NCBI GenBank assembly: GCA_051294905.1
Contig: CM119372.1
Location: 8,930,001-8,994,000 of the forward strand
Direction: 5' to 3'
Length of the DNA stretch: 64,000 nt
From: Botryllus schlosseri
Taxonomy: Eukaryota
Below are positions 1-64,000 of this stretch, one piece after another; within the stretch, counting starts at the first letter, position 1; each line of letters opens with the position of its first letter. The notes under the pieces are model-generated. The model did no database searches. It was not told the DNA's origin and saw only the letters and a list, made by a program, of their open reading frames with translations. The translations under genes were made by a program, and so were the position numbers.

Positions 1-35
1 AATGTAAACTTTAAGTTTAACGTATTAGACAGTAG

Positions 36-378
36 ACATCCGACAGTCGACGAGTGTCCACATTCAAGTCGAAATACAAGCAATTACTACTAAATGAATA
101 CTAGTCCATCCTCAAGATTACCGGACCACGACTGATCTATCGATCTCGCCTTCCATGACATGCCACCCCATTTTGTCGCTTGCTTTTTTCTATACTATCT
201 TCTTTACTTTTCATTCAGTGTGCATGCCTCCTCTTTACATCGCCTAGGCCAAGGTGGGTGTCCGATTTCATAGACTACTCCAAGTCGCTTCGACACCTTC
301 CTATCTTTCATTGTATCGCATTTTGTGGTGCATTGAACTGATAAAATTGATAATAAACCAATGATGATGATGATGATG
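36..378 (+). mobile_element. LINE (L2/CR1-like) 3' end with (ATG)n tail
   Basis: Near-identical to 38737-39500 and ends in AATAAACCA(ATG)n. Confidence 0.7.
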
Positions 379-418
379 AACGCTATATAATGAATTTAAT
401 ACCCTAAAGTAGCCCACT

Positions 419-805
419 TCAATAGCTGTTGAGGTCAATCAGACATCTGCGGTCGATCAAAGTTGTCAACAAGTTCTTCGAACTCTGGCTGCATGTCTGG
501 TGTAGAAACCCGTAGTAAGACTGCACGTGAACATCATTTATATTCATCATCATATTTATATTGGAACGCAGCCTCAATTGTCTTGTTAATGTCGGAAAAG
601 TTTGCTCGCAAATGTATGTAGACCCGAACAGAACAAGTAGTTTCATGACCATCTTTCTCAGGTTGGCAAACTTGGATTCATTCCTGTGACGCATAAAATT
701 CGTCAACACTTTCAGATAAGAATTTCACTTTCTGTGCAGAAACTCTCTGCAGGCCACTCAAAATCCCGTCGCGGGCCGGATCTGGCCGTCTGTTGCCCGC
801 CTATG
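419..805 (-). mobile_element. Decayed hAT (Charlie/Buster-type) transposase C-terminal fragment
   Basis: ORF KFANLRKMVMKLLVLFGSTYICEQTF resembles the hATC dimerisation motif (F.STYLCE..FS). A GCGGGCCGGA-type subterminal motif lies at about 770-800. Confidence 0.7.
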
Positions 806-1245
806 GAATAGATGTAAGATAGTAAACTAGTAATCGATCAATGACAATATATAGATATGATGTGGAGCTAAAGGACGATGTTAGACGCAATATGGCCTGC
901 AATTACGACCTGCCGTGCCTATTTATTTCGTGCTTAAAAAACGAGACCGCGGCATTTGTTTTTATGTAGTTGCGATGATTTCGTTAGTTGATGAGCTTCT
1001 CAACTTCTCATCAGAGTTCTATCGAATATTATTGATGTCATATCATGTGATATAATTTTTAGTGATTATATTTGTATTCTCCAAACTTCGGTGCCTTTAA
1101 TTGCTATTGTAGTCCCTTCGCAGTGTTGAGTTTTTCAGTGCTATAATGCTTACTTTGACTACACAATCTTGGGACGTGTTGACATTATTGCATTAATCCA
1201 TTGTTGAATGGGATAAACAAACGAGGAAAAAAACAAAAGCCAGGT

Positions 1246-4200
1246 ATGGCACAATCAGACCCATCACAATTTCGAAACTGGATCTTGGTTGGCAAGGGAC
1301 TTATCAGGCGGGGTGAATGCATAGCTAAAGGAGGAGAATCAGAAGTTTTCTGGTACGTTTACCTAGATTTTCAGCTGTGCGGCTTTTTTTATTGCAAATT
1401 TCTTCGTTGTAGGGGCAGCTTCAATGGCGGACATGTGGCATTGAAAGTGGTTGCTAATCGTACCACTTCCAATGAAACGAATGTACTTCAACTCCTGAAT
1501 CACCCAAATATCATAGACATACTTTACCATGTACGTATTTTTATTACGAATATTATTTCACAAATATAAATTTGCATATGTGAATACAGGAGATTGTCGA
1601 CACTCATACATATATCGTTTTGGAGCTTTGTCATTCTAACTTGAATGAGGTATGTAACTTTGTCTGTGTTATCGGATAATAATTGTCTTTAACAAGGTAA
1701 TCATATAGGTAGTAGGCTATACTGTGTACATATGTATTCGAAGTAGAAGGTAGCCATTGTCGGTATTCAAGTAAAAGTAGAAGTGATACCTTTCATAATG
1801 ATGATTAGCGGTTAGAAAAATTTCTTTCACTCAAGGCAGACAATGTTCGATGCGATATACAAGGCACTGCTGTCTATCAGTCTAGCACCCATATTGGCCT
1901 ACTGTAACAGTGTTTGATCGTGTTATTTGGGCTGTCTTTATTTTGACGCTTCCTCAACTTTTTCCTTCCCTTCATTGATAGTAATCGGTTCGCTGATCTC
2001 ATAAAATTTCTTCTGACAGTTCTATAGAACCATTGCCAATTAACTGAAACCAACCACCGTCTAGATTCATCTGTAGCAGTTAACCATACTACCGTGTGTA
2101 TAGCCTATAGCAATGCCCTTCAACTGCGGTACATAGTGCACCAAAATATGCATGCAACACCAGTACAAAAAGTGGAATAAATTTGGCAATATGTAGGTAT
2201 TGTTTGCTGCAATATTGAAGTTTTGTATTTCTAAAAGCCTATTTCAGTACAAAAAGGTACACAATAGTACATTATAAGCTTGTTACACTTAACAGATACT
2301 TTCAACGAAAACATTTGTTGACCAAAAACTTTGAGAAACATTTCAATGCTGAACAGAGTGTCACATTAAACCTCTTGATGGGGGCTGAGGAAATGGATTA
2401 AAAAAACTCGAAAACGTTCGCAGAAAAAGAGTTCTTGATGGTGGGGTCGGAATCTGCCATCTTACGTATCTAATGAAAGCAGGGAGAGAGCACCTCGTTT
2501 CACTTCTGTAATTACATTGCAAAACAACTTTATTTCTTTGAAATATGAATTTCTGTATCTCTCGCGGCTGTGGTTCTGCTTGGTAGTGTCAGAACTCATT
2601 TCTACTGTCGCTGTGGCAACTGCTGAATCTTAGCTTTCCATCAAGCCATCACCGAAAGATTTAGCTAGCTGTGTTCACGAGTTATTAGGTAAAAAACTGA
2701 GATGACTACTTTGGGGCATATTTTGTGGAATTATTGTGCATTTGGGACGTAACAATGTAACATACCTCACTCAATACAACTCTGGCGTGTGACACGCGAT
2801 TTTGCCACTAGTCATCAACGTAGTTCAAACGAGTTTGTGGTATAGACAGTGATTGCTTTCCCGAGGGATTACACATATCTATTATCTACCGCCTCTACGC
2901 TCACTAAAACGATAAATATGGAGTGGCAAAGTAAAATCCGGCTTCGAAGCGGGCACCGCCACCAAGAGGTTAATGCCAGTTTTTGTATTTTACCACTTTT
3001 CGTTGATACGGGCCTACCACAGAAATGGAAGAATTGATGGATTTAAGATCGAATTTTGGTATGAAAGTATAATTTAAAGAGACATCATATGCTGACTTTT
3101 GGGTGCAGCTGTTATATCCACGGAACATTTTTGTGCTTCTTCAAATACCAACAATGTATTTGTGCAAAAAAAGGTTTTTCTTGTTTGTGTTGAATGAAAT
3201 CCCGAAAGGGCGATGGATTAGGGGAGTATCGGAGAAAAGATATACAGTAGCCTCGTTGCTATTTTCTCATGTTCTTTTGAATGCTCTTTTATGACACGTG
3301 ATATTGAGCCTACTTGCAAGCAGCCTGTAGTCATAATCGAACTCTCGCACTGGCACTGTATATAGCACTGGCAGCATTAATTGATGTGATGATTTTTCAT
3401 ATCCCTTTTGCAAACACGGTGCATGAGTTCGTCATAATAAGGGTTCTGAAACCAAAAATGGTCAAAGAGAGCACTGCCCTATGATATAGCATAGGGGCTA
3501 TACGCTATAGGTCCCTCAGTAGGGGTTTGACATAGGACCGTGCATATACCCTATACGCCTATACTGGTCCGAGATCGATCCGACAAAGTTTAGGAGTTTT
3601 TCGAAGCAATATTTGCATCCATGCAAATGCTTTTCTGAAATACAAACGCATGCAATTAGTAGGCAACAGTGTATATTGATTATAGCTTTTGAATTCTGTA
3701 GAGTGCACCAAGATTTTCCATATGTGAATCCACTGGAAAATGAAGGCGGATTTATTTTTAAACTAGAACTAATCAGCAATTTTGATTGGCATTTTTGGAT
3801 TCAGCGTATAAAATTTTTTCAGCATTCAGCATCCATTTATTAGGGCTAAATACATATGTATATCCACTAATACAAGAATCAGATCAGCTTGCTTGTGTTG
3901 ATGAACTTTAAGGTACGGTGTAGTCGGTGTACAGTATAAGATCCACTTTCGCACCTATACTATAACAATTCGAGTGGAAAGAAATAGCCAATTTGAGAAA
4001 CAGATCTAATTTCATTCGCACATCAGATCACCAGCTTGATGCAATGTCACCAGTAGGAGATGTCATGTCCATTTGCCTTGCAAATTAATACATTTCTGTG
4101 TGGTGCACTTTTGATTGTCGCAAATTGAACGCATTTCCTCTAACCGAGAGACGAGATTCCAGCGCATGGAGAAATCTTTAATATCGGGGTCAGACTGTTA

Positions 4201-7200
4201 ATCTTGTCTCCCTTCTAATTAAAATGTGTTATTAGTTTGCTCACATAAGCAGCAGCATGTAAACGGAAATATCTTATGAATTATTTTTTAGTTGTAGGCT
4301 ACTATTCACCAACTAGTTTTGGAAGATAAATGCCTACGTAATTGTGGCTATGCCACTTACCAAAAAAAGTATGCACTGTTACCCAGCATACCTACGTCCG
4401 GCGCCTATGCTCTCTTGAGCTTTTCCTCTCAATATTTGAAGTTGTTATGCAAATGTTTTAGGATTCCTGGTAGACCAGTAACCTTGTGGCATCGGGATGC
4501 TACATTTCTCTTTTGATGATATTAATGTTAATCCATGTCTCACACAACTTCTTAAGAGCGAAGATCTTATGTGTTTAGTATGTCCTAAAGAGAGAGAAAG
4601 GCAGTTGCGAAATAAGTTTGACTCCGGTGAAAGTTCTCAAGCAGATTGTTGCAGGTGTTTACTACCTGCACAACGGTCAAACATATTTGACAGGTAAGTC
4701 TACTTGACTATATTTACTGTCCATCATTATGGAAGTGGGAGATAACTTTTTCTTCTCATAATCATATTCAAGCTCTCATATTTATTAATAATTAATTAAG
4801 GGATCTGAAATCACATTTAACTGGCTGTACATTTAGGTACCTTACATTTAGATGAGACAAAATCCTCATGTAATCCTTTCCACAACTAAATCTGCCATAT
4901 TTGCAGTAACATATACATTCCACCTAAGTCTCCTTCCTATAGCAGTAAAGATACCAGACATGGGCTGATTAGGCTACTTCATCACTGCAATATATTACGA
5001 TTACTTCTGAATTACAGCAAAATCTCGAAGTGGTCGATTACGATTATATCGAAAAGTAATCTCGAATACACTTATTTTGCATCTTAGAACTTGAGCCTTG
5101 AACACATATCTGAGTATAACGATTGCGATGAGAAGGCCATATCAGAGGACAATTTCATTTTAGCTACAACCCGCGCTAACATGGTGCATGAGCGGTTGGC
5201 TATAGCGGCAGATTCATATGTTGATTATGGTAATGAATTGCAAAATGACGATTGGTGCCCGTTTGAAGTAATGCCTTATGAGAAAATGATTAGATTAACA
5301 TAAAATTATGACATAATTAACCGATTGGCATCAGCTGCCATTTTCAAAAAATTTTACTTCATTTTTCACTGTAACCAAGGTGTCGTTCGATTCAAAATAT
5401 CAACGCGCAACCGATTGCGCCATCCAAATCGCTACCGATGTCGTGTCTGATTACTTATTAGAAGAGCAAGCCAAAAACACGTTGGTTGGGAACAGACATG
5501 CTAAATTGCGTACTTTATGAACCTTAGTATAGGTATTCGACGACGATACAGTCTGGTCTGTTGTATAGGCTCAGAATTCATCGTTCTAGAGAGCCCTGAG
5601 TCAACGGTCTACGTCTAGCAGACGCTAATTTCTAATCAAAACAATACCGACCGTTTTGGTCAGCTCGCGGCAGGCCTCCGAGAGAGTGAGTCATGACGAG
5701 TGATGCGCGGCGCGCGTATGGTAACTTGTAAGGCTTATAACTCAAACTGTGTGACCCTATATTAGTCATTTTAGTATTCGTAGACGGATATTTACAGTCC
5801 TTACCATAATGATTTACTGCAAATGCTTATCATTACTACAACGTAAGATATGATGTACGACAGCTCTTTGTATACCCAGACGCACGCTTTTGCGTAGGTA
5901 TAATCGCTCAGTATTATTGTATGTATTCCGAATTATACTTTACCATTAACCGTTATTTAGAATTATATAGGCAACAACAATTCACAGACACAATCTATGA
6001 AGGTTTATGGCTATTAGAACACGATATATTTCACGTTATGTGCGTGTATTCAACCATGTGCTTGAAGCTGGTACGGTAGTCTGACGGAATTCGCTTCCCG
6101 GTTTTCAAATAAAACCTTGAGCGGTATAGAACTAACTAGTATAGGTGCTTTAGCAAAATATATACAGAAACTGACAATCGCTATTCATAGCAACAAACTA
6201 CAGCTAGTTATGATGAGTAAAACCAACTAAACGACAGTGTATATGGCGGGTATGAGGAACGCGCGTGTCTGCAAAATGATGCTTCGGCAGATATTTTTGT
6301 CACGCGGCCTATCACATAGCTTTTGATCAGCTTAGATGTAACTAATGTCAGATATGAAGATACGTGTGGACTTGTATGGACACTAGCTATTCACATAATG
6401 AAACAACTATGCCCGAAGACGGCTAGAACGAAACATACAGAACGTTATCTGACACAGTGTATTTTGCAACATATTTATCTACGGTGTTTGATATACGATT
6501 TTGATGTCTTCGATATAATTAATATCAAATAACAATGTATTAATGAACTTGTACGAACAATATCTATTCACAGAAATGAACAGCAACGACCTAGCACGAT
6601 TAATATGTAATATATCGTGGTTTCAATTACGGTACTCTTCTCTCGTACCGGCATGTCATTAATTAAATGTAACTATTTGTAGCTAGGTACATTGCTGATT
6701 ATCATCCTCTTGCGATGTAGTGGTGTCAGGTGTTTATTGATAACCTGACATTAAATATTATGGTTGATCCTTCAATCATACTACTACGTTGAATATCTAT
6801 TTACTACTTTGCGGATAATTCGTTTCACAATGATGTAATAATGAACAGTGGATATTGACAATCCGACGCATATGCTGTCAATAACCAGATAAAAATTCGC
6901 ACTGTTCCTTGTTCTCGAATGTTCAGTTTATGTCATAGCCCTCGTACAAGTAAAAAGTAATCGTTCTTTTACAAATAGATATGTGAAATAATGGATCACG
7001 ATTACAATTAAATCTGATTTTTTTCGAAAGTAATCGATTATGATTAATTTAAAATGCTGTAATCGCCGTAATCGATTTACAAATCACTAGGGAAAGTTTT
7101 TGCAACTATTTTAAAGCTTCCGGCAGCTTCCTAGATACTCAGAATATATGTGGCATTGTGTTTTAAGCCGTTTGTAGGAATTTTATATTGCAACTTTTTC

Positions 7201-10200
7201 GTATTTTTCATACAACTTTCAACGGCAAGTATTGTACAAAATATAAGAGAGTGATTTAAAAAACATGCTATAAAACAATTTCTTCTACGGTTCTTGGTTT
7301 GACTCGGTTCGGTTTATTAGCAATTTTTATCAGTTCAATACACCACAAAAATTGCGATACAATGAAAATAGGAAGGATCTATTCTCGTAGATTGGCATAT
7401 TAAAGAGCTACCGGTATGTGGCGGATTAACTGCATATCAATGTCATCCATGACGCAACAGTTGGCTTGCAAGCTAGAAGTTCGGCAACCCCAGCCAAGCA
7501 CGACAGTGCCAGAACTAAATTACACGACGATGTATGTCTTGGCTATTGGTCAAGCCCGCGCAAATGGAAATAGGTTGTGTCTAGTCTTTCGAGGTCAAGT
7601 TAAACTGTGTGTTTATAAAAAATGCATTCGTTATTTTGCAAGTAAGAAGCGATATCGTTGATATCTGTTAAGATGACAGTCTAAGTTAGTAATGTCATTT
7701 TCACTCCAAGTAGTATTTTGAACTTTGAATCTTAATATAAATGTATGTATGTATGTGAATAAGTATATAAATGTAGGCTATATATGCAAATAGATTGCTT
7801 GAGTCATTGGCGGATACGGCGTTGATGTTTTATCAATCAATCAATTGTCAGGCTATATTTTCATCTGCCCAAGACACACACACACAATGCACAGTAGGGT
7901 TGGGACTTCGGGATCAAATTTCAAATCCCGGGATCGGGATTTCCCAGGATTTTCGCTCCTCAATCCCGGGAAATCCCGGGATTGGCAAAGTAGCAAAATG
8001 CACTTACAAGCTACACAAACAACATTTATTCCTTGTAATATTGACGCAAAAACATGCTTCCGTGAATACGAATGAAACGCAGCGATCGAAAGCCGCCCGG
8101 ATAATGAGCGTTTAAATCGATGTACCGCCTGCTTCGTCTAGGAGTTGATTTGTCCAACGTGATCGAAATACGTTCATCATTCCATAACATTGCCATAAGC
8201 TCTTCTTCCACACACTTGCGCATTTTTTTCTGTGCTCGATCACGAAGTCCCGAACCCGTTTGTGACATCTTGGCAAGTTATAGCCGTCAGCCTTGAAGGC
8301 CCGACGAATTCGCTCACTTTGGAGCAATTTGTTTAAATGCTAGCCCGTCCACAGCAGTTAACTGGCTAGGAAGTTCATCGAACCAAGGATTATGCGATTT
8401 ATAAAAGAAATAATATTTCTTTGACATGCCCGATTGAGTCATGCGGGTTGATTTAATTACTATCATGTGTACGGACCTTAAATGCGTTACCAGTCCATTT
8501 GTGCTATACCAGTGGTTCCCAACCTTTTTCGACTCATCGTCCCCTTATCAACCTCGACACAAATTTTTGCCCCCCATGCCCTATCGCCCCATATTTACAG
8601 ATCCGAAGAAGAGGACATATAAACGGGAAATTCAGTCACCTAACTACTTTGATCGCCAAAGAATTGAGTAAATAAAAAGGCAATTTTTCCGAGTAGGTTC
8701 TCCAAAAACCGGTTTCCGCCGTTAAGTTGACCATTTTTTAGTCAACTTTGGCGTCGTATGCAGAATAAGCCATGTTCACGTGCATTTTTTGGCCGTGTTG
8801 ATTAAATATATCTCACTGAACGTCCTGAGATTTTCGCCCCCCAATCGCCCCCTTGTTTTACAAAATCCCCCACTATGGGGCGATATCGCCCACGTTGGGA
8901 ACCGCTGTGCTAGACCTTGAAGCTTCCAAAACGTCTTGACACAAGTTACATTTGGCTTTTTCTGTAGATTTACAAAACAAAAAGTTTTGCCACACAACTG
9001 ATTTTTTCGTCGCACTGACATCTTCAAAATTCGCTATTATCCCGGCCTGTATTTCACCTCCACAGCACCGTCTTTGCAACGCCCCGATACTGAGTTACAC
9101 TGCTACGATCCGTAGACTACGACGGGAGTGATTGTGCAGTTCATATTATGCCATAGTTGGTTTTATTATCATATAATTGTGAATTGTTTTAGACCAGTGG
9201 TTCCCAAGCGGTGGGGAATTCAATGGTTTCCGGTGGGGAATAGACGCATTTGTTCAAAATTATATACACGACAGTCTACATATTCACGGAGAGAAATGCG
9301 CAATTACCGTTACCAGTTAACTGCTCTGGAATGTATGTATCGAAAATTATATTGCGTGTTGTTCACAAAACCTCATTTTTAACTCTGTATGGCCAATGGT
9401 TGCGTCACAAACACATCCAGCACGACTAGTTTAACGTGAAATAACGCTTTCGCGAAATTTTGAGCATTACTGGTATCGGTTCACAATACGTTTCACGTTG
9501 CAGTTATAGGCGATTGTCTTGCGTACTGGTGTTGTGTGTCTTGTGAAGTCAAACCAGCAAATAGCTTCTGTGTGATGACAAAAGTGCTGGGGCGAGCTCG
9601 AATTGTTATTTTTTTGAAATTTACGCCACTTTTTCAAATTTTTTTCGCGCTTGTTGCGCGATTTAATATCGCCGAATATCTGATTATTGGGTATCCTTCC
9701 CCCACGAAAATACTTGGAATTTATAGAAATGGAGACTTCGGCGGCGACCATTACTGCGCCATGACGCACCAAGGCATATGAAGTTATAGGCCAGGGGTGG
9801 GCAAACTTTTGAGCTCGCGGGCCGCATTCAACATCTGAATCCATTCGCGGGCCGCACCAAAACGCAATATTGGTATTTGATCAGATATGAAGGACATGGC
9901 TCTTATATATATGCTTATTTAAAACAAACCAAACATTGCTTTGACGATATCGTACACGCGTCAGAAACAGTGGCGAGATTGTATAATCTGGTCGACCTCA
10001 ATAACCAATGTGTCAAAACTATAGTGATGAAAGTCGGTTGTCCCGATTCTTAGAACAGGATTGAAATTTAAATCTATGAGCAGCGAACTGTTCATAGATT
10101 TACTAATTCAACTTTTGGTTTAGTTCCAGGACACATAATGCTGACAGCATCATAACCATGTTAGCAACAAACACGCTTCTACTGTGGGTAGATAAAATAT

Positions 10201-13200
10201 AAATACCCTAATTCTCCGCATACAGAGAAAGAATCGGATAGTTTGATGGCATGAAAGATGGCGACTGTGGATGAGAGATTTTTGAATATGAAATTCATAC
10301 TGAATACAAAGCAATTACTGAAGATTAGATGTAAATCGCGAGGAGCGCGAAAAAAATTTCATTCCAGCTCAGCTTCACGGCCCCCTTCAGATGCTTTCAC
10401 GCCCCAATGTTGGGGGGAGGGAGGCGAGCCCCCAGTTTGAGAATCACTGCCTTAGAATCATCATGTTGAAATATACTAATAAAAAGTTGCATTAATTCGA
10501 TTTTTAGTAATCATTTTATCAATATTTTTAACAAGTTTCTTTTCACTCTCGCGGGCCGCACAAAACGGTGTTGCGGGCCGCATGCGGCCCGCGGGCCGTA
10601 GTTTGCCCACCCCTGTTATAGGCCATGTAACATGCAACTCCGAGAAGTGTACCAGAACGATCAGCAGAATCAGCAGATCAGAACGACCTTGGCCAAGAAG
10701 GAATACCCTTGTGGTGACCCAAAACTTCGATATATATACAATATACATATATGCTTAATTGGCTAAATGGCTGGCGCCGAATGTTCCTGTCCTAGCGATC
10801 TGAACCCGACAGGACAAATGCCATCCCGCAGGGAAAAATTATTTCCCAGTTAAGCAGTACCAATTTGAAATCGTGTGTGCCTTTTAGTTTTAGCGATTTC
10901 AATATCTTTTGACATAGCAGATATAGGAGGTCGCGAAATATATCATAATGTAACGAAGTCAATATACCAACGGGTCCGCTCGAAGATGTTTGATTCTTAT
11001 TTAGGGGTCCTACCTTTTCCAACACACCTCACTCAGCTCTACCGGTAAATCTGATTACGTGAGCAGAAAGGAAATAAAAATTTACTAGCAAAATATATGC
11101 AATTCCAGATCGTATTGGCCGATTCAAACACGAATGATATGAATTTTTCGCGCTTCGTGCGTTTAGTCGAAATAAGGCAACGCACCAAACAGTAGAGTTC
11201 AGTCGAAGTAAGGCGACGCACTAAACAGTAGACCCCATGAAGTTGATAAGTTGCAGGGATAAAGCGTACAGGCTCAGCGGGGCTGAGGGGGTTCTGGGGG
11301 CCCAAGACCAACGCCGTTTTGGCGGGGCTCAGTCAGTCAGTTTTATTTATACTTTCATCATTTCAACTCACCGCAAAACTGCGATACAATGAAAAATAGG
11401 AAGGTGTCGAAACAACTTGGAGTAGTCTTTAAGATCAGAAACCCACCTTGGCTGACAAAGAGCTGTTACGGTCCTGGTGGGGAATGAAGGCTCGGAATAA
11501 ATCTGAAGTGGGGAATGAAGACAAAAAGGTTGGGAATCACTGTTTTAGACAATCAGCCGAGTTTGTAACACTGCTTTATTACCAAAATAAGAGACATGAC
11601 GCTACGTAAGCCTTGGTAGATTCTGTTTACAAATCCCGGGATTTCATTGCGATTAATCCCGGGATCGGGATTGCTTCAAATCCCGGGATCGGGATTTCCC
11701 AGGGTCCCAACGCTAATGCACAGTGATGCTATATACAAGACACACAATGCGATGTAATGAGCAGACAGAGGGATGCCGAACGACCAACTAGTTGGGGTCT
11801 CTTGAACTGCCATCCACATCGACCTATTGCCCGATGTCACAGTCTTCTTTGATGCTATTCTTTCTTTGTCGGTCCTTTTTAGAGCTATTTCTTGCTCCCT
11901 TTCTTTCTTTATCGGGTCTTATTTTACTGGGCTTTTTTCACTGTAAGAACAATGACACTGGGGAGGAGGACCCCAGAATAACCTCCGATGGCGGGAATGG
12001 ACCCTGGGCCGCCTGCTTGGATCGCGCCCACGCTCACTGCTATGATGTTGTTTAAATTTGAGGTGCTTTTGCATTTCGCAGACACCCAGGCGCTACCTCC
12101 GAAAATTACATGTTCACTGGGTCACCTTTTTCAAGCTATCGATTTTGTTAGAGTCGCGAACACTAAGTTTTGCTGCAATGCCTTGAATCAAGTTTGCAGA
12201 CCTAGGGAGTTTGGGGTGTGATATTTGACTTGTTTTGAGGGTGGGTGGGGTGGATTATCAATTTTCCCTTTGGCTTTTTTCGGCGGTCTCGCCAGACCGT
12301 CCATGAAATGGGAAAGAACCAAATTTGACCGCTCTGCAGGAGCCGACAGCGAAATGCTGTCATGTAGGTTTCAAACCTAAAGAACATAAAAATGTATGGA
12401 TAATGGATTGAACAGCGAAGAAACAAACCGAACAAGCAGATACTCTGCAAATCTTGAACTGTGTGATTACACAACGGAACCTTCCGAGTATCTCATACCG
12501 TAATCGTTTTAAAAAACTTATGCGTAAATGCAACTTTTGTTAAAATTGAGTGCAACTTTCTCACAATTTTTATTGCAACAAAAACTTGCCCTACTAATCA
12601 CGATTACCCCATGTCTGGAACATGCTGTGACCAAATGATGGTACAGCAGTAGCTGGAATGAGAGCTTACTCATTTACATTACGTTATATTTAGAAAATCT
12701 CAAAGCTCATGTGGTATTGCTTAATGAGCATCCAGATGAATGTTGTGAAGATGTAGAGATGTAGGAGACTGATCTAGCGCAACGCGGGCTGTCGCTTAAA
12801 GACGCCCACGACCGCCCACGTTGGAGACGCTTAACACGAGCCCAAAACTGATTATCTCGATGTTGTTTTTGTCTCCTGTTTTCTTTTGCCCTTTTTTATT
12901 TTATCTAATTGAAAAGTCGATATATATAAAATGTAGGCTGTATTTCATATATCGGGTTTCAAAGAGTGTGTAGATATATAATTATTAAAGTTATATACCT
13001 GTTGCTCTTGTTGTGTTGCGTTTATATAAATTATCAACATATAAAACACGACAATATCATATGTTGATTAGCATTGCTTATTTTGCAGTTCACAGAGATT
13101 TGAAACCTTCGAACATTCTCTTTGTATTTGACGAAAGAGGTCAGAAATGGAGGGTGAAAATATCTGATTTTGGTCTCAGTAAAGACATTGATAGAAGCAA

Positions 13201-16200
13201 GTCATCCACTCACTCAGACGTAAAAGGATCTAGTGGATTCATGGCTCCAGAAGTCTTGAAGTTTATGTTGGGACCAATGAAACAAGGGACCAGTGACAAA
13301 ATGAAAATTAGAAAGGTTAGAGAATTCAGTAGGCTATGTATATTGTGTCTGATTGGATAATCTATTTGTTTCGACGCAACCAACCGATGCATATTTTTGT
13401 CGTCTAACTCTGTATTTATTGGGCCAGTCGTTGGATAAAGGACGGTTTATTTTCAAAGCCATAAACTCCCGTCAGTATTTTATATCCGAACCGCACCCGG
13501 ACAAAAAATGTTTATTTATGCGAGATAGTAAGTAACCTTGCTAAGAGTCAAACCTGAGATAACGTTTGTTTGATGCTGGAAACCCCTGGAGACTGCACAA
13601 GTGCACATTTATTGATGAGTGATATATTCATTGCAATTATAAGTAATATTGGACTTGCAAACTATGACCCAGGTGGATGGGGCGGGTCATCGATGTCCGG
13701 AATCGTATGATATTTTGTAAAGCTGCTGCTAGCTATAATAACCTTCACAGACAATTTGGTACATGTCTCGTGGGAACTAATGGATCATGAATACTTCAGC
13801 GGCAAATATATATCTTTCCTGCATGGCTACTATAGGAAGTGATGACTCCTTGTCAAATCATTAGAATGACTATTTTGGTCATGAAATATTTCTGGAGATT
13901 ATATTTGGTCCAACAATCCGATTTCCACTGTTTAAGTGGAAAACGGCAGGTTGCTGACAATATGTTACTGAAATATATGAGACTATTGCATCAGCTACCG
14001 GAAATATCTGTCGTATAATTCCAAGTTTGTACATATTAATGAATCATTCAGTTTTCACTTACCCAGATGTCCGCTCAGACTTGGTTTCCATTTTGAAAAT
14101 ATGTTGAATTAGTAGAAAGGGGTAACAAATACACTGGATAAAAGAGTTTTATTTCCTGCAAGGCCACAAGGGGATGTAGCAGATCTGGCTTCAAACCGAA
14201 ATTGCTGATTTAGCATTGTTTATATGAGGATCAGTAATTAGGTCACAAGCATTACCGAATATCATTTTTGGCGCAGAACCCTGAAATCTACTGTTCAAAT
14301 GTTGTTCTCAACGTGGGTGATATCACCCCCCAGTGGGCAAATTTGAGAAACAAGGGCCGAAAATACAAAAGGGGTGATCGTGATAGGGGGGTGAAAACGT
14401 CCAGTGAGAAATAGGCCTATTTAATTAACACGGCCTAAAAATGCATATGAAAACGGCTTATTCTTTATATGATGTGAAAGTTGATTAAAAAAATGATCAA
14501 CCCAATGGAAAGCAGTCGCGGATCGCTGTTTTCTGATCACCTTCTTGGAAAAAATGACCTTTTTTGTCAATTCACCAGCAATCGGAGTTTAGTGAATAAA
14601 TTTCCCGTTTATATGTTCTCTTTTTCGGATTCGTAAATATCGGGGGGGGGGGGGGGGCGAAAATTTATGACAAGCTTGGGAGATAAAACTTTTTCACTCC
14701 GTAATATCTCTGCAGACTGAATCTGATTGCATATTCACTAAGCCCTGGATCTCAGAGTGAGGGGCTCCTACTCCGTGAAACTGTACTTTATTTTCAATTG
14801 AAATTTATATTGCCCGCCCGAGTTTATTTAATGAGATTAAAATCATTATATATTTTTAGGAGGCTGATATCTTTTCATTGGGAATCATTTTCTATTTCAC
14901 GCTCAGTGGTGGCAAACATCCATTTGGTAATGATTCTCTGAAACAAGATGAAAATATCAGAGACAATGTTCCCGACCTGGTCGAGCTGAAACCTGAATGT
15001 AAGCGAGAATGCCGTTTTTATGTATCTTCATTTGAAATTTTAAGCCTCCTGTGCGGAGGAATTGTTTTACTCATCATCTGAAATAGTATGGAATCTGAAC
15101 TGTTTCGGCACGCTTGAAGGCGCTGTGAAAAAAGATGTGGTTTTCTGAAATTATTACTGCACTAAATATATTGCATGTCTTTTCCTAATAAACCAAAATT
15201 CTGTGTAAATTGTGTGAGAGATATTTTTTAATGCAGATGAACATGACGCAAAGGAGTTGATATTGGCCATGTTGCGAAAAAAGCCAGAGAAACGAATTAC
15301 TGCGGCAGCTACAAAAGTGCACTTTCTCTTTTGGAAGGCGTACATAACATTGGAATTTTATCAAGTAAAGGTCTCTAGCAACAACAATTCCTTTATACGC
15401 TCATGTTATTTTGTGATTTAGAATGTGTCCGATATTCTCAATGATAAAGGTAAACATCAAGATGTAAAAAATAAACTCGAAAAAGGCGGCAGGGATATTA
15501 CAAAAGGAAACTGGCAAGAGGTATTGCAACGTGACAAACCTGCCATTGCTAAGAATTTGGAAGGCTCAAAAAAGAAGACTATCTTTGACCTAATCAGAAA
15601 AATACGAAATTGGGTAAGGTTTGACTGATTTCTGATCTCATCTCAAATTCACATATATTTCAACATTGATATTTTCTTTACCTCAAGGCGCATCATTATA
15701 ATGATGATGATACTTCTGACGAAATAAGATCAGACTTGGGACCCTATCCAGATGGTATAGTGGAACTGTTCAAAAGTCGATTCCCATGTCTCTTGCGACA
15801 CACTTATCATGTAATGAGCAATTTGAAAGATAATGACAGGCTCAGGAAATATTATGATGACAGGTTACTATACAACAATGTACTGTGGTTATAGTCATGC
15901 CTCATTGAAATTCTTTTTCATATTATCACAGTGTAACTGTATCAAAGCCTACGAAAGTCGTAAAAGTGGACAAACTGGCATGTATGAATCTGATGCAGCA
16001 GCTCTGGAACAAGCCATGACTCAATATCACTAACATTATGGAAATTTAGGCTTCAATTATGGCTTCAAACAATTCTTGACTTCTGCTCTTGACCTGCATG
16101 AATTGTTGCAGAGCTGCATCATGACTTTAGCACAATATGGTTTTAATGATACCTCCTTACATAGGCACTTTCTCCAAAACACTTGATGACAGTGACGATA

Positions 16201-19200
16201 TCCTTGCTTTGGTAAGTATACAATAATAGAATCTTTAAAAAATATCTCGATTTTACTGTTTTGATTGAAAATTTTAGGATTCAGAGGATGACGTTCCGTC
16301 TGAGGGTAAATATAAATATTTGATGACAGAACACACAGCTAACTCTGTGATATACATATTTCAAAGGCGAAGTTCTGGATATTGAACCGAGAAAATACCA
16401 GTTGGAGTTGGCTGAACAGGCAAAGCAAGGTCATAATTCCTTGATCATAGCTCCAACAGGTTGGTGTCAGGATATGTTCAGTTCATTGCTATGATAGTGA
16501 CCCTAATAGTTGAGTAAAAGCACTGACACATGTTCATCTTATAGTTACTCATTTTTTGATCCAACTGATATAAATGTTAGATTTCTTCCATTACAACATC
16601 CATTGCAGTCATACATTTATTATAAGTCAAGGACTTGTCCGTTGCATCTTATAAAGAGTTATCGGCACTCTAAAGGATTTCGCACAGATTTAAAACTAAA
16701 ACCCATATGGAAAATATGACAGAACAATCAGAATTACAGGTTATGAATTGCCCATTGTAAAAATGGTGACAACAAACTTTGAAGTATACGACATAATAAC
16801 AGCAACACTAAATGTAAAAACAACTGACGACAACCACAAAACAAATCAAACTAGTGAGAGATTTTCAAGTTCTACAGTAATTCTTTTTGCCTACATAGAC
16901 TTGGTTTTATCAACTCAATAATTTTGGCATCACTATGCCGGAGACTATGTAACAAACGCACTACCTGAGTCAAAGGAAGCCATTGGTCATGCGGAATTGA
17001 TCCGCCTCGCCAACATTTTCTCTTGACTCAGTTGGTGCAGTTATAATTAGTCAGCCTTAAAGATTACCGGACCTCGATCTGACATATCGATCTCTCTATC
17101 GACACGCATCGTTCATTTTCATCACTAGTCGTGTTTTATTACTCCTTATTTATTTCCATCCATTGTGCATACCTTGTATTCCCATCACCTAGTCCCTAGA
17201 CCCAGTGGCGTAGTAGCCTCTCTTGAGGCTTCTTTCTCAAGCGATATAGAACTTTTGGGACGCGGCACATTATTTTTACCGAAAAGATTGCTTGAAAATG
17301 AAACGATTTCAAAATTTGCTGCAGTCAACTTGAGGAGGGCGGCATTTTCAACAAAAGCCTGCCTATGCTCCTAAGCCACTGCCTAGACCCAGTTGAGTTC
17401 ATCTTTTCGTTGTATCACAGTGTTGTGCCCGTTGTAGTGTTTTGAAATGATAAAATTGCAATAAACTGATACTGATAACATCAATCACATATTATAGGCT
17501 ATTAATATTCTATTTCACCACTCTGTATGCTGTGATAAAACGGATCCGCATCACCAATACTTCCTCTGACTCAGTTGGTACACTTGTAACATCAATCACT
17601 TATATTGAACATTCTATTTCACAGGCTCTGGTAAGACGGTGGTTGCATATGAGATAATCAGACACCATCTGCTGCAAAGCCATGCCAAATCTATACTGTT
17701 TTTCGTATCCAAAACAACACTGGCCTTGCAACAGCATCGATTTTTTGAGCTGTAAGTAGGCTAAAGATTTCTTGTGTAAAATGGTAAATAGGCTGCACTA
17801 TTTAGCTGTTTGAAGACACTTGATAAGGGTGAAATTGGATATATCATCGGCGAAAACTCGACACATGCACCAACAGGGGCTGTCCTCAAAGGACGAAGAC
17901 TAGTTATCCTCACGCCACAAATTTTGATTGATGAATTGAAAAGGTTTGTTCCAGCTGTGAATTCCTTTTCAGTACACTTTTTGATTTTTGCTGTGTGACA
18001 ATACAGAAGTCGGACATCCGTCAAGTTCAGTGATTTTTCTTTACTTATATTTGATGAATGTCACAATGCAACCAAGAAGCATCCTTATAAGCAAGTAATG
18101 GATTTGTTTCTGGATAGTCGGACGAACGACAGTGGAAATGTGCAGGTATCATGAATAGGTCCTTATGTTTTATAACTTTTGACTATGAATATCCCATTCC
18201 ATGAAGTGATCTTTGGAATAAATACTGCAGAATGCAGATATGTTACTATCTATCTATGTGTTCTACCAAGTTTGTTTTTCATATCAATTTATTGGAATAC
18301 TAATATCCACAAAACTTGATTTCTATATTAGTTGTGAAAACTCTTCTACCTACCTATTAACACTGTTGACATTCCTCACCCAGAGATTGCTTCATTGATT
18401 TACAACTATCATTTACATTTCTTCAATTCCCTTTTTCTTAATTAGCATTTGCTACAGTCAGATTGTGTAGAGACAATGTATCTGTTTGATGTGGGTGTGA
18501 TCAGAGTAGTTGAGCTCAAAGATGTCATTGATCATTCATATCCTATACCGAATACTGTGCATGCCGATTTTTCTGTACCATCATTGTTGTAGTCTGATTG
18601 TTCTGTATTTCGGTTAGATCAGTGGTTCCCAACGTGGGCGATATCGCCCCCCAGGGGGCGATTTGGCGGTCTAGGGGGGCGAAAATGACGAAGGGGGCGA
18701 TAGGGGGGCGTAAACGGAAGAAGGGGGCGATGGGGGGCGAAAACAACGAAGGGGGCGATGGCGCGTTAAAACGGCTATATTGGAGTCGGGACCGTAACTA
18801 CCGCACCCCAAATCCCCCAATTGGGAGTGGAGGGCCCGAAATCGAAGGAAGCCCAATTTATTTCGTGAATTGACATGAATGATGAGTAATTTTTTAGAAA
18901 TTCATGCGACTTTTTAAAAAGTTAAAAAGTCATGTATCTTGATGTTGGGGTCCCCGTCACCCAATAAAAATACGCATGATTTATGGAAATGGGAGACTTC
19001 GGCGTCGGCCATTACTGCGCCACGACGCACCAAGACATATGAAGTTAGAGGCCATGTAACATGCGACTCCGAGAAGTGTGCCAGAACGATCAGCAGCGAG
19101 AAGACCTATAGTCCGAAAGGAATGCCCTTGTGCTGACCGAAAACTTCGATATATATACAATATATGTTTAACTGTCCATTGGCGCGTCGAATGTTCCTGT

Positions 19201-22200
19201 CCTGGCGACCTTAACCCTACAGGACAAATGCCAACCCGCAAGGAAAAAATTATTTGACAGTAAAGATATACCAATATGAAATCATGTGCGTCTTTTAGTT
19301 TGGTACGTTTTGACGATTTCCATATCTTCTGGCATAGTAGATATAGGAGGTCACGAAATATTATCATGTAAAGAAGTCAATATAACAACGATTCCGCCGA
19401 AGATGTTTAATTATTATTTAAGGGTCCTACCTTTTCCAACATACCACATCGACCATATTGACCGATTCAACCATGAGTTCTATAAATTTGTCGCGCTTCG
19501 CTCGTTTAGGCGAAATACGGTGACTCAACAAACAGTACATGAAATAGGGTAGGCCTATAGCTGATATGTAGCGATAAAAAGCCCACTGGCTAAGGGGGGT
19601 CTGGGGTTTGGTTTATCACCATATGGGGCCAAAGACCAACGTTTTTTTTTCGTTGGGGGGGGGGGGTGACGAAGTACTGTTTTTCGGTTCCCGATATTTG
19701 GGGGGCGATGATCGGTGTGGAGCTTCAAAAGGGGGCGATGAGTCGAAAAAGGTTGGGAACCACTGGGTTAGATGTAAATAAAGACTCTCTCTCTCTCTCT
19801 CTCTCTCTCCTAGCGATTAAGACTGGTGTTGTTATTCATGGCTGCCTCACTACCCATACTGCATTCAAATTCTGCAACTCCTAATTTGATCTCTTATCCA
19901 ATAATTATTTGGTTTTGCTTGCCTTTCACTTGAATCGATAAAATGCAACATGGACTCTAATTTGCTGCTATTTTTTTGTATGAGTTTAGTCGTAGGGATT
20001 GCTTGACTGAAATACTACTTGGCATTCACATTTTTCAGCTCTCACCATGTCACAAAACATATGGTGGCCATAAGCTCTTTAACTAAATCATAGAAAACCA
20101 TAACGTAATTTAACCAAGTCAATCATTTGACAAGAGGTCCGAGTTAAGTTTTGCTGGTGACGCCAATTACAACCACTTCAGAAGCACCAACTTCAAGTTA
20201 GTGTTTTCCACTTGAGATCATTGGAATGACAGCATCTCCTGGCGTGGGTCGTGGCAAGACGAGAGAAAAGGTTCTTGAAAACCTTACCACCCTTTTGGCA
20301 AATCTCAACGTTATGGATTGCCCGAACACTGTCGAAACCCATATCGAGGAATTGAAAGAGCATCAAAACGAAATAAAAGAAAGTAAGATGCATGAATACA
20401 CGAGATACTAGAGACACGTGCTAAAACAAGTGCACTAGTGATTGGGTTGTTTTCCAAATGTATACATGTCAAATGCAGCAATCCGGTGTTACAATCCTTT
20501 AGCCCACATGAGAGTAAAGATTCAAGATGATGAATATACGCGGAAAATACAGAAAGCCATGCGTTTGATCGAGAATGAAATTCGTAATGAGGATATGTTT
20601 GGGAGCGCACGTGAGGGAGAATTGTTTTAATACCGTAGTTGTTTTTCAGATTATTTATTCCATTTCTTCTACACACATATGCTCTTCTAATTGATATTAT
20701 TTATTTAGTAACTATTAGAATCAGTAGGAGTAGAACTAATAATAATGAATACTAATTAACCTGAAAAGTAAGAAACTGATATTGTGAATTTTTCGTAGGT
20801 ATGGTGTCGCCATCCATTGTGTTTGATTTTGGCACTTTTTTCTCATCGAGTTCCACAGACTGGAAAACAATTAATCGTGTACCAACTGTATAAAATTATT
20901 ATGGATTTTGCAACCAAATTTCAGAGAAGTAGAGTTCGTATTTGTGACAAAATGAAATATGAAGTATTGATGTAGTATTTCGGAATATCTTGTACAATAG
21001 ATGTGAATTTGTGTTTCATTGATTTACAAATTGACCTATACTTCTTTTTTAATATGCAATTCAGAAAACCAGATTCGGGAACCACCACATGATAAGAGTA
21101 AACAATCGTACGAATTGTGGGTAATGGAACTCATCAAGCATGTGAAAATAAAAATCACCGACTCCGAACGTGCCAGGACAGTATCCATTTACGCGATGCA
21201 TTTGAAAGTGTGTTTTCTGCGCCGCTGATTTTATCATAATGTGACATTCATACAATCATGTCTAGATGTACTACAAGCTGCTGTATTTGAAGAATCACAT
21301 ACCACGTGCTATTGATTATACAGATACCCTGGTATCCATAGATCAAAACAGTCAGCAGGGAGAATTCTTGAGGAAAATCAATTACGGTAGGAAAATATTT
21401 ATGATATAAAAGAATGAAGACAGTCAATTTGCTCATTTTATCAATATCATGACTTTACAGACTTTGGCTATAGATTATCGACAGAATATTATATTGAGGG
21501 GCCATATTACATATCACCATATCAAAAATCATCTCTTGCGCGAAGATTTTCCAAAGCTCCTTGATACTCGTCATACAGCAATTACGCAATGTATACTGCA
21601 AATCAACATAAATCTCATTTGTAGTCACTGTGAAAAAGACATTAAGGCACAAATATTTGCAGAGTTAGGTCCAAATCGGTATGGTTTTCTATACTTCAGT
21701 TCGTGGCTTTCACACAAGATTTTTCTGTTTCGCGATTTCATTATCGTTTATCTTCACCTCCTGCCTTGAAATCCTTGTTTTTGTTATAATTTACAGAAGT
21801 GATTTTCGCAATATTAGCTCTGTAACTTTAGTTTTGTCAAATATCATGGATACTGTAACAATCACAGTATGCCTTAACAGCATGATAAATATCCGATCTG
21901 TAAATTTTTTTTTATACCCAATTCTTTCCTAGCCACGTTAATTGGTGTTCAAGAGTACGCGTGAAGCGAGATACATTGACACTTTGGAAATTTCAGCTTT
22001 GCGAAACGCATCCATCAACAGCAAAGTTCCGATGCTGGAAAAGTTATTTGAAGAATTGCGAAAGCAATTCGACAGCCAGCCGGATTCAAAGTGCATCATA
22101 TTCGTACCCCGTAAGAAGATTGCTAAAGCGTTGACGGAGAGCATCAAAAACGATGAAACTTTGCACTATTTGAATCCTGAATATATTACCGGCAGTAACG

Positions 22201-25200
22201 AAAACGAGGCGTCAGGAGGTGAGGCAGGTGTAAAGTCCAATCAACACCGTGTAACGGTAAATTCCTAGGAATGACAAAGCCTGAACAGGGAAGTACTATC
22301 GAGGTGTTCCGCACCGGTAAGTGCAAAGTCCTCATATCAACTTCTGTGGCGGAAGAGGGACTGGATATCCGTGCGTGTAACTTGGTGATCATGTACAACT
22401 ATGTCACGGGAGAAGTGGGGCGTATCCAAAGAGCTGGCAAGTCATGACGGCTAGGGCTGGACAAGATTGAGTGGCCGAGTGATATGATACCGAATTGAGT
22501 ATTGTGCGTTGAGTCGAATATTTGAGTATCATTCATTATGATGCCATAAACATCACAGCTAATTTTGAAGTTCAAATATGTAGCATTCAGTTCGTTTGCT
22601 TATTTTAGAAATTTTCAAGTTATAAACACCACAAGATTCAGAGGTGGTCAGTAACGAAGTACTTCTACTTTTTGAAGTACTTGAAGTAGATTTTGCCTAC
22701 TCAAACTACTTTTTAAGTAATTATGATTTTAGACTACTTCTACTTCTACAACAGTTTTCAGTTTCGTAGGCAAAAATAAGCGTAGAATATCTACTTACCT
22801 ACTTGTGAACCACCACTCCTACTTCTACTCGAGTAGAAATCCGGCGTTACTTCTACTTCTACTTGAGTAGCGATTGTGACTACTTTGACCTCCTCTGACA
22901 AGATTACAATAGAATGAAAAGATAGGAAGGCGTCAAAACAACTCGGAGCTGTCTTTTATATCAGACACCGACCTGGGATTAGAACATAAATATAAGAGGC
23001 ATGCACACCGAATGAAAAGTAATGCATGATAATTAGGGCGACTTTTTACCTTAAAAAAGGATGATTTTGACCTAAGAAAGCAAAATTTTGACATTTTTTT
23101 ACCTTGGAAAACTCAATTTTGACAAAATTTTGCCCTCGTGTATGTAAATTAGGTGTTTTCGCACATAGTGTTAGAATTGTACTACTTATCTTCATTTCTG
23201 GTTGGAACTGTCTGTCCTTACAAAGTAGTTTGGCCTGAAAAAACTTTTTTGACTTGAAAACTGACCAATTTTTACATTAAAAAAACTTTATTTTAACGAA
23301 ATCTGGACCTATGAAGAATTCCAGTAGTTACACAATTAAAATTTTTTGTAGTACAGCGAAAAATCCTTTCCTACGTTCTCGGGTAGAAAGTGTCTGTCCT
23401 TACTAAGTAGCTTGCCAAGAGTTAGGACATTGCGGCACGTTGAGCAGACAATGGGCGGTCTACAGCGGTAGGCCTACACAGAAGGCTACAAGCTGTAAAA
23501 TGTCAAATGATAAGTTAACTGACAGTGCAAACATCTACGATACAAACAAAATTCAGGTTGCAAAAAATTTCTACTTTGTAAACCATTTTTAACAATTTTT
23601 TGACCTAATGCTACAATTTTTACTTTTTCTGACATGCCAAAAATAATCCCCGTAATGATATCATAAAAAGGACAAGCCATGAAAATGAGCAACCACAAAG
23701 AAATTATTCCCACTTACACGCCACATTAAAGATAATAATCTGTTCTTTTTTCGTGCACATTCTGAGCACGTGGACATTCTGAGAATGTTGCAAATCGATC
23801 ATGACTTCACAGAACGCCACCAACGTGCGTTGCTTTGTGCAACATATTTTGTGTTCTGTAAAACTGATGTAGATTTCAAGCAGGAAGCATGTATTGAAAC
23901 TAAAAGATTCTCGCTGATATCATAACGCTTACTGGAAAGAGACACATAGCTTCAGTACTCGCAAAAATATTCTTTCACTGCTCGACTCGAATCAATCAAA
24001 CAATCCTCAATTCGGATCTGAGTACTCGAATCATCTTGCCCAGCCCTACTCATGATGTATACTTGCCGTCTTAATCTCAACTGTCAATAACACAGGTAGG
24101 GGACGTGCCGAAAATAGCAAATCTATTTTGATCGCGCCATACGGAGGTGAGCAAATCGAGAGAGAGAGGAGGAACGCGGATTGCGCTCGTGCCAGCGACG
24201 ATGCGATTGCTGATTTGAGAGAGTTGTCTGACGACGAAAGAATCAAGAGAGTACAGCAAAAAAAAAGGCGTACAATTGTTTTCTCGACTTCACTCATTTC
24301 GTTTTGGCAGATTCTGAAAACTCAAAGAAAGCAAGCCCGCGACAGACAGCAAGAAAGAGAAGAATCGGAGAGACGTCTCCAGGAAGCTAAAAAGTGGCGA
24401 GTGCTTTGTGGTTATTGTCACACGCAAATCACGACTGCCGATCAAATCAGAGAAATCAAAGAAAAAGTATGCCTCGATCGATTTTTTTTTTGCTGAATTT
24501 CCAATTTGGTCTGTATGTGTATGAGTTTGTTTGGCTGGAAAGGTACGAGAATGCAATTGGGTGTAAATGAGTGTATATAACAGGGATGGGCAAACTTTTG
24601 AGCTCGCGGTCCGCATTCAACATATGAATCCATTCGCAAGCCGCACTATATAAAATTGGGATCATAAACCAAAACAAAATATTGATATTTGATTATATAG
24701 TGAGGACAGGGAGATAATATATATGCTTATTTAAAACAAGCCAAACATTGCTTTGATGATATCGTACACGCGTCAGAAACATATAGTGGCAAGATTTCAT
24801 ATGCTGGCGGACCTCAATTACCAATTTGTCAAAACTATAGAGATGAAAGTCGGTTGGCCCGATTCTTAGAACAGGATTGAAATTTAAATCTGTGAGCAGC
24901 GATCTGTTCATAGATTTACTAATTCCACTTTTGGTTCAGTTCCAGGACACACAATGCTGACAGCATCATAACCATGTTAGCTTCAAACACGCTTCTACTA
25001 TGTATAGATAAAATATAAATACCCCAATTCTATGCATACAGACAACGAATCTACCTAACACACGCCCGAATCGTTTTTATAGGCACACCACTGAAATAAT
25101 TCAAAATCGAGTGGCCAATCTGAAATCCCACTCGTGATCCAAATTATGTCAATCTTGTTGCAGCTATCCCGCGGTGATAATAAGTATTTAGCTTAGATCA

Positions 25201-26572
25201 GTGGTTCTCAAACTTTTCAAGGCATGTCTTGGAATTATCATGGTGAAATATACTAAGAAAAAGTTAATGAAGTCCCTGCATTAATTAGATTTTTAGTATA
25301 TATTTTATCAATATTTTTAAAAAGTTTCTTTAGACTCTCGCGGGCCGCACAGAACGGTGTTGCGGGCCGTAGTTTGCCCACCCCTGGTATATAACATTGA
25401 TAATTTGACGATGATCACTTATGATGGGTTACAATTTTTAGAAAAAGTCCAGTCAGAAATTTTTAAGATTTGCTTGGGTCCGTTATAATTCACATGATAT
25501 AATTTACAATCATACAAATGTTACTCGGTATAACTATACTAAACCCGGTAAAGCGGTATTAGCAAAAGCTACAATAGAACTGTCTTTATTGTTTTGTTGG
25601 TCACAGCGAGTGTGATGTTTAGCATCTTTTAGTTCTTGCTAGTTCTTAATGCCTTGGTGCTAAAGTGATGAGGTAGTGGCGAAGGTTGCACTGGTCATAC
25701 ACTTGTGAATGTTTGAAAATGGACTGAACTATCAACTATAATGGACTAAATTTTGTTACGAAACCAAGTAGGGTCCGAATTCAGCATGGAAAAGGTTTGC
25801 ATTTGGACCACGATCCGCCAATAGAGTCGCACTGGATTACAGAATGTGCTGCACTGTAATATATTGCTCTATACGAAGCTTGTGATTTTATATTTGTCAA
25901 AAAGTTATGGAAATTCTGTTATCATCGGTTACTTTTCCATGCAATCAATTTGGTAAATCATCCGTCAAAACCCAATCGCTAGTAGCCTAATACTGCAGGC
26001 AAAAATGATAGCAATTCCCGGCAAATGCGTCTGTTTAGAATTCTACTCTCTTTAAATCCAATTGCTTCAATTTATGGCATATACTTAGCACAAATTCGTC
26101 ATTGATCCGGAGTTTCGGAGCAAGGTTCACACACGAGCACTATATGGCGATTTGAAAGAAATTTCTCCTGGATTTACTGGAACTGCCAGATTCTATTGTA
26201 AAGATCACGAGTGCAAGTACGTGTGCAAATCCAAGCTTGGTTGAATAACGAATATCATTATAATTTGTTATCTGTAGAAATTACTTGGGATTGGAGATGC
26301 AATACAAAAGCAAGAAATTCCCTACTCTGAAAGCCGATCAATTGCTATTCGAAGACGTTTACGGAACCAGGGAGCACTGCAAGCAATGGAAGAAATGCAA
26401 ATTTAAAATTGAAAAGCATCCAGATGAAAGTGACGATGAAGATGACGACCTAAGCTCACAGATTGCTGCTATCAAACTGAAAAAATCAAATAACATTGTC
26501 AGTGCAGATACTATTTCGAATGATATTGCTTTTGAGTATTTAGACAACTGGAATCACTTTGTTAAAGACTGA
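1246..26572 (+). CDS. Gene A: IRE1-like kinase-KEN RNase fused to RIG-I-like receptor helicase and CTD (spliced, about 1181 aa)
   Basis: Exons read by hand: 1246-1352, 1413-1530, 1590-1649, 4579-4693, 13089-13315, 14860-14998, 15237-15364, 15422-15613, 15688-15863, 15932-15981, 16165-16211, 16278-16305, 16367-16459, 17625-17751, 17806-17943, 18007-18145, 20217-20382, 20503-20610, 21065-21207, 21266-21386, 21997-22218, 22269-22436, 24096-24250, 24311-24466, 26089-26216, 26278-26572. They sum to 3546 nt with all phases compatible. Motifs: [97 protein letters not shown]. Confidence 0.88.
8510..8907. mobile_element. hAT MITE (CAGTGGTTCCCAAC family)
   Basis: TIRs present; TSD tgctatac/tgctagac. 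It interrupts the transposase remnant. Confidence 0.85.
9195..11542. mobile_element. hAT non-autonomous element (CAGTGGTTCCCAA family)
   Basis: TIRs present; perfect TSD ttttagac. Internal sequence is shared with 18620-19765 and 37437-38091. Confidence 0.85.
9792..10615. mobile_element. hAT MITE (CAGGGGTGGGCAAAC family), innermost in the nest
   Basis: TIRs present; perfect TSD ttataggc. Homologous to 24581-25386. Confidence 0.9.
15422..15863 (+). other. Gene A KEN (kinase-extension nuclease) domain exons
   Basis: FYQNVSD...LEKGG...GNW...[13 protein letters not shown]...LGPYPDG...[13 protein letters not shown]...KYY. This aligns by eye with IRE1 FFQDVSD...DLLRAMRNKKHHY...LGSLPD..FTSRFPHLLAHTY. 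Confidence 0.92.
17203..17381. mobile_element. Short MITE
   Basis: CAGTGGCGTAG / CTAAGCCACTG, TSD cctagacc. Confidence 0.75.
18620..19765. mobile_element. hAT MITE (CAGTGGTTCCCAAC family)
   Basis: TIRs, GGGGGCGA subterminal repeats, perfect TSD ggttagat. Confidence 0.9.
22452..24048. mobile_element. TAGGGCTGG-TIR element with nested insertions
   Basis: TAGGGCTGGACAAGAT / ATCTTGCCCAGCCCTA. It contains 22639-22897 (CAGAGG TIR, TSD acaagatt) and fills most of the GC-AG intron of gene A. Confidence 0.65.
24581..25386. mobile_element. hAT MITE (CAGGGGTGGGCAAAC family)
   Basis: TIRs present; perfect TSD gtatataa. Long homology to 9792-10615. Confidence 0.9.
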
Positions 26573-27266
26573 TAACGTAGTGCACCTGATGCTGCAGTAC
26601 TAAGTAATTCAATTTTGACGCGTCATCCTTGTATCATGTACTGTTTTTGATGTTTGTGCTAACGCTATAACTAAAAAAATGTTCCTAATAGTTTTCCTCT
26701 GTCTCATGCTCAAATCATCCATCTCAATCTACTATTGGAGCAGCAATTTATTCATTTATGGTAATTCACCAGCCTGCTCATGATTATGCTCATGAAATAC
26801 TATCAATTATGAAAAGTAATCGATAATCACGAATGCATTAAGTACTGTTCTAACTACATTTTAGAAGGAGTATTGGTTTTAAATTTTAGATTCTAAAATA
26901 TGTTTTAAAATGTGTTAGGTAACTGAATGAGTTGTGTGCACGGATGAATTCATTGCTTTAATACAATTATATTGTGTTATATGTAGATTTGATCACGTTT
27001 CAGCATTTAACCCTAGCTATTGTAGAATCGAATGAAATTGTATTTCTCTTGTATTTGCGTAGAACCAAATGAGATATCCTCTGTCAGCTTAAAGCCTTAT
27101 TAGATTTATATGTAGCTATATGTACGAATCACCTTTTAAATTTAATTCATCTATATAGGCATTTGTAAACTGGTTTATTCAAACCAGGTTGTTGTTACTA
27201 TGAGTATCAAACAGATGGAGAGTCCGTAAACTAGTGTAGTTTTAACTTATTTACTTGACCATTGCA

Positions 27267-30200
27267 ATGTCTGTCAAATTGCGTGCGGTGGGTGAACACA
27301 AGGTCATCAAGATACCCCGTCTACCAGACTATAAAGGAACATTTGCAAAAGTTTACTTGTAAGTAAACGTTTATAATTTTCCCATCACTCTACTAACAGT
27401 CATTGTTCAACAGTGGTCGCTTTGATGAGCGGAATGTCGCCGTAAAAAAAGTGGATGAAGATGATAAATACTCCAAAAAAGAACTTGAATATCTGCGAGA
27501 ATTTCAACATGAGAACATTGTCCGCTATCTGTTCATGGTAAGCTGCTTTATGGTAACGATTTTTATGTAAGTATAATTCATCCCTGATGTTTTAAGGATA
27601 CTGATGAAAATGACGCATCATTCTATATTGTGCTTGAGAAATGCGACTGTACTCTGAGGGAGGTTCGTTGACAATTTTGGTGCACATTTATTTTATACCG
27701 GAGCTCTGCCTTGAGAGTGAACCAACGAAATTCTATAGTAACGTGTTCGTGTTTGTTTGTCCTGTGACATTGGATTCCGTTGGTACAAAATGTTCATCTT
27801 TGTAAAACAAAATAGCTGGTCAACTATTCACATATTTGTTCTCAGTGATGTGATGTCTTGACGCGTGCCATTAAGCTATGCCCACGGAGGTAAAAGTAGC
27901 ACAATTAAGCTAGTATCTGCCACTTTTTTTACTCAACTTGTAGTTTCTTGAGTGTTCTGCCTCAGAAAAGCCTGCCAATACACCTTATCACTTCGTTTCA
28001 AAAAGACTGCCGTGTGTACTATCATACTTTGATGGTTTGTCGATGGACCCCTGAACTAATAAAACTGACTCCATCTAATGATTGCCCGCACCTGCACTTT
28101 GTAATAAATGGGTATGAAAATTTAAAAGTAATATTATAGTCTATCAAATATTGAAGGTAACAAAAAAATGAAAATGGTACACTCAAGAACCATAGGATTA
28201 GTAACAATTGAATAGAGGTAATATAATAACGAATATAGGTACATTTCACACAACAACAATGATACAATCCAGAAACAAATCAAATGAGAAGCCCATTGTT
28301 GTCTCTTTTTGCTCTAAAACACTGCTGTCTGGTCATTAATAATTATCCCAAATATGGTACTTGTAACTGTGCCACACAACCCTGTGTTGCATTGTTGGAT
28401 CACAGATATTACAGATGAAAAACATCAAACTAATAACATTGATTGAAGTGATGCATTGTCACTTTGAAAGCATTACTTTCCTGGATTAAAAGAGCTCTGG
28501 ATGCCCTGAATTGTTGAATGATGTAATTATATTTGAAGAAAACTGAGATTAATTGTAATTGCAGACTTTGTTTTTGATGCAATTGTGATTTTCATGTAGA
28601 GGAATGTGACATGCATCAACGCCAAAAGATTGCTCTTCAATTCGAATCATTAACATTACCTGGTGTTACGAATAGAATCTTTCAATTACAATAAATTGTG
28701 AAACTGGCGCTTTACAAGTTGGCCAGAAACCAATCCCATTTAATGACAGCAAAATCTTCCGAATTGATACGAAAATAATCATCTTATTGAAAATATAAAT
28801 TCTGATAAAGCATCAGTCATTCTTATCCAACTATCAGCGCTTACTAGCGAACTACAGGCAACAATTGATTGCCTGTTTGGTAGGTGTTAGCAGTTTATTG
28901 CATGCAATATCGTGTCCTTTATTAAGATGCAACAACTTGTTTGTGTTGATATTCATTCCGGAGTTCAGGTTACCGTAATTTAAATACATTATTATATCGT
29001 GACTATGCTGAGCAGTGCATTTATGATTTCGTTAGTTCATCAATCGGAAAGAACACACCATACCGCCGCTTGAAATATTATGGCCTCTTACTACTGGCTT
29101 AGCATATCTGCACGAGGAAAAGAACTTGGGTTGGTAAAGAGTAGTCATTACTTATTTTTGGCTAATGTATCTAATCGGATGTGTTGATCCAGTGCACAGA
29201 GACCTGAAACCATGCAATATTTTGATGATTCAAAAAGACAGACACTGGATTCCTAAGATATCAGATTTTGGTATAAGCAAGACCATTGATAGGAACAAAA
29301 CAAAAGTAACGCAAACAGGAATCAAAGGAACCGTAGGTTTTATGTCCCCAGAGGCGTTGCGAAACGAAAAAGTGGATCAAGTAGGTGGTGGGATTGGGAT
29401 TGTAACAATCTGGGAGCTTCTAAGGGTTTGTTGCCATTTAGCAAGCTGATATATTCTCTCTGGGAATCATATTCTATTATGTGTTGAGTCATGGGGAGCA
29501 TCCATTCAAATCAGATGAGCTCAAGTTGGAATTTGACATACGAGAAGGGAAGGTCAGTCCCGAAATAGACGATCTAGAAATGGATGCAAAATCTCTCGTA
29601 CAAGCCATGATTGCTCACGACCGCAAAAGCAGACCGAAGATTCTTGAAGTTATGGCTCATCATTTGTTTTGGGATGGCGAAAAAAAGATGAATTTCATTC
29701 AGGTTTCCTCACAATATACGAACCAAACGGTACATTATTTTCATGTTCATTCTTTTTTTGCAGGAAGTTTCGGATATAGTGATTACAGACGAGTACAATC
29801 CCATCTTGGCGCCCATACTCGAGGCAAAACAAGAATATGTAGTTGGCGATTGGAGAGCTGTACTCTATGCAGAATCTCCGATAATCGAGCAGGTTTTTGA
29901 AAAAATGAGAAATAAGAAGCAGAATAACGGGGTGTGCGACCTGCTTCGAAATATCAGGAATCTGGTGAGTTTATGCATTTCAGAAATACAGTTTGCTTCA
30001 GGGAAGTTGGAAACGTCATTAAATTTATATATTGTAATTTGCTACTAAAATTACTCGTGTGAAGACATTTCCTGGAGTAAAATGAATTTTCCGCTACTAG
30101 TGATATATTTTCATCAAAGACCATAGTGACATGAAGAACCGCAATCCTTTCGAAATTGCTGTCATTTGCATGAATAATGTATATGTTACAGATAATAATT

Positions 30201-30931
30201 ATCGTAATTTTTAATACCACATTGCTGAAAACAGCAAACCTTGTCCTGCCGGCTAGATGTTGTTTTAATTTCGACCAACAATCCCCTGAATTCACCAGAA
30301 CAACATCTGACACGTAACTAAAATTTGGCTCCACTTGATAGGTTATTTTAATTCATATCATGATAATTTTCCGCACTGCACACTCGTTGATATCATAACC
30401 AATGTTCCCTCTAATTTTGTAGAGTCTGCGCACACTCACCAACTCACTGCGCAGACCCTTGAACAACAGTGCGTAACGACTAAAAAAAGGTCATCACTTC
30501 GGATTTTTTGTGCGCAACTTAGATATTCAATGTGCCGAGACTGTGTCATCACTGCGCATTTGCGCACGTGCGCAGCTTAGAAGGAACATTGATCATAACA
30601 TTGTTTTATGAAAGCCATCGTTATTCATGTAATTTGCTTCATAATCATTCATTTTCCATCAAATATATTGACGTAACAAAGAACTGTAACTGAATTGTAC
30701 AAAGTAGATTTCTGATGATGTATATGAAATTATTTGATAAATATTCTTGTGTCTTTTCCAGAAAAACCATTACAAAGAAAAGCCAGACGAATTCAGAAGT
30801 CTGCTCGGAGAAATGCCGGAAGGAGTGATGGAATTTTTCACCACTCGCTTCCGCAAACTAATCCCCTTTGTGTATGAAGAACTACGGCAAAAACGTGTTG
30901 AACTTGGCCTAGAAAAGTACTACATATACAA
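27267..30931 (+). other. Gene B kinase and KEN domain exons
   Basis: [81 protein letters not shown]. Confidence 0.93.
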
Positions 30932-33900
30932 GTACAATAGGCTGCAATGATATAGGATAATATTTACGGTAACCATGTTCCCAAATCCTACAGGGGCCAC
31001 ACAGGACTCAACTTGAGTCGAAGCCCACCAGTGCCAGGTTAGTTTTTATCTTATGCAGATGACATGACTGACACAATGTCAAACTGTAAACTTCTCAATT
31101 CAATTCAAGTAGAATCTAAAAAGTTTGAAGCAAATTTTACAATTTGGTTTAGTCAAATCCAATGTGGGTTGGATGCAATTTATTATAAATGTTCTAGTGA
31201 TACTCTACTGAATCGTATCACACACATGTTTTAGACTCCAATTTGCATACTAGCTTGAACTGCATAGTTTCGATCGAGTCTAGATTCTCGTTTTTGTTAC
31301 TCAGCTGTACAAAGCACGGGCTATAACAACTTGGAAGAATGCTCTACTGACAAACTGATACTACGAGAGTACCAAAAAGAGCTTGCAGAAAAAGCCATCG
31401 AAGGAAACAACTCGCTAATAATCGCTCCGACAGGTGAATGTATATACATTGTAGGAATATAGATTGATCCTAGTGAAATATGGATTTATAGGATCTGGGA
31501 AGACTGCTGTAATGGCAGGAATCATTGAAAATCATATCACCAAATCTACTGCCGGATGTATTATATTTCTTGTGCCGAAAACTGCCCTCGCTCACCAGCA
31601 GTATAAGTTCTTGCAGAGGTGGGGAATATTGTGTAGTTGCGTAGTACAATTGAGTTTGAACAATAACGATTTCAGGTATCTTCCTTGTTCTGTTGACTTT
31701 ATTATCGGAGAAACTGCACCCACTGTTCCACCGGGGCAGAAGATACAGGAAAGCAAGGTCACCGTTTTGACTCCGCGAATTTTAATTAACGAGCTTAAAA
31801 GGTAGGTGTTTCATAACAGTGTCTTTGTGTAGATTTGGAGCAATGGGATTGCCGAATTAAACGTGGCAAACTATATTTGATGGTAGTTATGTCACATACA
31901 GTTTAATACCATTTTACTTTTGATATTGAATGTATTGTGTTACGTTCTGCATAGGACCTGCGATAGCATTCTGAACTACAGCAATGCTATTATTCAGGAA
32001 AGACAACGAAAGATACGTTTCATTCGAGGATATATCACTACTCTTATTTGACGAATGTCACAATGCAAACAAGAAGCATGATTTCAAGCAGATTCTCGAG
32101 CTTTTTGTGGACTACAAGCAACAGAACAATTCCAACGGTTTCCAAATCCAAGTAAATGTCAATTTCTTTAGAGCATTGATCTTGACGACTTCGAATTTGG
32201 AGCAGACTGGCAACCTTCCTCCTAGATTGTTGGTGTAACGGCATCTCCCGGAATAGGTCGGGCGAAAGACAGAAGCAAGGTTAAAAGCAATCTACTCGAA
32301 TTGATGGCTAATTTGGATGTCACGATACCGCCAGTAACTGTAAAAAGGAATGTGGAAGAGTTGAAGAGGCATCAAAACGAAATTTCAGAATGTTAGCAAA
32401 TGCAATTTTCATTGTCTCATTAAGCAGCGGACATAATACAACATTTATTTAGACTACGTATCGGTTCAGACAGAATCTGAGTTTGGAAATGAAGTCGTTA
32501 AAGTTATGATGGACATTGAGAACAGCGTCAAAATGCTGAATCTACGGCACAATGGTAAAGGTTGGATTGATACGCATTCTGGCGTTCGATGACAACATTG
32601 TCTTTTAATCTAGCCGAACATCTCAACAAGATGCCAAAAAATCGATCGCATCAGGCATACGAGAACTGGACAGAAGCATTGAAAAATCACGCAAAGCTTA
32701 ACATGAGCGACGAGGACTCCAGTAGAATCCTTTTCACATACGCGGAGCACCTCAATGTGACTACAGCACACCAATTTATCATAAAGAGGCTTATCGCAGT
32801 TCATTATTTTAGATGTATAACTTCCTACTTCAATTGAAAGATCTTGTGCCGAACGCAATGACTCATGCCAATAAGATGGTGAAATTCTTGGAGGAAGGCT
32901 TCGAAAACAGAGACTTGTATGCGAAAAACAAGGGTAAACTGACAATTAGCACAATACACATGTATTTGCCATTAACATCGTTACTGTCTCCCAGCTCTGC
33001 TGTTGAAAGCTGAGAATGTCAAAGTTCCGATGCTGGTGAAACTGTTCAGCATAATTAAAGAGGAATTTCACACGAATGAAGAGGCCAGATGCATTGTCTT
33101 CGTGAAAAGGAAACTTACGGCGACCAGCTTGGAAGATTGCATGAAAAACGATGACGAGCTTGCAAGATTAAACGCAAAATGTCTGATGGGCACCCATGGA
33201 GCAGGAACGGATGAGGGTATTACAGTTCACGCCTATTGCGTGAATATAGGAATATTCGCTGTTCATCGGGTAGGGATATAGCCTTTTCAGAGGTGATCAA
33301 AGTAGTCAGCGTTGCTACTCAAGTAGAAGTGGCAGTAGCAATTCGCCATGCATGACAAAACTACTTACGAGCTGCATATATTTAGCAGTAAATCGGACAT
33401 GTTTACTTTCGTCATTACAACCAGCCCAAAATGAGTAACGATGTTACAAATTGGTGCAATTTTCTGTTTCGGTTACTGTAATATATAGGGGCTATTTCAT
33501 GCCATTCAAATGAAAATTTCACTCTGTTTAGTGATGACAAAAGTTACACAAGATGCGATCATCCAAGCTTTCAGCAGCGGAGACACCAAGATTATCATTG
33601 CCACTTCTGTAGCCGAGGAGGGCATTGATATAAAGAAATGCAATCTTGTAATCATGTATAATTACGTGACTGGGGAGGTCGGAAGAATACAGCGTAAAGG
33701 TACTGAAATTACTGATGGCAATGCATTTTTTGATGGAAAACAAGCTGAAATATTGTATGTTTTGGACATTTCTATCGAGGCTGTAATGTCACGTCTGCAG
33801 ACTTCGCATGCAGAATTATTGCGTAAAGCATTTGCTATCACTCCTTTTGCTCAAAAAAAGTATTGAAATTGCCTATGGCAATGATCCGATCCAAGCAGCA

Positions 33901-35611
33901 CTAAGCATTCTGGATGTTCATAACTCTACGTTGGAAATGTGGAAAATACATTTTCTGACACACATAATTTTCAGGTAGAGGAAGAGCATCTGGCAGCAGA
34001 TCAATACTTATCACTTCGGTTGGCAGCGATCATACGAAGCAAGAAAAGGACAATCTCATTTGTGCACAAGCAACTGACCAAGCAATCAAGGACGTCAATG
34101 CAATGTCTTCGTCAGAGCTGCAGCAAGAGGCAGCATATATACTCTGAATCACATCAAACATTGTACACAACTTGATGGTATTTCGTTCAGATAAAGAGAA
34201 TTCAGGACAAAGATAAGGCTGAAAGGAAAATGATCTTGGAGATGACCCAAGCGAAAAAGGGCTCTCCTTTAGATTGGGAAATACTATGCGTCAAATGCAA
34301 AACGTTCCTAACTGCTGCAGATAAGCTTGGGCATATCGATGATGTTGTAAGAGTTTGACATACATACCATATGCACGCTGTGTATTAGAAACAACTGCTT
34401 TTATTGCAGCACATAGCCGTACAGGACCCTGGGTTTCATAATAGAGTCTCAAGAATTGAACAAAAAAGCCAAAAGGGTCCCGACATCCAAGGCACTGCGG
34501 ATTTGGTCTGTGGCAATCCGAAATGCGGGTAGGTTTGTATTAACGAACCGGTGCATGGTTTACAGCAGGGGTCACCAACACGCGGCCCTCGAGGTCAAAT
34601 TTTGCGGCGCGCGACCTGATTTTAGATTTCGAAAGAACGCAAAGTAACGCATTGTGAAATGCTAAAATTTATTTCAGTTTAAAAATATTGACGTTGTTCA
34701 AAATCAGCTATTCTATTGTGCTCAACATCACCATTCCTCACTAGCTGATACGGCTTCAGCTATGGTAATAGCACTCCATGGAGGAGAATTAGCTCATATG
34801 AATGGGGGCATTGCCTTGGCGTGTAATGGCCCAGACACTGCTAAGACCAAGTCGCTTATAAAACGACCTAGGCTTCCGCACATGATCAAGCTATACTAGG
34901 AGATAGTTTTCCAGCAAGTACCGTGTCTACCTAACCCCAATGTCAATTATTTAGCCACTGAAAAGTGTTGTCAGGTTTTGTGTGCTGCTTCTTAAATAAG
35001 ATATTAGTTCTATTGTGGTAACTATGCCTGCCGCCCACGTTAGAGAGCACAGTGTTGTATGTGCTATGGTTGTTAATCTATGTGGCCTAATTTATCTCGT
35101 TATTGAATTCATGCGCCCCTCAGCCTATGCGAAATTCGATATGTGGATTGTGACCTGCGATCCCTGGTTTACAGGCAGACTTGATAGGCTCTGGAAAACA
35201 TGCAACGCTAAAAGGAATAATCTAAAACTGATACCCCAATTCATCAAAGGATTCATTTTATTCGCATGAAATCAAAATCTATTTTTAACAATCTTACAAT
35301 ATTGGGATTCCAAATGAGCCGTTGGAAATATTTGGCAATGTACTGATTTCAATACTGGTTATTGCAGAACCAAAGTAGCACTGGAGATGGTGTATCACCA
35401 ATCTTGCTACATTATACTGTCATTCAAACGAATAATTCTTCGGAACAAAGACGGGAAGTTTTTGGAGCCCAAGAAAAAGAAAAACTTACCCTTTGCAGTA
35501 ACGAGAAGTGTAGAAGACATGGAAACAAGCGAAAGCAACTCAACTGATGGGAACGAGTCTTTCAATAATGATGATCTTATGGAGAGTTTCGAGATCAATC
35601 AAATTTTCTAG
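27267..35611 (+). CDS. Gene B: paralogous IRE1-like kinase-KEN RNase fused to RIG-I-like helicase and CTD (spliced, about 1123 aa)
   Basis: Exons: 27267-27358, 27414-27537, 27597-27662, 29036-29129, 29193-29380, 29442-29702, 29764-29964, 30762-30931, 30994-31037, 31305-31433, 31492-31618, 31676-31801, 31998-32151, 32226-32391, 32453-32554, 32614-32756, 32813-32933, 32995-33216, 33532-33699, 33975-34129, 34191-34346, 34410-34528, 35368-35611. They sum to 3372 nt with compatible phases. Motifs: [97 protein letters not shown]. Confidence 0.88.
30400..30591. mobile_element. Short hAT-type MITE
   Basis: CAATGTTCCCTCTAA / TTAGAAGGAACATTG, perfect TSD atcataac. Confidence 0.85.
31305..35611 (+). 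other. Gene B RIG-I-like helicase and CTD exons
   Basis: All SF2/RLR motifs Q and I-VI are present. Hel2i has QAYENW. The CTD has two Cys pairs, CVKC and CGNPKC. Confidence 0.95.
34566..35166. mobile_element. hAT MITE
   Basis: CAGGGG...CCCTG ends, perfect TSD gtttacag. Confidence 0.75.
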
Positions 35612-36659
35612 GCTCATAAGGACGCAATTGCATTTTGAGGCAGTGCCTTCTCATAATGACTGTATTTTAGTTATTATTGAATGAAAGGTCTTTTCGCCTA
35701 ATTTTGTTAATTTGTATTATCATGATTTATCTGTTCACAAATGTTGGAAAATTCATCATTGATGCTGGATGAAGAGATTTCATTAATTGATTGTGAATAG
35801 ATAAGAGAGGATATATTTATCATTGCATATCTTCAAATTTGATATGACACAAAAATATTGGTTGGATGCTATATCTAAAATGCAGTTCATGTGAATCCTG
35901 ATATGAAATTAATATTGGTGAGGATATATGAATATGTAGTTCAATATGCTTTACAAGTTGTCTTCTATTGCTTTAAAACAATTTTTTGCTTATTTTGTTA
36001 TCTGTACTTTATTGAAATCATGCTTACGTTACTTAATCTTTGATTCGCAAGCAATCATACTAAAGCTGAGCAATTGAGCAGTGTGCAAACGTCCCATATT
36101 CAACCATCAACCTATTTTGAAATTATGAAAATGATATGATGTCTTGTTTCCAGTGCTGGGGGCCACGTCGCTACTTTATAGCTGCCACGAGTAGCAGCAT
36201 GACTCGGTCATTTCAAATGTTTTTAAAGTGCTGGCAACAAGCCAAACTGTCTAGTTTAATGCCAGACCCTATTTTTCGGTGTTGTTTATCGTATCATAGA
36301 GCAACGCAATTGCGTTTCTTTCTGCCGAGAATGCTAATTCTATGCTATGGAAGGGATTAATCCCCCACATTTACAGAGTATTATTATCGTGAAACCCAAT
36401 TTTTATGAACCTTGACAAATGTAACTGTAATGATGATATTGTGTGCGCCTTGATCGGATGAAAATATATAATATGATGATTTTTACTGTTATTATTATTA
36501 CATGTCATACACATTTCATTGCGATAATGTTTTCAGTGGGTCTATTTAGATTTATAAATTAAATGGGTCTTATGAATGCACGAAATGTTTATTTACTACT
36601 TTTAGCATCACACGTTTATACCATCCGAATAGTTGAATCAACAATGAATATGTTTAGAG

Positions 36660-37117
36660 TAGGGCTGGCACAATGATTCGAATCGAGTAGTGAAAGACAA
36701 TTTTTCTAGTACTAAAATTATACGCTCCTCACAACTGAAAGGTAATTTACTAATGAGAATTATAGTTTTGATACTATTTTCCACCGGGGAAGCCTTGAAA
36801 CCTTGATTGGCCGTGCCGCAGCATACGAGACATAGTACAAAGCTACAAATTTACAGGAAATAACATATTACCGCAGTCACGATCATCCCACAACATTGTT
36901 AAGAAGTGCAATGAAATCAGTCTGGTCGAAAAAATACTGAAGTATCTTTGATGTGATGGATTATGGCATTATGTACTTTGTGGTGGCATAAAAGGTACAT
37001 GTTTGAACTTTGACAGAACATTTTCTGTTGTGACGTCATAATCAGTGATACTCGAATTGAAGCGTAATACGTGATTCAGAATCGAATCACTCAGGTACTC
37101 GATTTTGCCCAGCCCTA
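36660..37117. mobile_element. TAGGGCTGG MITE
   Basis: TIRs present; TSD gtttagag/gttgagag. An inverted homologue lies at 40584-41119. Confidence 0.8.
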
Positions 37118-37248
37118 GTTGAGAGCATATGATAGGAATGTTGGAACTTGACGACTCATTTGTACCATATCTTGCAAGAGTCAAATATATGCGACGCAGC
37201 ATCTTGATCCTTGGTTTATGAAGAGTGTTTGATATCAAGTATCTATAG

Positions 37249-38442
37249 CAGGGTTGTAATAACTCGAGTCATTTTATCAAACTACGGAAATGACTTGACT
37301 CGAGTCAATATGTGTATTGACTCGACTTTGACTTCAGTCATTGCGCATGACTCGAGACTCAGACGACCAAGACCAGCATTTCATTGTAATTTCGACGAAT
37401 AGTAGAGTAACCACCCTCTTGGGAGTTCGTCTATTGCAGTGGTTCCCAACGTGGGCGATATCGCCCCCCAGGGGGCGATTTGGCGTTCTAGGGGGGCGAA
37501 AACAGACGAAGGGGGCGATAGGGGGGAAAACAACGGAGGGGGCGATGGCGCGTTAAAATGGCTACATGGAGTCAGGACCGTAACTGCCACACCCCAAACC
37601 CCCAATTTGGGGGGCGAACTCGAAGGGGCCAAAATTATTTTGTGAATTAACATAAATTATAGAGTAATTTTCGCGCTGCGCGCGATTCAATATTGTTATA
37701 TATATTGATTTTGGGATGCCCTTCCCCCAACAACAATACGCATGATTTATGGAAATGGAGACTTCGGCAACAGCCATTACTGCGCCACGACGCTCCAAGA
37801 CATATGAAGTTATAGGCCATGTGACATACGACTCCGAGAAGTATGCCAGAACGATCAGTAGCGAGAAGACCTTAGCCGAAAAGGAATGCCCTTGTGCTGA
37901 CCGAAAACTTTGATATATATACATATGTGTTTAATTGTCCACAGGCGCCCCAACGGAAATTTAGCTGTAAAAGTGTAATTTCAAGGTCGAGCCGAAAAGT
38001 TGACTTTTTTCGGTTCCCAATATTTGGGGGGCGATGATCGGCGTGGAGCTTCAAAAGGGAGTGATGAGTCGAAAAAGGTTGGGAACCACTGGTCTATTGG
38101 TACTGGTACTTGAAAATGCGACCAGAAACTATTAAAAGTGAGAAAAATTAGTATATTGTAAATGTGAACCATTCGATATCATCAACCAGAGTTATAACAG
38201 TGGGTTTAACAAGACTTTATCTGGAAACTGAGCAGTCAACACACCCAATGACTTGGACTCGGACTCGAGTCATAATACCATGACTCGGACTCGAACCTCC
38301 GCTCGATGACTTGGACTCGGACTTGACTCGGTGGCGAATTGAAAATGACTCGACTTGACTCGAGTCGAAACTAAAAAAGTGAGATTGACTTGTGACTTGT
38401 GATGATGATGACTCGGAGCCTTGTGACTTGGTTACAACCCTG
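37249..38442. mobile_element. CAGGGTTGTAA-TIR element (GACTCG repeats) carrying nested MITE 37437-38091
   Basis: Outer TIR CAGGGTTGTAA / TTACAACCCTG. The inner CAGTGGTTCCCAAC element has a perfect TSD, gtctattg. Confidence 0.8.
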
Positions 38443-39510
38443 TCGCTCGGTATGCCCAACCAACAAGTCGCTGCTGAAGAGATTTGGTGTCCTAAACATA
38501 TAGAAGATATGCGGAAACTAGAAATCGCCAACTTTATTAATCAGTTCCACTGCGGTCATTGCCCCAAATATTTCAATGACTTCATCACCTTGGAATCAAA
38601 AGAGCACAAGTACAACACTCGCGCGTCCACGTCCAAATATATATGATCGACCAAAATGATCATCGCTCTATCAAATAGGCCGGACCTGACGTGAGAACCA
38701 GCGTGTACACGCTGGTGGAAAAGTATCCCGCCGGCCATCCGACAGTCGACGAGCATGTGCAGTGCACATTCAAGTCGAAATACAAACAATTACCACTAAA
38801 TAAATACTAGTCCAGTGGTTCCCAACCTTTTTCACCCCATCGCCCCCTTTTCAAGGTCAACACCGATCATCGCCCCCCAAATTTGGTGTACCGAAAATTG
38901 GGGATACAAACTGTAATCACCGGCGGGTTGACTAAAAAAAAAAAAGGTCAATTTCCGGTACGATGTCTAATTTTACACACTTTTGTAACTAAATTTCCGT
39001 GGGTTGACTAAAAAAAAAGAAAAAAAAAAAGGTCAGCCGCTTTGGCGCGTCATCGCCCCCCTATCGCCCCCTTCACTATTTTCGCCCCCCGCCGCCCCCT
39101 TTGTCCACTTTCGCCCCCCTGTCGCCCCCTTCGTCATTTTCGCCCCCCTAGACCGCCAAATCACCCCCTGGGGGGCGATATCGCCCACGTTGGGAACCAC
39201 TGTACTAGTCCATCCGCAAGATTACCGGACCACAACCTGACATATCGATCTCGCCTTCCATGACATTCCACGCCATTTTTTCGCTTGCTTTTTTCTATAC
39301 TATCTTCGTTTACTAATCATTCAGTGTGCAATGTGCAATTGTGCATGCCTCCTCTTTACATAGCATAGGCCAATGTAGGTGTCTCATTCCATAGAGTATT
39401 CCAAGTCGCTTCGACACCTTCGTAGCTTTTCATTGCAACGCATTTTGTGGTATATCGAACAGATAAAAATTGCTAATAAACCAATGATGATGATTGATTG
39501 ATTGATTGAT
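38443..39510 (+). mobile_element. 5'-truncated L2/CR1-like LINE interrupted by a MITE
   Basis: Encodes ..LEIANFINQF..P.YFNDF..HKYNTR, typical of the L2/CR1 ORF2 C-terminus. Its 3' UTR is shared with 36-378 and it has an ATG/ATTG microsatellite tail. Confidence 0.7.
38813..39202. mobile_element. hAT MITE (CAGTGGTTCCCAAC family)
   Basis: TIRs present; perfect TSD tactagtc. Confidence 0.9.
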
Positions 39511-40583
39511 GATAATATCAGTATAGGACATTGTGCTATTATAGTGGATGTAGGAGAGGATGTACGTACATTGTACAATGTACAGTCTCTATAATGCTAT
39601 GATAGCATAGATATCGGCTTTAGCGCCACCGTGTGAAATTGTCGTAACAGCTGATATCTGCTTTGTTTTTCTTTTTCAACAGGCCAAGTTGTAAATATTG
39701 ATCATGATCAGAACGCACAGCGTTTTGATTGGTGTTTATCCTGAGGAATTTGGCGCATATAAATGTCGCAGGTGTCGCTTGTTGGAAGAATCGTTTAGAA
39801 GCACCATGTCTCCAATTTTCGTGTGCATGAGATTTAGATTAGTGACTATATAGGTAAACTGATGCGATATTATGTACCGCATATTTTTTAGCCTATCAAC
39901 TCATATTTGAATTTTGAATATACAAAATATAGAAATTTTGTTTTTCACGCTCAATTGAATATCTATGAATAAATGGAGACTTGATTTGAGCATGAATACT
40001 CTGCCATATCAACTATATTAACTATGACGTAACTTGTAATATTGTATCTATTCTGCTTTATGTTATTCTGTTGTTATTTCCTTACAATATTTTAGCATAT
40101 GAAGCTGTTCTGTAAATACACCATGGATACTTCAGGATCAGTCCACCTTGTTGTTCACATTTGTTCATCACTGCATTCACTGCTGGGTTACATCACATTT
40201 TTTCGATATTTTTTTCTATTTGAGCTATCTATGCGATAAATGAAGCTTATATTTTGGTATTGTAATATTGCTATATTGTGGTCTCACTGGTCTGTTCAGT
40301 GGTATATAGGATAAGGCTACAGGCTTAGGCTTGGGCTAGATTGTAAGTACCTAAATATATTGTGATATCTCCAAAATATATATGGTGACATCGGTGAAAT
40401 TGAATCTATGTGTGACAGGATATGAAATTATGTGTTATATATGTTTTGAAGGTGTAGCTATTAGTTAGGTTGTCTTGCAATTGTAAAATGATTGCGTTAG
40501 GTATCTTTTTATGGAATTTTAGTTCAAATACTGTCTTCAAATCTTAATTAATGCCCATAAACTTCCAGTGAAGTACTGATCGG

Positions 40584-41119
40584 TAGGGCTGGGCAAAATC
40601 GAGTACCTGAGTGATTCGATTCTGAATCACGTAAAATACTTCGAGTCGAGTCGAGTAATCGAGTATCACTCATTATGACGTCATATAATAATATTATTTG
40701 TCAAAGTTCAAATATGTACCTTTTAAGCGACCACAAAGAATATAATGCCTGTTATCCATCAAATTAAGGATACTTTGTTATTTTTTTTCGACCATACCGA
40801 TTTCATTGCACTTAGTGAGAGTGACAATATTGTGCCATGATCATGACTTAGGAAATGTGCTATTTCCAGTAACCTTCGTAGCTTTGTACTTCATGTTTCG
40901 TATGCTACGATACGGCCAATCAAGGTTTCAAGGCTTCAACAGTGAAATTAGCATAAACTCGTTGATCGTTGATAAACTCCTCGTTGATAAATCAACTTTC
41001 AGTGGTGAGGAGCGTATAATTTCAGTACTCGAAAAAATCGTCTTTTGCTACTCGACTCGAATCATTAAAATTAATACTCGATTCAGATTCGAGTACTCGA
41101 ATCATTGTGCCCAGCCCTA
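40584..41119. mobile_element. TAGGGCTGG MITE
   Basis: TIRs present; perfect TSD ctgatcgg. Confidence 0.85.
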
Positions 41120-41233
41120 CTGATCGGTGATCAGGCTACGTCCATAAACACATGCAGTTTTCCAAATCCTAACATGTTGTACATTTATTGAAAGATTTGG
41201 TCTTGGTTTTGGTGTATTATGATAATCACGACG

Positions 41234-44200
41234 ATGCAGCAGCCTGAGATTTCAAATACGGAGAGAAAGGAGATGGAGAATTTAACTAAACTATTGTGCT
41301 TGAAAACTGCTCAAGTGATTGTACAAGGACGACAAGGAAAAGCAATCTCGTCAGAATGTAGCTTTATGTCCACTGGTCCGAAAAAAGTAAGATCTTAACT
41401 CTTAACATATTGTGTCACTATTCCAGTGATTTGCCGCAAAAATATACTACAATAATATAACGTAACAAATGAGTGCAGTTTTACAATGTCCAAAATCTGA
41501 TGTCAATGGGGATGGAGCAATAGGTACCGTACTCTACTGGATGTTTTGATCTTTATTAATCATTACAACACCAACTCCTGTATGGTTAGACGTCACAGCA
41601 ACATGTCTGACCCTTGCAGTTTAAAATTTATGTCTCGAGTAGATTTGTCAATGTAATATTGTGCAATATGTAATGGCTAAAGCTATTTGTAGCTTGATAA
41701 ACAACTTAGAATTTAATGTTTTCCATTTGGTGCGTGGTGCACTCTTTTCACTGCTTTGATGATCAGTAAGTTCATTAAAAGTGATTGTGACGTTTGAATT
41801 GGTCTTATGATATTTACCAATTAGTTTTATACAATCGAATAGTTTAGTGGCAATGTGATTGTGATGTGGGAAAAACAAAAAGTTTGCTGGACTGCATAAA
41901 ACAACATGTCCCAGACTCATGAGTACATGAGCATCACGCTCATCCCCTGAAGCTTGATTTAGAACAAGCTAAGGTCATAAATCCTGCCATTGGTGAACAT
42001 TTTTTGGATAATCATGTTCGTTTGGAAAATTATCGAGACAACAGATTTTGTATTTTAGGGAGAGGCCGTTCACACTTTCATTTCGGTGCCCCTTGGAGTC
42101 GACTTTTATCATAATACGCCGACCAAGTCTGTGTCTACAGAAGGAGTTCGTGTTCCCATCCAAAAATAGTACATTAAGCTTAAGCTCTCTCTTCGCCCTA
42201 GTTATTCAAAATGCCGGTGACTTCATATTTTGTGATACGATTGTTGATGTACAATGTTCTTTCCAATCCTCTACTAGTTGCTGACGATTACCCCTGACAA
42301 GTGCTAGGTTCATTTCAATATGAATACACCCTTCAATTTCAAATTGAAGTTCTGTACCTCCAAGAAGCTCTTCAATTAATTATATACCATACCGTAAACC
42401 GGGGTAACTTTGGACTTAAGGGTAACTTTGGACACTAAGCAGTAAAAGATTTAAATGGTTATTGATGGAAAATGGTTGCCGTTGGATGTCCAATTCTTTT
42501 TCATGAGGCAAGAGTACCACAAGTAGTCTCAATAAAAGATGGATTCATTTCACTACAAGTTAAACTTGACCCAACATTGATAAGTTAATGGCGGGGGTCA
42601 ATTTCATCAAAATTGATGGCCATTAAACTTCTTACAACCAAACATAGATAGCATGTGATTCATAGATTCAAAACTTGGCAGCAGATACCTCTAAGTAGTC
42701 TTAATCCATGGCAAAAAACTCAGTGGGCTCACCCTTATATCAATACAAGAAAACGTGATGTCCAAAGTTGCCCCGTAAAATTTCATCAGAACGGGGCAAC
42801 TTTGGACAGTGGAAAATGTGATATTGAGAGCTCTGGAAAGTGACTGCTTCATCTGTGTCAAAGTGTATCGTCAACTATAGTCATTATGACCGGCCTGATG
42901 ACTTTTTAAAATGGAATGAGACGGTCAACAAATTAAGAGTTTGCCAAAATATGAAAAATGGGTAGGCAATGAGTTGAGAGATTGTAATCGGGCGTAAGCT
43001 ACTTCAAAAACTTATCACATACTCCTAAAGATGTGCCTGCTGAATATGGGATATCGTAAATCATGACAAATATATCCATCAGAGGACATAATAAAGGGAA
43101 AGTGATTCTTTTAAAGAACAGTAACATATTTGAAATCGGCAATAATTCACGGTAACATGCTTAATGTTTGCTGTCGGTTGCTGACACTGCCAGTGGGATA
43201 CCCCTCATCACCATATATATGTTATTTATAAGTCCCAATTGGTGAAGGCATGAGGGAAAATTGAGATAAGGGATGAATAAGGGAGCATTACCCTTCATAA
43301 ACTACCTAATTTTTTTTTGGGGGGGGGTGGATTAGGTAAAAATCATGCAATAGTCCAGACTTAAACTATTTTGTTTCAGTTTTAGCCACTGCTCTCATCA
43401 ACTCTTGCCAAATAAGCCTTATTTACGAGGTTTAATAAACAATAGAGTGTAAAGGCATACAGAAAACTACATTGTCCAAAGTTACCCCACATGCAGGGGT
43501 AACTTTAGACACGGATAATTTACGAAAATAAGGTACTTATTTATGACCATGAAGATTTTGGATTAGGTGATTCTAATCTTTGCTCCATGACCCATGAAAA
43601 ACACAAAACTTGCCTCCCCTACACCCCAGCATTTCCAAGATACAGAGCGGAATTGTTGAAAATTGTCCTATGTTACCCCGGTTTACGGTAATTTAAATGT
43701 AGGCCTATATGTACACCGGTAATTATGTATTTTCAGTTCTACCCTTGGTGATTAGTCTAGGTTGAAATGCTCTCCTTTACAGTTCAACCCAGCTATTAAA
43801 GACATTCCTGATGTGGATAAACAAGCAAAAATAACCTTGGCAAATGGATGCCCCACATTCAAATCCAGCTTTATCGTTGAAATCTCGTTGCAAACCAAAG
43901 ATTCCGAGTCTCTGACACTGGAGGTGTGGTCTCTAAGCATCAGTCCTAAGTATTTCACTTTACATTCCATGATTCAAAATAGTTGTCTGTGAATTTGATG
44001 GTGCTGTTTAGATACGAGGATACACGCGTTCCACACGCTGTTTACCGAAAAATGTCTACGATGTTGAGATCTTTAATGTGTGTTTCTCGAGCTACTCCTG
44101 CTTACAAACTTTCCAGAAATCAAGACGGAGAGTACATTACATGCTACAGGTATGCCGTATCTGCGTTATCACCTTTAGGTCCATCAGGAAAAAGTGTTTT

Positions 44201-47200
44201 TAACTCTATGTATATTAGGATCTATGGCGGAAAAGCAGATATCTCTGGATTGGGTGAGAACTGTCAAACATTCTGTATTGGGTCAATCGGAACACCAACT
44301 GGTACATTCACGATGGCTGTCGCATTTCGAAACAGTGTTAACCTACATCTTTCAACGAAAAAACTGTGGGTTTGTGTCAAAATTTCAAAGACGTTCTATT
44401 GCTTAAAGTCTAATCGTTTCTGCAGGGTATCAGCCCAACCTATGTTGGTAAGTCACGATCATTTCCACTCACCAACTTACGCTCCTGCACGTCCTTGCAA
44501 CGGATTACAATCAAGCCTACTCGGGTCAGTATATATTAGTTTTGAGAGTACTGCCGTTATTAGGCTGGGAAGGGGGTATGCCTAGTCACTGACGCCACTT
44601 AAAATGGTGGCGATGATGATGGGCAGTGGAAGTTTTGAATCTGGTAGTAGGCCGTAACTACTTTGAGTAGATGCGGGTAAAATCAGCAGTGTGAAACACA
44701 GCCTAAGCCAGACAGTAGCAGCACATCTCGTCTCGAAATCGCAAAACACATCCCCTTAACTTATCTGGAAGGTGGGTAATGATGCAAATAGGTAAAATTA
44801 CAAAAATGAATATTTAATATTAAAATGGCAGTATATCGCCTAGTATAGTGACTCTCACCGCTGATTGGCTGACCGGTGTTAGTCTGTTTCAACTTGCTGG
44901 TCTGCCAATTATATTATAATTTTATATCTCAATTGTGAAATGCAAGAAGTTGGACGCTTGTCAATAAATAGAGAAATGAATCATCAAATTTTCAATTGAA
45001 TTTGTCATATTTAGACTTCATGGTCTACTTTTTACTTTGTGTACGTCACAATGCCGCAAGTGTTGTACCAACCTGTTCAAAATAGCTTAGAACTCGTTTA
45101 TGATTAGTTATATATGAAAGCTTGGAAGACTTTTTGACAAAATCCGTTCAATTCCACCAGCACAATGACACTTGGCATTACAATAGTGGCTAGCAAGTAG
45201 CAGCCATCGAAGTCGCAGTTCTTTAAAAAAAACGAACAATCAAAATCAAGTTGGTGGTTTTAAACAGGACTGACGTTGCAGAAACTTCATAGAACTGCTA
45301 TAACATGTGTAATATCAATAATGTCAGCAGTAAATTTGTCATCAAGTTGAATTTTCTAATATTTGCATCTAGTTTTCATACATTTGTCATAATTTAATTT
45401 TGAGTTAATTTTGATTGATGAAGGTTCGCCGGTCTACAGAATTTTACTGGCCCGCAAGCTAAAAAGTTTGAGAACAATTGGCCTGGTGATGCGAATCTAG
45501 ACAAATTATACTTGCTATTTAACAAAATTACACCAAGTAAATAGTCCGGTTGATTTCAAAGTCAGTTACTATTTCGCGCTTCTTGTTATAGATCCAAAGA
45601 ATCCTTTTCTAAATCAAGGTTATCAGTTGAATCTTCTTCGCATCTGGGACAGTTCATCGCATGCGGTTCGTCACCGAATGATCATCACATTGAATCGTCC
45701 AGGACAAAGGTCGGTGTCTCAATGACGTAACTTTCTTGTAAAACCCGTAGTTACATAGTTCACGAGTCCACAGAAGTGCGTAAGGTGGTGCTGTAGCTGT
45801 CTTGATTATAGAAGCACATTTTCCCACCTGTAACATTATTTTTGATTTTCCAAATTCAATCACAACGATCTTCCTACAGTCTAATACCGATCAATCATGA
45901 TGGTAATATCGTTTGCGTTACTGACGACTGCGGCTTGGCAATATCGAGTGCGTGGGAGATTCAATTCCGAGTCTGGTATTCAAGTACTAGTACCACCTGA
46001 TGTCATAACAGCGATACGATAATGACTTGCAACGTTCAAATATGTATATTTTTGTGACTATAAGTAAAAGATGCGGGTTGCACATCATCCAAAATCATTT
46101 TGTTTTTCTTGCCCATGACTATTCCGTAGCGCTTTGTGACCATTGTTGGAGTCAATCACTCCATGAATATTAGCAGCCATGTGCCACATGTTTTTTCTTT
46201 GCAAGCCGAGGTGTCAAGGCACCCACCAACGGTTGAAATCAGTTTTAAAAGTATAATTTGTACCCTTCTTGTGACAGCTGCGTCTGTTATATTTTTGCTA
46301 CTCAAAAAATCGGAGTCTCACTGCTGGGCTATACTCATTCCAATTGATATTTGGCTCGGATTCAAGTAATCGAATCGTTGTGACGAGCCCTACTGACAAT
46401 TACAGTGCGGTTTTGTGAGATCAAGATTACAGATTTCAGATTTGACACAAATCAAGCTGATGTGTGATGCACCGACGAAATAGCGCAATGGTGAGGCGTC
46501 CGGCTTCTTGATCCCTGGCCGGGTCAGACCAAAATCCTGATTAGTTACACTGATATCCATGACTTCCCCGCTTGGCGCTCATGCATTACTGGGATAGCAT
46601 GGAGGGGTGGGGTCGTGCAAGACTTAAAATGCCGTACAAGGCTGTATCTGCACCTTCCTTGTCCAGCCGTATATGCACGCCATGCACTCATGGTAAGCAT
46701 ATGCACAGATCGTGTGTATGTATATCATGAGTCGGTATTTAAGCCGCAAGAACATCCAGGACAAAAATAAATTACGTCCTTTACTCTGCCTCAAGTTATT
46801 CTAAAATTCTTTTGAGGATCTGGGGGAACATTAGATGACATCAAAGTTTGATGACTGCGATCTTCTTATTCCAGGCAGCAATGTTTACGATTGGTACGCC
46901 ACCAGCGTCGAGCTCTCTTGGCAAAACCCCACCTCGAAAAATGAGCGACGTCACGTTTGACGGACGCGGGCTGAGGTCATCTGACAGACAATCGAAATCT
47001 TTCTTGCCAGCGCATCCCGAGCAGAATTTTTCTTATCCACTGCATCGGGGCCGTTCGCAGAGCAGGTTAGGATATCTGTACAATCTGTTCTGCAGATTAA
47101 GATATTGCCGGCAACTGCTCAGCTCCACGTATTCATTCTTGATCAACTGACTAATTTTGTTTGTTTGATTATGAAGCCTTTCAGCATTGTAATAGCAAAG

Positions 47201-50200
47201 ATCCTTCGTTTTTTTATCTTTCAAATCTAGTTATTATTATTATTATTTTGCAGTTCCTCTGGCGGTGGTGGAAGCACGCCTCTTCAATCGAATGGATGCG
47301 GTAGGTTTATACTTTGTCCTGTGGGTTCTGGTAATCTCCTATATATTCCGTTTACTGCCACAGGGTGAATAGTGACTTTGTAGGTACTGTGATACACAAC
47401 TGGTTGATGTACATTCAGATTCTAGTCACACTATTTTAATGTCTTGAATCCAGTCCCCACTCTAAAAGACTTGCCTTTACTCGGACTTAACTTGTGAACA
47501 GGCTCGGAAACATATTTTTGAGTCGATATTATAAGGAAAACAATCGGAACCTCTCGACCACACTAGAAGTCATCAATCCTTTATTTACTGTATTCTTTTC
47601 CATTTACGTTTTTGATATGGTTCACTCTAACAACAGCAGACAAACAGATTCCACTTGCCCTTAATTGCTTTTATAATGACATTAACTGGATTATAATAGC
47701 ATTACAGCTATGTGCACCAATTTATTCAAAAGTATCGTTGACTCTGGAATAACAATGTAGTTTGCGCTTCGATTCGGAAATAAGTCGTTGAATTCGGATC
47801 CGCACTGAATGTCTTCGTGGCTTTTGGAGATGATATGCGTTGTGGATGTGCGTTCAACCCCAAACATATAATATATTCACCATCCAGTTGACTGATTTGT
47901 AAATTTTAAAAATGATTTAACGACAACTAAAGACCGTCTTTTGTTGGCCATTTTGATGGAATTCGGCAACAATTGTCTCCTGGACGTTGGAACAATATTT
48001 CTCGTCGACGCTAATGTGAGGTCAGTTCTGCTCACAGCATTCATGCATTACTTCAGTACATGAACATTTCCTACATTGAATTATAGTAGAACAGTAGTAC
48101 TTCCAATGAAGTATGCCCTGTGACTGTGACTAGCATTCTCAGCAACGTACATGAAAGGGCTCGTATCTATTCTAATCTAGTTTATAAATAGCCTGCCAGT
48201 TTTGACAGTTTGGTGAGGTCTTGCATGCATCTGAATCCGCACAATTAAACGAAACAATTTCATAATATATGGCGACTTGAAATGACTCAAAACCGGAATA
48301 TTTAAGAATACCTGTCACTGTCATGACTGAGTCACTTTATAATTGTGTGACTTGACTCGGTGCTTGACATTAATAATATTGATATGACTAGTTGACTTGA
48401 GTCAAAATTTTCAGTGACTCCAACTTGCTACTCGGAGGTAGTGACATTATCCCAACACCAACTTCTAGACTAATGACTATGTAGTTAGTGCTTAAATGTT
48501 TATCGAGTATACGTCCTCAGAATTGGAAGGGGGAAGTTTCTGACAGTGGCCTCAAAGAAGCCTCGATGCACACCACTCTAAAAGACGACAACAATCTAAG
48601 CTTGTAAATATTTCAGAACGTCAAATATCCGATAATAACCTCAAAGAAGACTCGATGCACGACACTCTAACTGACGGCGATAATCTCTTCCGGCCGATAT
48701 CATGCAGCCCGTCGCCACGACTCAACCAGTCGAGGTCGTCTTTAATCGGGAAAAACGTCCGTTCTCCGCCAGACGTGCGTCAGACAAGCGGACAGTTGAA
48801 AAATTCCAACGTCGACTGCGTCACGGCTCTGAAGAGCAACTCACCGACTAATGCAAAAGTGGGTTTCCCCGAAAACGTCCGGTTAAACACGCACCATGCT
48901 TGCAATCCCACGTGGAGTGTGAAAACTACGTCTCGAAATGAATCAACGGCGGAAGCCGTTCGAGGGAATACAGCAAATTGTATGGCCACGTAAGTTTTTG
49001 CCTATTTTCAAATTTTTGAACTGTCATTTCCTTCAAATTTTCCGTAAAATCGGTACTTTTCTTCGTAACCATAATAGCGGCCCTGCTGCGCAAAACCTGG
49101 TGTTACTCGGGTAGGATTTGAAGTAATGAAATTCTGTACGCTTATGAGTTGTAGTATGATTTCAAAGCAAGCCAAATCTAGTTCAACTTGAGGTGAAAAC
49201 TGGAACAAACAGTGACCAAACAGTTATTTGTCAGCAAAAAGGTTCATTATAAAGTTCACAATGGATATTTCTTGACCATTATAAAGCCACTTCATTGTCT
49301 GGCTAATATTGCCGACTGATTTTTTGATATCCTATGTGATCTTAACTTGAACACTCCACTTGGAATTGCCTCACTTTAACTTTGATCTTCGTGAAGGTAG
49401 CATAAACATGACCCTTTTACTATCTTCTAAATCGCCCCAAGACTTACCAGAACGAATCTATTGAACTCTGGTCTCATCGCTTTACATGAAATACCAATTG
49501 GAAAGCCTTTTGGACACCTGTTTGCTGCTAAATCTTCTGCCTTGATGCCAGCAACATATAACATTACAAGTCTCCATTTGCAACACATCTCATCCGTATG
49601 CCGTGCCAATATATTATTCCGTTGGTATGTTTTCAGGCCTGGAGCATTTGTCTCTAATAGTAAAAGTCTTCAAAAGGAGTACGAGAAATTGACACTCGGC
49701 GCTCAGAACCACAGATATCCGTTTGATGAGCTGACATCCGGTACAGATGAAGAGGAAAAACTCAGTTCCGTTTCGCCGGCGGATGTTACTTCCAGGTATC
49801 TCGAGCTTCTACCAAATACCACATACATAGTCGCCTTATTTTGATGCGTCAACAATCACAGTCCGAATGGGTTATCAAGTCCAAGCAGCTGCTCCTCGTT
49901 ACACAGTAATGACTCGACGCCAAGCAAAACTACTGAAACTGATAATGGCGGCCATCCCGAGGATTACCTGATGGTTGAATTGGTATAATGGCATCGGTTA
50001 TTTTACAGAGGTATTTAGTCGTCATACGTCACTCGATTTGTTCAGAATCCAGCATTTGGTCGAGTTGATTCGGTGAAAGATCTCTGTGCGTTTTATAAAG
50101 CAGTTAAAAATGCCCCGAATCTTGTAATGTTTGAGGAGAATAAGGGTATGGAGACCCAAGAGACTCTGGTAAGTATAAGAACTAACAAAGTATTATCTTC

Positions 50201-50562
50201 TTATAGAGTAGCGTGTATTTGTTATTTGAAATTACTGAGTCTTTATTGTTTCTTTCATGCCAGTTTTGCCCAGCGGTTAGCATATACTTATCGTTGCATG
50301 TGGTGCCACATTCCATGTGTGATCAAGTTGTATTCTTTGCTTGTAAACTTCGATGTATTTTAATGCTATGCTACACCACCGAAACATTTTGACACATGTT
50401 TGTCTTAGCATAGTCTATCAATCGTGTGACGTATTTCAATGAAATATTGCGTTGCCAATGCTGAGCCTTTTTCAACAGCTTGAGCTCACGAAGCAACTGG
50501 AAGATTACCAAAAGGATGCCGCTGACTTCGATGACTTTGTGCGGCAGTTGGAAGCTTTCTAA
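41234..50562 (+). CDS. ATG13: Autophagy-related protein 13 (HORMA domain, disordered region, LIR, C-terminal MIM)
   Basis: Exon 41234-41386 reads MQQPEISNTERKEMENLTKLLCLKTAQVIVQGR and 43783-43949 reads FNPAIKDIPDV..VEISLQT..LEVW. Exon 44012-44149 has SRATPAYKLSRNQ and 44219-44365 has GSIGTPTGTFTMAVAFR. Later exons give the LIR-like EDYLMVEL (about 49960-49982), NPAF..DLCAFYK (50046-50168) and the last exon 50479-50562 ...DFDDFVRQLEAF*. These match human ATG13 motifs as I recall them. Boundaries of the middle exons are less certain. Confidence 0.93.
42392..43688. mobile_element. Tc1/mariner-pogo-type non-autonomous element in an ATG13 intron
   Basis: TIR CCGTAAACCGGGGTAAC / GTTACCCCGGTTTACGG flanked by TA, with internal GGGGTAACTTTGGAC repeats. 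Confidence 0.8.
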
Positions 50563-51925
50563 TTTTTTTGTGCAGTAAATATACTTGTTTGTTTTCGTTA
50601 TTGTAAAGTGAGACTGGTTGGGCATTATTCACTGAACGAAGGGGCGTCACAGACTACAATTCTAGGACAATGTAGAAATCACCCAAAAAAGGTTCGTTTG
50701 TAGGGCCATTTATAGTAATTCGCTGCACGATAATGTTGCAATAGACCAAGAAACGGTAGCTTAGTAATAAAAACATCTTATACCGACAGGATGGCGCAGA
50801 AAACACCATAAAAATAATTGAGTCGTAGGTCACGAAACGTGATATTGGAACGGGATGCAGGTGTCATTACGGACAACCATGAGCGTGATCCAACATACTC
50901 GCAGGTTACCTGGTATTCATTCGGTAGTAGAACCATAGCCCATTAATTTTGAAACTGGATCACGAATATTGCGTGGAAATTATGTTTCGTTGATGAATAT
51001 GTCCGCTAGGAGATAGGCAAGATCAATAACTGGAATCTACTGTTGCTTAGTCAAGCGTACCATAATATACTACTAGAGTTCTGTTGATCGGCAGGGGAGT
51101 AGGGCAGCTTTCTGTCATCAATCATTGACGAATGTCACGCAATATTTATCACGGGAAGTGATCGACGATGTTGGTTTCTGTAACCTGATTGCAGGGATAC
51201 GCTAAATTTTTCACCGTTCGTATAGATAACCGGTACGTTATTGATACCTTTCGTCGAACAGAGCAACCGCCTATGCATGCAATGTAGTGAGCTCATGCTG
51301 TGCTGTGTCTTAGCAGGTGATTGCAGCGTACTATTTCTGCACGCCATAGTACTTTTCACGCGATTACCGGTCAGGGGTAATAACTGGGAATGACAGACTA
51401 TATTCTCATTTTCATATCCAAAAGGTGTTAGTTGTCATTGTTATCTGGCATACGTGTGAATGGTCATGTGTATGATCACTATGAATATCTTGGAGGTTGC
51501 AGGTTGGAGACAACACCGTTTACTGTACATGCAGCATGTGCATTAAGCATTTGATTGTGTTTTTCATGGATGTCAAAATGTTGAAGATATTTGTCAAATA
51601 TATAACTACCAACAGTGTTCCCCAATATCATCTTCTTGATCTCAATTCTGAAAGACCTAACATCAATCACATCACAACTCTATTTGAAATTGTTTGACTA
51701 TTCAATCAATAACTAGCGTCCCAATCCAGGTGACTGTTTCTAAAATTGGAAATTTGAAGTTAGCATGCAGACGTGGTCAACTTATCCAGCGATACCGTAC
51801 ATAATTTATATAATTCTGGCATTGGGTTTAACTCGCATTCGATTTTACAATTGGTATTGCGACTGTAAATTCATCTCACAAATTGTCCGTAGCTAGGCTA
51901 CCACACGCCCCAATATCTGCAACAA

Positions 51926-52172
51926 GAGAGAGAGAGATATGATATTCTTTCTCGCCTGCACCATCGAGATGCTTTGGCGACGGAGTTGCGATACGGCCCC
52001 ATGAGGTCATCTAGTCTGCGCCCCCGTTTTTTTTCTCCTCCATGCTATCCGTGATTGCTGAGCGCCTAGCAGGATAGCTGCGGATACCATTTTTCGAGTC
52101 TTTGGTATGACCCGGCCGGGATCGAACCCACGACCTACCGCCCGAGAAGCCGGACGCATAACCATTACACTA
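51926..52172 (-). mobile_element. tRNA-derived SINE
   Basis: On the minus strand: A box TAGTGTAATGG, B box GGTTCGATCC, GGTCATACCAAAGAC core and (TC)n tail. Near-identical to 57355-57605; a degenerate + strand copy lies at about 46480-46610. Confidence 0.85.
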
Positions 52173-52736
52173 TCTCGCTCGCAGCCTAATGGTCAGGGCT
52201 GTAACCAAGTCCTAAGTCAATTTGATCTTCACCGCCGAGTCTGAGTCCCAGGTCAGAGAGCAACGAGTAGAGTTAGAGTTATGGTGTTGAGACTCCAGTC
52301 CAATTTCTCTATTCATTATTGAGGTCAAGACGTGTTCAACTTCCTTCTGTAAAAGTCTTGGGTGATATAAAAGGCCTTGCATTCATTATATGCTTATTTT
52401 TCCCACTTCCAACGTGTTTATGTTTATATTCAAACAGATAAGATGGGGATTATGGGCCTATTCTTCAAGTATCGGTCATAGCACAAAAGAATTGAATTAT
52501 GTAATAGAATGGTTCGAGTCAAATGACTTGGTCGAGTCATTCGCAAGAACTCAAGTACAAGTTGAGTCACTAAGCTAATTGACTCGAGTCGAGTCAACAA
52601 AAACTTACGACTCTGTCGTTACAACTCTGCTAATGGCCGAGTCTCTCATTAACGAAATTTTCAATTACGGTACTGAATTCAGAAATATAACATACATTAC
52701 ATGAGTTAAATTTAGCGATATAAGAGCTGAACTACA

Positions 52737-55700
52737 ATGGCAAAAAATGGGGACAGGGTGGAAATGCTGTACGCTTTCGACGGCATATCGGAAAATCACG
52801 AATTGACACTTTCGGAAGGGGATTTCGTTACTATAACAGACGCCGATGTAGGCGAAGGATGGTTCGAAGGACAAGACGCGAATGGGACTGTCGGACTTTT
52901 TCCATCCGGCTACGCTCAAGTTGTACCTGATGCGGGGTTTGAAAACGGTACCGATGCGATAACCCCCACGCAACAGCAAGATCTCATGGGCTCTTTCGCT
53001 CCCTCACAAGATAACGCGGGTTACCAAGGCGACGATTATGCTGACGATGACTGGGAAGCCTCCTGGGGTGCACAGGCGGTCACGCCTGCTGCTGTAGTTG
53101 CACCCACTACACAAATTGACCGGTCTGCGTCTCAAAAAAGCACCACTAGCGTCGCAAAAGTGGATGGCGATTCGCCAAAGAAATCAGGAAAGGGCGGATT
53201 GTTCGGTGGTTTATTCTCATCATTTTCATCCACTCCGTCCGAAGCGTTTGTAGCTGGCGAATCAGACAAAGTCGACACATCTGGAAAACCTAGAATTATT
53301 CTCACCATGACAGACGGATTACCAATGTGGGAATATTCCAATAAACATTTCACGTGTGTCGTATCCGATCCGCAGAAAGCCAGTAAGTTCTCGGGCTTGA
53401 AGAGTTATATAACTTACAACATCACGCCGGATGACACCGGTAAAACAGTCACGAGACGGTACAAACACTTTGATTGGCTCCTCGAGCAGTTGACGAGGAA
53501 ATTCAGCACCATCATCTCCATCCCGCCACTTCCAGACAAGCAAATCACCGGTCGGTACGAAGACGAATTTATCGAAAATCGAAGGCAACAGTTGCACACG
53601 TGGATTGCCAGAATGTCCCTGCACCCTGTCGTCGCGGAGTCCGAAGTTTTCCAGCATTTTCTCCGTTCGAAAGACTCGGAAAAGGCTTGGAAGGATGGAA
53701 AACGCAAAGCGGAAAGTGACGTGGCAGTCGGCGGCGCGCTCTGCTCGACCATAGCCCCACTTGAGCAGTATAGAATCGAACTGGCGGATGCCGAAGCTAC
53801 GCTGCAACTCAACACCCAATTCACCAAGAATTTGGACGACGCGTTGAAGCAAATGACGGCTCACGGCGCGGAATATGCTCGAAAATGTGCAGGTCCTTTA
53901 ACGCGGGAATACCAGAGAACTGGACAGTGCTTCGGCGCAATAGCAAACGCATTTGCTTTAGACACGAGAGAAACGTCGATACCGCTAACGAATGCTATAC
54001 AGCACACAGGTAAATCGGTCATGAAATTACTAAAAATATGACCTTATCGAAATGATCAGTGTAACGCAGGCACTACGTATGAAGAAATCGGAAATATGTT
54101 CCACGAACAATCGAAAAACGATTGGATTCCGCTATTAGATGGCATGAATGAGTACAAAGGTAACACACAGTGACGCAGATAATAGTGAATGTGCAATGCT
54201 TTTTGTGAGTGTTAGTATTAATTTCAGGTATAGTATCATGCTTTCCGAATATTCTTGGTAACAACAAGAGTGGCATTGACAAGCAAAAGGAAATACAGAA
54301 ACTGCACCTTGAAGGCAAATGCACGAGTGAGGATGTAGATAATGCAAAATTGCGGGCGGAGACGTTATCGTATGCAGTGCAAGCTGAGGTCAACCACATG
54401 CAGCATTACAGGTGAGATGTGTATGGATCACTTTATTCAATGGAAATTGTTGGAGAGTATGCAACTTGCAACATGTGAAACTATGTTATCGTCATCTATA
54501 GCATACATGAAATTTTCGTTGTGACTAATGTAATATATTTGGTTGTGTATACTTTATTATTGTGACTTTGACTGTTACGGAAGTATTGTACCTATGAGCA
54601 ATGCATCGCTGATATCAGCTACTTGCTGAGACCATTGAGCATGTTGAAATGGACTTCCTTTACAATTACACTGCTCTCTCGCGACTTGTACTGTAAGCCT
54701 ACAGTTGTCATGCATGTTAAGATGTTTCTTATTTCTGGTTTTTAGACCTGTGTCATTACGACTGCCATTGTGATAAAGAACTGAATATGGAGAGAGGTGG
54801 TCTAGGCCAGTGGTTCTCAACCTTTTAGACCTCGCGGACCAGTAAAATCCAAAACTAATGTTGCGGACCAGTGAACCTTCAAAAATCAAAATTAATTACA
54901 ATTAATACATGCAATTCAAATTGATTATTGGAAACTTCATTTAATGCTATTTGCGATTGTGATTGTTCACTGTCGTTAGAAGAAATGCGACTTTGATGTT
55001 TACTTTAGCCTATATTATTTTACGGTCCAGTGTCACTTAATTGCATTGTCAGAAGTCGGCGAAGTTTGTCCAAAAGTCTACATAGCTTTCAAGTATGACT
55101 TGTCCAAAACGAGAAGCATACAACTTTTAAACAGTTTCGTACAACACTCTCACCATTCCAGTGTACGCCCTAAATAGACTATGAGCTCTCTGTTACAACA
55201 CCATGCAGAAAATACGTTCCAAACTTCTAAATCAATTCAAAATTTGATGTATTATTTCTCTACTGAATGGTTAAGCGTTGCAACTTTTTGTGTTTTGAAA
55301 TTGAGATATAAAATTCTGATATATTTGGCGGACCGGCAGGAAACTTGCTTCGGACCGGCGGTTGAAAACCACCGGTCTAGGCGGAATAATTTAAATCACC
55401 AGATTTTCCATCAACTATGCTTGCCGTTCGAGATTCATAGCAAACCACACAAAAATCAATAACGGCGGCCTTGAATCTAATGAGTGATGCAATGTATAGT
55501 CGGGCACTAATACGCCGAAGGTGATTGCAGCGTTGACTGACTAGGCCTATTGATTATAGCCGACTGCTAAGTGGAGCACTTCGCAAAATTTATGAGGAGT
55601 CTCCCATTAATTTCGTTTCCAAACTTCCTGTTCCAAACAACTTTGTTCGCCTTCCCTGCATAGCCCAATAACCACAGTTGCAAACTCAGCGGTGTAACGT

Positions 55701-55837
55701 GTAAACTGTTTTACGTCTTCAGAGTCGGCGATTTCACGGAGTTCATGAGAAGTTTCACCCAACAACAAGTCGTCTTCTATCAGAATATAGTCGCCAAGTT
55801 GCAAGAAACTGCGAGCCTGTATGAGAACTTGCAATGA
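52737..55837 (+). CDS. SNX9/18/33: SH3-PX-BAR sorting nexin (SNX9/SNX18/SNX33 family), about 553 aa
   Basis: Exons 52737-54009, 54070-54159, 54228-54411, 55723-55837. SH3 domain (LYAFDG..ELTL..GEGWFEG..GLFPSGY), acidic DDDW linker, PX domain (KFSGLKSYITY, RRYKHFDWL, IPPLPDKQITGRYEDEFIE), BAR domain ending VGDFTEFMRSFTQQQVVFYQNIVAKL. Confidence 0.95.
54808..55374. mobile_element. hAT MITE (CAGTGGTTCTCAAC family) in an SNX intron
   Basis: TIRs present; perfect TSD gtctaggc. Confidence 0.85.
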
Positions 55838-55999
55838 TACATACCTAACAGTGTTTGTTAAGTCTTGATTTCTGTATAAATGAACTATAGAGTCTATCCC
55901 GCATTTCAATCTATCATAGCAATGATTTATCGCGTGGTTTCCGCCATGAAATCATATGGCAGGTATTTTGTCCTATTCGAGCAACCAGTGCTCTTATGA

Positions 56000-58470
56000 T
56001 TATTCTATGTCAAGCGCTTACCAAGTGTGTCACAGTGCAATTACCTCTGCAATACCACTACCCCAATTAAATATGATCAGTATCAAATGTAGTAAGAAGG
56101 AGCATCGCGTTTTTCCAACCTTTCAGCGCGTTTCCGTTTATTTCAACCCACTGCCCCGAAAGAAATTCAAGAATAGGATGCATCTTGCTGCGTAAACCAA
56201 TCTTATCAACGCCCTTGCGTCATTGTCCAAATCTAAAGTCGATCCGTTGGAAAAAACAAAGTGTCATTTCCCGTACTTCGATAGGAATATCGCGAGGTTG
56301 CTCATATCATGGTGAATATTGGGACTACCCAATTTCTTTGCCTGTGTGATTCGCGCAAAGCCCATACTCGGACAAACGCTGACACGGCGGCCATTGTCCG
56401 CCGCGGCGCAATGGAACTTAGTTTCAAATCAATTTGTCATCATAACGTCGCAATATTATGTCTTGCTCGCTATTTGTATTCTACTCCCGTAGATCTTAAT
56501 GACGAGGTCTGGTGGGCTTCTGTAAGTATGGAGATGTGTATTACGTAGCAGCCGCCTGCTCTTAGTTTCTGAACAATATTTCATGTTATGTTCCTATCTA
56601 TGTATAATACGGTACTAGGAGAGCACAAATGGCAAGCATATCATGCTTCGCTATTCGTGGAGGAAATCCGGATACGGTAGCTCATGTACGAGGCTCGGCA
56701 GCCTTTTTTGTTAGGGAAATGTAAATCTTGGATTCTTGGAGTCTATTCCCACTATAAGCCAAGGCGTGGATATTGGACAAGAACCTGTCACCGTTGATAT
56801 GGTGATGTTGGATAAACAGATATCGATTCGCGGTCGTGTCTCTTAACAGTGGGATTGTGAAATAGTGATTTGGCGTCGGAACTGATGCACTGCACCACTT
56901 CCTATTGGAGACAATAGCGAGCCGCGCGCGCAATATGGTCGACGTAATAACGTGCTATCTGCTGTAGGCTACGTCATGTGTACGATGATTGTATTCCAGT
57001 ATTACGCCCTTGATGTTCATTTTATTGAATTACCTTGTTGAATATATTTGATTGTGACTGCAAAATCGTCGCGTATGTCTGCTCCAGCGACAGGGTTTAG
57101 GAAATGTCGGATAACTTTTTGCAACAGGTCTATCGGAACGGGGGAGAACGCGAACATGTGTATTTTATAGTATCCCGGTTTCATTTTCATATTCAATGGT
57201 ACTGAAAAAGGTCCATTTGTTGATCAATAATGTCAATACCATGATGGTGAAGTTGAACCTGATTTGCCCCACAGAGCGTTGCTGATATTCTCAAATGATG
57301 ATACGTTTGGCTGTGGCGTTTATTATAACGTGATATTTTTTAAAGATAGCATAAGAGAGAGAGAGAGAGAGATGATATTCTTTTTCGCCTGCACCATCGA
57401 GATGCTTTGACGACGGAGTTGCGATACGGCCCCATGAGGTCATCTAGTCTGCGCCCCCGGTTTTTTCTCCTCCATGCTATCCGTGATTGCTGAGCGCCTA
57501 GCAGGATAGCTGCGGATACCAATTTTCGAGTCTTTGGTATGACCCGGCCGGGGATCGAACCCACGACCTACCGCTCGAGAAGCCGGACGCATAACCATTA
57601 CACTAAATCGGAGTTCAGTTAGCTTTAGCGAATGCATCACGTCACATGATACTTCTATCTTCTATGACAATAAATTTCAAATGCAGGGTTGCATCTAGAA
57701 TTTAAAGCGCTATTTCAATTGCCTATATTTCCACGATCTTCGCGAAGTGTAGGTAGTTAAGCCAATATTTCATTAGAAGGGGTGGATATCATCAAGACGG
57801 GCTAAGCATATATCTGTCTCATCGTTTCACAGTATCTAGGTCCGCATATTCACGGCCTACGTAGGCCTCGTGGCGACTTTACCAACTTCTGTATCATTTT
57901 CGTATTCATTCTACAATAAAATAAAAAAACTATAAATGTATGTAAAATTGCCTGCGCTATCACGTATGACACATGAATCACTATATTGATACAAAGAGTT
58001 GTCGATTGCAATCAGCGCAAAAGCATGCCATCTTATCAAAGCCGTTGGTACAGCATCCTACCGCATCGTCAAATTCTTTTCAAGTGGCTGATTGTAAACA
58101 TACGCCGCATCTATTGTATTGGTAACAATGCTGAAAATTGAAATCTTCGTATGCGACCGAAGTGCAAAGCACTATAATCAGATTGACTTCATATTCCCGG
58201 GTCATTGTACCAGAAAACATCAATAGGCACAAATTCTGAACTCCCTTTAAAAGTCACGATAATTAATACGGAAGGACTGATTGTTCCAATACTGACAATC
58301 GAGAACAAAACCCTAATCATAAATATTCACATATATTACTTCGTAGCTGGCGAGACCAATAACGGGCTTACGCAGTATACAAATGATTGCGTCTATTATG
58401 AATTTGGTGACGACAGATTTGATGCGATGCAGAGATACATACGAATAGTAACATTATCATTATGAGAGTA
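56000..58470 (-). CDS. Possible uncharacterised minus-strand multi-exon gene
   Basis: Several AG/GT-bounded open segments on the minus strand: about 58209-58291 (IGTISPSVLIIVTFKGSSEFVPIDVF), about 58062-58131 (IVTNTIDAAYVYNQPLEKEFDDA) and about 57033-57130 (LLQKVIRHFLNPVAGADIRDDFAVTIKYIQQ). I could not build a full model. Confidence 0.3.
57355..57605 (-). mobile_element. tRNA-derived SINE (second copy)
   Basis: Same features as 51926-52172. Confidence 0.85.
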
Positions 58471-58660
58471 CACTGTATATGTGACTCGTGCAGCAAGAAA
58501 GCCTATAAAACTTTGTGCATTCCGAATGAGCCTTGATTTTGATTAGAAATGATGTCTGAGCCGCAACTTTCTCTGTCACGCGCACGTAGCAGGCGAGTGT
58601 GTAAGTGATGGGATCTGTTTACTCTGTTACCAGCCAACTATCATAGGATAGCCCAACCAA

Positions 58661-61600
58661 ATGTCTACCCTGAATCTACCGGCGATTATTGCAAGACTTC
58701 ATGGAATAGAACAATATAAACCGTCGATACCCTCATCGCGAAAGGTAAGTTTATGTTTGCAGATGGTATTATCTGGACGGAACTGCAGTAATATAAAGTA
58801 AGAATATTAAGTAAAATAATAGCCTATTATTTGTGCCTTGACGGCCATTTGCAGGCAGGCATCCTTGTAATCTTGTGATGTTTTGAAAGGTGAACGGTAG
58901 GGTTAACATATTTTGGAATCGGGAAAGGAGGACACTTTTTCAAACTTAGAATACTGGAGTAAAATCCGGAAAAAAAACTTTGTGGTTGGTTAAGTAAAAA
59001 AAAGAGCAACTTTGCGGCTCGACTCCAAAAATATAGTTTTTCTTTCTCACTTTACGTTGGTTGACTAAAGAAAAAAAGGTCGTCTCTTTCGTTTGAACAA
59101 AGAATTTCCTATTGAGCGCCATTTATACCCATTTTCACTCGAATCTATCCACTGTCTCAACTCTAAAAGCTGTAAAGGGGGACAAATTCCCAAAATAGAG
59201 GACATTTAGACGTCCTCGGAGGACATTTTCAAAAACCTGAAAAAGAGGACGTATGGAGGAGAACGGATCGTAACCCTATGAACAGTAACAATAAACTGAC
59301 ATTGAATGAAGTAACATAACATAACATAACATGGTTGGGTTATATTTTTGATCTGAACAAGTCACACACAATGTACAATGCGATAAGACACAATGCGATG
59401 TAGAACGACACGCATCAGTAGCGATCCTTTACTCTAACATCCACCTCGGCCTAGAGTGCCCGATTTCACAGTTCCTTTTCGATGTTGATCTCTTTGAAGC
59501 CGCGGCCCTTTCTACTAGTTCTTTTCCATTCATTGTGAGTGCTTTCTTTCGTCGGGTATTTTTCTGGGCTTTTTTTGTCGCCGTAAGAACGGCAACGGCA
59601 GGGGAAGAGGAGTCCAGATAAACCTCCGGCGGGAATCGAACGCGGTTCGTATGCGTGCTGGGCGCTTATCGTAACCACTACACTATCTCCCCCTCCGTTT
59701 CGAAGTAAGCGTCTCGAATCTATTGCGATTTTACATTCGAAAAGTTCCGTCAAATTGCATAGTAGCAATAAGACTGTTCTGCTGTGTCACCTCCAACTTG
59801 GATTCGTGGGCTAAATATGCAATATCTAACCACACGCTGGCATGAATGAGCCTACAATACTCAGTTCATACTAGGGTTACCATACTAACCACAATTTCGT
59901 GGGGTAAATTTCCCATTTTTTCCGGATTTTACTCCTCTGAAAATTTTGAAAAAGTGTCCTCCTTTCCCGATTCCAAAATATATGGTAATCCTAGGTCAGT
60001 GGTTCTCAACCTTTTTGTCTTCACGGACCCCTTTTGGACTGTCACGGACCCCCAAAGTTTTAGTTCAAATTTAGCTATATTACCCTGCGACCGTCACCTG
60101 TCATGTGAAAATATCAATTATAGGCCAGTGATAAACAGCAACAAAATGACCATTCTTGAAAAAACGTCGTATAGCTTATACTTACTATTTATGTAGAAAT
60201 TGGGAAGACTTTTATTATTTCAAAGCGAAATCTGAAGCAAATTTTTTTTAAATACGCGGTAATGTCTTGAAAATCCACGCCGTCCATTTGATATAAACGA
60301 GTGCCGAAATCCATTTCGACAAAGGTATAGGTGGTGGCGAATGTCATAATTACGCACAGCGTTTCCGACGACACTTTTAGGTATTATTGCAACATAAATG
60401 ACACCAAAATTGGGAAACATATTTTTAGTGACCATATAACGTCCAGCATAGTCATTTCTATCTAGCAGCTATCCTAATAGTTATTCTGAAATAGCGGGTA
60501 TTTATATCAAAGAAGAAAATGGATTCTTGCAAACAGTTTTTTCTAAACCACACAAAACATCTCCTAACAGCAATATGTTTGTATCAGTAGGCTATTGGAA
60601 ATGAAAAGAAGTTTGCACAGTAGAATACTTCATCCCAGACGTCCAATCTGTTTATATGTGAGTTATGAATTTTTAGCACCTACGAAGTGAGAATGCCTTG
60701 TGAATTCCCTTTTATTGAAAAAATTAAAGTTAAATTATCAGTCAATTTGCAAATTTGAAGGTTTCGCGGACCACTGCAAATCCTTCGCGGACCCCCGGTT
60801 GAGAACCACTGCCCTAGTCTATATACTATTTCAAAGCCATAGTGAGTTGTCGTTGTTTGTGGTATTCACGGACGTTTTCGACTACGATCATTATGGTTAT
60901 TGGTCATTCCCATACCAGGCCGATATTCTGTTTGATTCCGTATCTGCCGATTTGTAGGTTGTATAGCCCGGCCCACGTCTAGAATTTTTTTTTTTTGAGA
61001 CTCCGCATATTGGATTTGATGGCGAGGAGCTTAGATAAACCTCCAACGCTTGAGAAGAAGTTCTGGAGTCGAACTCGGTCGAACTCAAACCCGCGGCCTA
61101 TTGGTGCTGTAGCCTTGGATCATAGCATAACCATCTACGTCAGTGGTTCTCAACCTTTTTGGCTTCGCGGACCCCTTTTAACCGTCACGGACCCACGCGG
61201 ACCCCCTCAAGCTTTAGCTCAATTTTAGCTCTATTATGGTGCAACCTTCATATCTGTCTTGTGCAAATATGAACTGTAGGCTTGTGATAAACAGCAAAAT
61301 AATGATTTTTCTTCAAAATGACATCATACTATTTATGTAGAGAGTGGTAGACTTTTATTATTTCAAAGCTAATTTCGCTGCTGTAATTCTTGAAGTACGA
61401 TGTCGTGTCTTGAAAATCCGCGACTTCGTCTTGATATGAATGAGAAGTGCCGAAAACCATTTCCGCAAAGATAGATGGAGGCTAATGCAATATTAACACA
61501 TAAACGCTTCCGACGATACTATTGGTGTGATCGCAACATTTATGGCACCAAAATGAAGAAACAAATATTTTATGAACATATCACGCCCAGCATCTAGCGT

Positions 61601-64000
61601 AGGGAGGGGCAATATACGCACCGCGGGCCGGATTCGGTCCGTGACAATGTTTTGATAGGCCCACAGAGAGTTTCTACAGTCAAAGTGAAATCCTAATCTA
61701 AAAGTGTAGACAAATTTTATGCGCCAATGAATGGATCCCATTTTCCAACCTGAGAAAGACTGTCATGAAACGACTTGTTCTGTTCCGGTTTAGATATATA
61801 TTTACGAGCAAACATTTTCGACCATGAACAATTGAACATTAACAAGACAAGGCTACATACCAATGTAACTGGTGATATGAATTTCAGGGTTGGAGCGCAA
61901 TGCTTTGACAGCAACGCAATAAGAACGTGCCAAATCTGATAGCCGAGCTTTAAGTATATCATTGTCCGATTTATGACGAGCGTCAGCCGTAAATATTCGG
62001 GTTCATTTCAATATGAATAAACTATTCAATTGTACATTGATGTTCTGTACCTCCAAGAAGCTGTTCAAATAGTGGTTATTTATATCACAGTATAAAATGG
62101 ATTTCATTGAGAGGTTTCAATTCCTGCATTGGGACACATTAGGGAAATACTTCGGAAATTGTTATTTCAAACGACTGTTCACTAATTTGATGAGACTGAC
62201 AACTTTAAATCAAGAAGGTTTCGCAGACATTACGAAGTGACCTTGATCGACGTTACTATCTCCATATTTTTATTTTTTCCACAAACCCCAACAAAACGTC
62301 TCCAAACAGCAATATGTTTGTATCAGCAGCTTATTGGATAATTGGCAATGAAAATGAATTTCCTCATCTTTCGCAAATTAAAAAATAAAATAAAAATTAG
62401 GTTATCAAGCATTTTAAAAATTTAGAAGTCTCGCGGACCCCCTGAAATTGTTTCGCGGACCCCTGGGGATCCGCGGCCCCCCGGTTGAGAACCGCTGATC
62501 TACGTTGTTTCGCCACTTAGCCATAGTGGGTGTGAATTCGTTTGAAGAAAAGCTGGTGATCATTATAATTAGGTCTCCTTGTAGGCACTGGGAATATTTG
62601 AGCACTCCTTAATCCAAAATCCTTAAATTATTTCGCGTATTGCGTTTAGCGTGTCATCAAGCATGCAGACGTAACGCACTTTGGACCAGGGGATCGCAAT
62701 TGGGCAACTCTTCAAAAGACGGTATGTGTCATACACCGACATAGGTCAAGTATCTGAGTTGGTGTCTGAAAGTAAATCTTCACTAAAACAGCCTCTATAT
62801 TTGGATCAAGTACTACGTCGTCGCAGAGACGTCCGAGCACATGATAATCAGTATGCTGACAAGCCTCCTCCGCGCAATAAGCGGCCACACTTCTTGCCCA
62901 AATTGGATAACAGACCCACTTATAATTCGGACACCACAGTTCCGATAGTTAAAGGAACAAATGTAGAAAATTTTACTGATTTCGAAACTTCGAAAGCAAT
63001 TGTCTCGCCGGTGCATGATGATGACGACGACGACGATTCTCAATGGGCTAGAAATGCAATCAATGGAGCTGATTCTAAAGACATTGTTCGTTCCTATGAA
63101 GATCATATTCCATCATCCACTACAACATTCAAGAGATTGGAAGAACCCGGAACTGACAATGTTGCGTACAACCACAGAAAAACCGTAACATTCTCAAAAT
63201 TATACCTGTTACCTCCAGTGGAAAAGACCCTTACCAAACAAGACGACCACTATGATCAACCAGCCACAGCAAACCACAAACTGATGGTAGACTATTAATA
63301 ACTGTTATACTTAATTTAGTGAGAATCTCAGACATTCAATATCTCAATTCCTGCAGGTGAATAATGATCGGCATCCACGAGACAATCTGCCAGAACATGC
63401 TCCCCAGCAGCTTCCAAAGATGATGACGCTGGGCCGTCAAAGAAACTCCACAAATTATGATACAAATCAGCCACGGTGAGTTGTGTCAGCTGCTGTCTAA
63501 TATATACATACAAGTTTGAAATGTTATCCTCGATCTCATTTGGTATATATCCGATAGTGATGGAATCGCTAAAAGGTCCGGAGTTCCAGCGTCTCAATCC
63601 ACGTTTTCGCGCATTCTTCACCCCGAATCGCCGACAACTCACGCCGGTAGAAAATTACTAGCGAGTCTTCTCTCCAGAAGTAGAAAGGGGAAGAAACCAA
63701 AGTCTCTGCCTATTAATAATATCCCCGGGCCCGTGCTCTATGCAGAGGAATACCTTCGCGTTGCAGAAGGCGCTGGTCATCAATCAGATAGGGCTTTTGA
63801 ACGAGCAGGTAAACCATTTCTAAACCGGGCGCCGTACAATAAATTGCCCGGAGAAACGGTGGGCAAGCACTTTCAACACACGCACAACAATCTGTGGAAA
63901 TATATATTTACGGATGGGAGCACGCGAAGCAGGCGCGGGGCGAAATCGTACTTTCCTACAAAACGTGAACTTCAAAAAACGAACCCTGACGTTATATATA
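58661..64000 (+). CDS. Uncharacterised spliced gene, 3'-partial
   Basis: Putative exons 58661-58744 (MSTLNLPAIIARLHG..., donor AAG|GTAAGT), 62650-62721, 62792-63286 (inside the 205-aa ORF), 63357-63475 and about 63559-63808, with compatible phases. The product is hydrophilic and low-complexity with no recognisable domain. Confidence 0.5.
59330..59691 (-). mobile_element. tRNA-derived SINE of a second family
   Basis: Minus strand reads GGGGAGATAGTGTAGTGG...GTTCGATTCCCGCCGGAGG. The body resembles the interrupted copy at about 7860-7894 plus 11716-12050. Confidence 0.65.
59997..60811. mobile_element. hAT MITE (CAGTGGTTCTCAAC / GGACCCC family)
   Basis: TIRs present; homologous to 61141-62497. 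Confidence 0.8.
61141..62497. mobile_element. hAT MITE with a secondary insertion
   Basis: TIRs present; perfect TSD atctacgt. About 550 bp extra (about 61595-62140) relative to 59997-60811. Confidence 0.8.

Follow-up and report, generated by a model that had tools for sequence, protein, structure and literature searches.

Two neighbouring genes in a 64,000-nucleotide stretch of Botryllus schlosseri DNA (the window) almost certainly each encode, judging from their sequence, a single protein in which a kinase and a KEN ribonuclease are followed by a complete RIG-I-like receptor (RLR) helicase and a RIG-I-type C-terminal domain (CTD). The fused coding architecture is shared by two orthologous types, A and B, found in this genome and in at least two other sources, and the predicted motifs of the kinase, the HEPN nuclease, the helicase ATPase and the CTD zinc site are retained in both types. 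An earlier note on this DNA had proposed that the four modules follow in a single frame in both tandem genes, and our stop-free GT-AG models, with a short linker after KEN, agree with this; the two genes are tandem paralogues.

Structure of the two genes

We scanned 37 plus-strand ORF pieces across both genes against Pfam, exon by exon. Fifteen matched the families anticipated for such a fusion, in the right order within each gene (Pkinase, Ribonuc_2-5A, ResIII/DEAD, Helicase_C, RIG-I_C and RIG-I_C-RD), two gave chance-level matches below the Pfam cut-offs (FAA_hydrolase_N and E6) and 20 gave none.

Gene 1 (type A; plus strand, 1246..26572) was modelled by protein-guided spliced alignment, using the type-A orthologues P0152, P0275 and P0156 as guides. 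The model comprises 26 exons in the order kinase, KEN, linker, helicase and CTD, all introns being GT-AG, and encodes a stop-free protein of 1187 aa that starts at the ATG in position 1246 and has 52% identity to P0152 from Styela. Kinase exons lie at 1246-1352, 1413-1530, 1590-1649, 4579-4693, 13089-13315, 14860-14998 and 15237-15364 (Pkinase E 5e-15 on 12989-13360), and the last of them holds the end of the kinase, whose model includes the APE motif, and the start of KEN. The KEN exons proper, 15422-15613 and 15688-15863 (Ribonuc_2-5A E 2.4e-5 and 1.8e-11), share the motif IRNWAHHY, split between them, and the second ends at the donor ACAG/GTTACT. Three linker exons follow, at 15932-15965, 16131-16211 and 16278-16305 (acidic). 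The same chain was obtained with two of the three type-A guides, the first linker exon being a phase-compatible guess for which the remaining guide gave a different chain; the last two exons are similar to the linker in the orthologue from Styela, which is likewise acidic (Styela stretch DNDLLGLDDESISPA). The helicase exons span 16367..22440, with ResIII and Helicase_C matches, and contain the Q motif and motif I (16367-16459/17625-17751), DECH (18007-18145), TAS (20217-20382), Hel2i (20503-21386) and motifs V-VI of Hel2 (21997-22440). Bridge and CTD exons are at 24100-24250, 24311-24466 (CxxC), 26089-26216 (second Cys pair) and 26278-26572; the four cysteines are aligned, and RIG-I_C-RD matched 26264-26572 with E 6e-7.

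Gene 2 (type B; plus strand, 27267..35611) was modelled in the same way as 23 exons, all GT-AG and stop-free, whose reading frame opens with the ATG at 27267 and encodes about 1114 aa. The product is colinear with residues 5-1127 of P0001, to which it is 64% identical. Pkinase matches mark kinase exons at 27267-27358, 27414-27537, 27597-27662, 29036-29129, 29193-29380 and 29442-29702, the last comprising the end of the kinase and the start of KEN, and the model contains the kinase motifs VAVK, HRDLKPCN, DFG and SPE. KEN continues at 29764-29964 and 30762-30931 (Ribonuc_2-5A E 1.7e-5 and 9e-10), across which the motif IRNL/KNHY is read. The linker includes a 44-nt micro-exon at 30994-31037 (GHTGLNLSRSPPVP), with a good acceptor and a good donor, whose counterpart in P0001 is GHSGLDLSRSPSRP. 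The Q motif lies in an exon at 31305-31433, which lacks an in-frame ATG and has an in-frame alternative acceptor at 31284. Further helicase exons are at 31492-31618, 31676-31801, 31998-32151 (DECH), 32226-32391 (TAS), 32453-32933 (Hel2i), 32995-33216 and 33532-33699 (motifs V-VI), the helicase as a whole being assigned by DEAD/ResIII, RIG-I_C and Helicase_C matches and by its motifs. The bridge and CTD exons at 33975-34110, 34199-34346 (CxxC), 34410-34528 and 35368-35611 were placed by tblastn to residues 903-1127 of P0001, and the four CTD cysteines are again aligned.

The two halves are predicted to form one protein

The KEN ends (15863 and 30931) and helicase starts (16367 and 31305) given previously are splice sites in our models. 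The gap between them, put earlier at 0.45-0.5 kb, spans 503 nt in gene 1 and 373 nt in gene 2, that is, 0.37-0.50 kb. It was also said to hold no in-frame ATG, which is correct for gene 2 but not strictly so for gene 1, because the linker exon 16131-16211 contains two (16137 and 16146). Neither gap contains AATAAA or ATTAAA, or an unspliced ATG reading into the helicase exon, and the first helicase exon of both genes is without a usable start. Reading through the KEN donor leads in either gene to a stop within 6-10 codons (at 30948 in gene 2, when the donor at 30931 is unused).

Uninterrupted versions of the fusion were found elsewhere. P0001 (1130 aa, from a 3437-nt Logan contig) and P0156 (1203 aa, from a 3768-nt Logan contig) each carry all domains in one ORF, and these contigs are transcript-like, because the orthologous gene in the window has 22 introns. 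P0001 belongs to another species, since its best matches in the present genome are gene 2 exons at 55-74% identity. The Styela clava models P0152, P0002, P0274, P0275 and P0155 show the same domain order, and P0153 (583 aa), from the same species, spans the KEN-helicase junction. Additionally, two intron-less, uninterrupted ORFs of the B. schlosseri genome, L081 (1139 aa) and L082 (1161 aa), encode the fusion in one frame and align to residues 3-1092 and 7-1078 of P0001, respectively.

Splicing of genes 1 and 2 rests on models and relatives, so that two distinct genes lying head to tail, one for kinase-KEN and one for the helicase, might have been wrongly joined, a reading to which the ATGs in the gene 1 linker, the existence of solo kinase-KEN genes (see below) and the early stops after the KEN donor lend some weight. 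We consider it very improbable, given that the whole fusion occurs in two intron-less single ORFs of the same genome and on two transcript-sized contigs, that the gene 2 micro-exon is kept in P0001, that the first helicase exon lacks a start codon and that the trees of the two halves are congruent.

The kinase-KEN module derives from IRE1

Over their whole length, the first 380 residues can be aligned with the cytosolic part of IRE1 from human, mouse and yeast, which comprises its kinase and RNase (E 1e-50 to 1e-38). The module had been described as IRE1/RNase L-type; solved relatives and the tree agree with the first half of that label, an IRE1 derivation, but not with an RNase L-like one, as no RNase L appeared among the best 60 solved chains listed, where the best was IRE1 (E ~1e-50). 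PKR chains were weaker relatives, of the kinase domain (E ~1e-18 to 1e-19).

In all fused proteins the kinase is directly followed by KEN (Pkinase, Ribonuc_2-5A). The kinase starts at residues 14-33, and the roughly 20 residues that precede it indicate that there is no signal peptide, lumenal part or transmembrane segment. Pfam detected no ankyrin repeats in the fused proteins, which have no room for them N-terminal of the kinase, and no CARD in any of them, the N-terminus being occupied by kinase-KEN. As proposed earlier, the module thus sits at the position of the CARDs, since sister ascidian RLRs carry CARD_2 there.

Columns invariant among six fused proteins include K43, E55, H128-R129-D130, D151-F152-G153 and E180 in the kinase and R337, N338 and H342 in KEN; the glycine-rich loop of the kinase is degenerate in several family members. 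The RNase active site of IRE1 consists of Tyr (human Y892), Arg, Asn and His. The position aligned with the Tyr is Lys or Ser in all four fused proteins aligned, the IRE1-type rows reading R-[TS]-Y-[KR]-G, and the RNase chemistry may consequently be weaker or different. The HEPN motif R-N-[LW]-x-x-H is present in all nine fused sequences, including those of the diverged type C. According to a survey of HEPN domains, what chiefly determines the HEPN RNase site is Rx4-6H with a polar residue after the R (PMC3710099), and the fused KEN has this arrangement.

Across orthologous pairs, kinase and KEN are about as conserved as helicase and CTD (gene 2 against P0001: 67, 59, 68, 67, 75 and 54%). The linker, of 36-75 residues and often acidic, is poorly conserved and scores lowest.

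The helicase-CTD half is that of an RLR

In the second half, some 650 residues can be aligned with solved structures of RIG-I (E 1.4e-71), MDA5 (~4e-64) and LGP2 (~1e-57). Motifs Q, I (GxGKT), II (DECH), III (TAS) and VI are kept in all seven type A and B sequences, and GxGKT, DECH, TAS, the Q-R of motif VI and four CTD cysteines are invariant among six fused proteins. The Hel2i insertion (RIG-I_C, PF18119) was identified in P0001 (residues 653-749, E 8.7e-9) and in P0155 and P0275 (~1e-7); P0152, P0156 and P0274 gave no PF18119 match at the 1e-6 limit, and the Hel2i exon of gene 2 matched RIG-I_C below the cut-off (E 0.0078). RIG-I_C-RD (PF11648) matched P0001, P0002, P0152, P0155, P0156, P0274, P0275 and one gene 1 exon, and the CxxC and second Cys pair are aligned in nine of nine fused sequences. 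Certain lysines of the RIG-I CTD bind 5'ppp; in our reading of the alignment, the positions aligned with them appear not to be Lys in the fused CTD, so the ligand specificity may differ.

Phylogeny and family members

In the kinase-KEN tree, all fused rows and two solo tunicate proteins formed one clade (SH-aLRT 99 and 98), apart from the ankyrin-bearing kinase-KEN proteins of fish (SH-aLRT 98-99) and from animal IRE1, including the canonical IRE1 of the same genome (L084). The helicase tree likewise placed all fused rows in one clade (100), adjoining the CARD-RLRs of Ciona and Phallusia, and both trees showed the same A/B split. On these phylogenies, the fusion has a single origin. L084 retains beta-propeller matches (65-208) and a kinase (475-730), and the genome also keeps a CARD_2-RLR (L083), indicating that the fused genes are extra.

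Helicase motifs Q, I, III and VI are gone from both intron-less copies, which make up type C, and one of the two has HQD/NFG instead of HRD/DFG. Both copies are still open, with dN/dS of 0.41-0.44 in kinase and KEN and the lowest value (0.41) in KEN, and at least some members of the family therefore function with no ATP-driven helicase. Kinase-KEN also occurs as a solo gene in Styela (P0047), in Logan (P0051) and in the present genome (C3), so the module can act without a covalently attached sensor too. Identity between types is 37-41%, and the family is multi-copy and confined to a narrow lineage, with degenerate and truncated members. This pattern of tandem and dispersed, fast-diverging paralogues fits an immune gene family.

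Comparison with known systems

With RIG-I (DDX58), MDA5 (IFIH1) and LGP2 (DHX58) the fused proteins have in common motifs Q, I, DECH, III and VI, Hel2i and the four-Cys CTD, and among proteins without the fusion those nearest to their helicase are RLRs with CARD_2 from Ciona and Phallusia. They differ from RIG-I and MDA5 in having kinase-KEN instead of the N-terminal tandem CARDs, which LGP2 also lacks, and this replacement means that a MAVS-type relay is not implied; the CTD lysines with which RIG-I contacts 5'ppp appear not to be kept. The kinase K, E, HRD and DFG residues and the KEN R-N-x3-H-Y are also those of IRE1 (ERN1/ERN2), but the lumenal sensor and transmembrane segment of IRE1 are missing, its active-site Tyr is replaced and, whereas IRE1 senses unfolded protein, the sensor here is C-terminal and predicted to bind RNA.

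RNase L follows the same logic, a cytosolic antiviral sensor joined to a kinase-like domain and a KEN RNase switched on by self-association, and the R-N-L at the start of the type B catalytic motif resembles that of RNase L. However, its ankyrin repeats and 2-5A sensor are absent from the fused proteins, its kinase is pseudokinase-like whereas types A and B have intact kinase motifs, and it relies on OAS, whereas the fused protein would sense dsRNA directly. PKR (EIF2AK2) is likewise one polypeptide in which dsRNA-driven dimerisation activates an attached kinase, but through dsRBM domains, with neither helicase nor nuclease and with eIF2alpha phosphorylation as output. KEN itself belongs to the HEPN RNases and has their Rx4-6H site, and HEPN domains are often joined to sensor domains in defence systems (PMC3710099). 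The table of KEN fusions in that survey gives kinase, ankyrin, CCCH, ubiquitin and BRCT partners, an RLR helicase not being among them (PMC3710099).

A proposed dsRNA-triggered nuclease and its alternatives

IRE1 and RNase L become active when they dimerise or oligomerise, and RLRs multimerise on dsRNA. By analogy, each gene would produce a single protein of about 1100-1200 aa in the cytosol, consisting of the IRE1-derived kinase-KEN, the linker, the complete helicase and the zinc-binding CTD. The helicase-CTD would bind viral dsRNA, and several molecules side by side on one RNA would bring their kinase-KEN modules together, so that these pair or assemble into oligomers in the manner of IRE1 and RNase L. 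The clustered kinases, on binding nucleotide and/or trans-autophosphorylating, would turn on the KEN RNase, which might cut single-stranded RNA that is viral, host or both. Sensing and RNA destruction would then reside in one polypeptide, with no CARD-MAVS relay and no 2-5A messenger. We put the chance that dsRNA-induced clustering activates an RNase at about even, and an antiviral or RNA-surveillance role for the fused protein is probable.

RNA-clustered kinases could instead signal by phosphorylating one another or some factor downstream and set off a transcriptional or stress response, with KEN serving as a scaffold or RNA-binding surface of little or no catalysis. Every catalytic kinase residue is kept in types A and B, the active-site Tyr is gone from KEN and PKR shows that dsRNA can activate a kinase; we nonetheless find signalling of this kind unlikely, because R-N-x3-H persists in all nine sequences, type C too, KEN shows the lowest type C dN/dS even where one kinase has lost HRD/DFG, and the IRE1 kinase mainly serves its RNase. 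An IRE1 ancestry and the apparent loss of the RIG-I residues for viral 5'ppp specificity would also suit a housekeeping or regulatory role, in which the helicase-CTD guides KEN to structured cellular RNAs for site-specific cutting, as IRE1 cuts XBP1/HAC1 mRNA. This is quite unlikely for a family whose narrow lineage, multiple copies, fast divergence and degenerate or truncated members are unusual for housekeeping and typical of immune families, and whose helicase half lies among the RLRs, adjoining the CARD-bearing ascidian ones. Alternatively, the proteins might have no output of their own but draw RNA away from the CARD-RLR, or partners away from IRE1, and thereby tune those pathways, in line with the lost ATPase motifs of type C, the coexistence of canonical IRE1 and a CARD-RLR in the genome and the precedent of LGP2, a regulatory RLR without CARDs. 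Such a decoy seems improbable, since the enzymatic motifs of three enzymes have all survived in types A and B through at least a speciation event and an earlier duplication, more than a passive decoy would need.

Significance

Our literature search found no description of an RLR helicase joined to kinase-KEN. The earlier note likewise knew of no described protein of this kind. The architecture is nevertheless recorded in databases, where Styela clava RefSeq/UniRef models carry it under the automatic names 'RIG-I-like', 'DHX58-like' and 'ire-1-like', which hide the fusion. Kinase-KEN is known with two sensors, for unfolded protein (IRE1) and for 2-5A (RNase L), and the known output of the RLR helicase is CARD-MAVS signalling, LGP2 having none.

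Returning to the dsRNA-triggered nuclease, we tentatively suggest that stolidobranch ascidians possess a self-contained antiviral restriction protein, in which an RLR helicase reads dsRNA and, by crowding on it, directly licenses an IRE1-derived RNase of the same chain. In a chordate, this protein could correspond to OAS/RNase L and to the sensor-HEPN systems of bacterial abortive infection, while dispensing with second messenger and adaptor. The ATPase-dead, intron-less copies and the sensor-less solo kinase-KEN genes might be heteromeric partners, amplifiers or brakes of the same RNase assembly. The fused protein offers a simple test case for the induced-proximity model in both families. If the proposal is true, kinase-KEN would be a portable, proximity-activated effector, and a single chordate polypeptide would link the sensing of RNA to its destruction, which bears on RNA-virus defence in tunicates, the sister group of vertebrates.

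Two tandem genes join a kinase-KEN module to an RLR helicase

The window has a GC content of about 0.39 and is eukaryotic in character, with coding sequence in short blocks separated by introns. When 37 ORF pieces were scanned against Pfam exon by exon (15 matching the families listed here, two giving chance-level matches below the Pfam cut-offs and 20 giving none), both tandem genes of the + strand showed the domain order Pkinase, Ribonuc_2-5A, ResIII/DEAD, RIG-I_C, Helicase_C and RIG-I_C-RD, the RIG-I_C (Hel2i) match being weak and coming from gene 2 only. Ribonuc_2-5A corresponds to KEN, the domain shared by IRE1 and RNase L. Genes were modelled with a protein-guided spliced aligner that permitted GT-AG introns in all three phases. 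Gene 2 (27267-35611, +) has 23 exons and a stop-free product of about 1114 aa, and gene 1 (1246-26572, +), modelled with type-A guides, has 26 exons and a stop-free product of 1187 aa. A model of gene 1 guided by the type-B protein P0001 contained spurious exons of 1 nt and 16 nt, and was superseded by the type-A-guided models.

Gene 1, in its long introns, and the region downstream of gene 2 carry interspersed repeats, in pairs at 9969-10235 and 24785-25051 (copies 90% alike) and at 18586-18759 and 39063-39236 (84% alike), as well as a 29-nt tandem repeat (array at 18674-18761). The repeats are probably transposon fragments that swelled gene 1 to 25 kb, as compared with 8 kb for gene 2. Further downstream lie ordinary neighbours, an ATG13-like exon (43983-44585, +; PF10033, E 1.8e-8) and a large exon of an SNX9-type SH3-PX-BAR sorting nexin (52731-54041, +).

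The junction coordinates named in an earlier note, made from the sequence alone, coincide with splice sites of our models. The chain from KEN to helicase runs 30931 / 30994-31037 / 31305 (+) in gene 2 and 15863 / 15932-15965 / 16131-16211 / 16278-16305 / 16367 (+) in gene 1, spanning gaps of 373 nt and 503 nt, respectively. Neither gap contains AATAAA or ATTAAA, or an unspliced ATG reading into the helicase exon, and if the KEN donors are left unused the frames hit a stop 6-10 codons on. The assertion that no in-frame ATG lies between the two modules needs amending for gene 1, where the modelled linker exon 16131-16211 has two in-frame ATG codons. The first linker exon of this gene is a guess based on compatible phase only, one of the three guides having given another chain. 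The helicase exon of gene 2 has two in-frame acceptors 21 nt apart, 31284 and 31305, with the stronger polypyrimidine tract at the downstream one; their alternative use would add or remove seven linker residues. Among the fused proteins, the linker comprises 36-75 residues, with up to 32% Asp plus Glu.

Fused proteins from other sources

Using one gene 2 exon as query, a single protein was found, P0001 (1130 aa, on a 3437-nt Logan contig), containing Pkinase (residues 24-265), Ribonuc_2-5A (272-385), DEAD (438-604), RIG-I_C (653-749), Helicase_C (791-905) and RIG-I_C-RD (984-1092) matches. Its contig is nearly all ORF, and thus transcript-like, because the window gene has 22 introns; it comes from outside this genome, since nothing there matches it better than the gene 2 exons, which are 55-74% identical. 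Gene 2 is colinear with residues 5-1127 of P0001, including the 44-nt micro-exon at 30994-31037 ('GHTGLNLSRSPPVP' versus 'GHSGLDLSRSPSRP'). P0156 (1203 aa, on a 3768-nt contig) is a second transcript-like fused contig from Logan.

Database models of Styela clava also contain the fusion. P0152, P0002 and P0274 form a group 95-98% alike; P0275 shares 49% identity with P0152, and type B is represented by P0155. One 25.6-Mb record carries three of the fused models, labelled 'RIG-I-like', 'DHX58-like' and 'ire-1-like', names that hide the fused architecture. The 'ire-1-like' P0153 (583 aa) was considered as a KEN-terminated isoform and rejected, as it spans the KEN-helicase junction, continues via the linker and terminates within helicase domain 1. 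When 390 collected proteins were searched with profile HMMs, 146 matched KEN, 137 matched helicase-CTD and eight matched both, these being exactly P0001, P0156, P0152, P0002, P0274, P0275, P0155 and P0153.

A full-text search of the literature, including passages of PMC9334734, PMC9505182, PMC3710099, PMC8455134 and bioRxiv 10.64898/2026.05.30.728932, turned up no account of the kinase-KEN-RLR architecture. The KEN architectures tabulated in PMC3710099, a survey of the HEPN superfamily, comprise kinase, ankyrin, CCCH, ubiquitin and BRCT combinations, with no RLR helicase. The earlier note knew of no described protein of this kind, which agrees with the literature covered here; in the databases, the Styela clava models already exist.

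Paralogues in the Botryllus schlosseri genome

Within the 495-Mb assembly of the species, two further loci, designated type C, encode the entire fusion in one uninterrupted ATG-to-stop ORF each: L081 (contig C14, ORF 1489-4908; 1139 aa, aligning with P0001 residues 3-1092, E 2.5e-85) and L082 (contig C7, ORF 1480-4965; 1161 aa, aligning with residues 7-1078, E 2.2e-84). Being uninterrupted, these ORFs make the fusion there independent of any splicing model. Pfam matches in both comprise Pkinase, Ribonuc_2-5A and part of DEAD. Helicase motifs Q, I, III and VI are gone from both type C proteins, and in L081 the kinase HRD/DFG has become HQD/NFG. Both proteins retain R-N-x3-H in KEN, as well as the cysteines of the CTD. 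Their dN/dS values (NG86, point estimates) were lowest in the kinase (0.44) and KEN (0.41); those of the bridge (0.97) and CTD (0.80) were close to 1. They also share a conserved C-terminal tail with a partly hydrophobic end (…NAVLAGVR.LAIHLFEFL), missing from types A and B, that might form a helix for docking to membranes or proteins.

Both the kinase-KEN and the helicase-CTD tree place the type C pair with type A (support 96 and 93), with a very long stem leading to its helicase half. The pair may represent retrocopies of spliced type-A mRNA, i.e. a fossil of the fused transcript. This reading is weakened because the canonical IRE1 (L084, contig C16; 1162 aa, with beta-propeller matches, kinase at 475-730 and KEN at 736-859) and the canonical CARD_2-RLR (L083, contig C6; 946 aa) of the same genome are also single uninterrupted ORFs, indicating that intron-less forms of normally intron-rich genes are not rare here.

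Contig C3 holds, at 46372-51858 (-; loci L091, L093 and L095), a type-B-like kinase-KEN gene that has introns and keeps its motifs intact; its kinase C-lobe is 55-61% identical to that of P0001. The gene was rejected as a third fused one, its frame stopping about 20 codons past KEN; no helicase exons were found within 20 kb downstream. Sensor-less proteins resembling its product, Styela P0047 (407 aa) and Logan P0051 (427 aa), fall inside the fused clade. Also present in the genome are over 25 single-ORF kinase genes, whose products of about 280-320 aa show 30-38% identity to the kinase domain of the fused proteins. Many of these genes cluster on C3, near 16.1-17.6 Mb and near 20.1-20.3 Mb, and others lie on scattered contigs, a pattern that suggests intron-less kinases have expanded in this lineage.

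Origin and distribution

In the kinase-KEN tree, fused proteins and the solo tunicate P0047 and P0051 formed one clade (SH-aLRT 99; 98 in a second tree that left out the long-branch P0113 and P0160), separate from animal IRE1, including that of B. schlosseri, and from ankyrin-bearing fish kinase-KEN proteins. In the helicase-CTD tree, which retained every row selected among the 39 best P0001 matches, the fused proteins formed one clade (100) adjoining CARD_2-bearing RLRs of Ciona and Phallusia. Both trees gave the same split into type A (gene 1, Styela P0152 and P0275, and P0156; 47-52% identity) and type B (gene 2, Styela P0155, and P0001; 53-64% identity), with 37-41% identity between types. 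This congruence indicates a single fusion event that preceded the A/B duplication, the duplication in turn being older than the split between this species and Styela.

Among the best 150 matches of P0001 in 1.84 billion representatives, one contained both halves, 17 KEN only, 129 helicase only and three neither; fused proteins were three of 120 and four of 120 among the matches listed in two word-index searches. The only organism named for fused database proteins is Styela clava (Stolidobranchia, Styelidae). The library of representatives is incomplete, because the P0001 query recovered neither P0001 itself nor P0155, and absence of the fusion elsewhere is therefore weak evidence. A protein-atlas cluster search gave a best score of 0.82, below the 0.9 level, with the architecture in no cluster. 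Metagenome contigs were searched with a fused alignment, the search running on generic kinase patterns, and the 80 kept loci, matching query residues 1-270 only, were dismissed as unrelated kinases. Of the sequencing runs containing words sampled from the window, none was recorded as RNA; 20 contig-type runs contained 0.09-0.40 of the sampled words, and four raw-read RNA runs exist under the same species label.

Signs of function and a candidate mechanism

The N-terminal half matches the IRE1 cytosolic kinase-RNase from end to end (E about 1e-50), and no RNase L chains occur among the 60 matches listed for it, so that of the earlier designation 'IRE1/RNase L-type' the IRE1 part stands and the RNase L part does not. 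The closest matches of the C-terminal half are RIG-I (1.4e-71), MDA5 and LGP2, in that order. Six fused proteins are invariant at the kinase Lys, alpha-C Glu, HRD, DFG and APE Glu, at the KEN R-N...H-Y motif, at helicase GxGKT, DECH, TAS and motif VI, and at the four CTD cysteines. Orthologous pairs are about as alike in kinase plus KEN as in helicase plus CTD, the linker being least conserved. According to PMC3710099, the RNase site of HEPN domains is determined chiefly by Rx4-6H together with the polar residue that follows R; this arrangement is kept in nine of nine fused sequences.

Several features stand against full competence, as judged from the alignments: the position of the IRE1 active-site Tyr is Lys or Ser in four of four fused proteins aligned, some members have a degenerate glycine-rich loop, residues other than Lys align with the 5'ppp-binding Lys residues of RIG-I, and type C has its motif losses. 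A two-copy complex prediction of the kinase-KEN module scored 0.01, and was counted neither for nor against.

The fused protein is an RLR in helicase, Hel2i and CTD but lacks CARDs; its kinase-KEN resembles that of IRE1, without the lumenal and transmembrane sensor or the active-site Tyr; and it shares the logic of RNase L without its defining ankyrin/2-5A sensor. RLRs multimerise on dsRNA, and the RNases of IRE1 and RNase L turn on upon kinase-KEN self-association. We favour, at roughly even chances, a mechanism by analogy in which dsRNA-loaded helicase-CTD clusters kinase-KEN and switches on the KEN RNase. With helicase-CTD units bound next to one another along dsRNA, neighbouring kinase-KEN units would be able to pair, owing to the flexible linker. 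Once such a pair is stabilised by nucleotide binding or trans-autophosphorylation, its KEN RNase would cleave RNA.

Signalling by the kinase only, to which the invariant kinase columns and the altered Tyr position are both pertinent, is a less probable reading, and the kept Rx4-6H site counts against it. An RNA-processing, non-immune role, which the IRE1-like kinase-KEN would suit, we consider rather improbable for a multi-copy family that diverges fast (37-41% identity between types). A decoy or regulator, for which the motif losses of type C might be cited, seems slightly less probable still, given the motifs invariant in six fused proteins. A modelling artefact, for which the in-frame ATG codons in the gene 1 linker might be cited, is very improbable, as five separate lines of sequence evidence agree on the predicted fusion of the window genes. 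Our comparisons demonstrate the fused architecture and its conservation, and clustering on dsRNA is the mechanism we favour for it.

Other unusual kinase-KEN architectures were seen in P0200 (TPR repeats; 1079 aa, ENA) and P0260 (a PF18738 domain; soft coral Xenia). Evidently, recombination has joined the kinase-KEN unit to a variety of sensor-like domains. Since the genome of B. schlosseri also holds a canonical IRE1, a CARD_2-RLR and a solo kinase-KEN gene, the fused genes are additions to these systems, not replacements.

Follow-up and report, generated by a model that had tools for sequence, protein, structure and literature searches.

Two tandem Botryllus schlosseri genes joining an IRE1-type kinase-KEN module to a RIG-I-like helicase

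RNase L combines ankyrin repeats with a pseudokinase lacking canonical HRD and DFG motifs, while IRE1 has an active kinase behind a transmembrane (TM) segment. The locus described here, part of a window of 64,000 nucleotides of Botryllus schlosseri DNA analysed as a whole, raises the question of which of these its kinase-RNase module resembles, where the module came from, and what it would do when joined to a helicase. The original prediction was a cytosolic, catalytically intact kinase derived from a duplicated IRE1, independently of RNase L. Our reading, which we place slightly on the probable side of even, is that the two genes found here encode cytosolic RIG-I-like receptors (RLRs) in which, since an ascidian ancestor, the kinase and KEN portion of a duplicated IRE1 gene stands in place of the CARDs, and which double-stranded RNA (dsRNA) would cluster into an RNase dimer. 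The domain order, the splicing of gene B, the intact kinase motifs, the lack of a membrane anchor in B and the IRE1-type introns are observed here; the remaining steps are borrowed from RLR and IRE1 biology.

Two tandem genes and their transcripts

The window carries two tandem genes, A and then B, both on the + strand and both comprising a kinase, a KEN RNase, a RIG-I-like helicase and a C-terminal domain. In window coordinates, their features are:

1246..26572, + strand: gene A, ATG at 1246 and stop at 26572; 26 modelled exons, 1181-aa model
1246-1352, 1413-1530, 1590-1649, 4579-4693, 13089-13315, 14860-14998, 15237-15364, + strand: gene A kinase domain (orthologue P0147, 52%)
15422-15613, 15688-15863 (span 15422..15863), + strand: gene A KEN RNase (Pfam, spliced model)
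15932..26572, + strand: gene A linker (three small exons, modelled only), RIG-I-like helicase and C-terminal domain (joint 26216/26278 in RNA)
26573..27266, + strand: gene A 3' UTR, reaching the start of B (unbroken RNA contig cover; longest stop-free frame 54 codons)
27267..35613, + strand: gene B, ATG at 27267 and stop at 35613; 23 exons, 1123 aa
27267-27358, 27414-27537, 27597-27662, 29036-29129, 29193-29380, 29442-29702, + strand: gene B kinase domain (four joints in RNA)
29764-29964, 30762-30931 (span 29764..30931), + strand: gene B KEN RNase (an RNA contig piece ends at 30931)
30994..31037, + strand: gene B linker exon of 44 nt, joining KEN to helicase in frame (matched by P0001 residues 395-410, 62%)
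31305..35613, + strand: gene B RIG-I-like helicase and C-terminal Zn domain, to the stop (14 exons, 11 joints in RNA contigs)

Both spliced models are open from ATG to stop. Their splice sites are GT-AG except for one GC donor per gene, needed at 34130 and 22437 and in both cases outside the RNA joints listed; the acceptor of gene A exon 17 reads GAG. Pfam recognizes Pkinase (E down to 1e-14) and Ribonuc_2-5A (E down to 4e-11) on single exons, and the six kinase exons of gene B coincide with the stretch originally assigned to the effector (27267..29702). Over kinase and KEN, A and B are 37% identical. Five fusion proteins of this kind were found in all: A, B, P0001 (64% to B; encoded on a 3437-nt contig), P0002 from Styela clava (52% to B; the nearest named relative, labelled 'probable DHX58' and with the same domains) and the N-truncated P0147 (52% to A). 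The helicase of gene B shows the motifs GSGKT, DECH, TAS and QRxGRxR, and that of P0001 has RIG-I as its best PDB match. The fusions have the SF2 helicase motifs and RIG-I C-terminal domain by which RIG-I-like receptors are recognized, and no N-terminal CARDs of the RIG-I/MDA5 type were found in them by Pfam on P0001, P0002 and P0147.

RNA contigs over the locus are spliced, and RNA supports 15 of the 27 joints among those listed, 14 of them in gene B. These include the kinase joints 27358/27414, 27662/29036, 29380/29442 and 29702/29764, and six raw reads span gene B intron 1. The joints from KEN to helicase in gene B are modelled and lie outside those listed; the contig piece covering the KEN exons stops exactly at the modelled donor (30931), and its depth equals that of the first helicase joints. 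Splicing of gene B is seen directly in RNA, and the KEN-to-helicase link is predicted from the model, this contig end and the conservation of the linker exon in P0001.

RNA contigs also tile unbroken across 26573-27266, from the last exons of A into the first exon of B, and the peak of the single-cell reads (26881-27207) is likely the 3' end of gene A, just before the B ATG. The tiling resembles an ascidian operon or read-through, even though a contig across two genes is not proof of one transcript. A contig begins at 27116, but this was not accepted as the 5' end of gene B, given that the contig overlaps the preceding one by 30 bases and that no start or end pile-ups are among the data listed. 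A high-copy small repeat lies within the KEN intron of gene B (30415-30591), where all four runs show very high depth, and the introns of gene A contain many similar short inverted-repeat elements, as judged by eye. Further downstream are an ATG13-like gene (43795-50560; weak Pfam match in one exon, E 1e-4; extent by eye) and an SH3-PX-BAR sorting nexin (52737-54410).

Origin of the kinase-KEN module

Against PDB, the kinase-KEN part of P0001 scores 170-176 bits with mammalian IRE1, and RNase L is absent from the best 60 of 760 matches; KEN alone scores 41-55 bits with IRE1 and 16-25 bits with RNase L. A best match to IRE1 was rejected as proof of an IRE1 origin, since a catfish ankyrin-kinase-KEN protein used as control behaves alike (IRE1 153-161 bits, RNase L 85-88 bits).

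More informative are the introns of A and B, which fall on human IRE1 codons 588 (phase 2), 631 (0), 651 (0), 685 (1), 753 (0), 801 (1, in A only), 843 (0) and 907 (0). Four of these eight kinase-KEN positions are corroborated by breakpoints in vertebrate IRE1 records, mispredicted vertebrate-like entries breaking at 588/589 (P0165), 651/652 (P0266), and 800/801 and 907 (P0122). A literature search yielded no ERN1 exon boundaries; introns 685 and 843 match the boundaries we take ERN1 to have, and 631 and 753 do not. RNASEL is not known to have introns in the N-lobe. Mainly on these positions, and also on similarity, the derivation of the A and B modules from IRE1 is supported. Together with passages of PMC10400998, which confine RNase L to jawed vertebrates and derive it from a pre-existing kinase-RNase protein, the intron evidence makes it likely that this origin was separate from that of RNase L.

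Trees were built by FastTree on 118 rows (six of 124 being dropped by a KEN motif filter) and by IQ-TREE C20 on 25-47 rows, the five trees including neither an RNase L sequence nor an identified ascidian canonical IRE1. In every one, the A-type, B-type and stand-alone proteins (P0124, P0126 and P0195, kinase-KEN relatives of about 410 aa) form a single clade with support of 99-100, but the attachment of this clade shifts between trees. The proposal of an IRE1 duplicate as source is thus sustained by intron positions and similarity, and is left by the five trees without a firm attachment.

This instability bears on an alternative origin, which we regard as unlikely, in which the module goes back to cytosolic kinase-KEN proteins that formed an older animal lineage (ankyrin-fused in fish, TPR-fused in cnidarians, perhaps the stock of RNase L) and not from a fresh IRE1 duplicate. 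The Gly loop of gene A resembles the fish and cnidarian forms, IRE1 is the best PDB match of the catfish control too, the ancestry given for RNase L in the available part of PMC10400998 would suit such a lineage, and one tree unites the clade with the cytosolic kinase-KENs of fish and cnidarians (97/95). However, that grouping drops to 35/16 in another set, with a CARD-fused row moving into vertebrate IRE1, and the 14-row 'cytosolic clade' was discarded as owing, at least in part, to long-branch attraction. Further trees join the clade to vertebrate IRE1 at 84/98 or leave it in a polytomy, the AU test does not reject its sisterhood with vertebrate IRE1 (p 0.295), and over KEN the fusions share 33-34% identity with human IRE1, the fish and cnidarian rows 18-24%. 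Nor does the AU test reject a fusion that arose once, with the stand-alone proteins outside (p 0.139). The best tree places the stand-alones beside the B-type fusions, a possible case of helicase loss or of decoy partners.

Kinase, RNase site and N-terminus

The kinase motifs predicted for both copies are present in the spliced models: VALK, the alphaC Glu, HRDLKPSN and APE in gene A, and, in order, VAVK, Glu, HRDLKPCN, DFGISKTIDRNKTKVTQT and SPE in gene B, so that the active-kinase signature (beta3 Lys, alphaC Glu, HRD-K-N, DFG, APE Glu) is complete in A and B. In an alignment to human IRE1a (P0377; length 977), whose numbering we anchored on what we take to be K599 and which is consistent with D711, Y892 and R905, the residues K599, E612, H686-R687-D688, K690, N693, D711-F712-G713, E741, D756 and R820 are retained in A, B, P0001 and P0002, and P0147 retains the equivalents from H686 onward. 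Ser or Thr occupy the IRE1 726/729 and 734 positions of the fusion activation loops. The predicted degeneracy of the Gly-rich loop also holds, the middle Gly alone surviving and the first being replaced by Ala in A and by Tyr in B and P0001; the Tyr of B is a caveat on the predicted kinase activity. The ATG, expected about 20-25 codons before this loop, lies 21 codons before it in B and 27 in A.

In the fusions, as in IRE1, a KEN domain with Arg-Asn-x3-His comes directly after the kinase; gene B retains the R905/N906/H910 equivalents, and all eight clade members retain the Arg, Asn and His. The general-acid Tyr (human Y892, yeast 1043) is absent in all five fusions, where the alignment is gappy, yet the loop contains no Tyr at all; this absence was overlooked by the original prediction. 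The D620 equivalent is not retained in the fusions, and R617/R627 are lost in A; we take these positions to form the IRE1 dimer interface, and their loss counts against an IRE1-like dimer.

On these data, the proposed mechanism would start with the helicase and C-terminal domain binding dsRNA and lining up along it. The line-up would gather the kinase-KEN modules, as luminal oligomerization does in IRE1, and nucleotide binding plus trans-autophosphorylation of the Ser/Thr-rich activation loop may steady a kinase-KEN dimer, whose Arg-Asn-His site would cut RNA; lacking the general-acid Tyr, it would probably do so at a lower rate or with less specificity. In passages of PMC3149027 on yeast Ire1, the reported loss is at least 3x10^5-fold for His-to-Asn and about 10-fold for Tyr-to-Phe, so a KEN domain without the Tyr may still cut RNA. 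The kinase would most likely act on the RNase as a switch; that it also phosphorylates other proteins is possible but unsupported here, and the signalling by phosphorylation that had been suggested is speculation. The model of P0001 superposes on IRE1 with a TM score of 0.86, a partly circular agreement given that the alignment behind the model is mostly IRE1; single-sequence folding gave no usable model (pLDDT 32).

Two alternatives divide the labour between kinase and KEN differently. In the first, which we consider improbable, the kinase is the output and KEN is weak or merely RNA-binding, making the proteins PKR-like dsRNA-activated kinases. Invariant kinase residues beside a KEN lacking its Tyr in all fusions, and the partial loss of IRE1 dimer residues, would fit, but the Arg, Asn and His are kept throughout the clade and the His is the dominant catalytic residue according to the available part of PMC3149027. 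The second, equally improbable, holds that phosphotransfer by the kinase is slight or absent and that, as in RNase L, its role is confined to that of a scaffold binding nucleotide. In favour of this, the Gly loop has kept one glycine of three, Tyr taking the first position in B and P0001, and relatives within the clade already lack catalytic residues: in the stand-alone proteins, His replaces the catalytic-loop Lys in all three and Asn the catalytic Asp in two of three. Against this, Lys, Glu, HRD, Lys, Asn and DFG persist across a deep divergence, phosphorylatable residues remain at the activation-loop positions, and catalytic-loop Lys and Asp are both kept in all five fusions despite the 37%-identical A/B split. 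Because stand-alone relatives in the same clade lost theirs, the kinase residues of the fusions look selected; the original prediction had overlooked these losses.

The claim of a cytosolic protein, with no room upstream of B for ankyrin, luminal or TM exons, is well supported for gene B. An in-frame stop lies just 5' of its ATG, 26900-27266 offers no AG dinucleotide open in frame to the ATG, RNA contigs enter exon 1 unspliced, and P0001 and P0002 begin at the kinase like B; RNA, homologue starts and in-frame acceptors thus reveal no signal peptide, luminal domain or TM segment for B. The hydrophobicity maximum is at most 1.36 in the eight clade proteins (A over 807 aa) versus about 2-3.6 for most IRE1 TM segments, and Pfam finds no N-terminal ankyrin repeats in P0001, P0002 and P0147. 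For gene A, the absence of signal peptide, luminal domain and TM exons is graded likely: its Met-to-WxxVG spacing equals that of the stand-alone P0126, and of three AGs open in frame upstream the strongest reaches a score of -0.5, lower than 41 of the 42 modelled acceptors. That A has extra upstream exons beyond the window, encoding a membrane anchor or another domain, is very unlikely. In its favour, only 1245 bases precede the ATG, a phase-1 AG lies 2 bases before it, near the codon 558 break of vertebrate IRE1 records, and P0147 is N-truncated and uninformative. Against it, this AG has that same low score, the N-terminus of A shares length and motif with P0126, and B, P0001 and P0002 all begin at the kinase.

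Comparison with known systems

Detached IRE1-like modules occur elsewhere, as seen by Pfam on 53 of 150 representative matches plus 13 further proteins: PYRIN-, CARD-, PARP-, ankyrin- and VWA/MIB-kinase-KEN forms, and kinase-KEN-CCCH. In trees, the PYRIN- and CARD-fused forms nest within vertebrate IRE1 and the CCCH form within nematode IRE1; the position of P0177 (PYRIN-kinase-KEN) and P0159 (CARD-kinase-KEN) inside vertebrate IRE1 suggests a separate recruitment of IRE1 into death-fold signalling. P0182, P0186, P0181, P0213 and P0252 are PARP-, VWA/MIB-HERC2-, CCCH- and ankyrin-fused kinase-KEN proteins, and P0280 of Styela clava, on a very long branch, combines three kinase domains, FN3 repeats and a degenerate KEN. 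ESM Atlas matches were generic kinase-KEN clusters only. Since detachment of the cytosolic half of IRE1 recurs, a point overlooked by the original prediction, a cytosolic active IRE1-type kinase is not unusual in itself, and the unusual part is the link to an RLR helicase: among the scanned proteins, no nucleic-acid helicase sensor was found outside the clade.

If our preferred reading is true, the closest invertebrate relatives of vertebrates gained dsRNA-triggered RNA decay separately, by wiring the enzyme half of IRE1 to an RLR, and the fusions would be a present-day instance of the cytosolic stage with an active kinase through which the RNase L ancestor supposedly passed. It makes testable RLR filament assembly alone as the on-switch of a kinase-RNase, and a Tyr-less KEN as a working nuclease, and the other detached modules suggest repeated recruitment of IRE1 into immunity. 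A wider and more doubtful possibility, offered tentatively, is that A and B form a self-contained antiviral system in which the RLR helicase senses dsRNA and the same chain answers by cutting RNA and phosphorylating proteins, thereby covering the functions of both OAS-RNase L and PKR with neither a second messenger nor MAVS; as divergent paralogues transcribed back to back, the two may pair on the same RNA.

The fusions resemble IRE1 (ERN1) in kinase and KEN motifs, 33-37% identity to the human protein, common intron positions and the same fold. They differ in lacking a signal peptide, luminal domain and TM segment (likely so for A), in the added C-terminal RLR helicase, in a Gly loop one residue shorter, and in the missing KEN Tyr892 and D620. 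With RNase L, they share a cytosolic kinase-like plus KEN module and predicted dsRNA-triggered RNA decay, but they lack ankyrins, have canonical kinase motifs, and carry the sensor in the same chain instead of relying on OAS and 2-5A; the exact RNase L motifs in this contrast are those we take it to have. RNase L is called a pseudokinase in the part of PMC4730318 available.

The detached PYRIN, CARD, PARP and other modules are alike in having kinase-KEN without a luminal domain, joined to often immune domains. KEN fusions and a solo-KEN expansion in Oikopleura are described in passages of PMC3710099, which gave no RIG-I match. With RIG-I-like receptors, the fusions share the helicase motifs and Zn-binding C-terminal domain, and differ in having an enzyme pair in place of CARDs. 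Other N-terminal grafts on RLRs, reported in parts of PMC8998645, are death, DED, IG, SAM and caspase domains, and 'ribonuclease' has no match in its main text. No description of a kinase-KEN-RLR fusion was found in the literature searched, which left most subscription papers beyond reach, and figure 2 or the supplement of PMC10400998 could include one. What is new here is the joining of kinase-KEN to an RLR helicase, which extends the known kinds of both RLR and kinase-KEN proteins.
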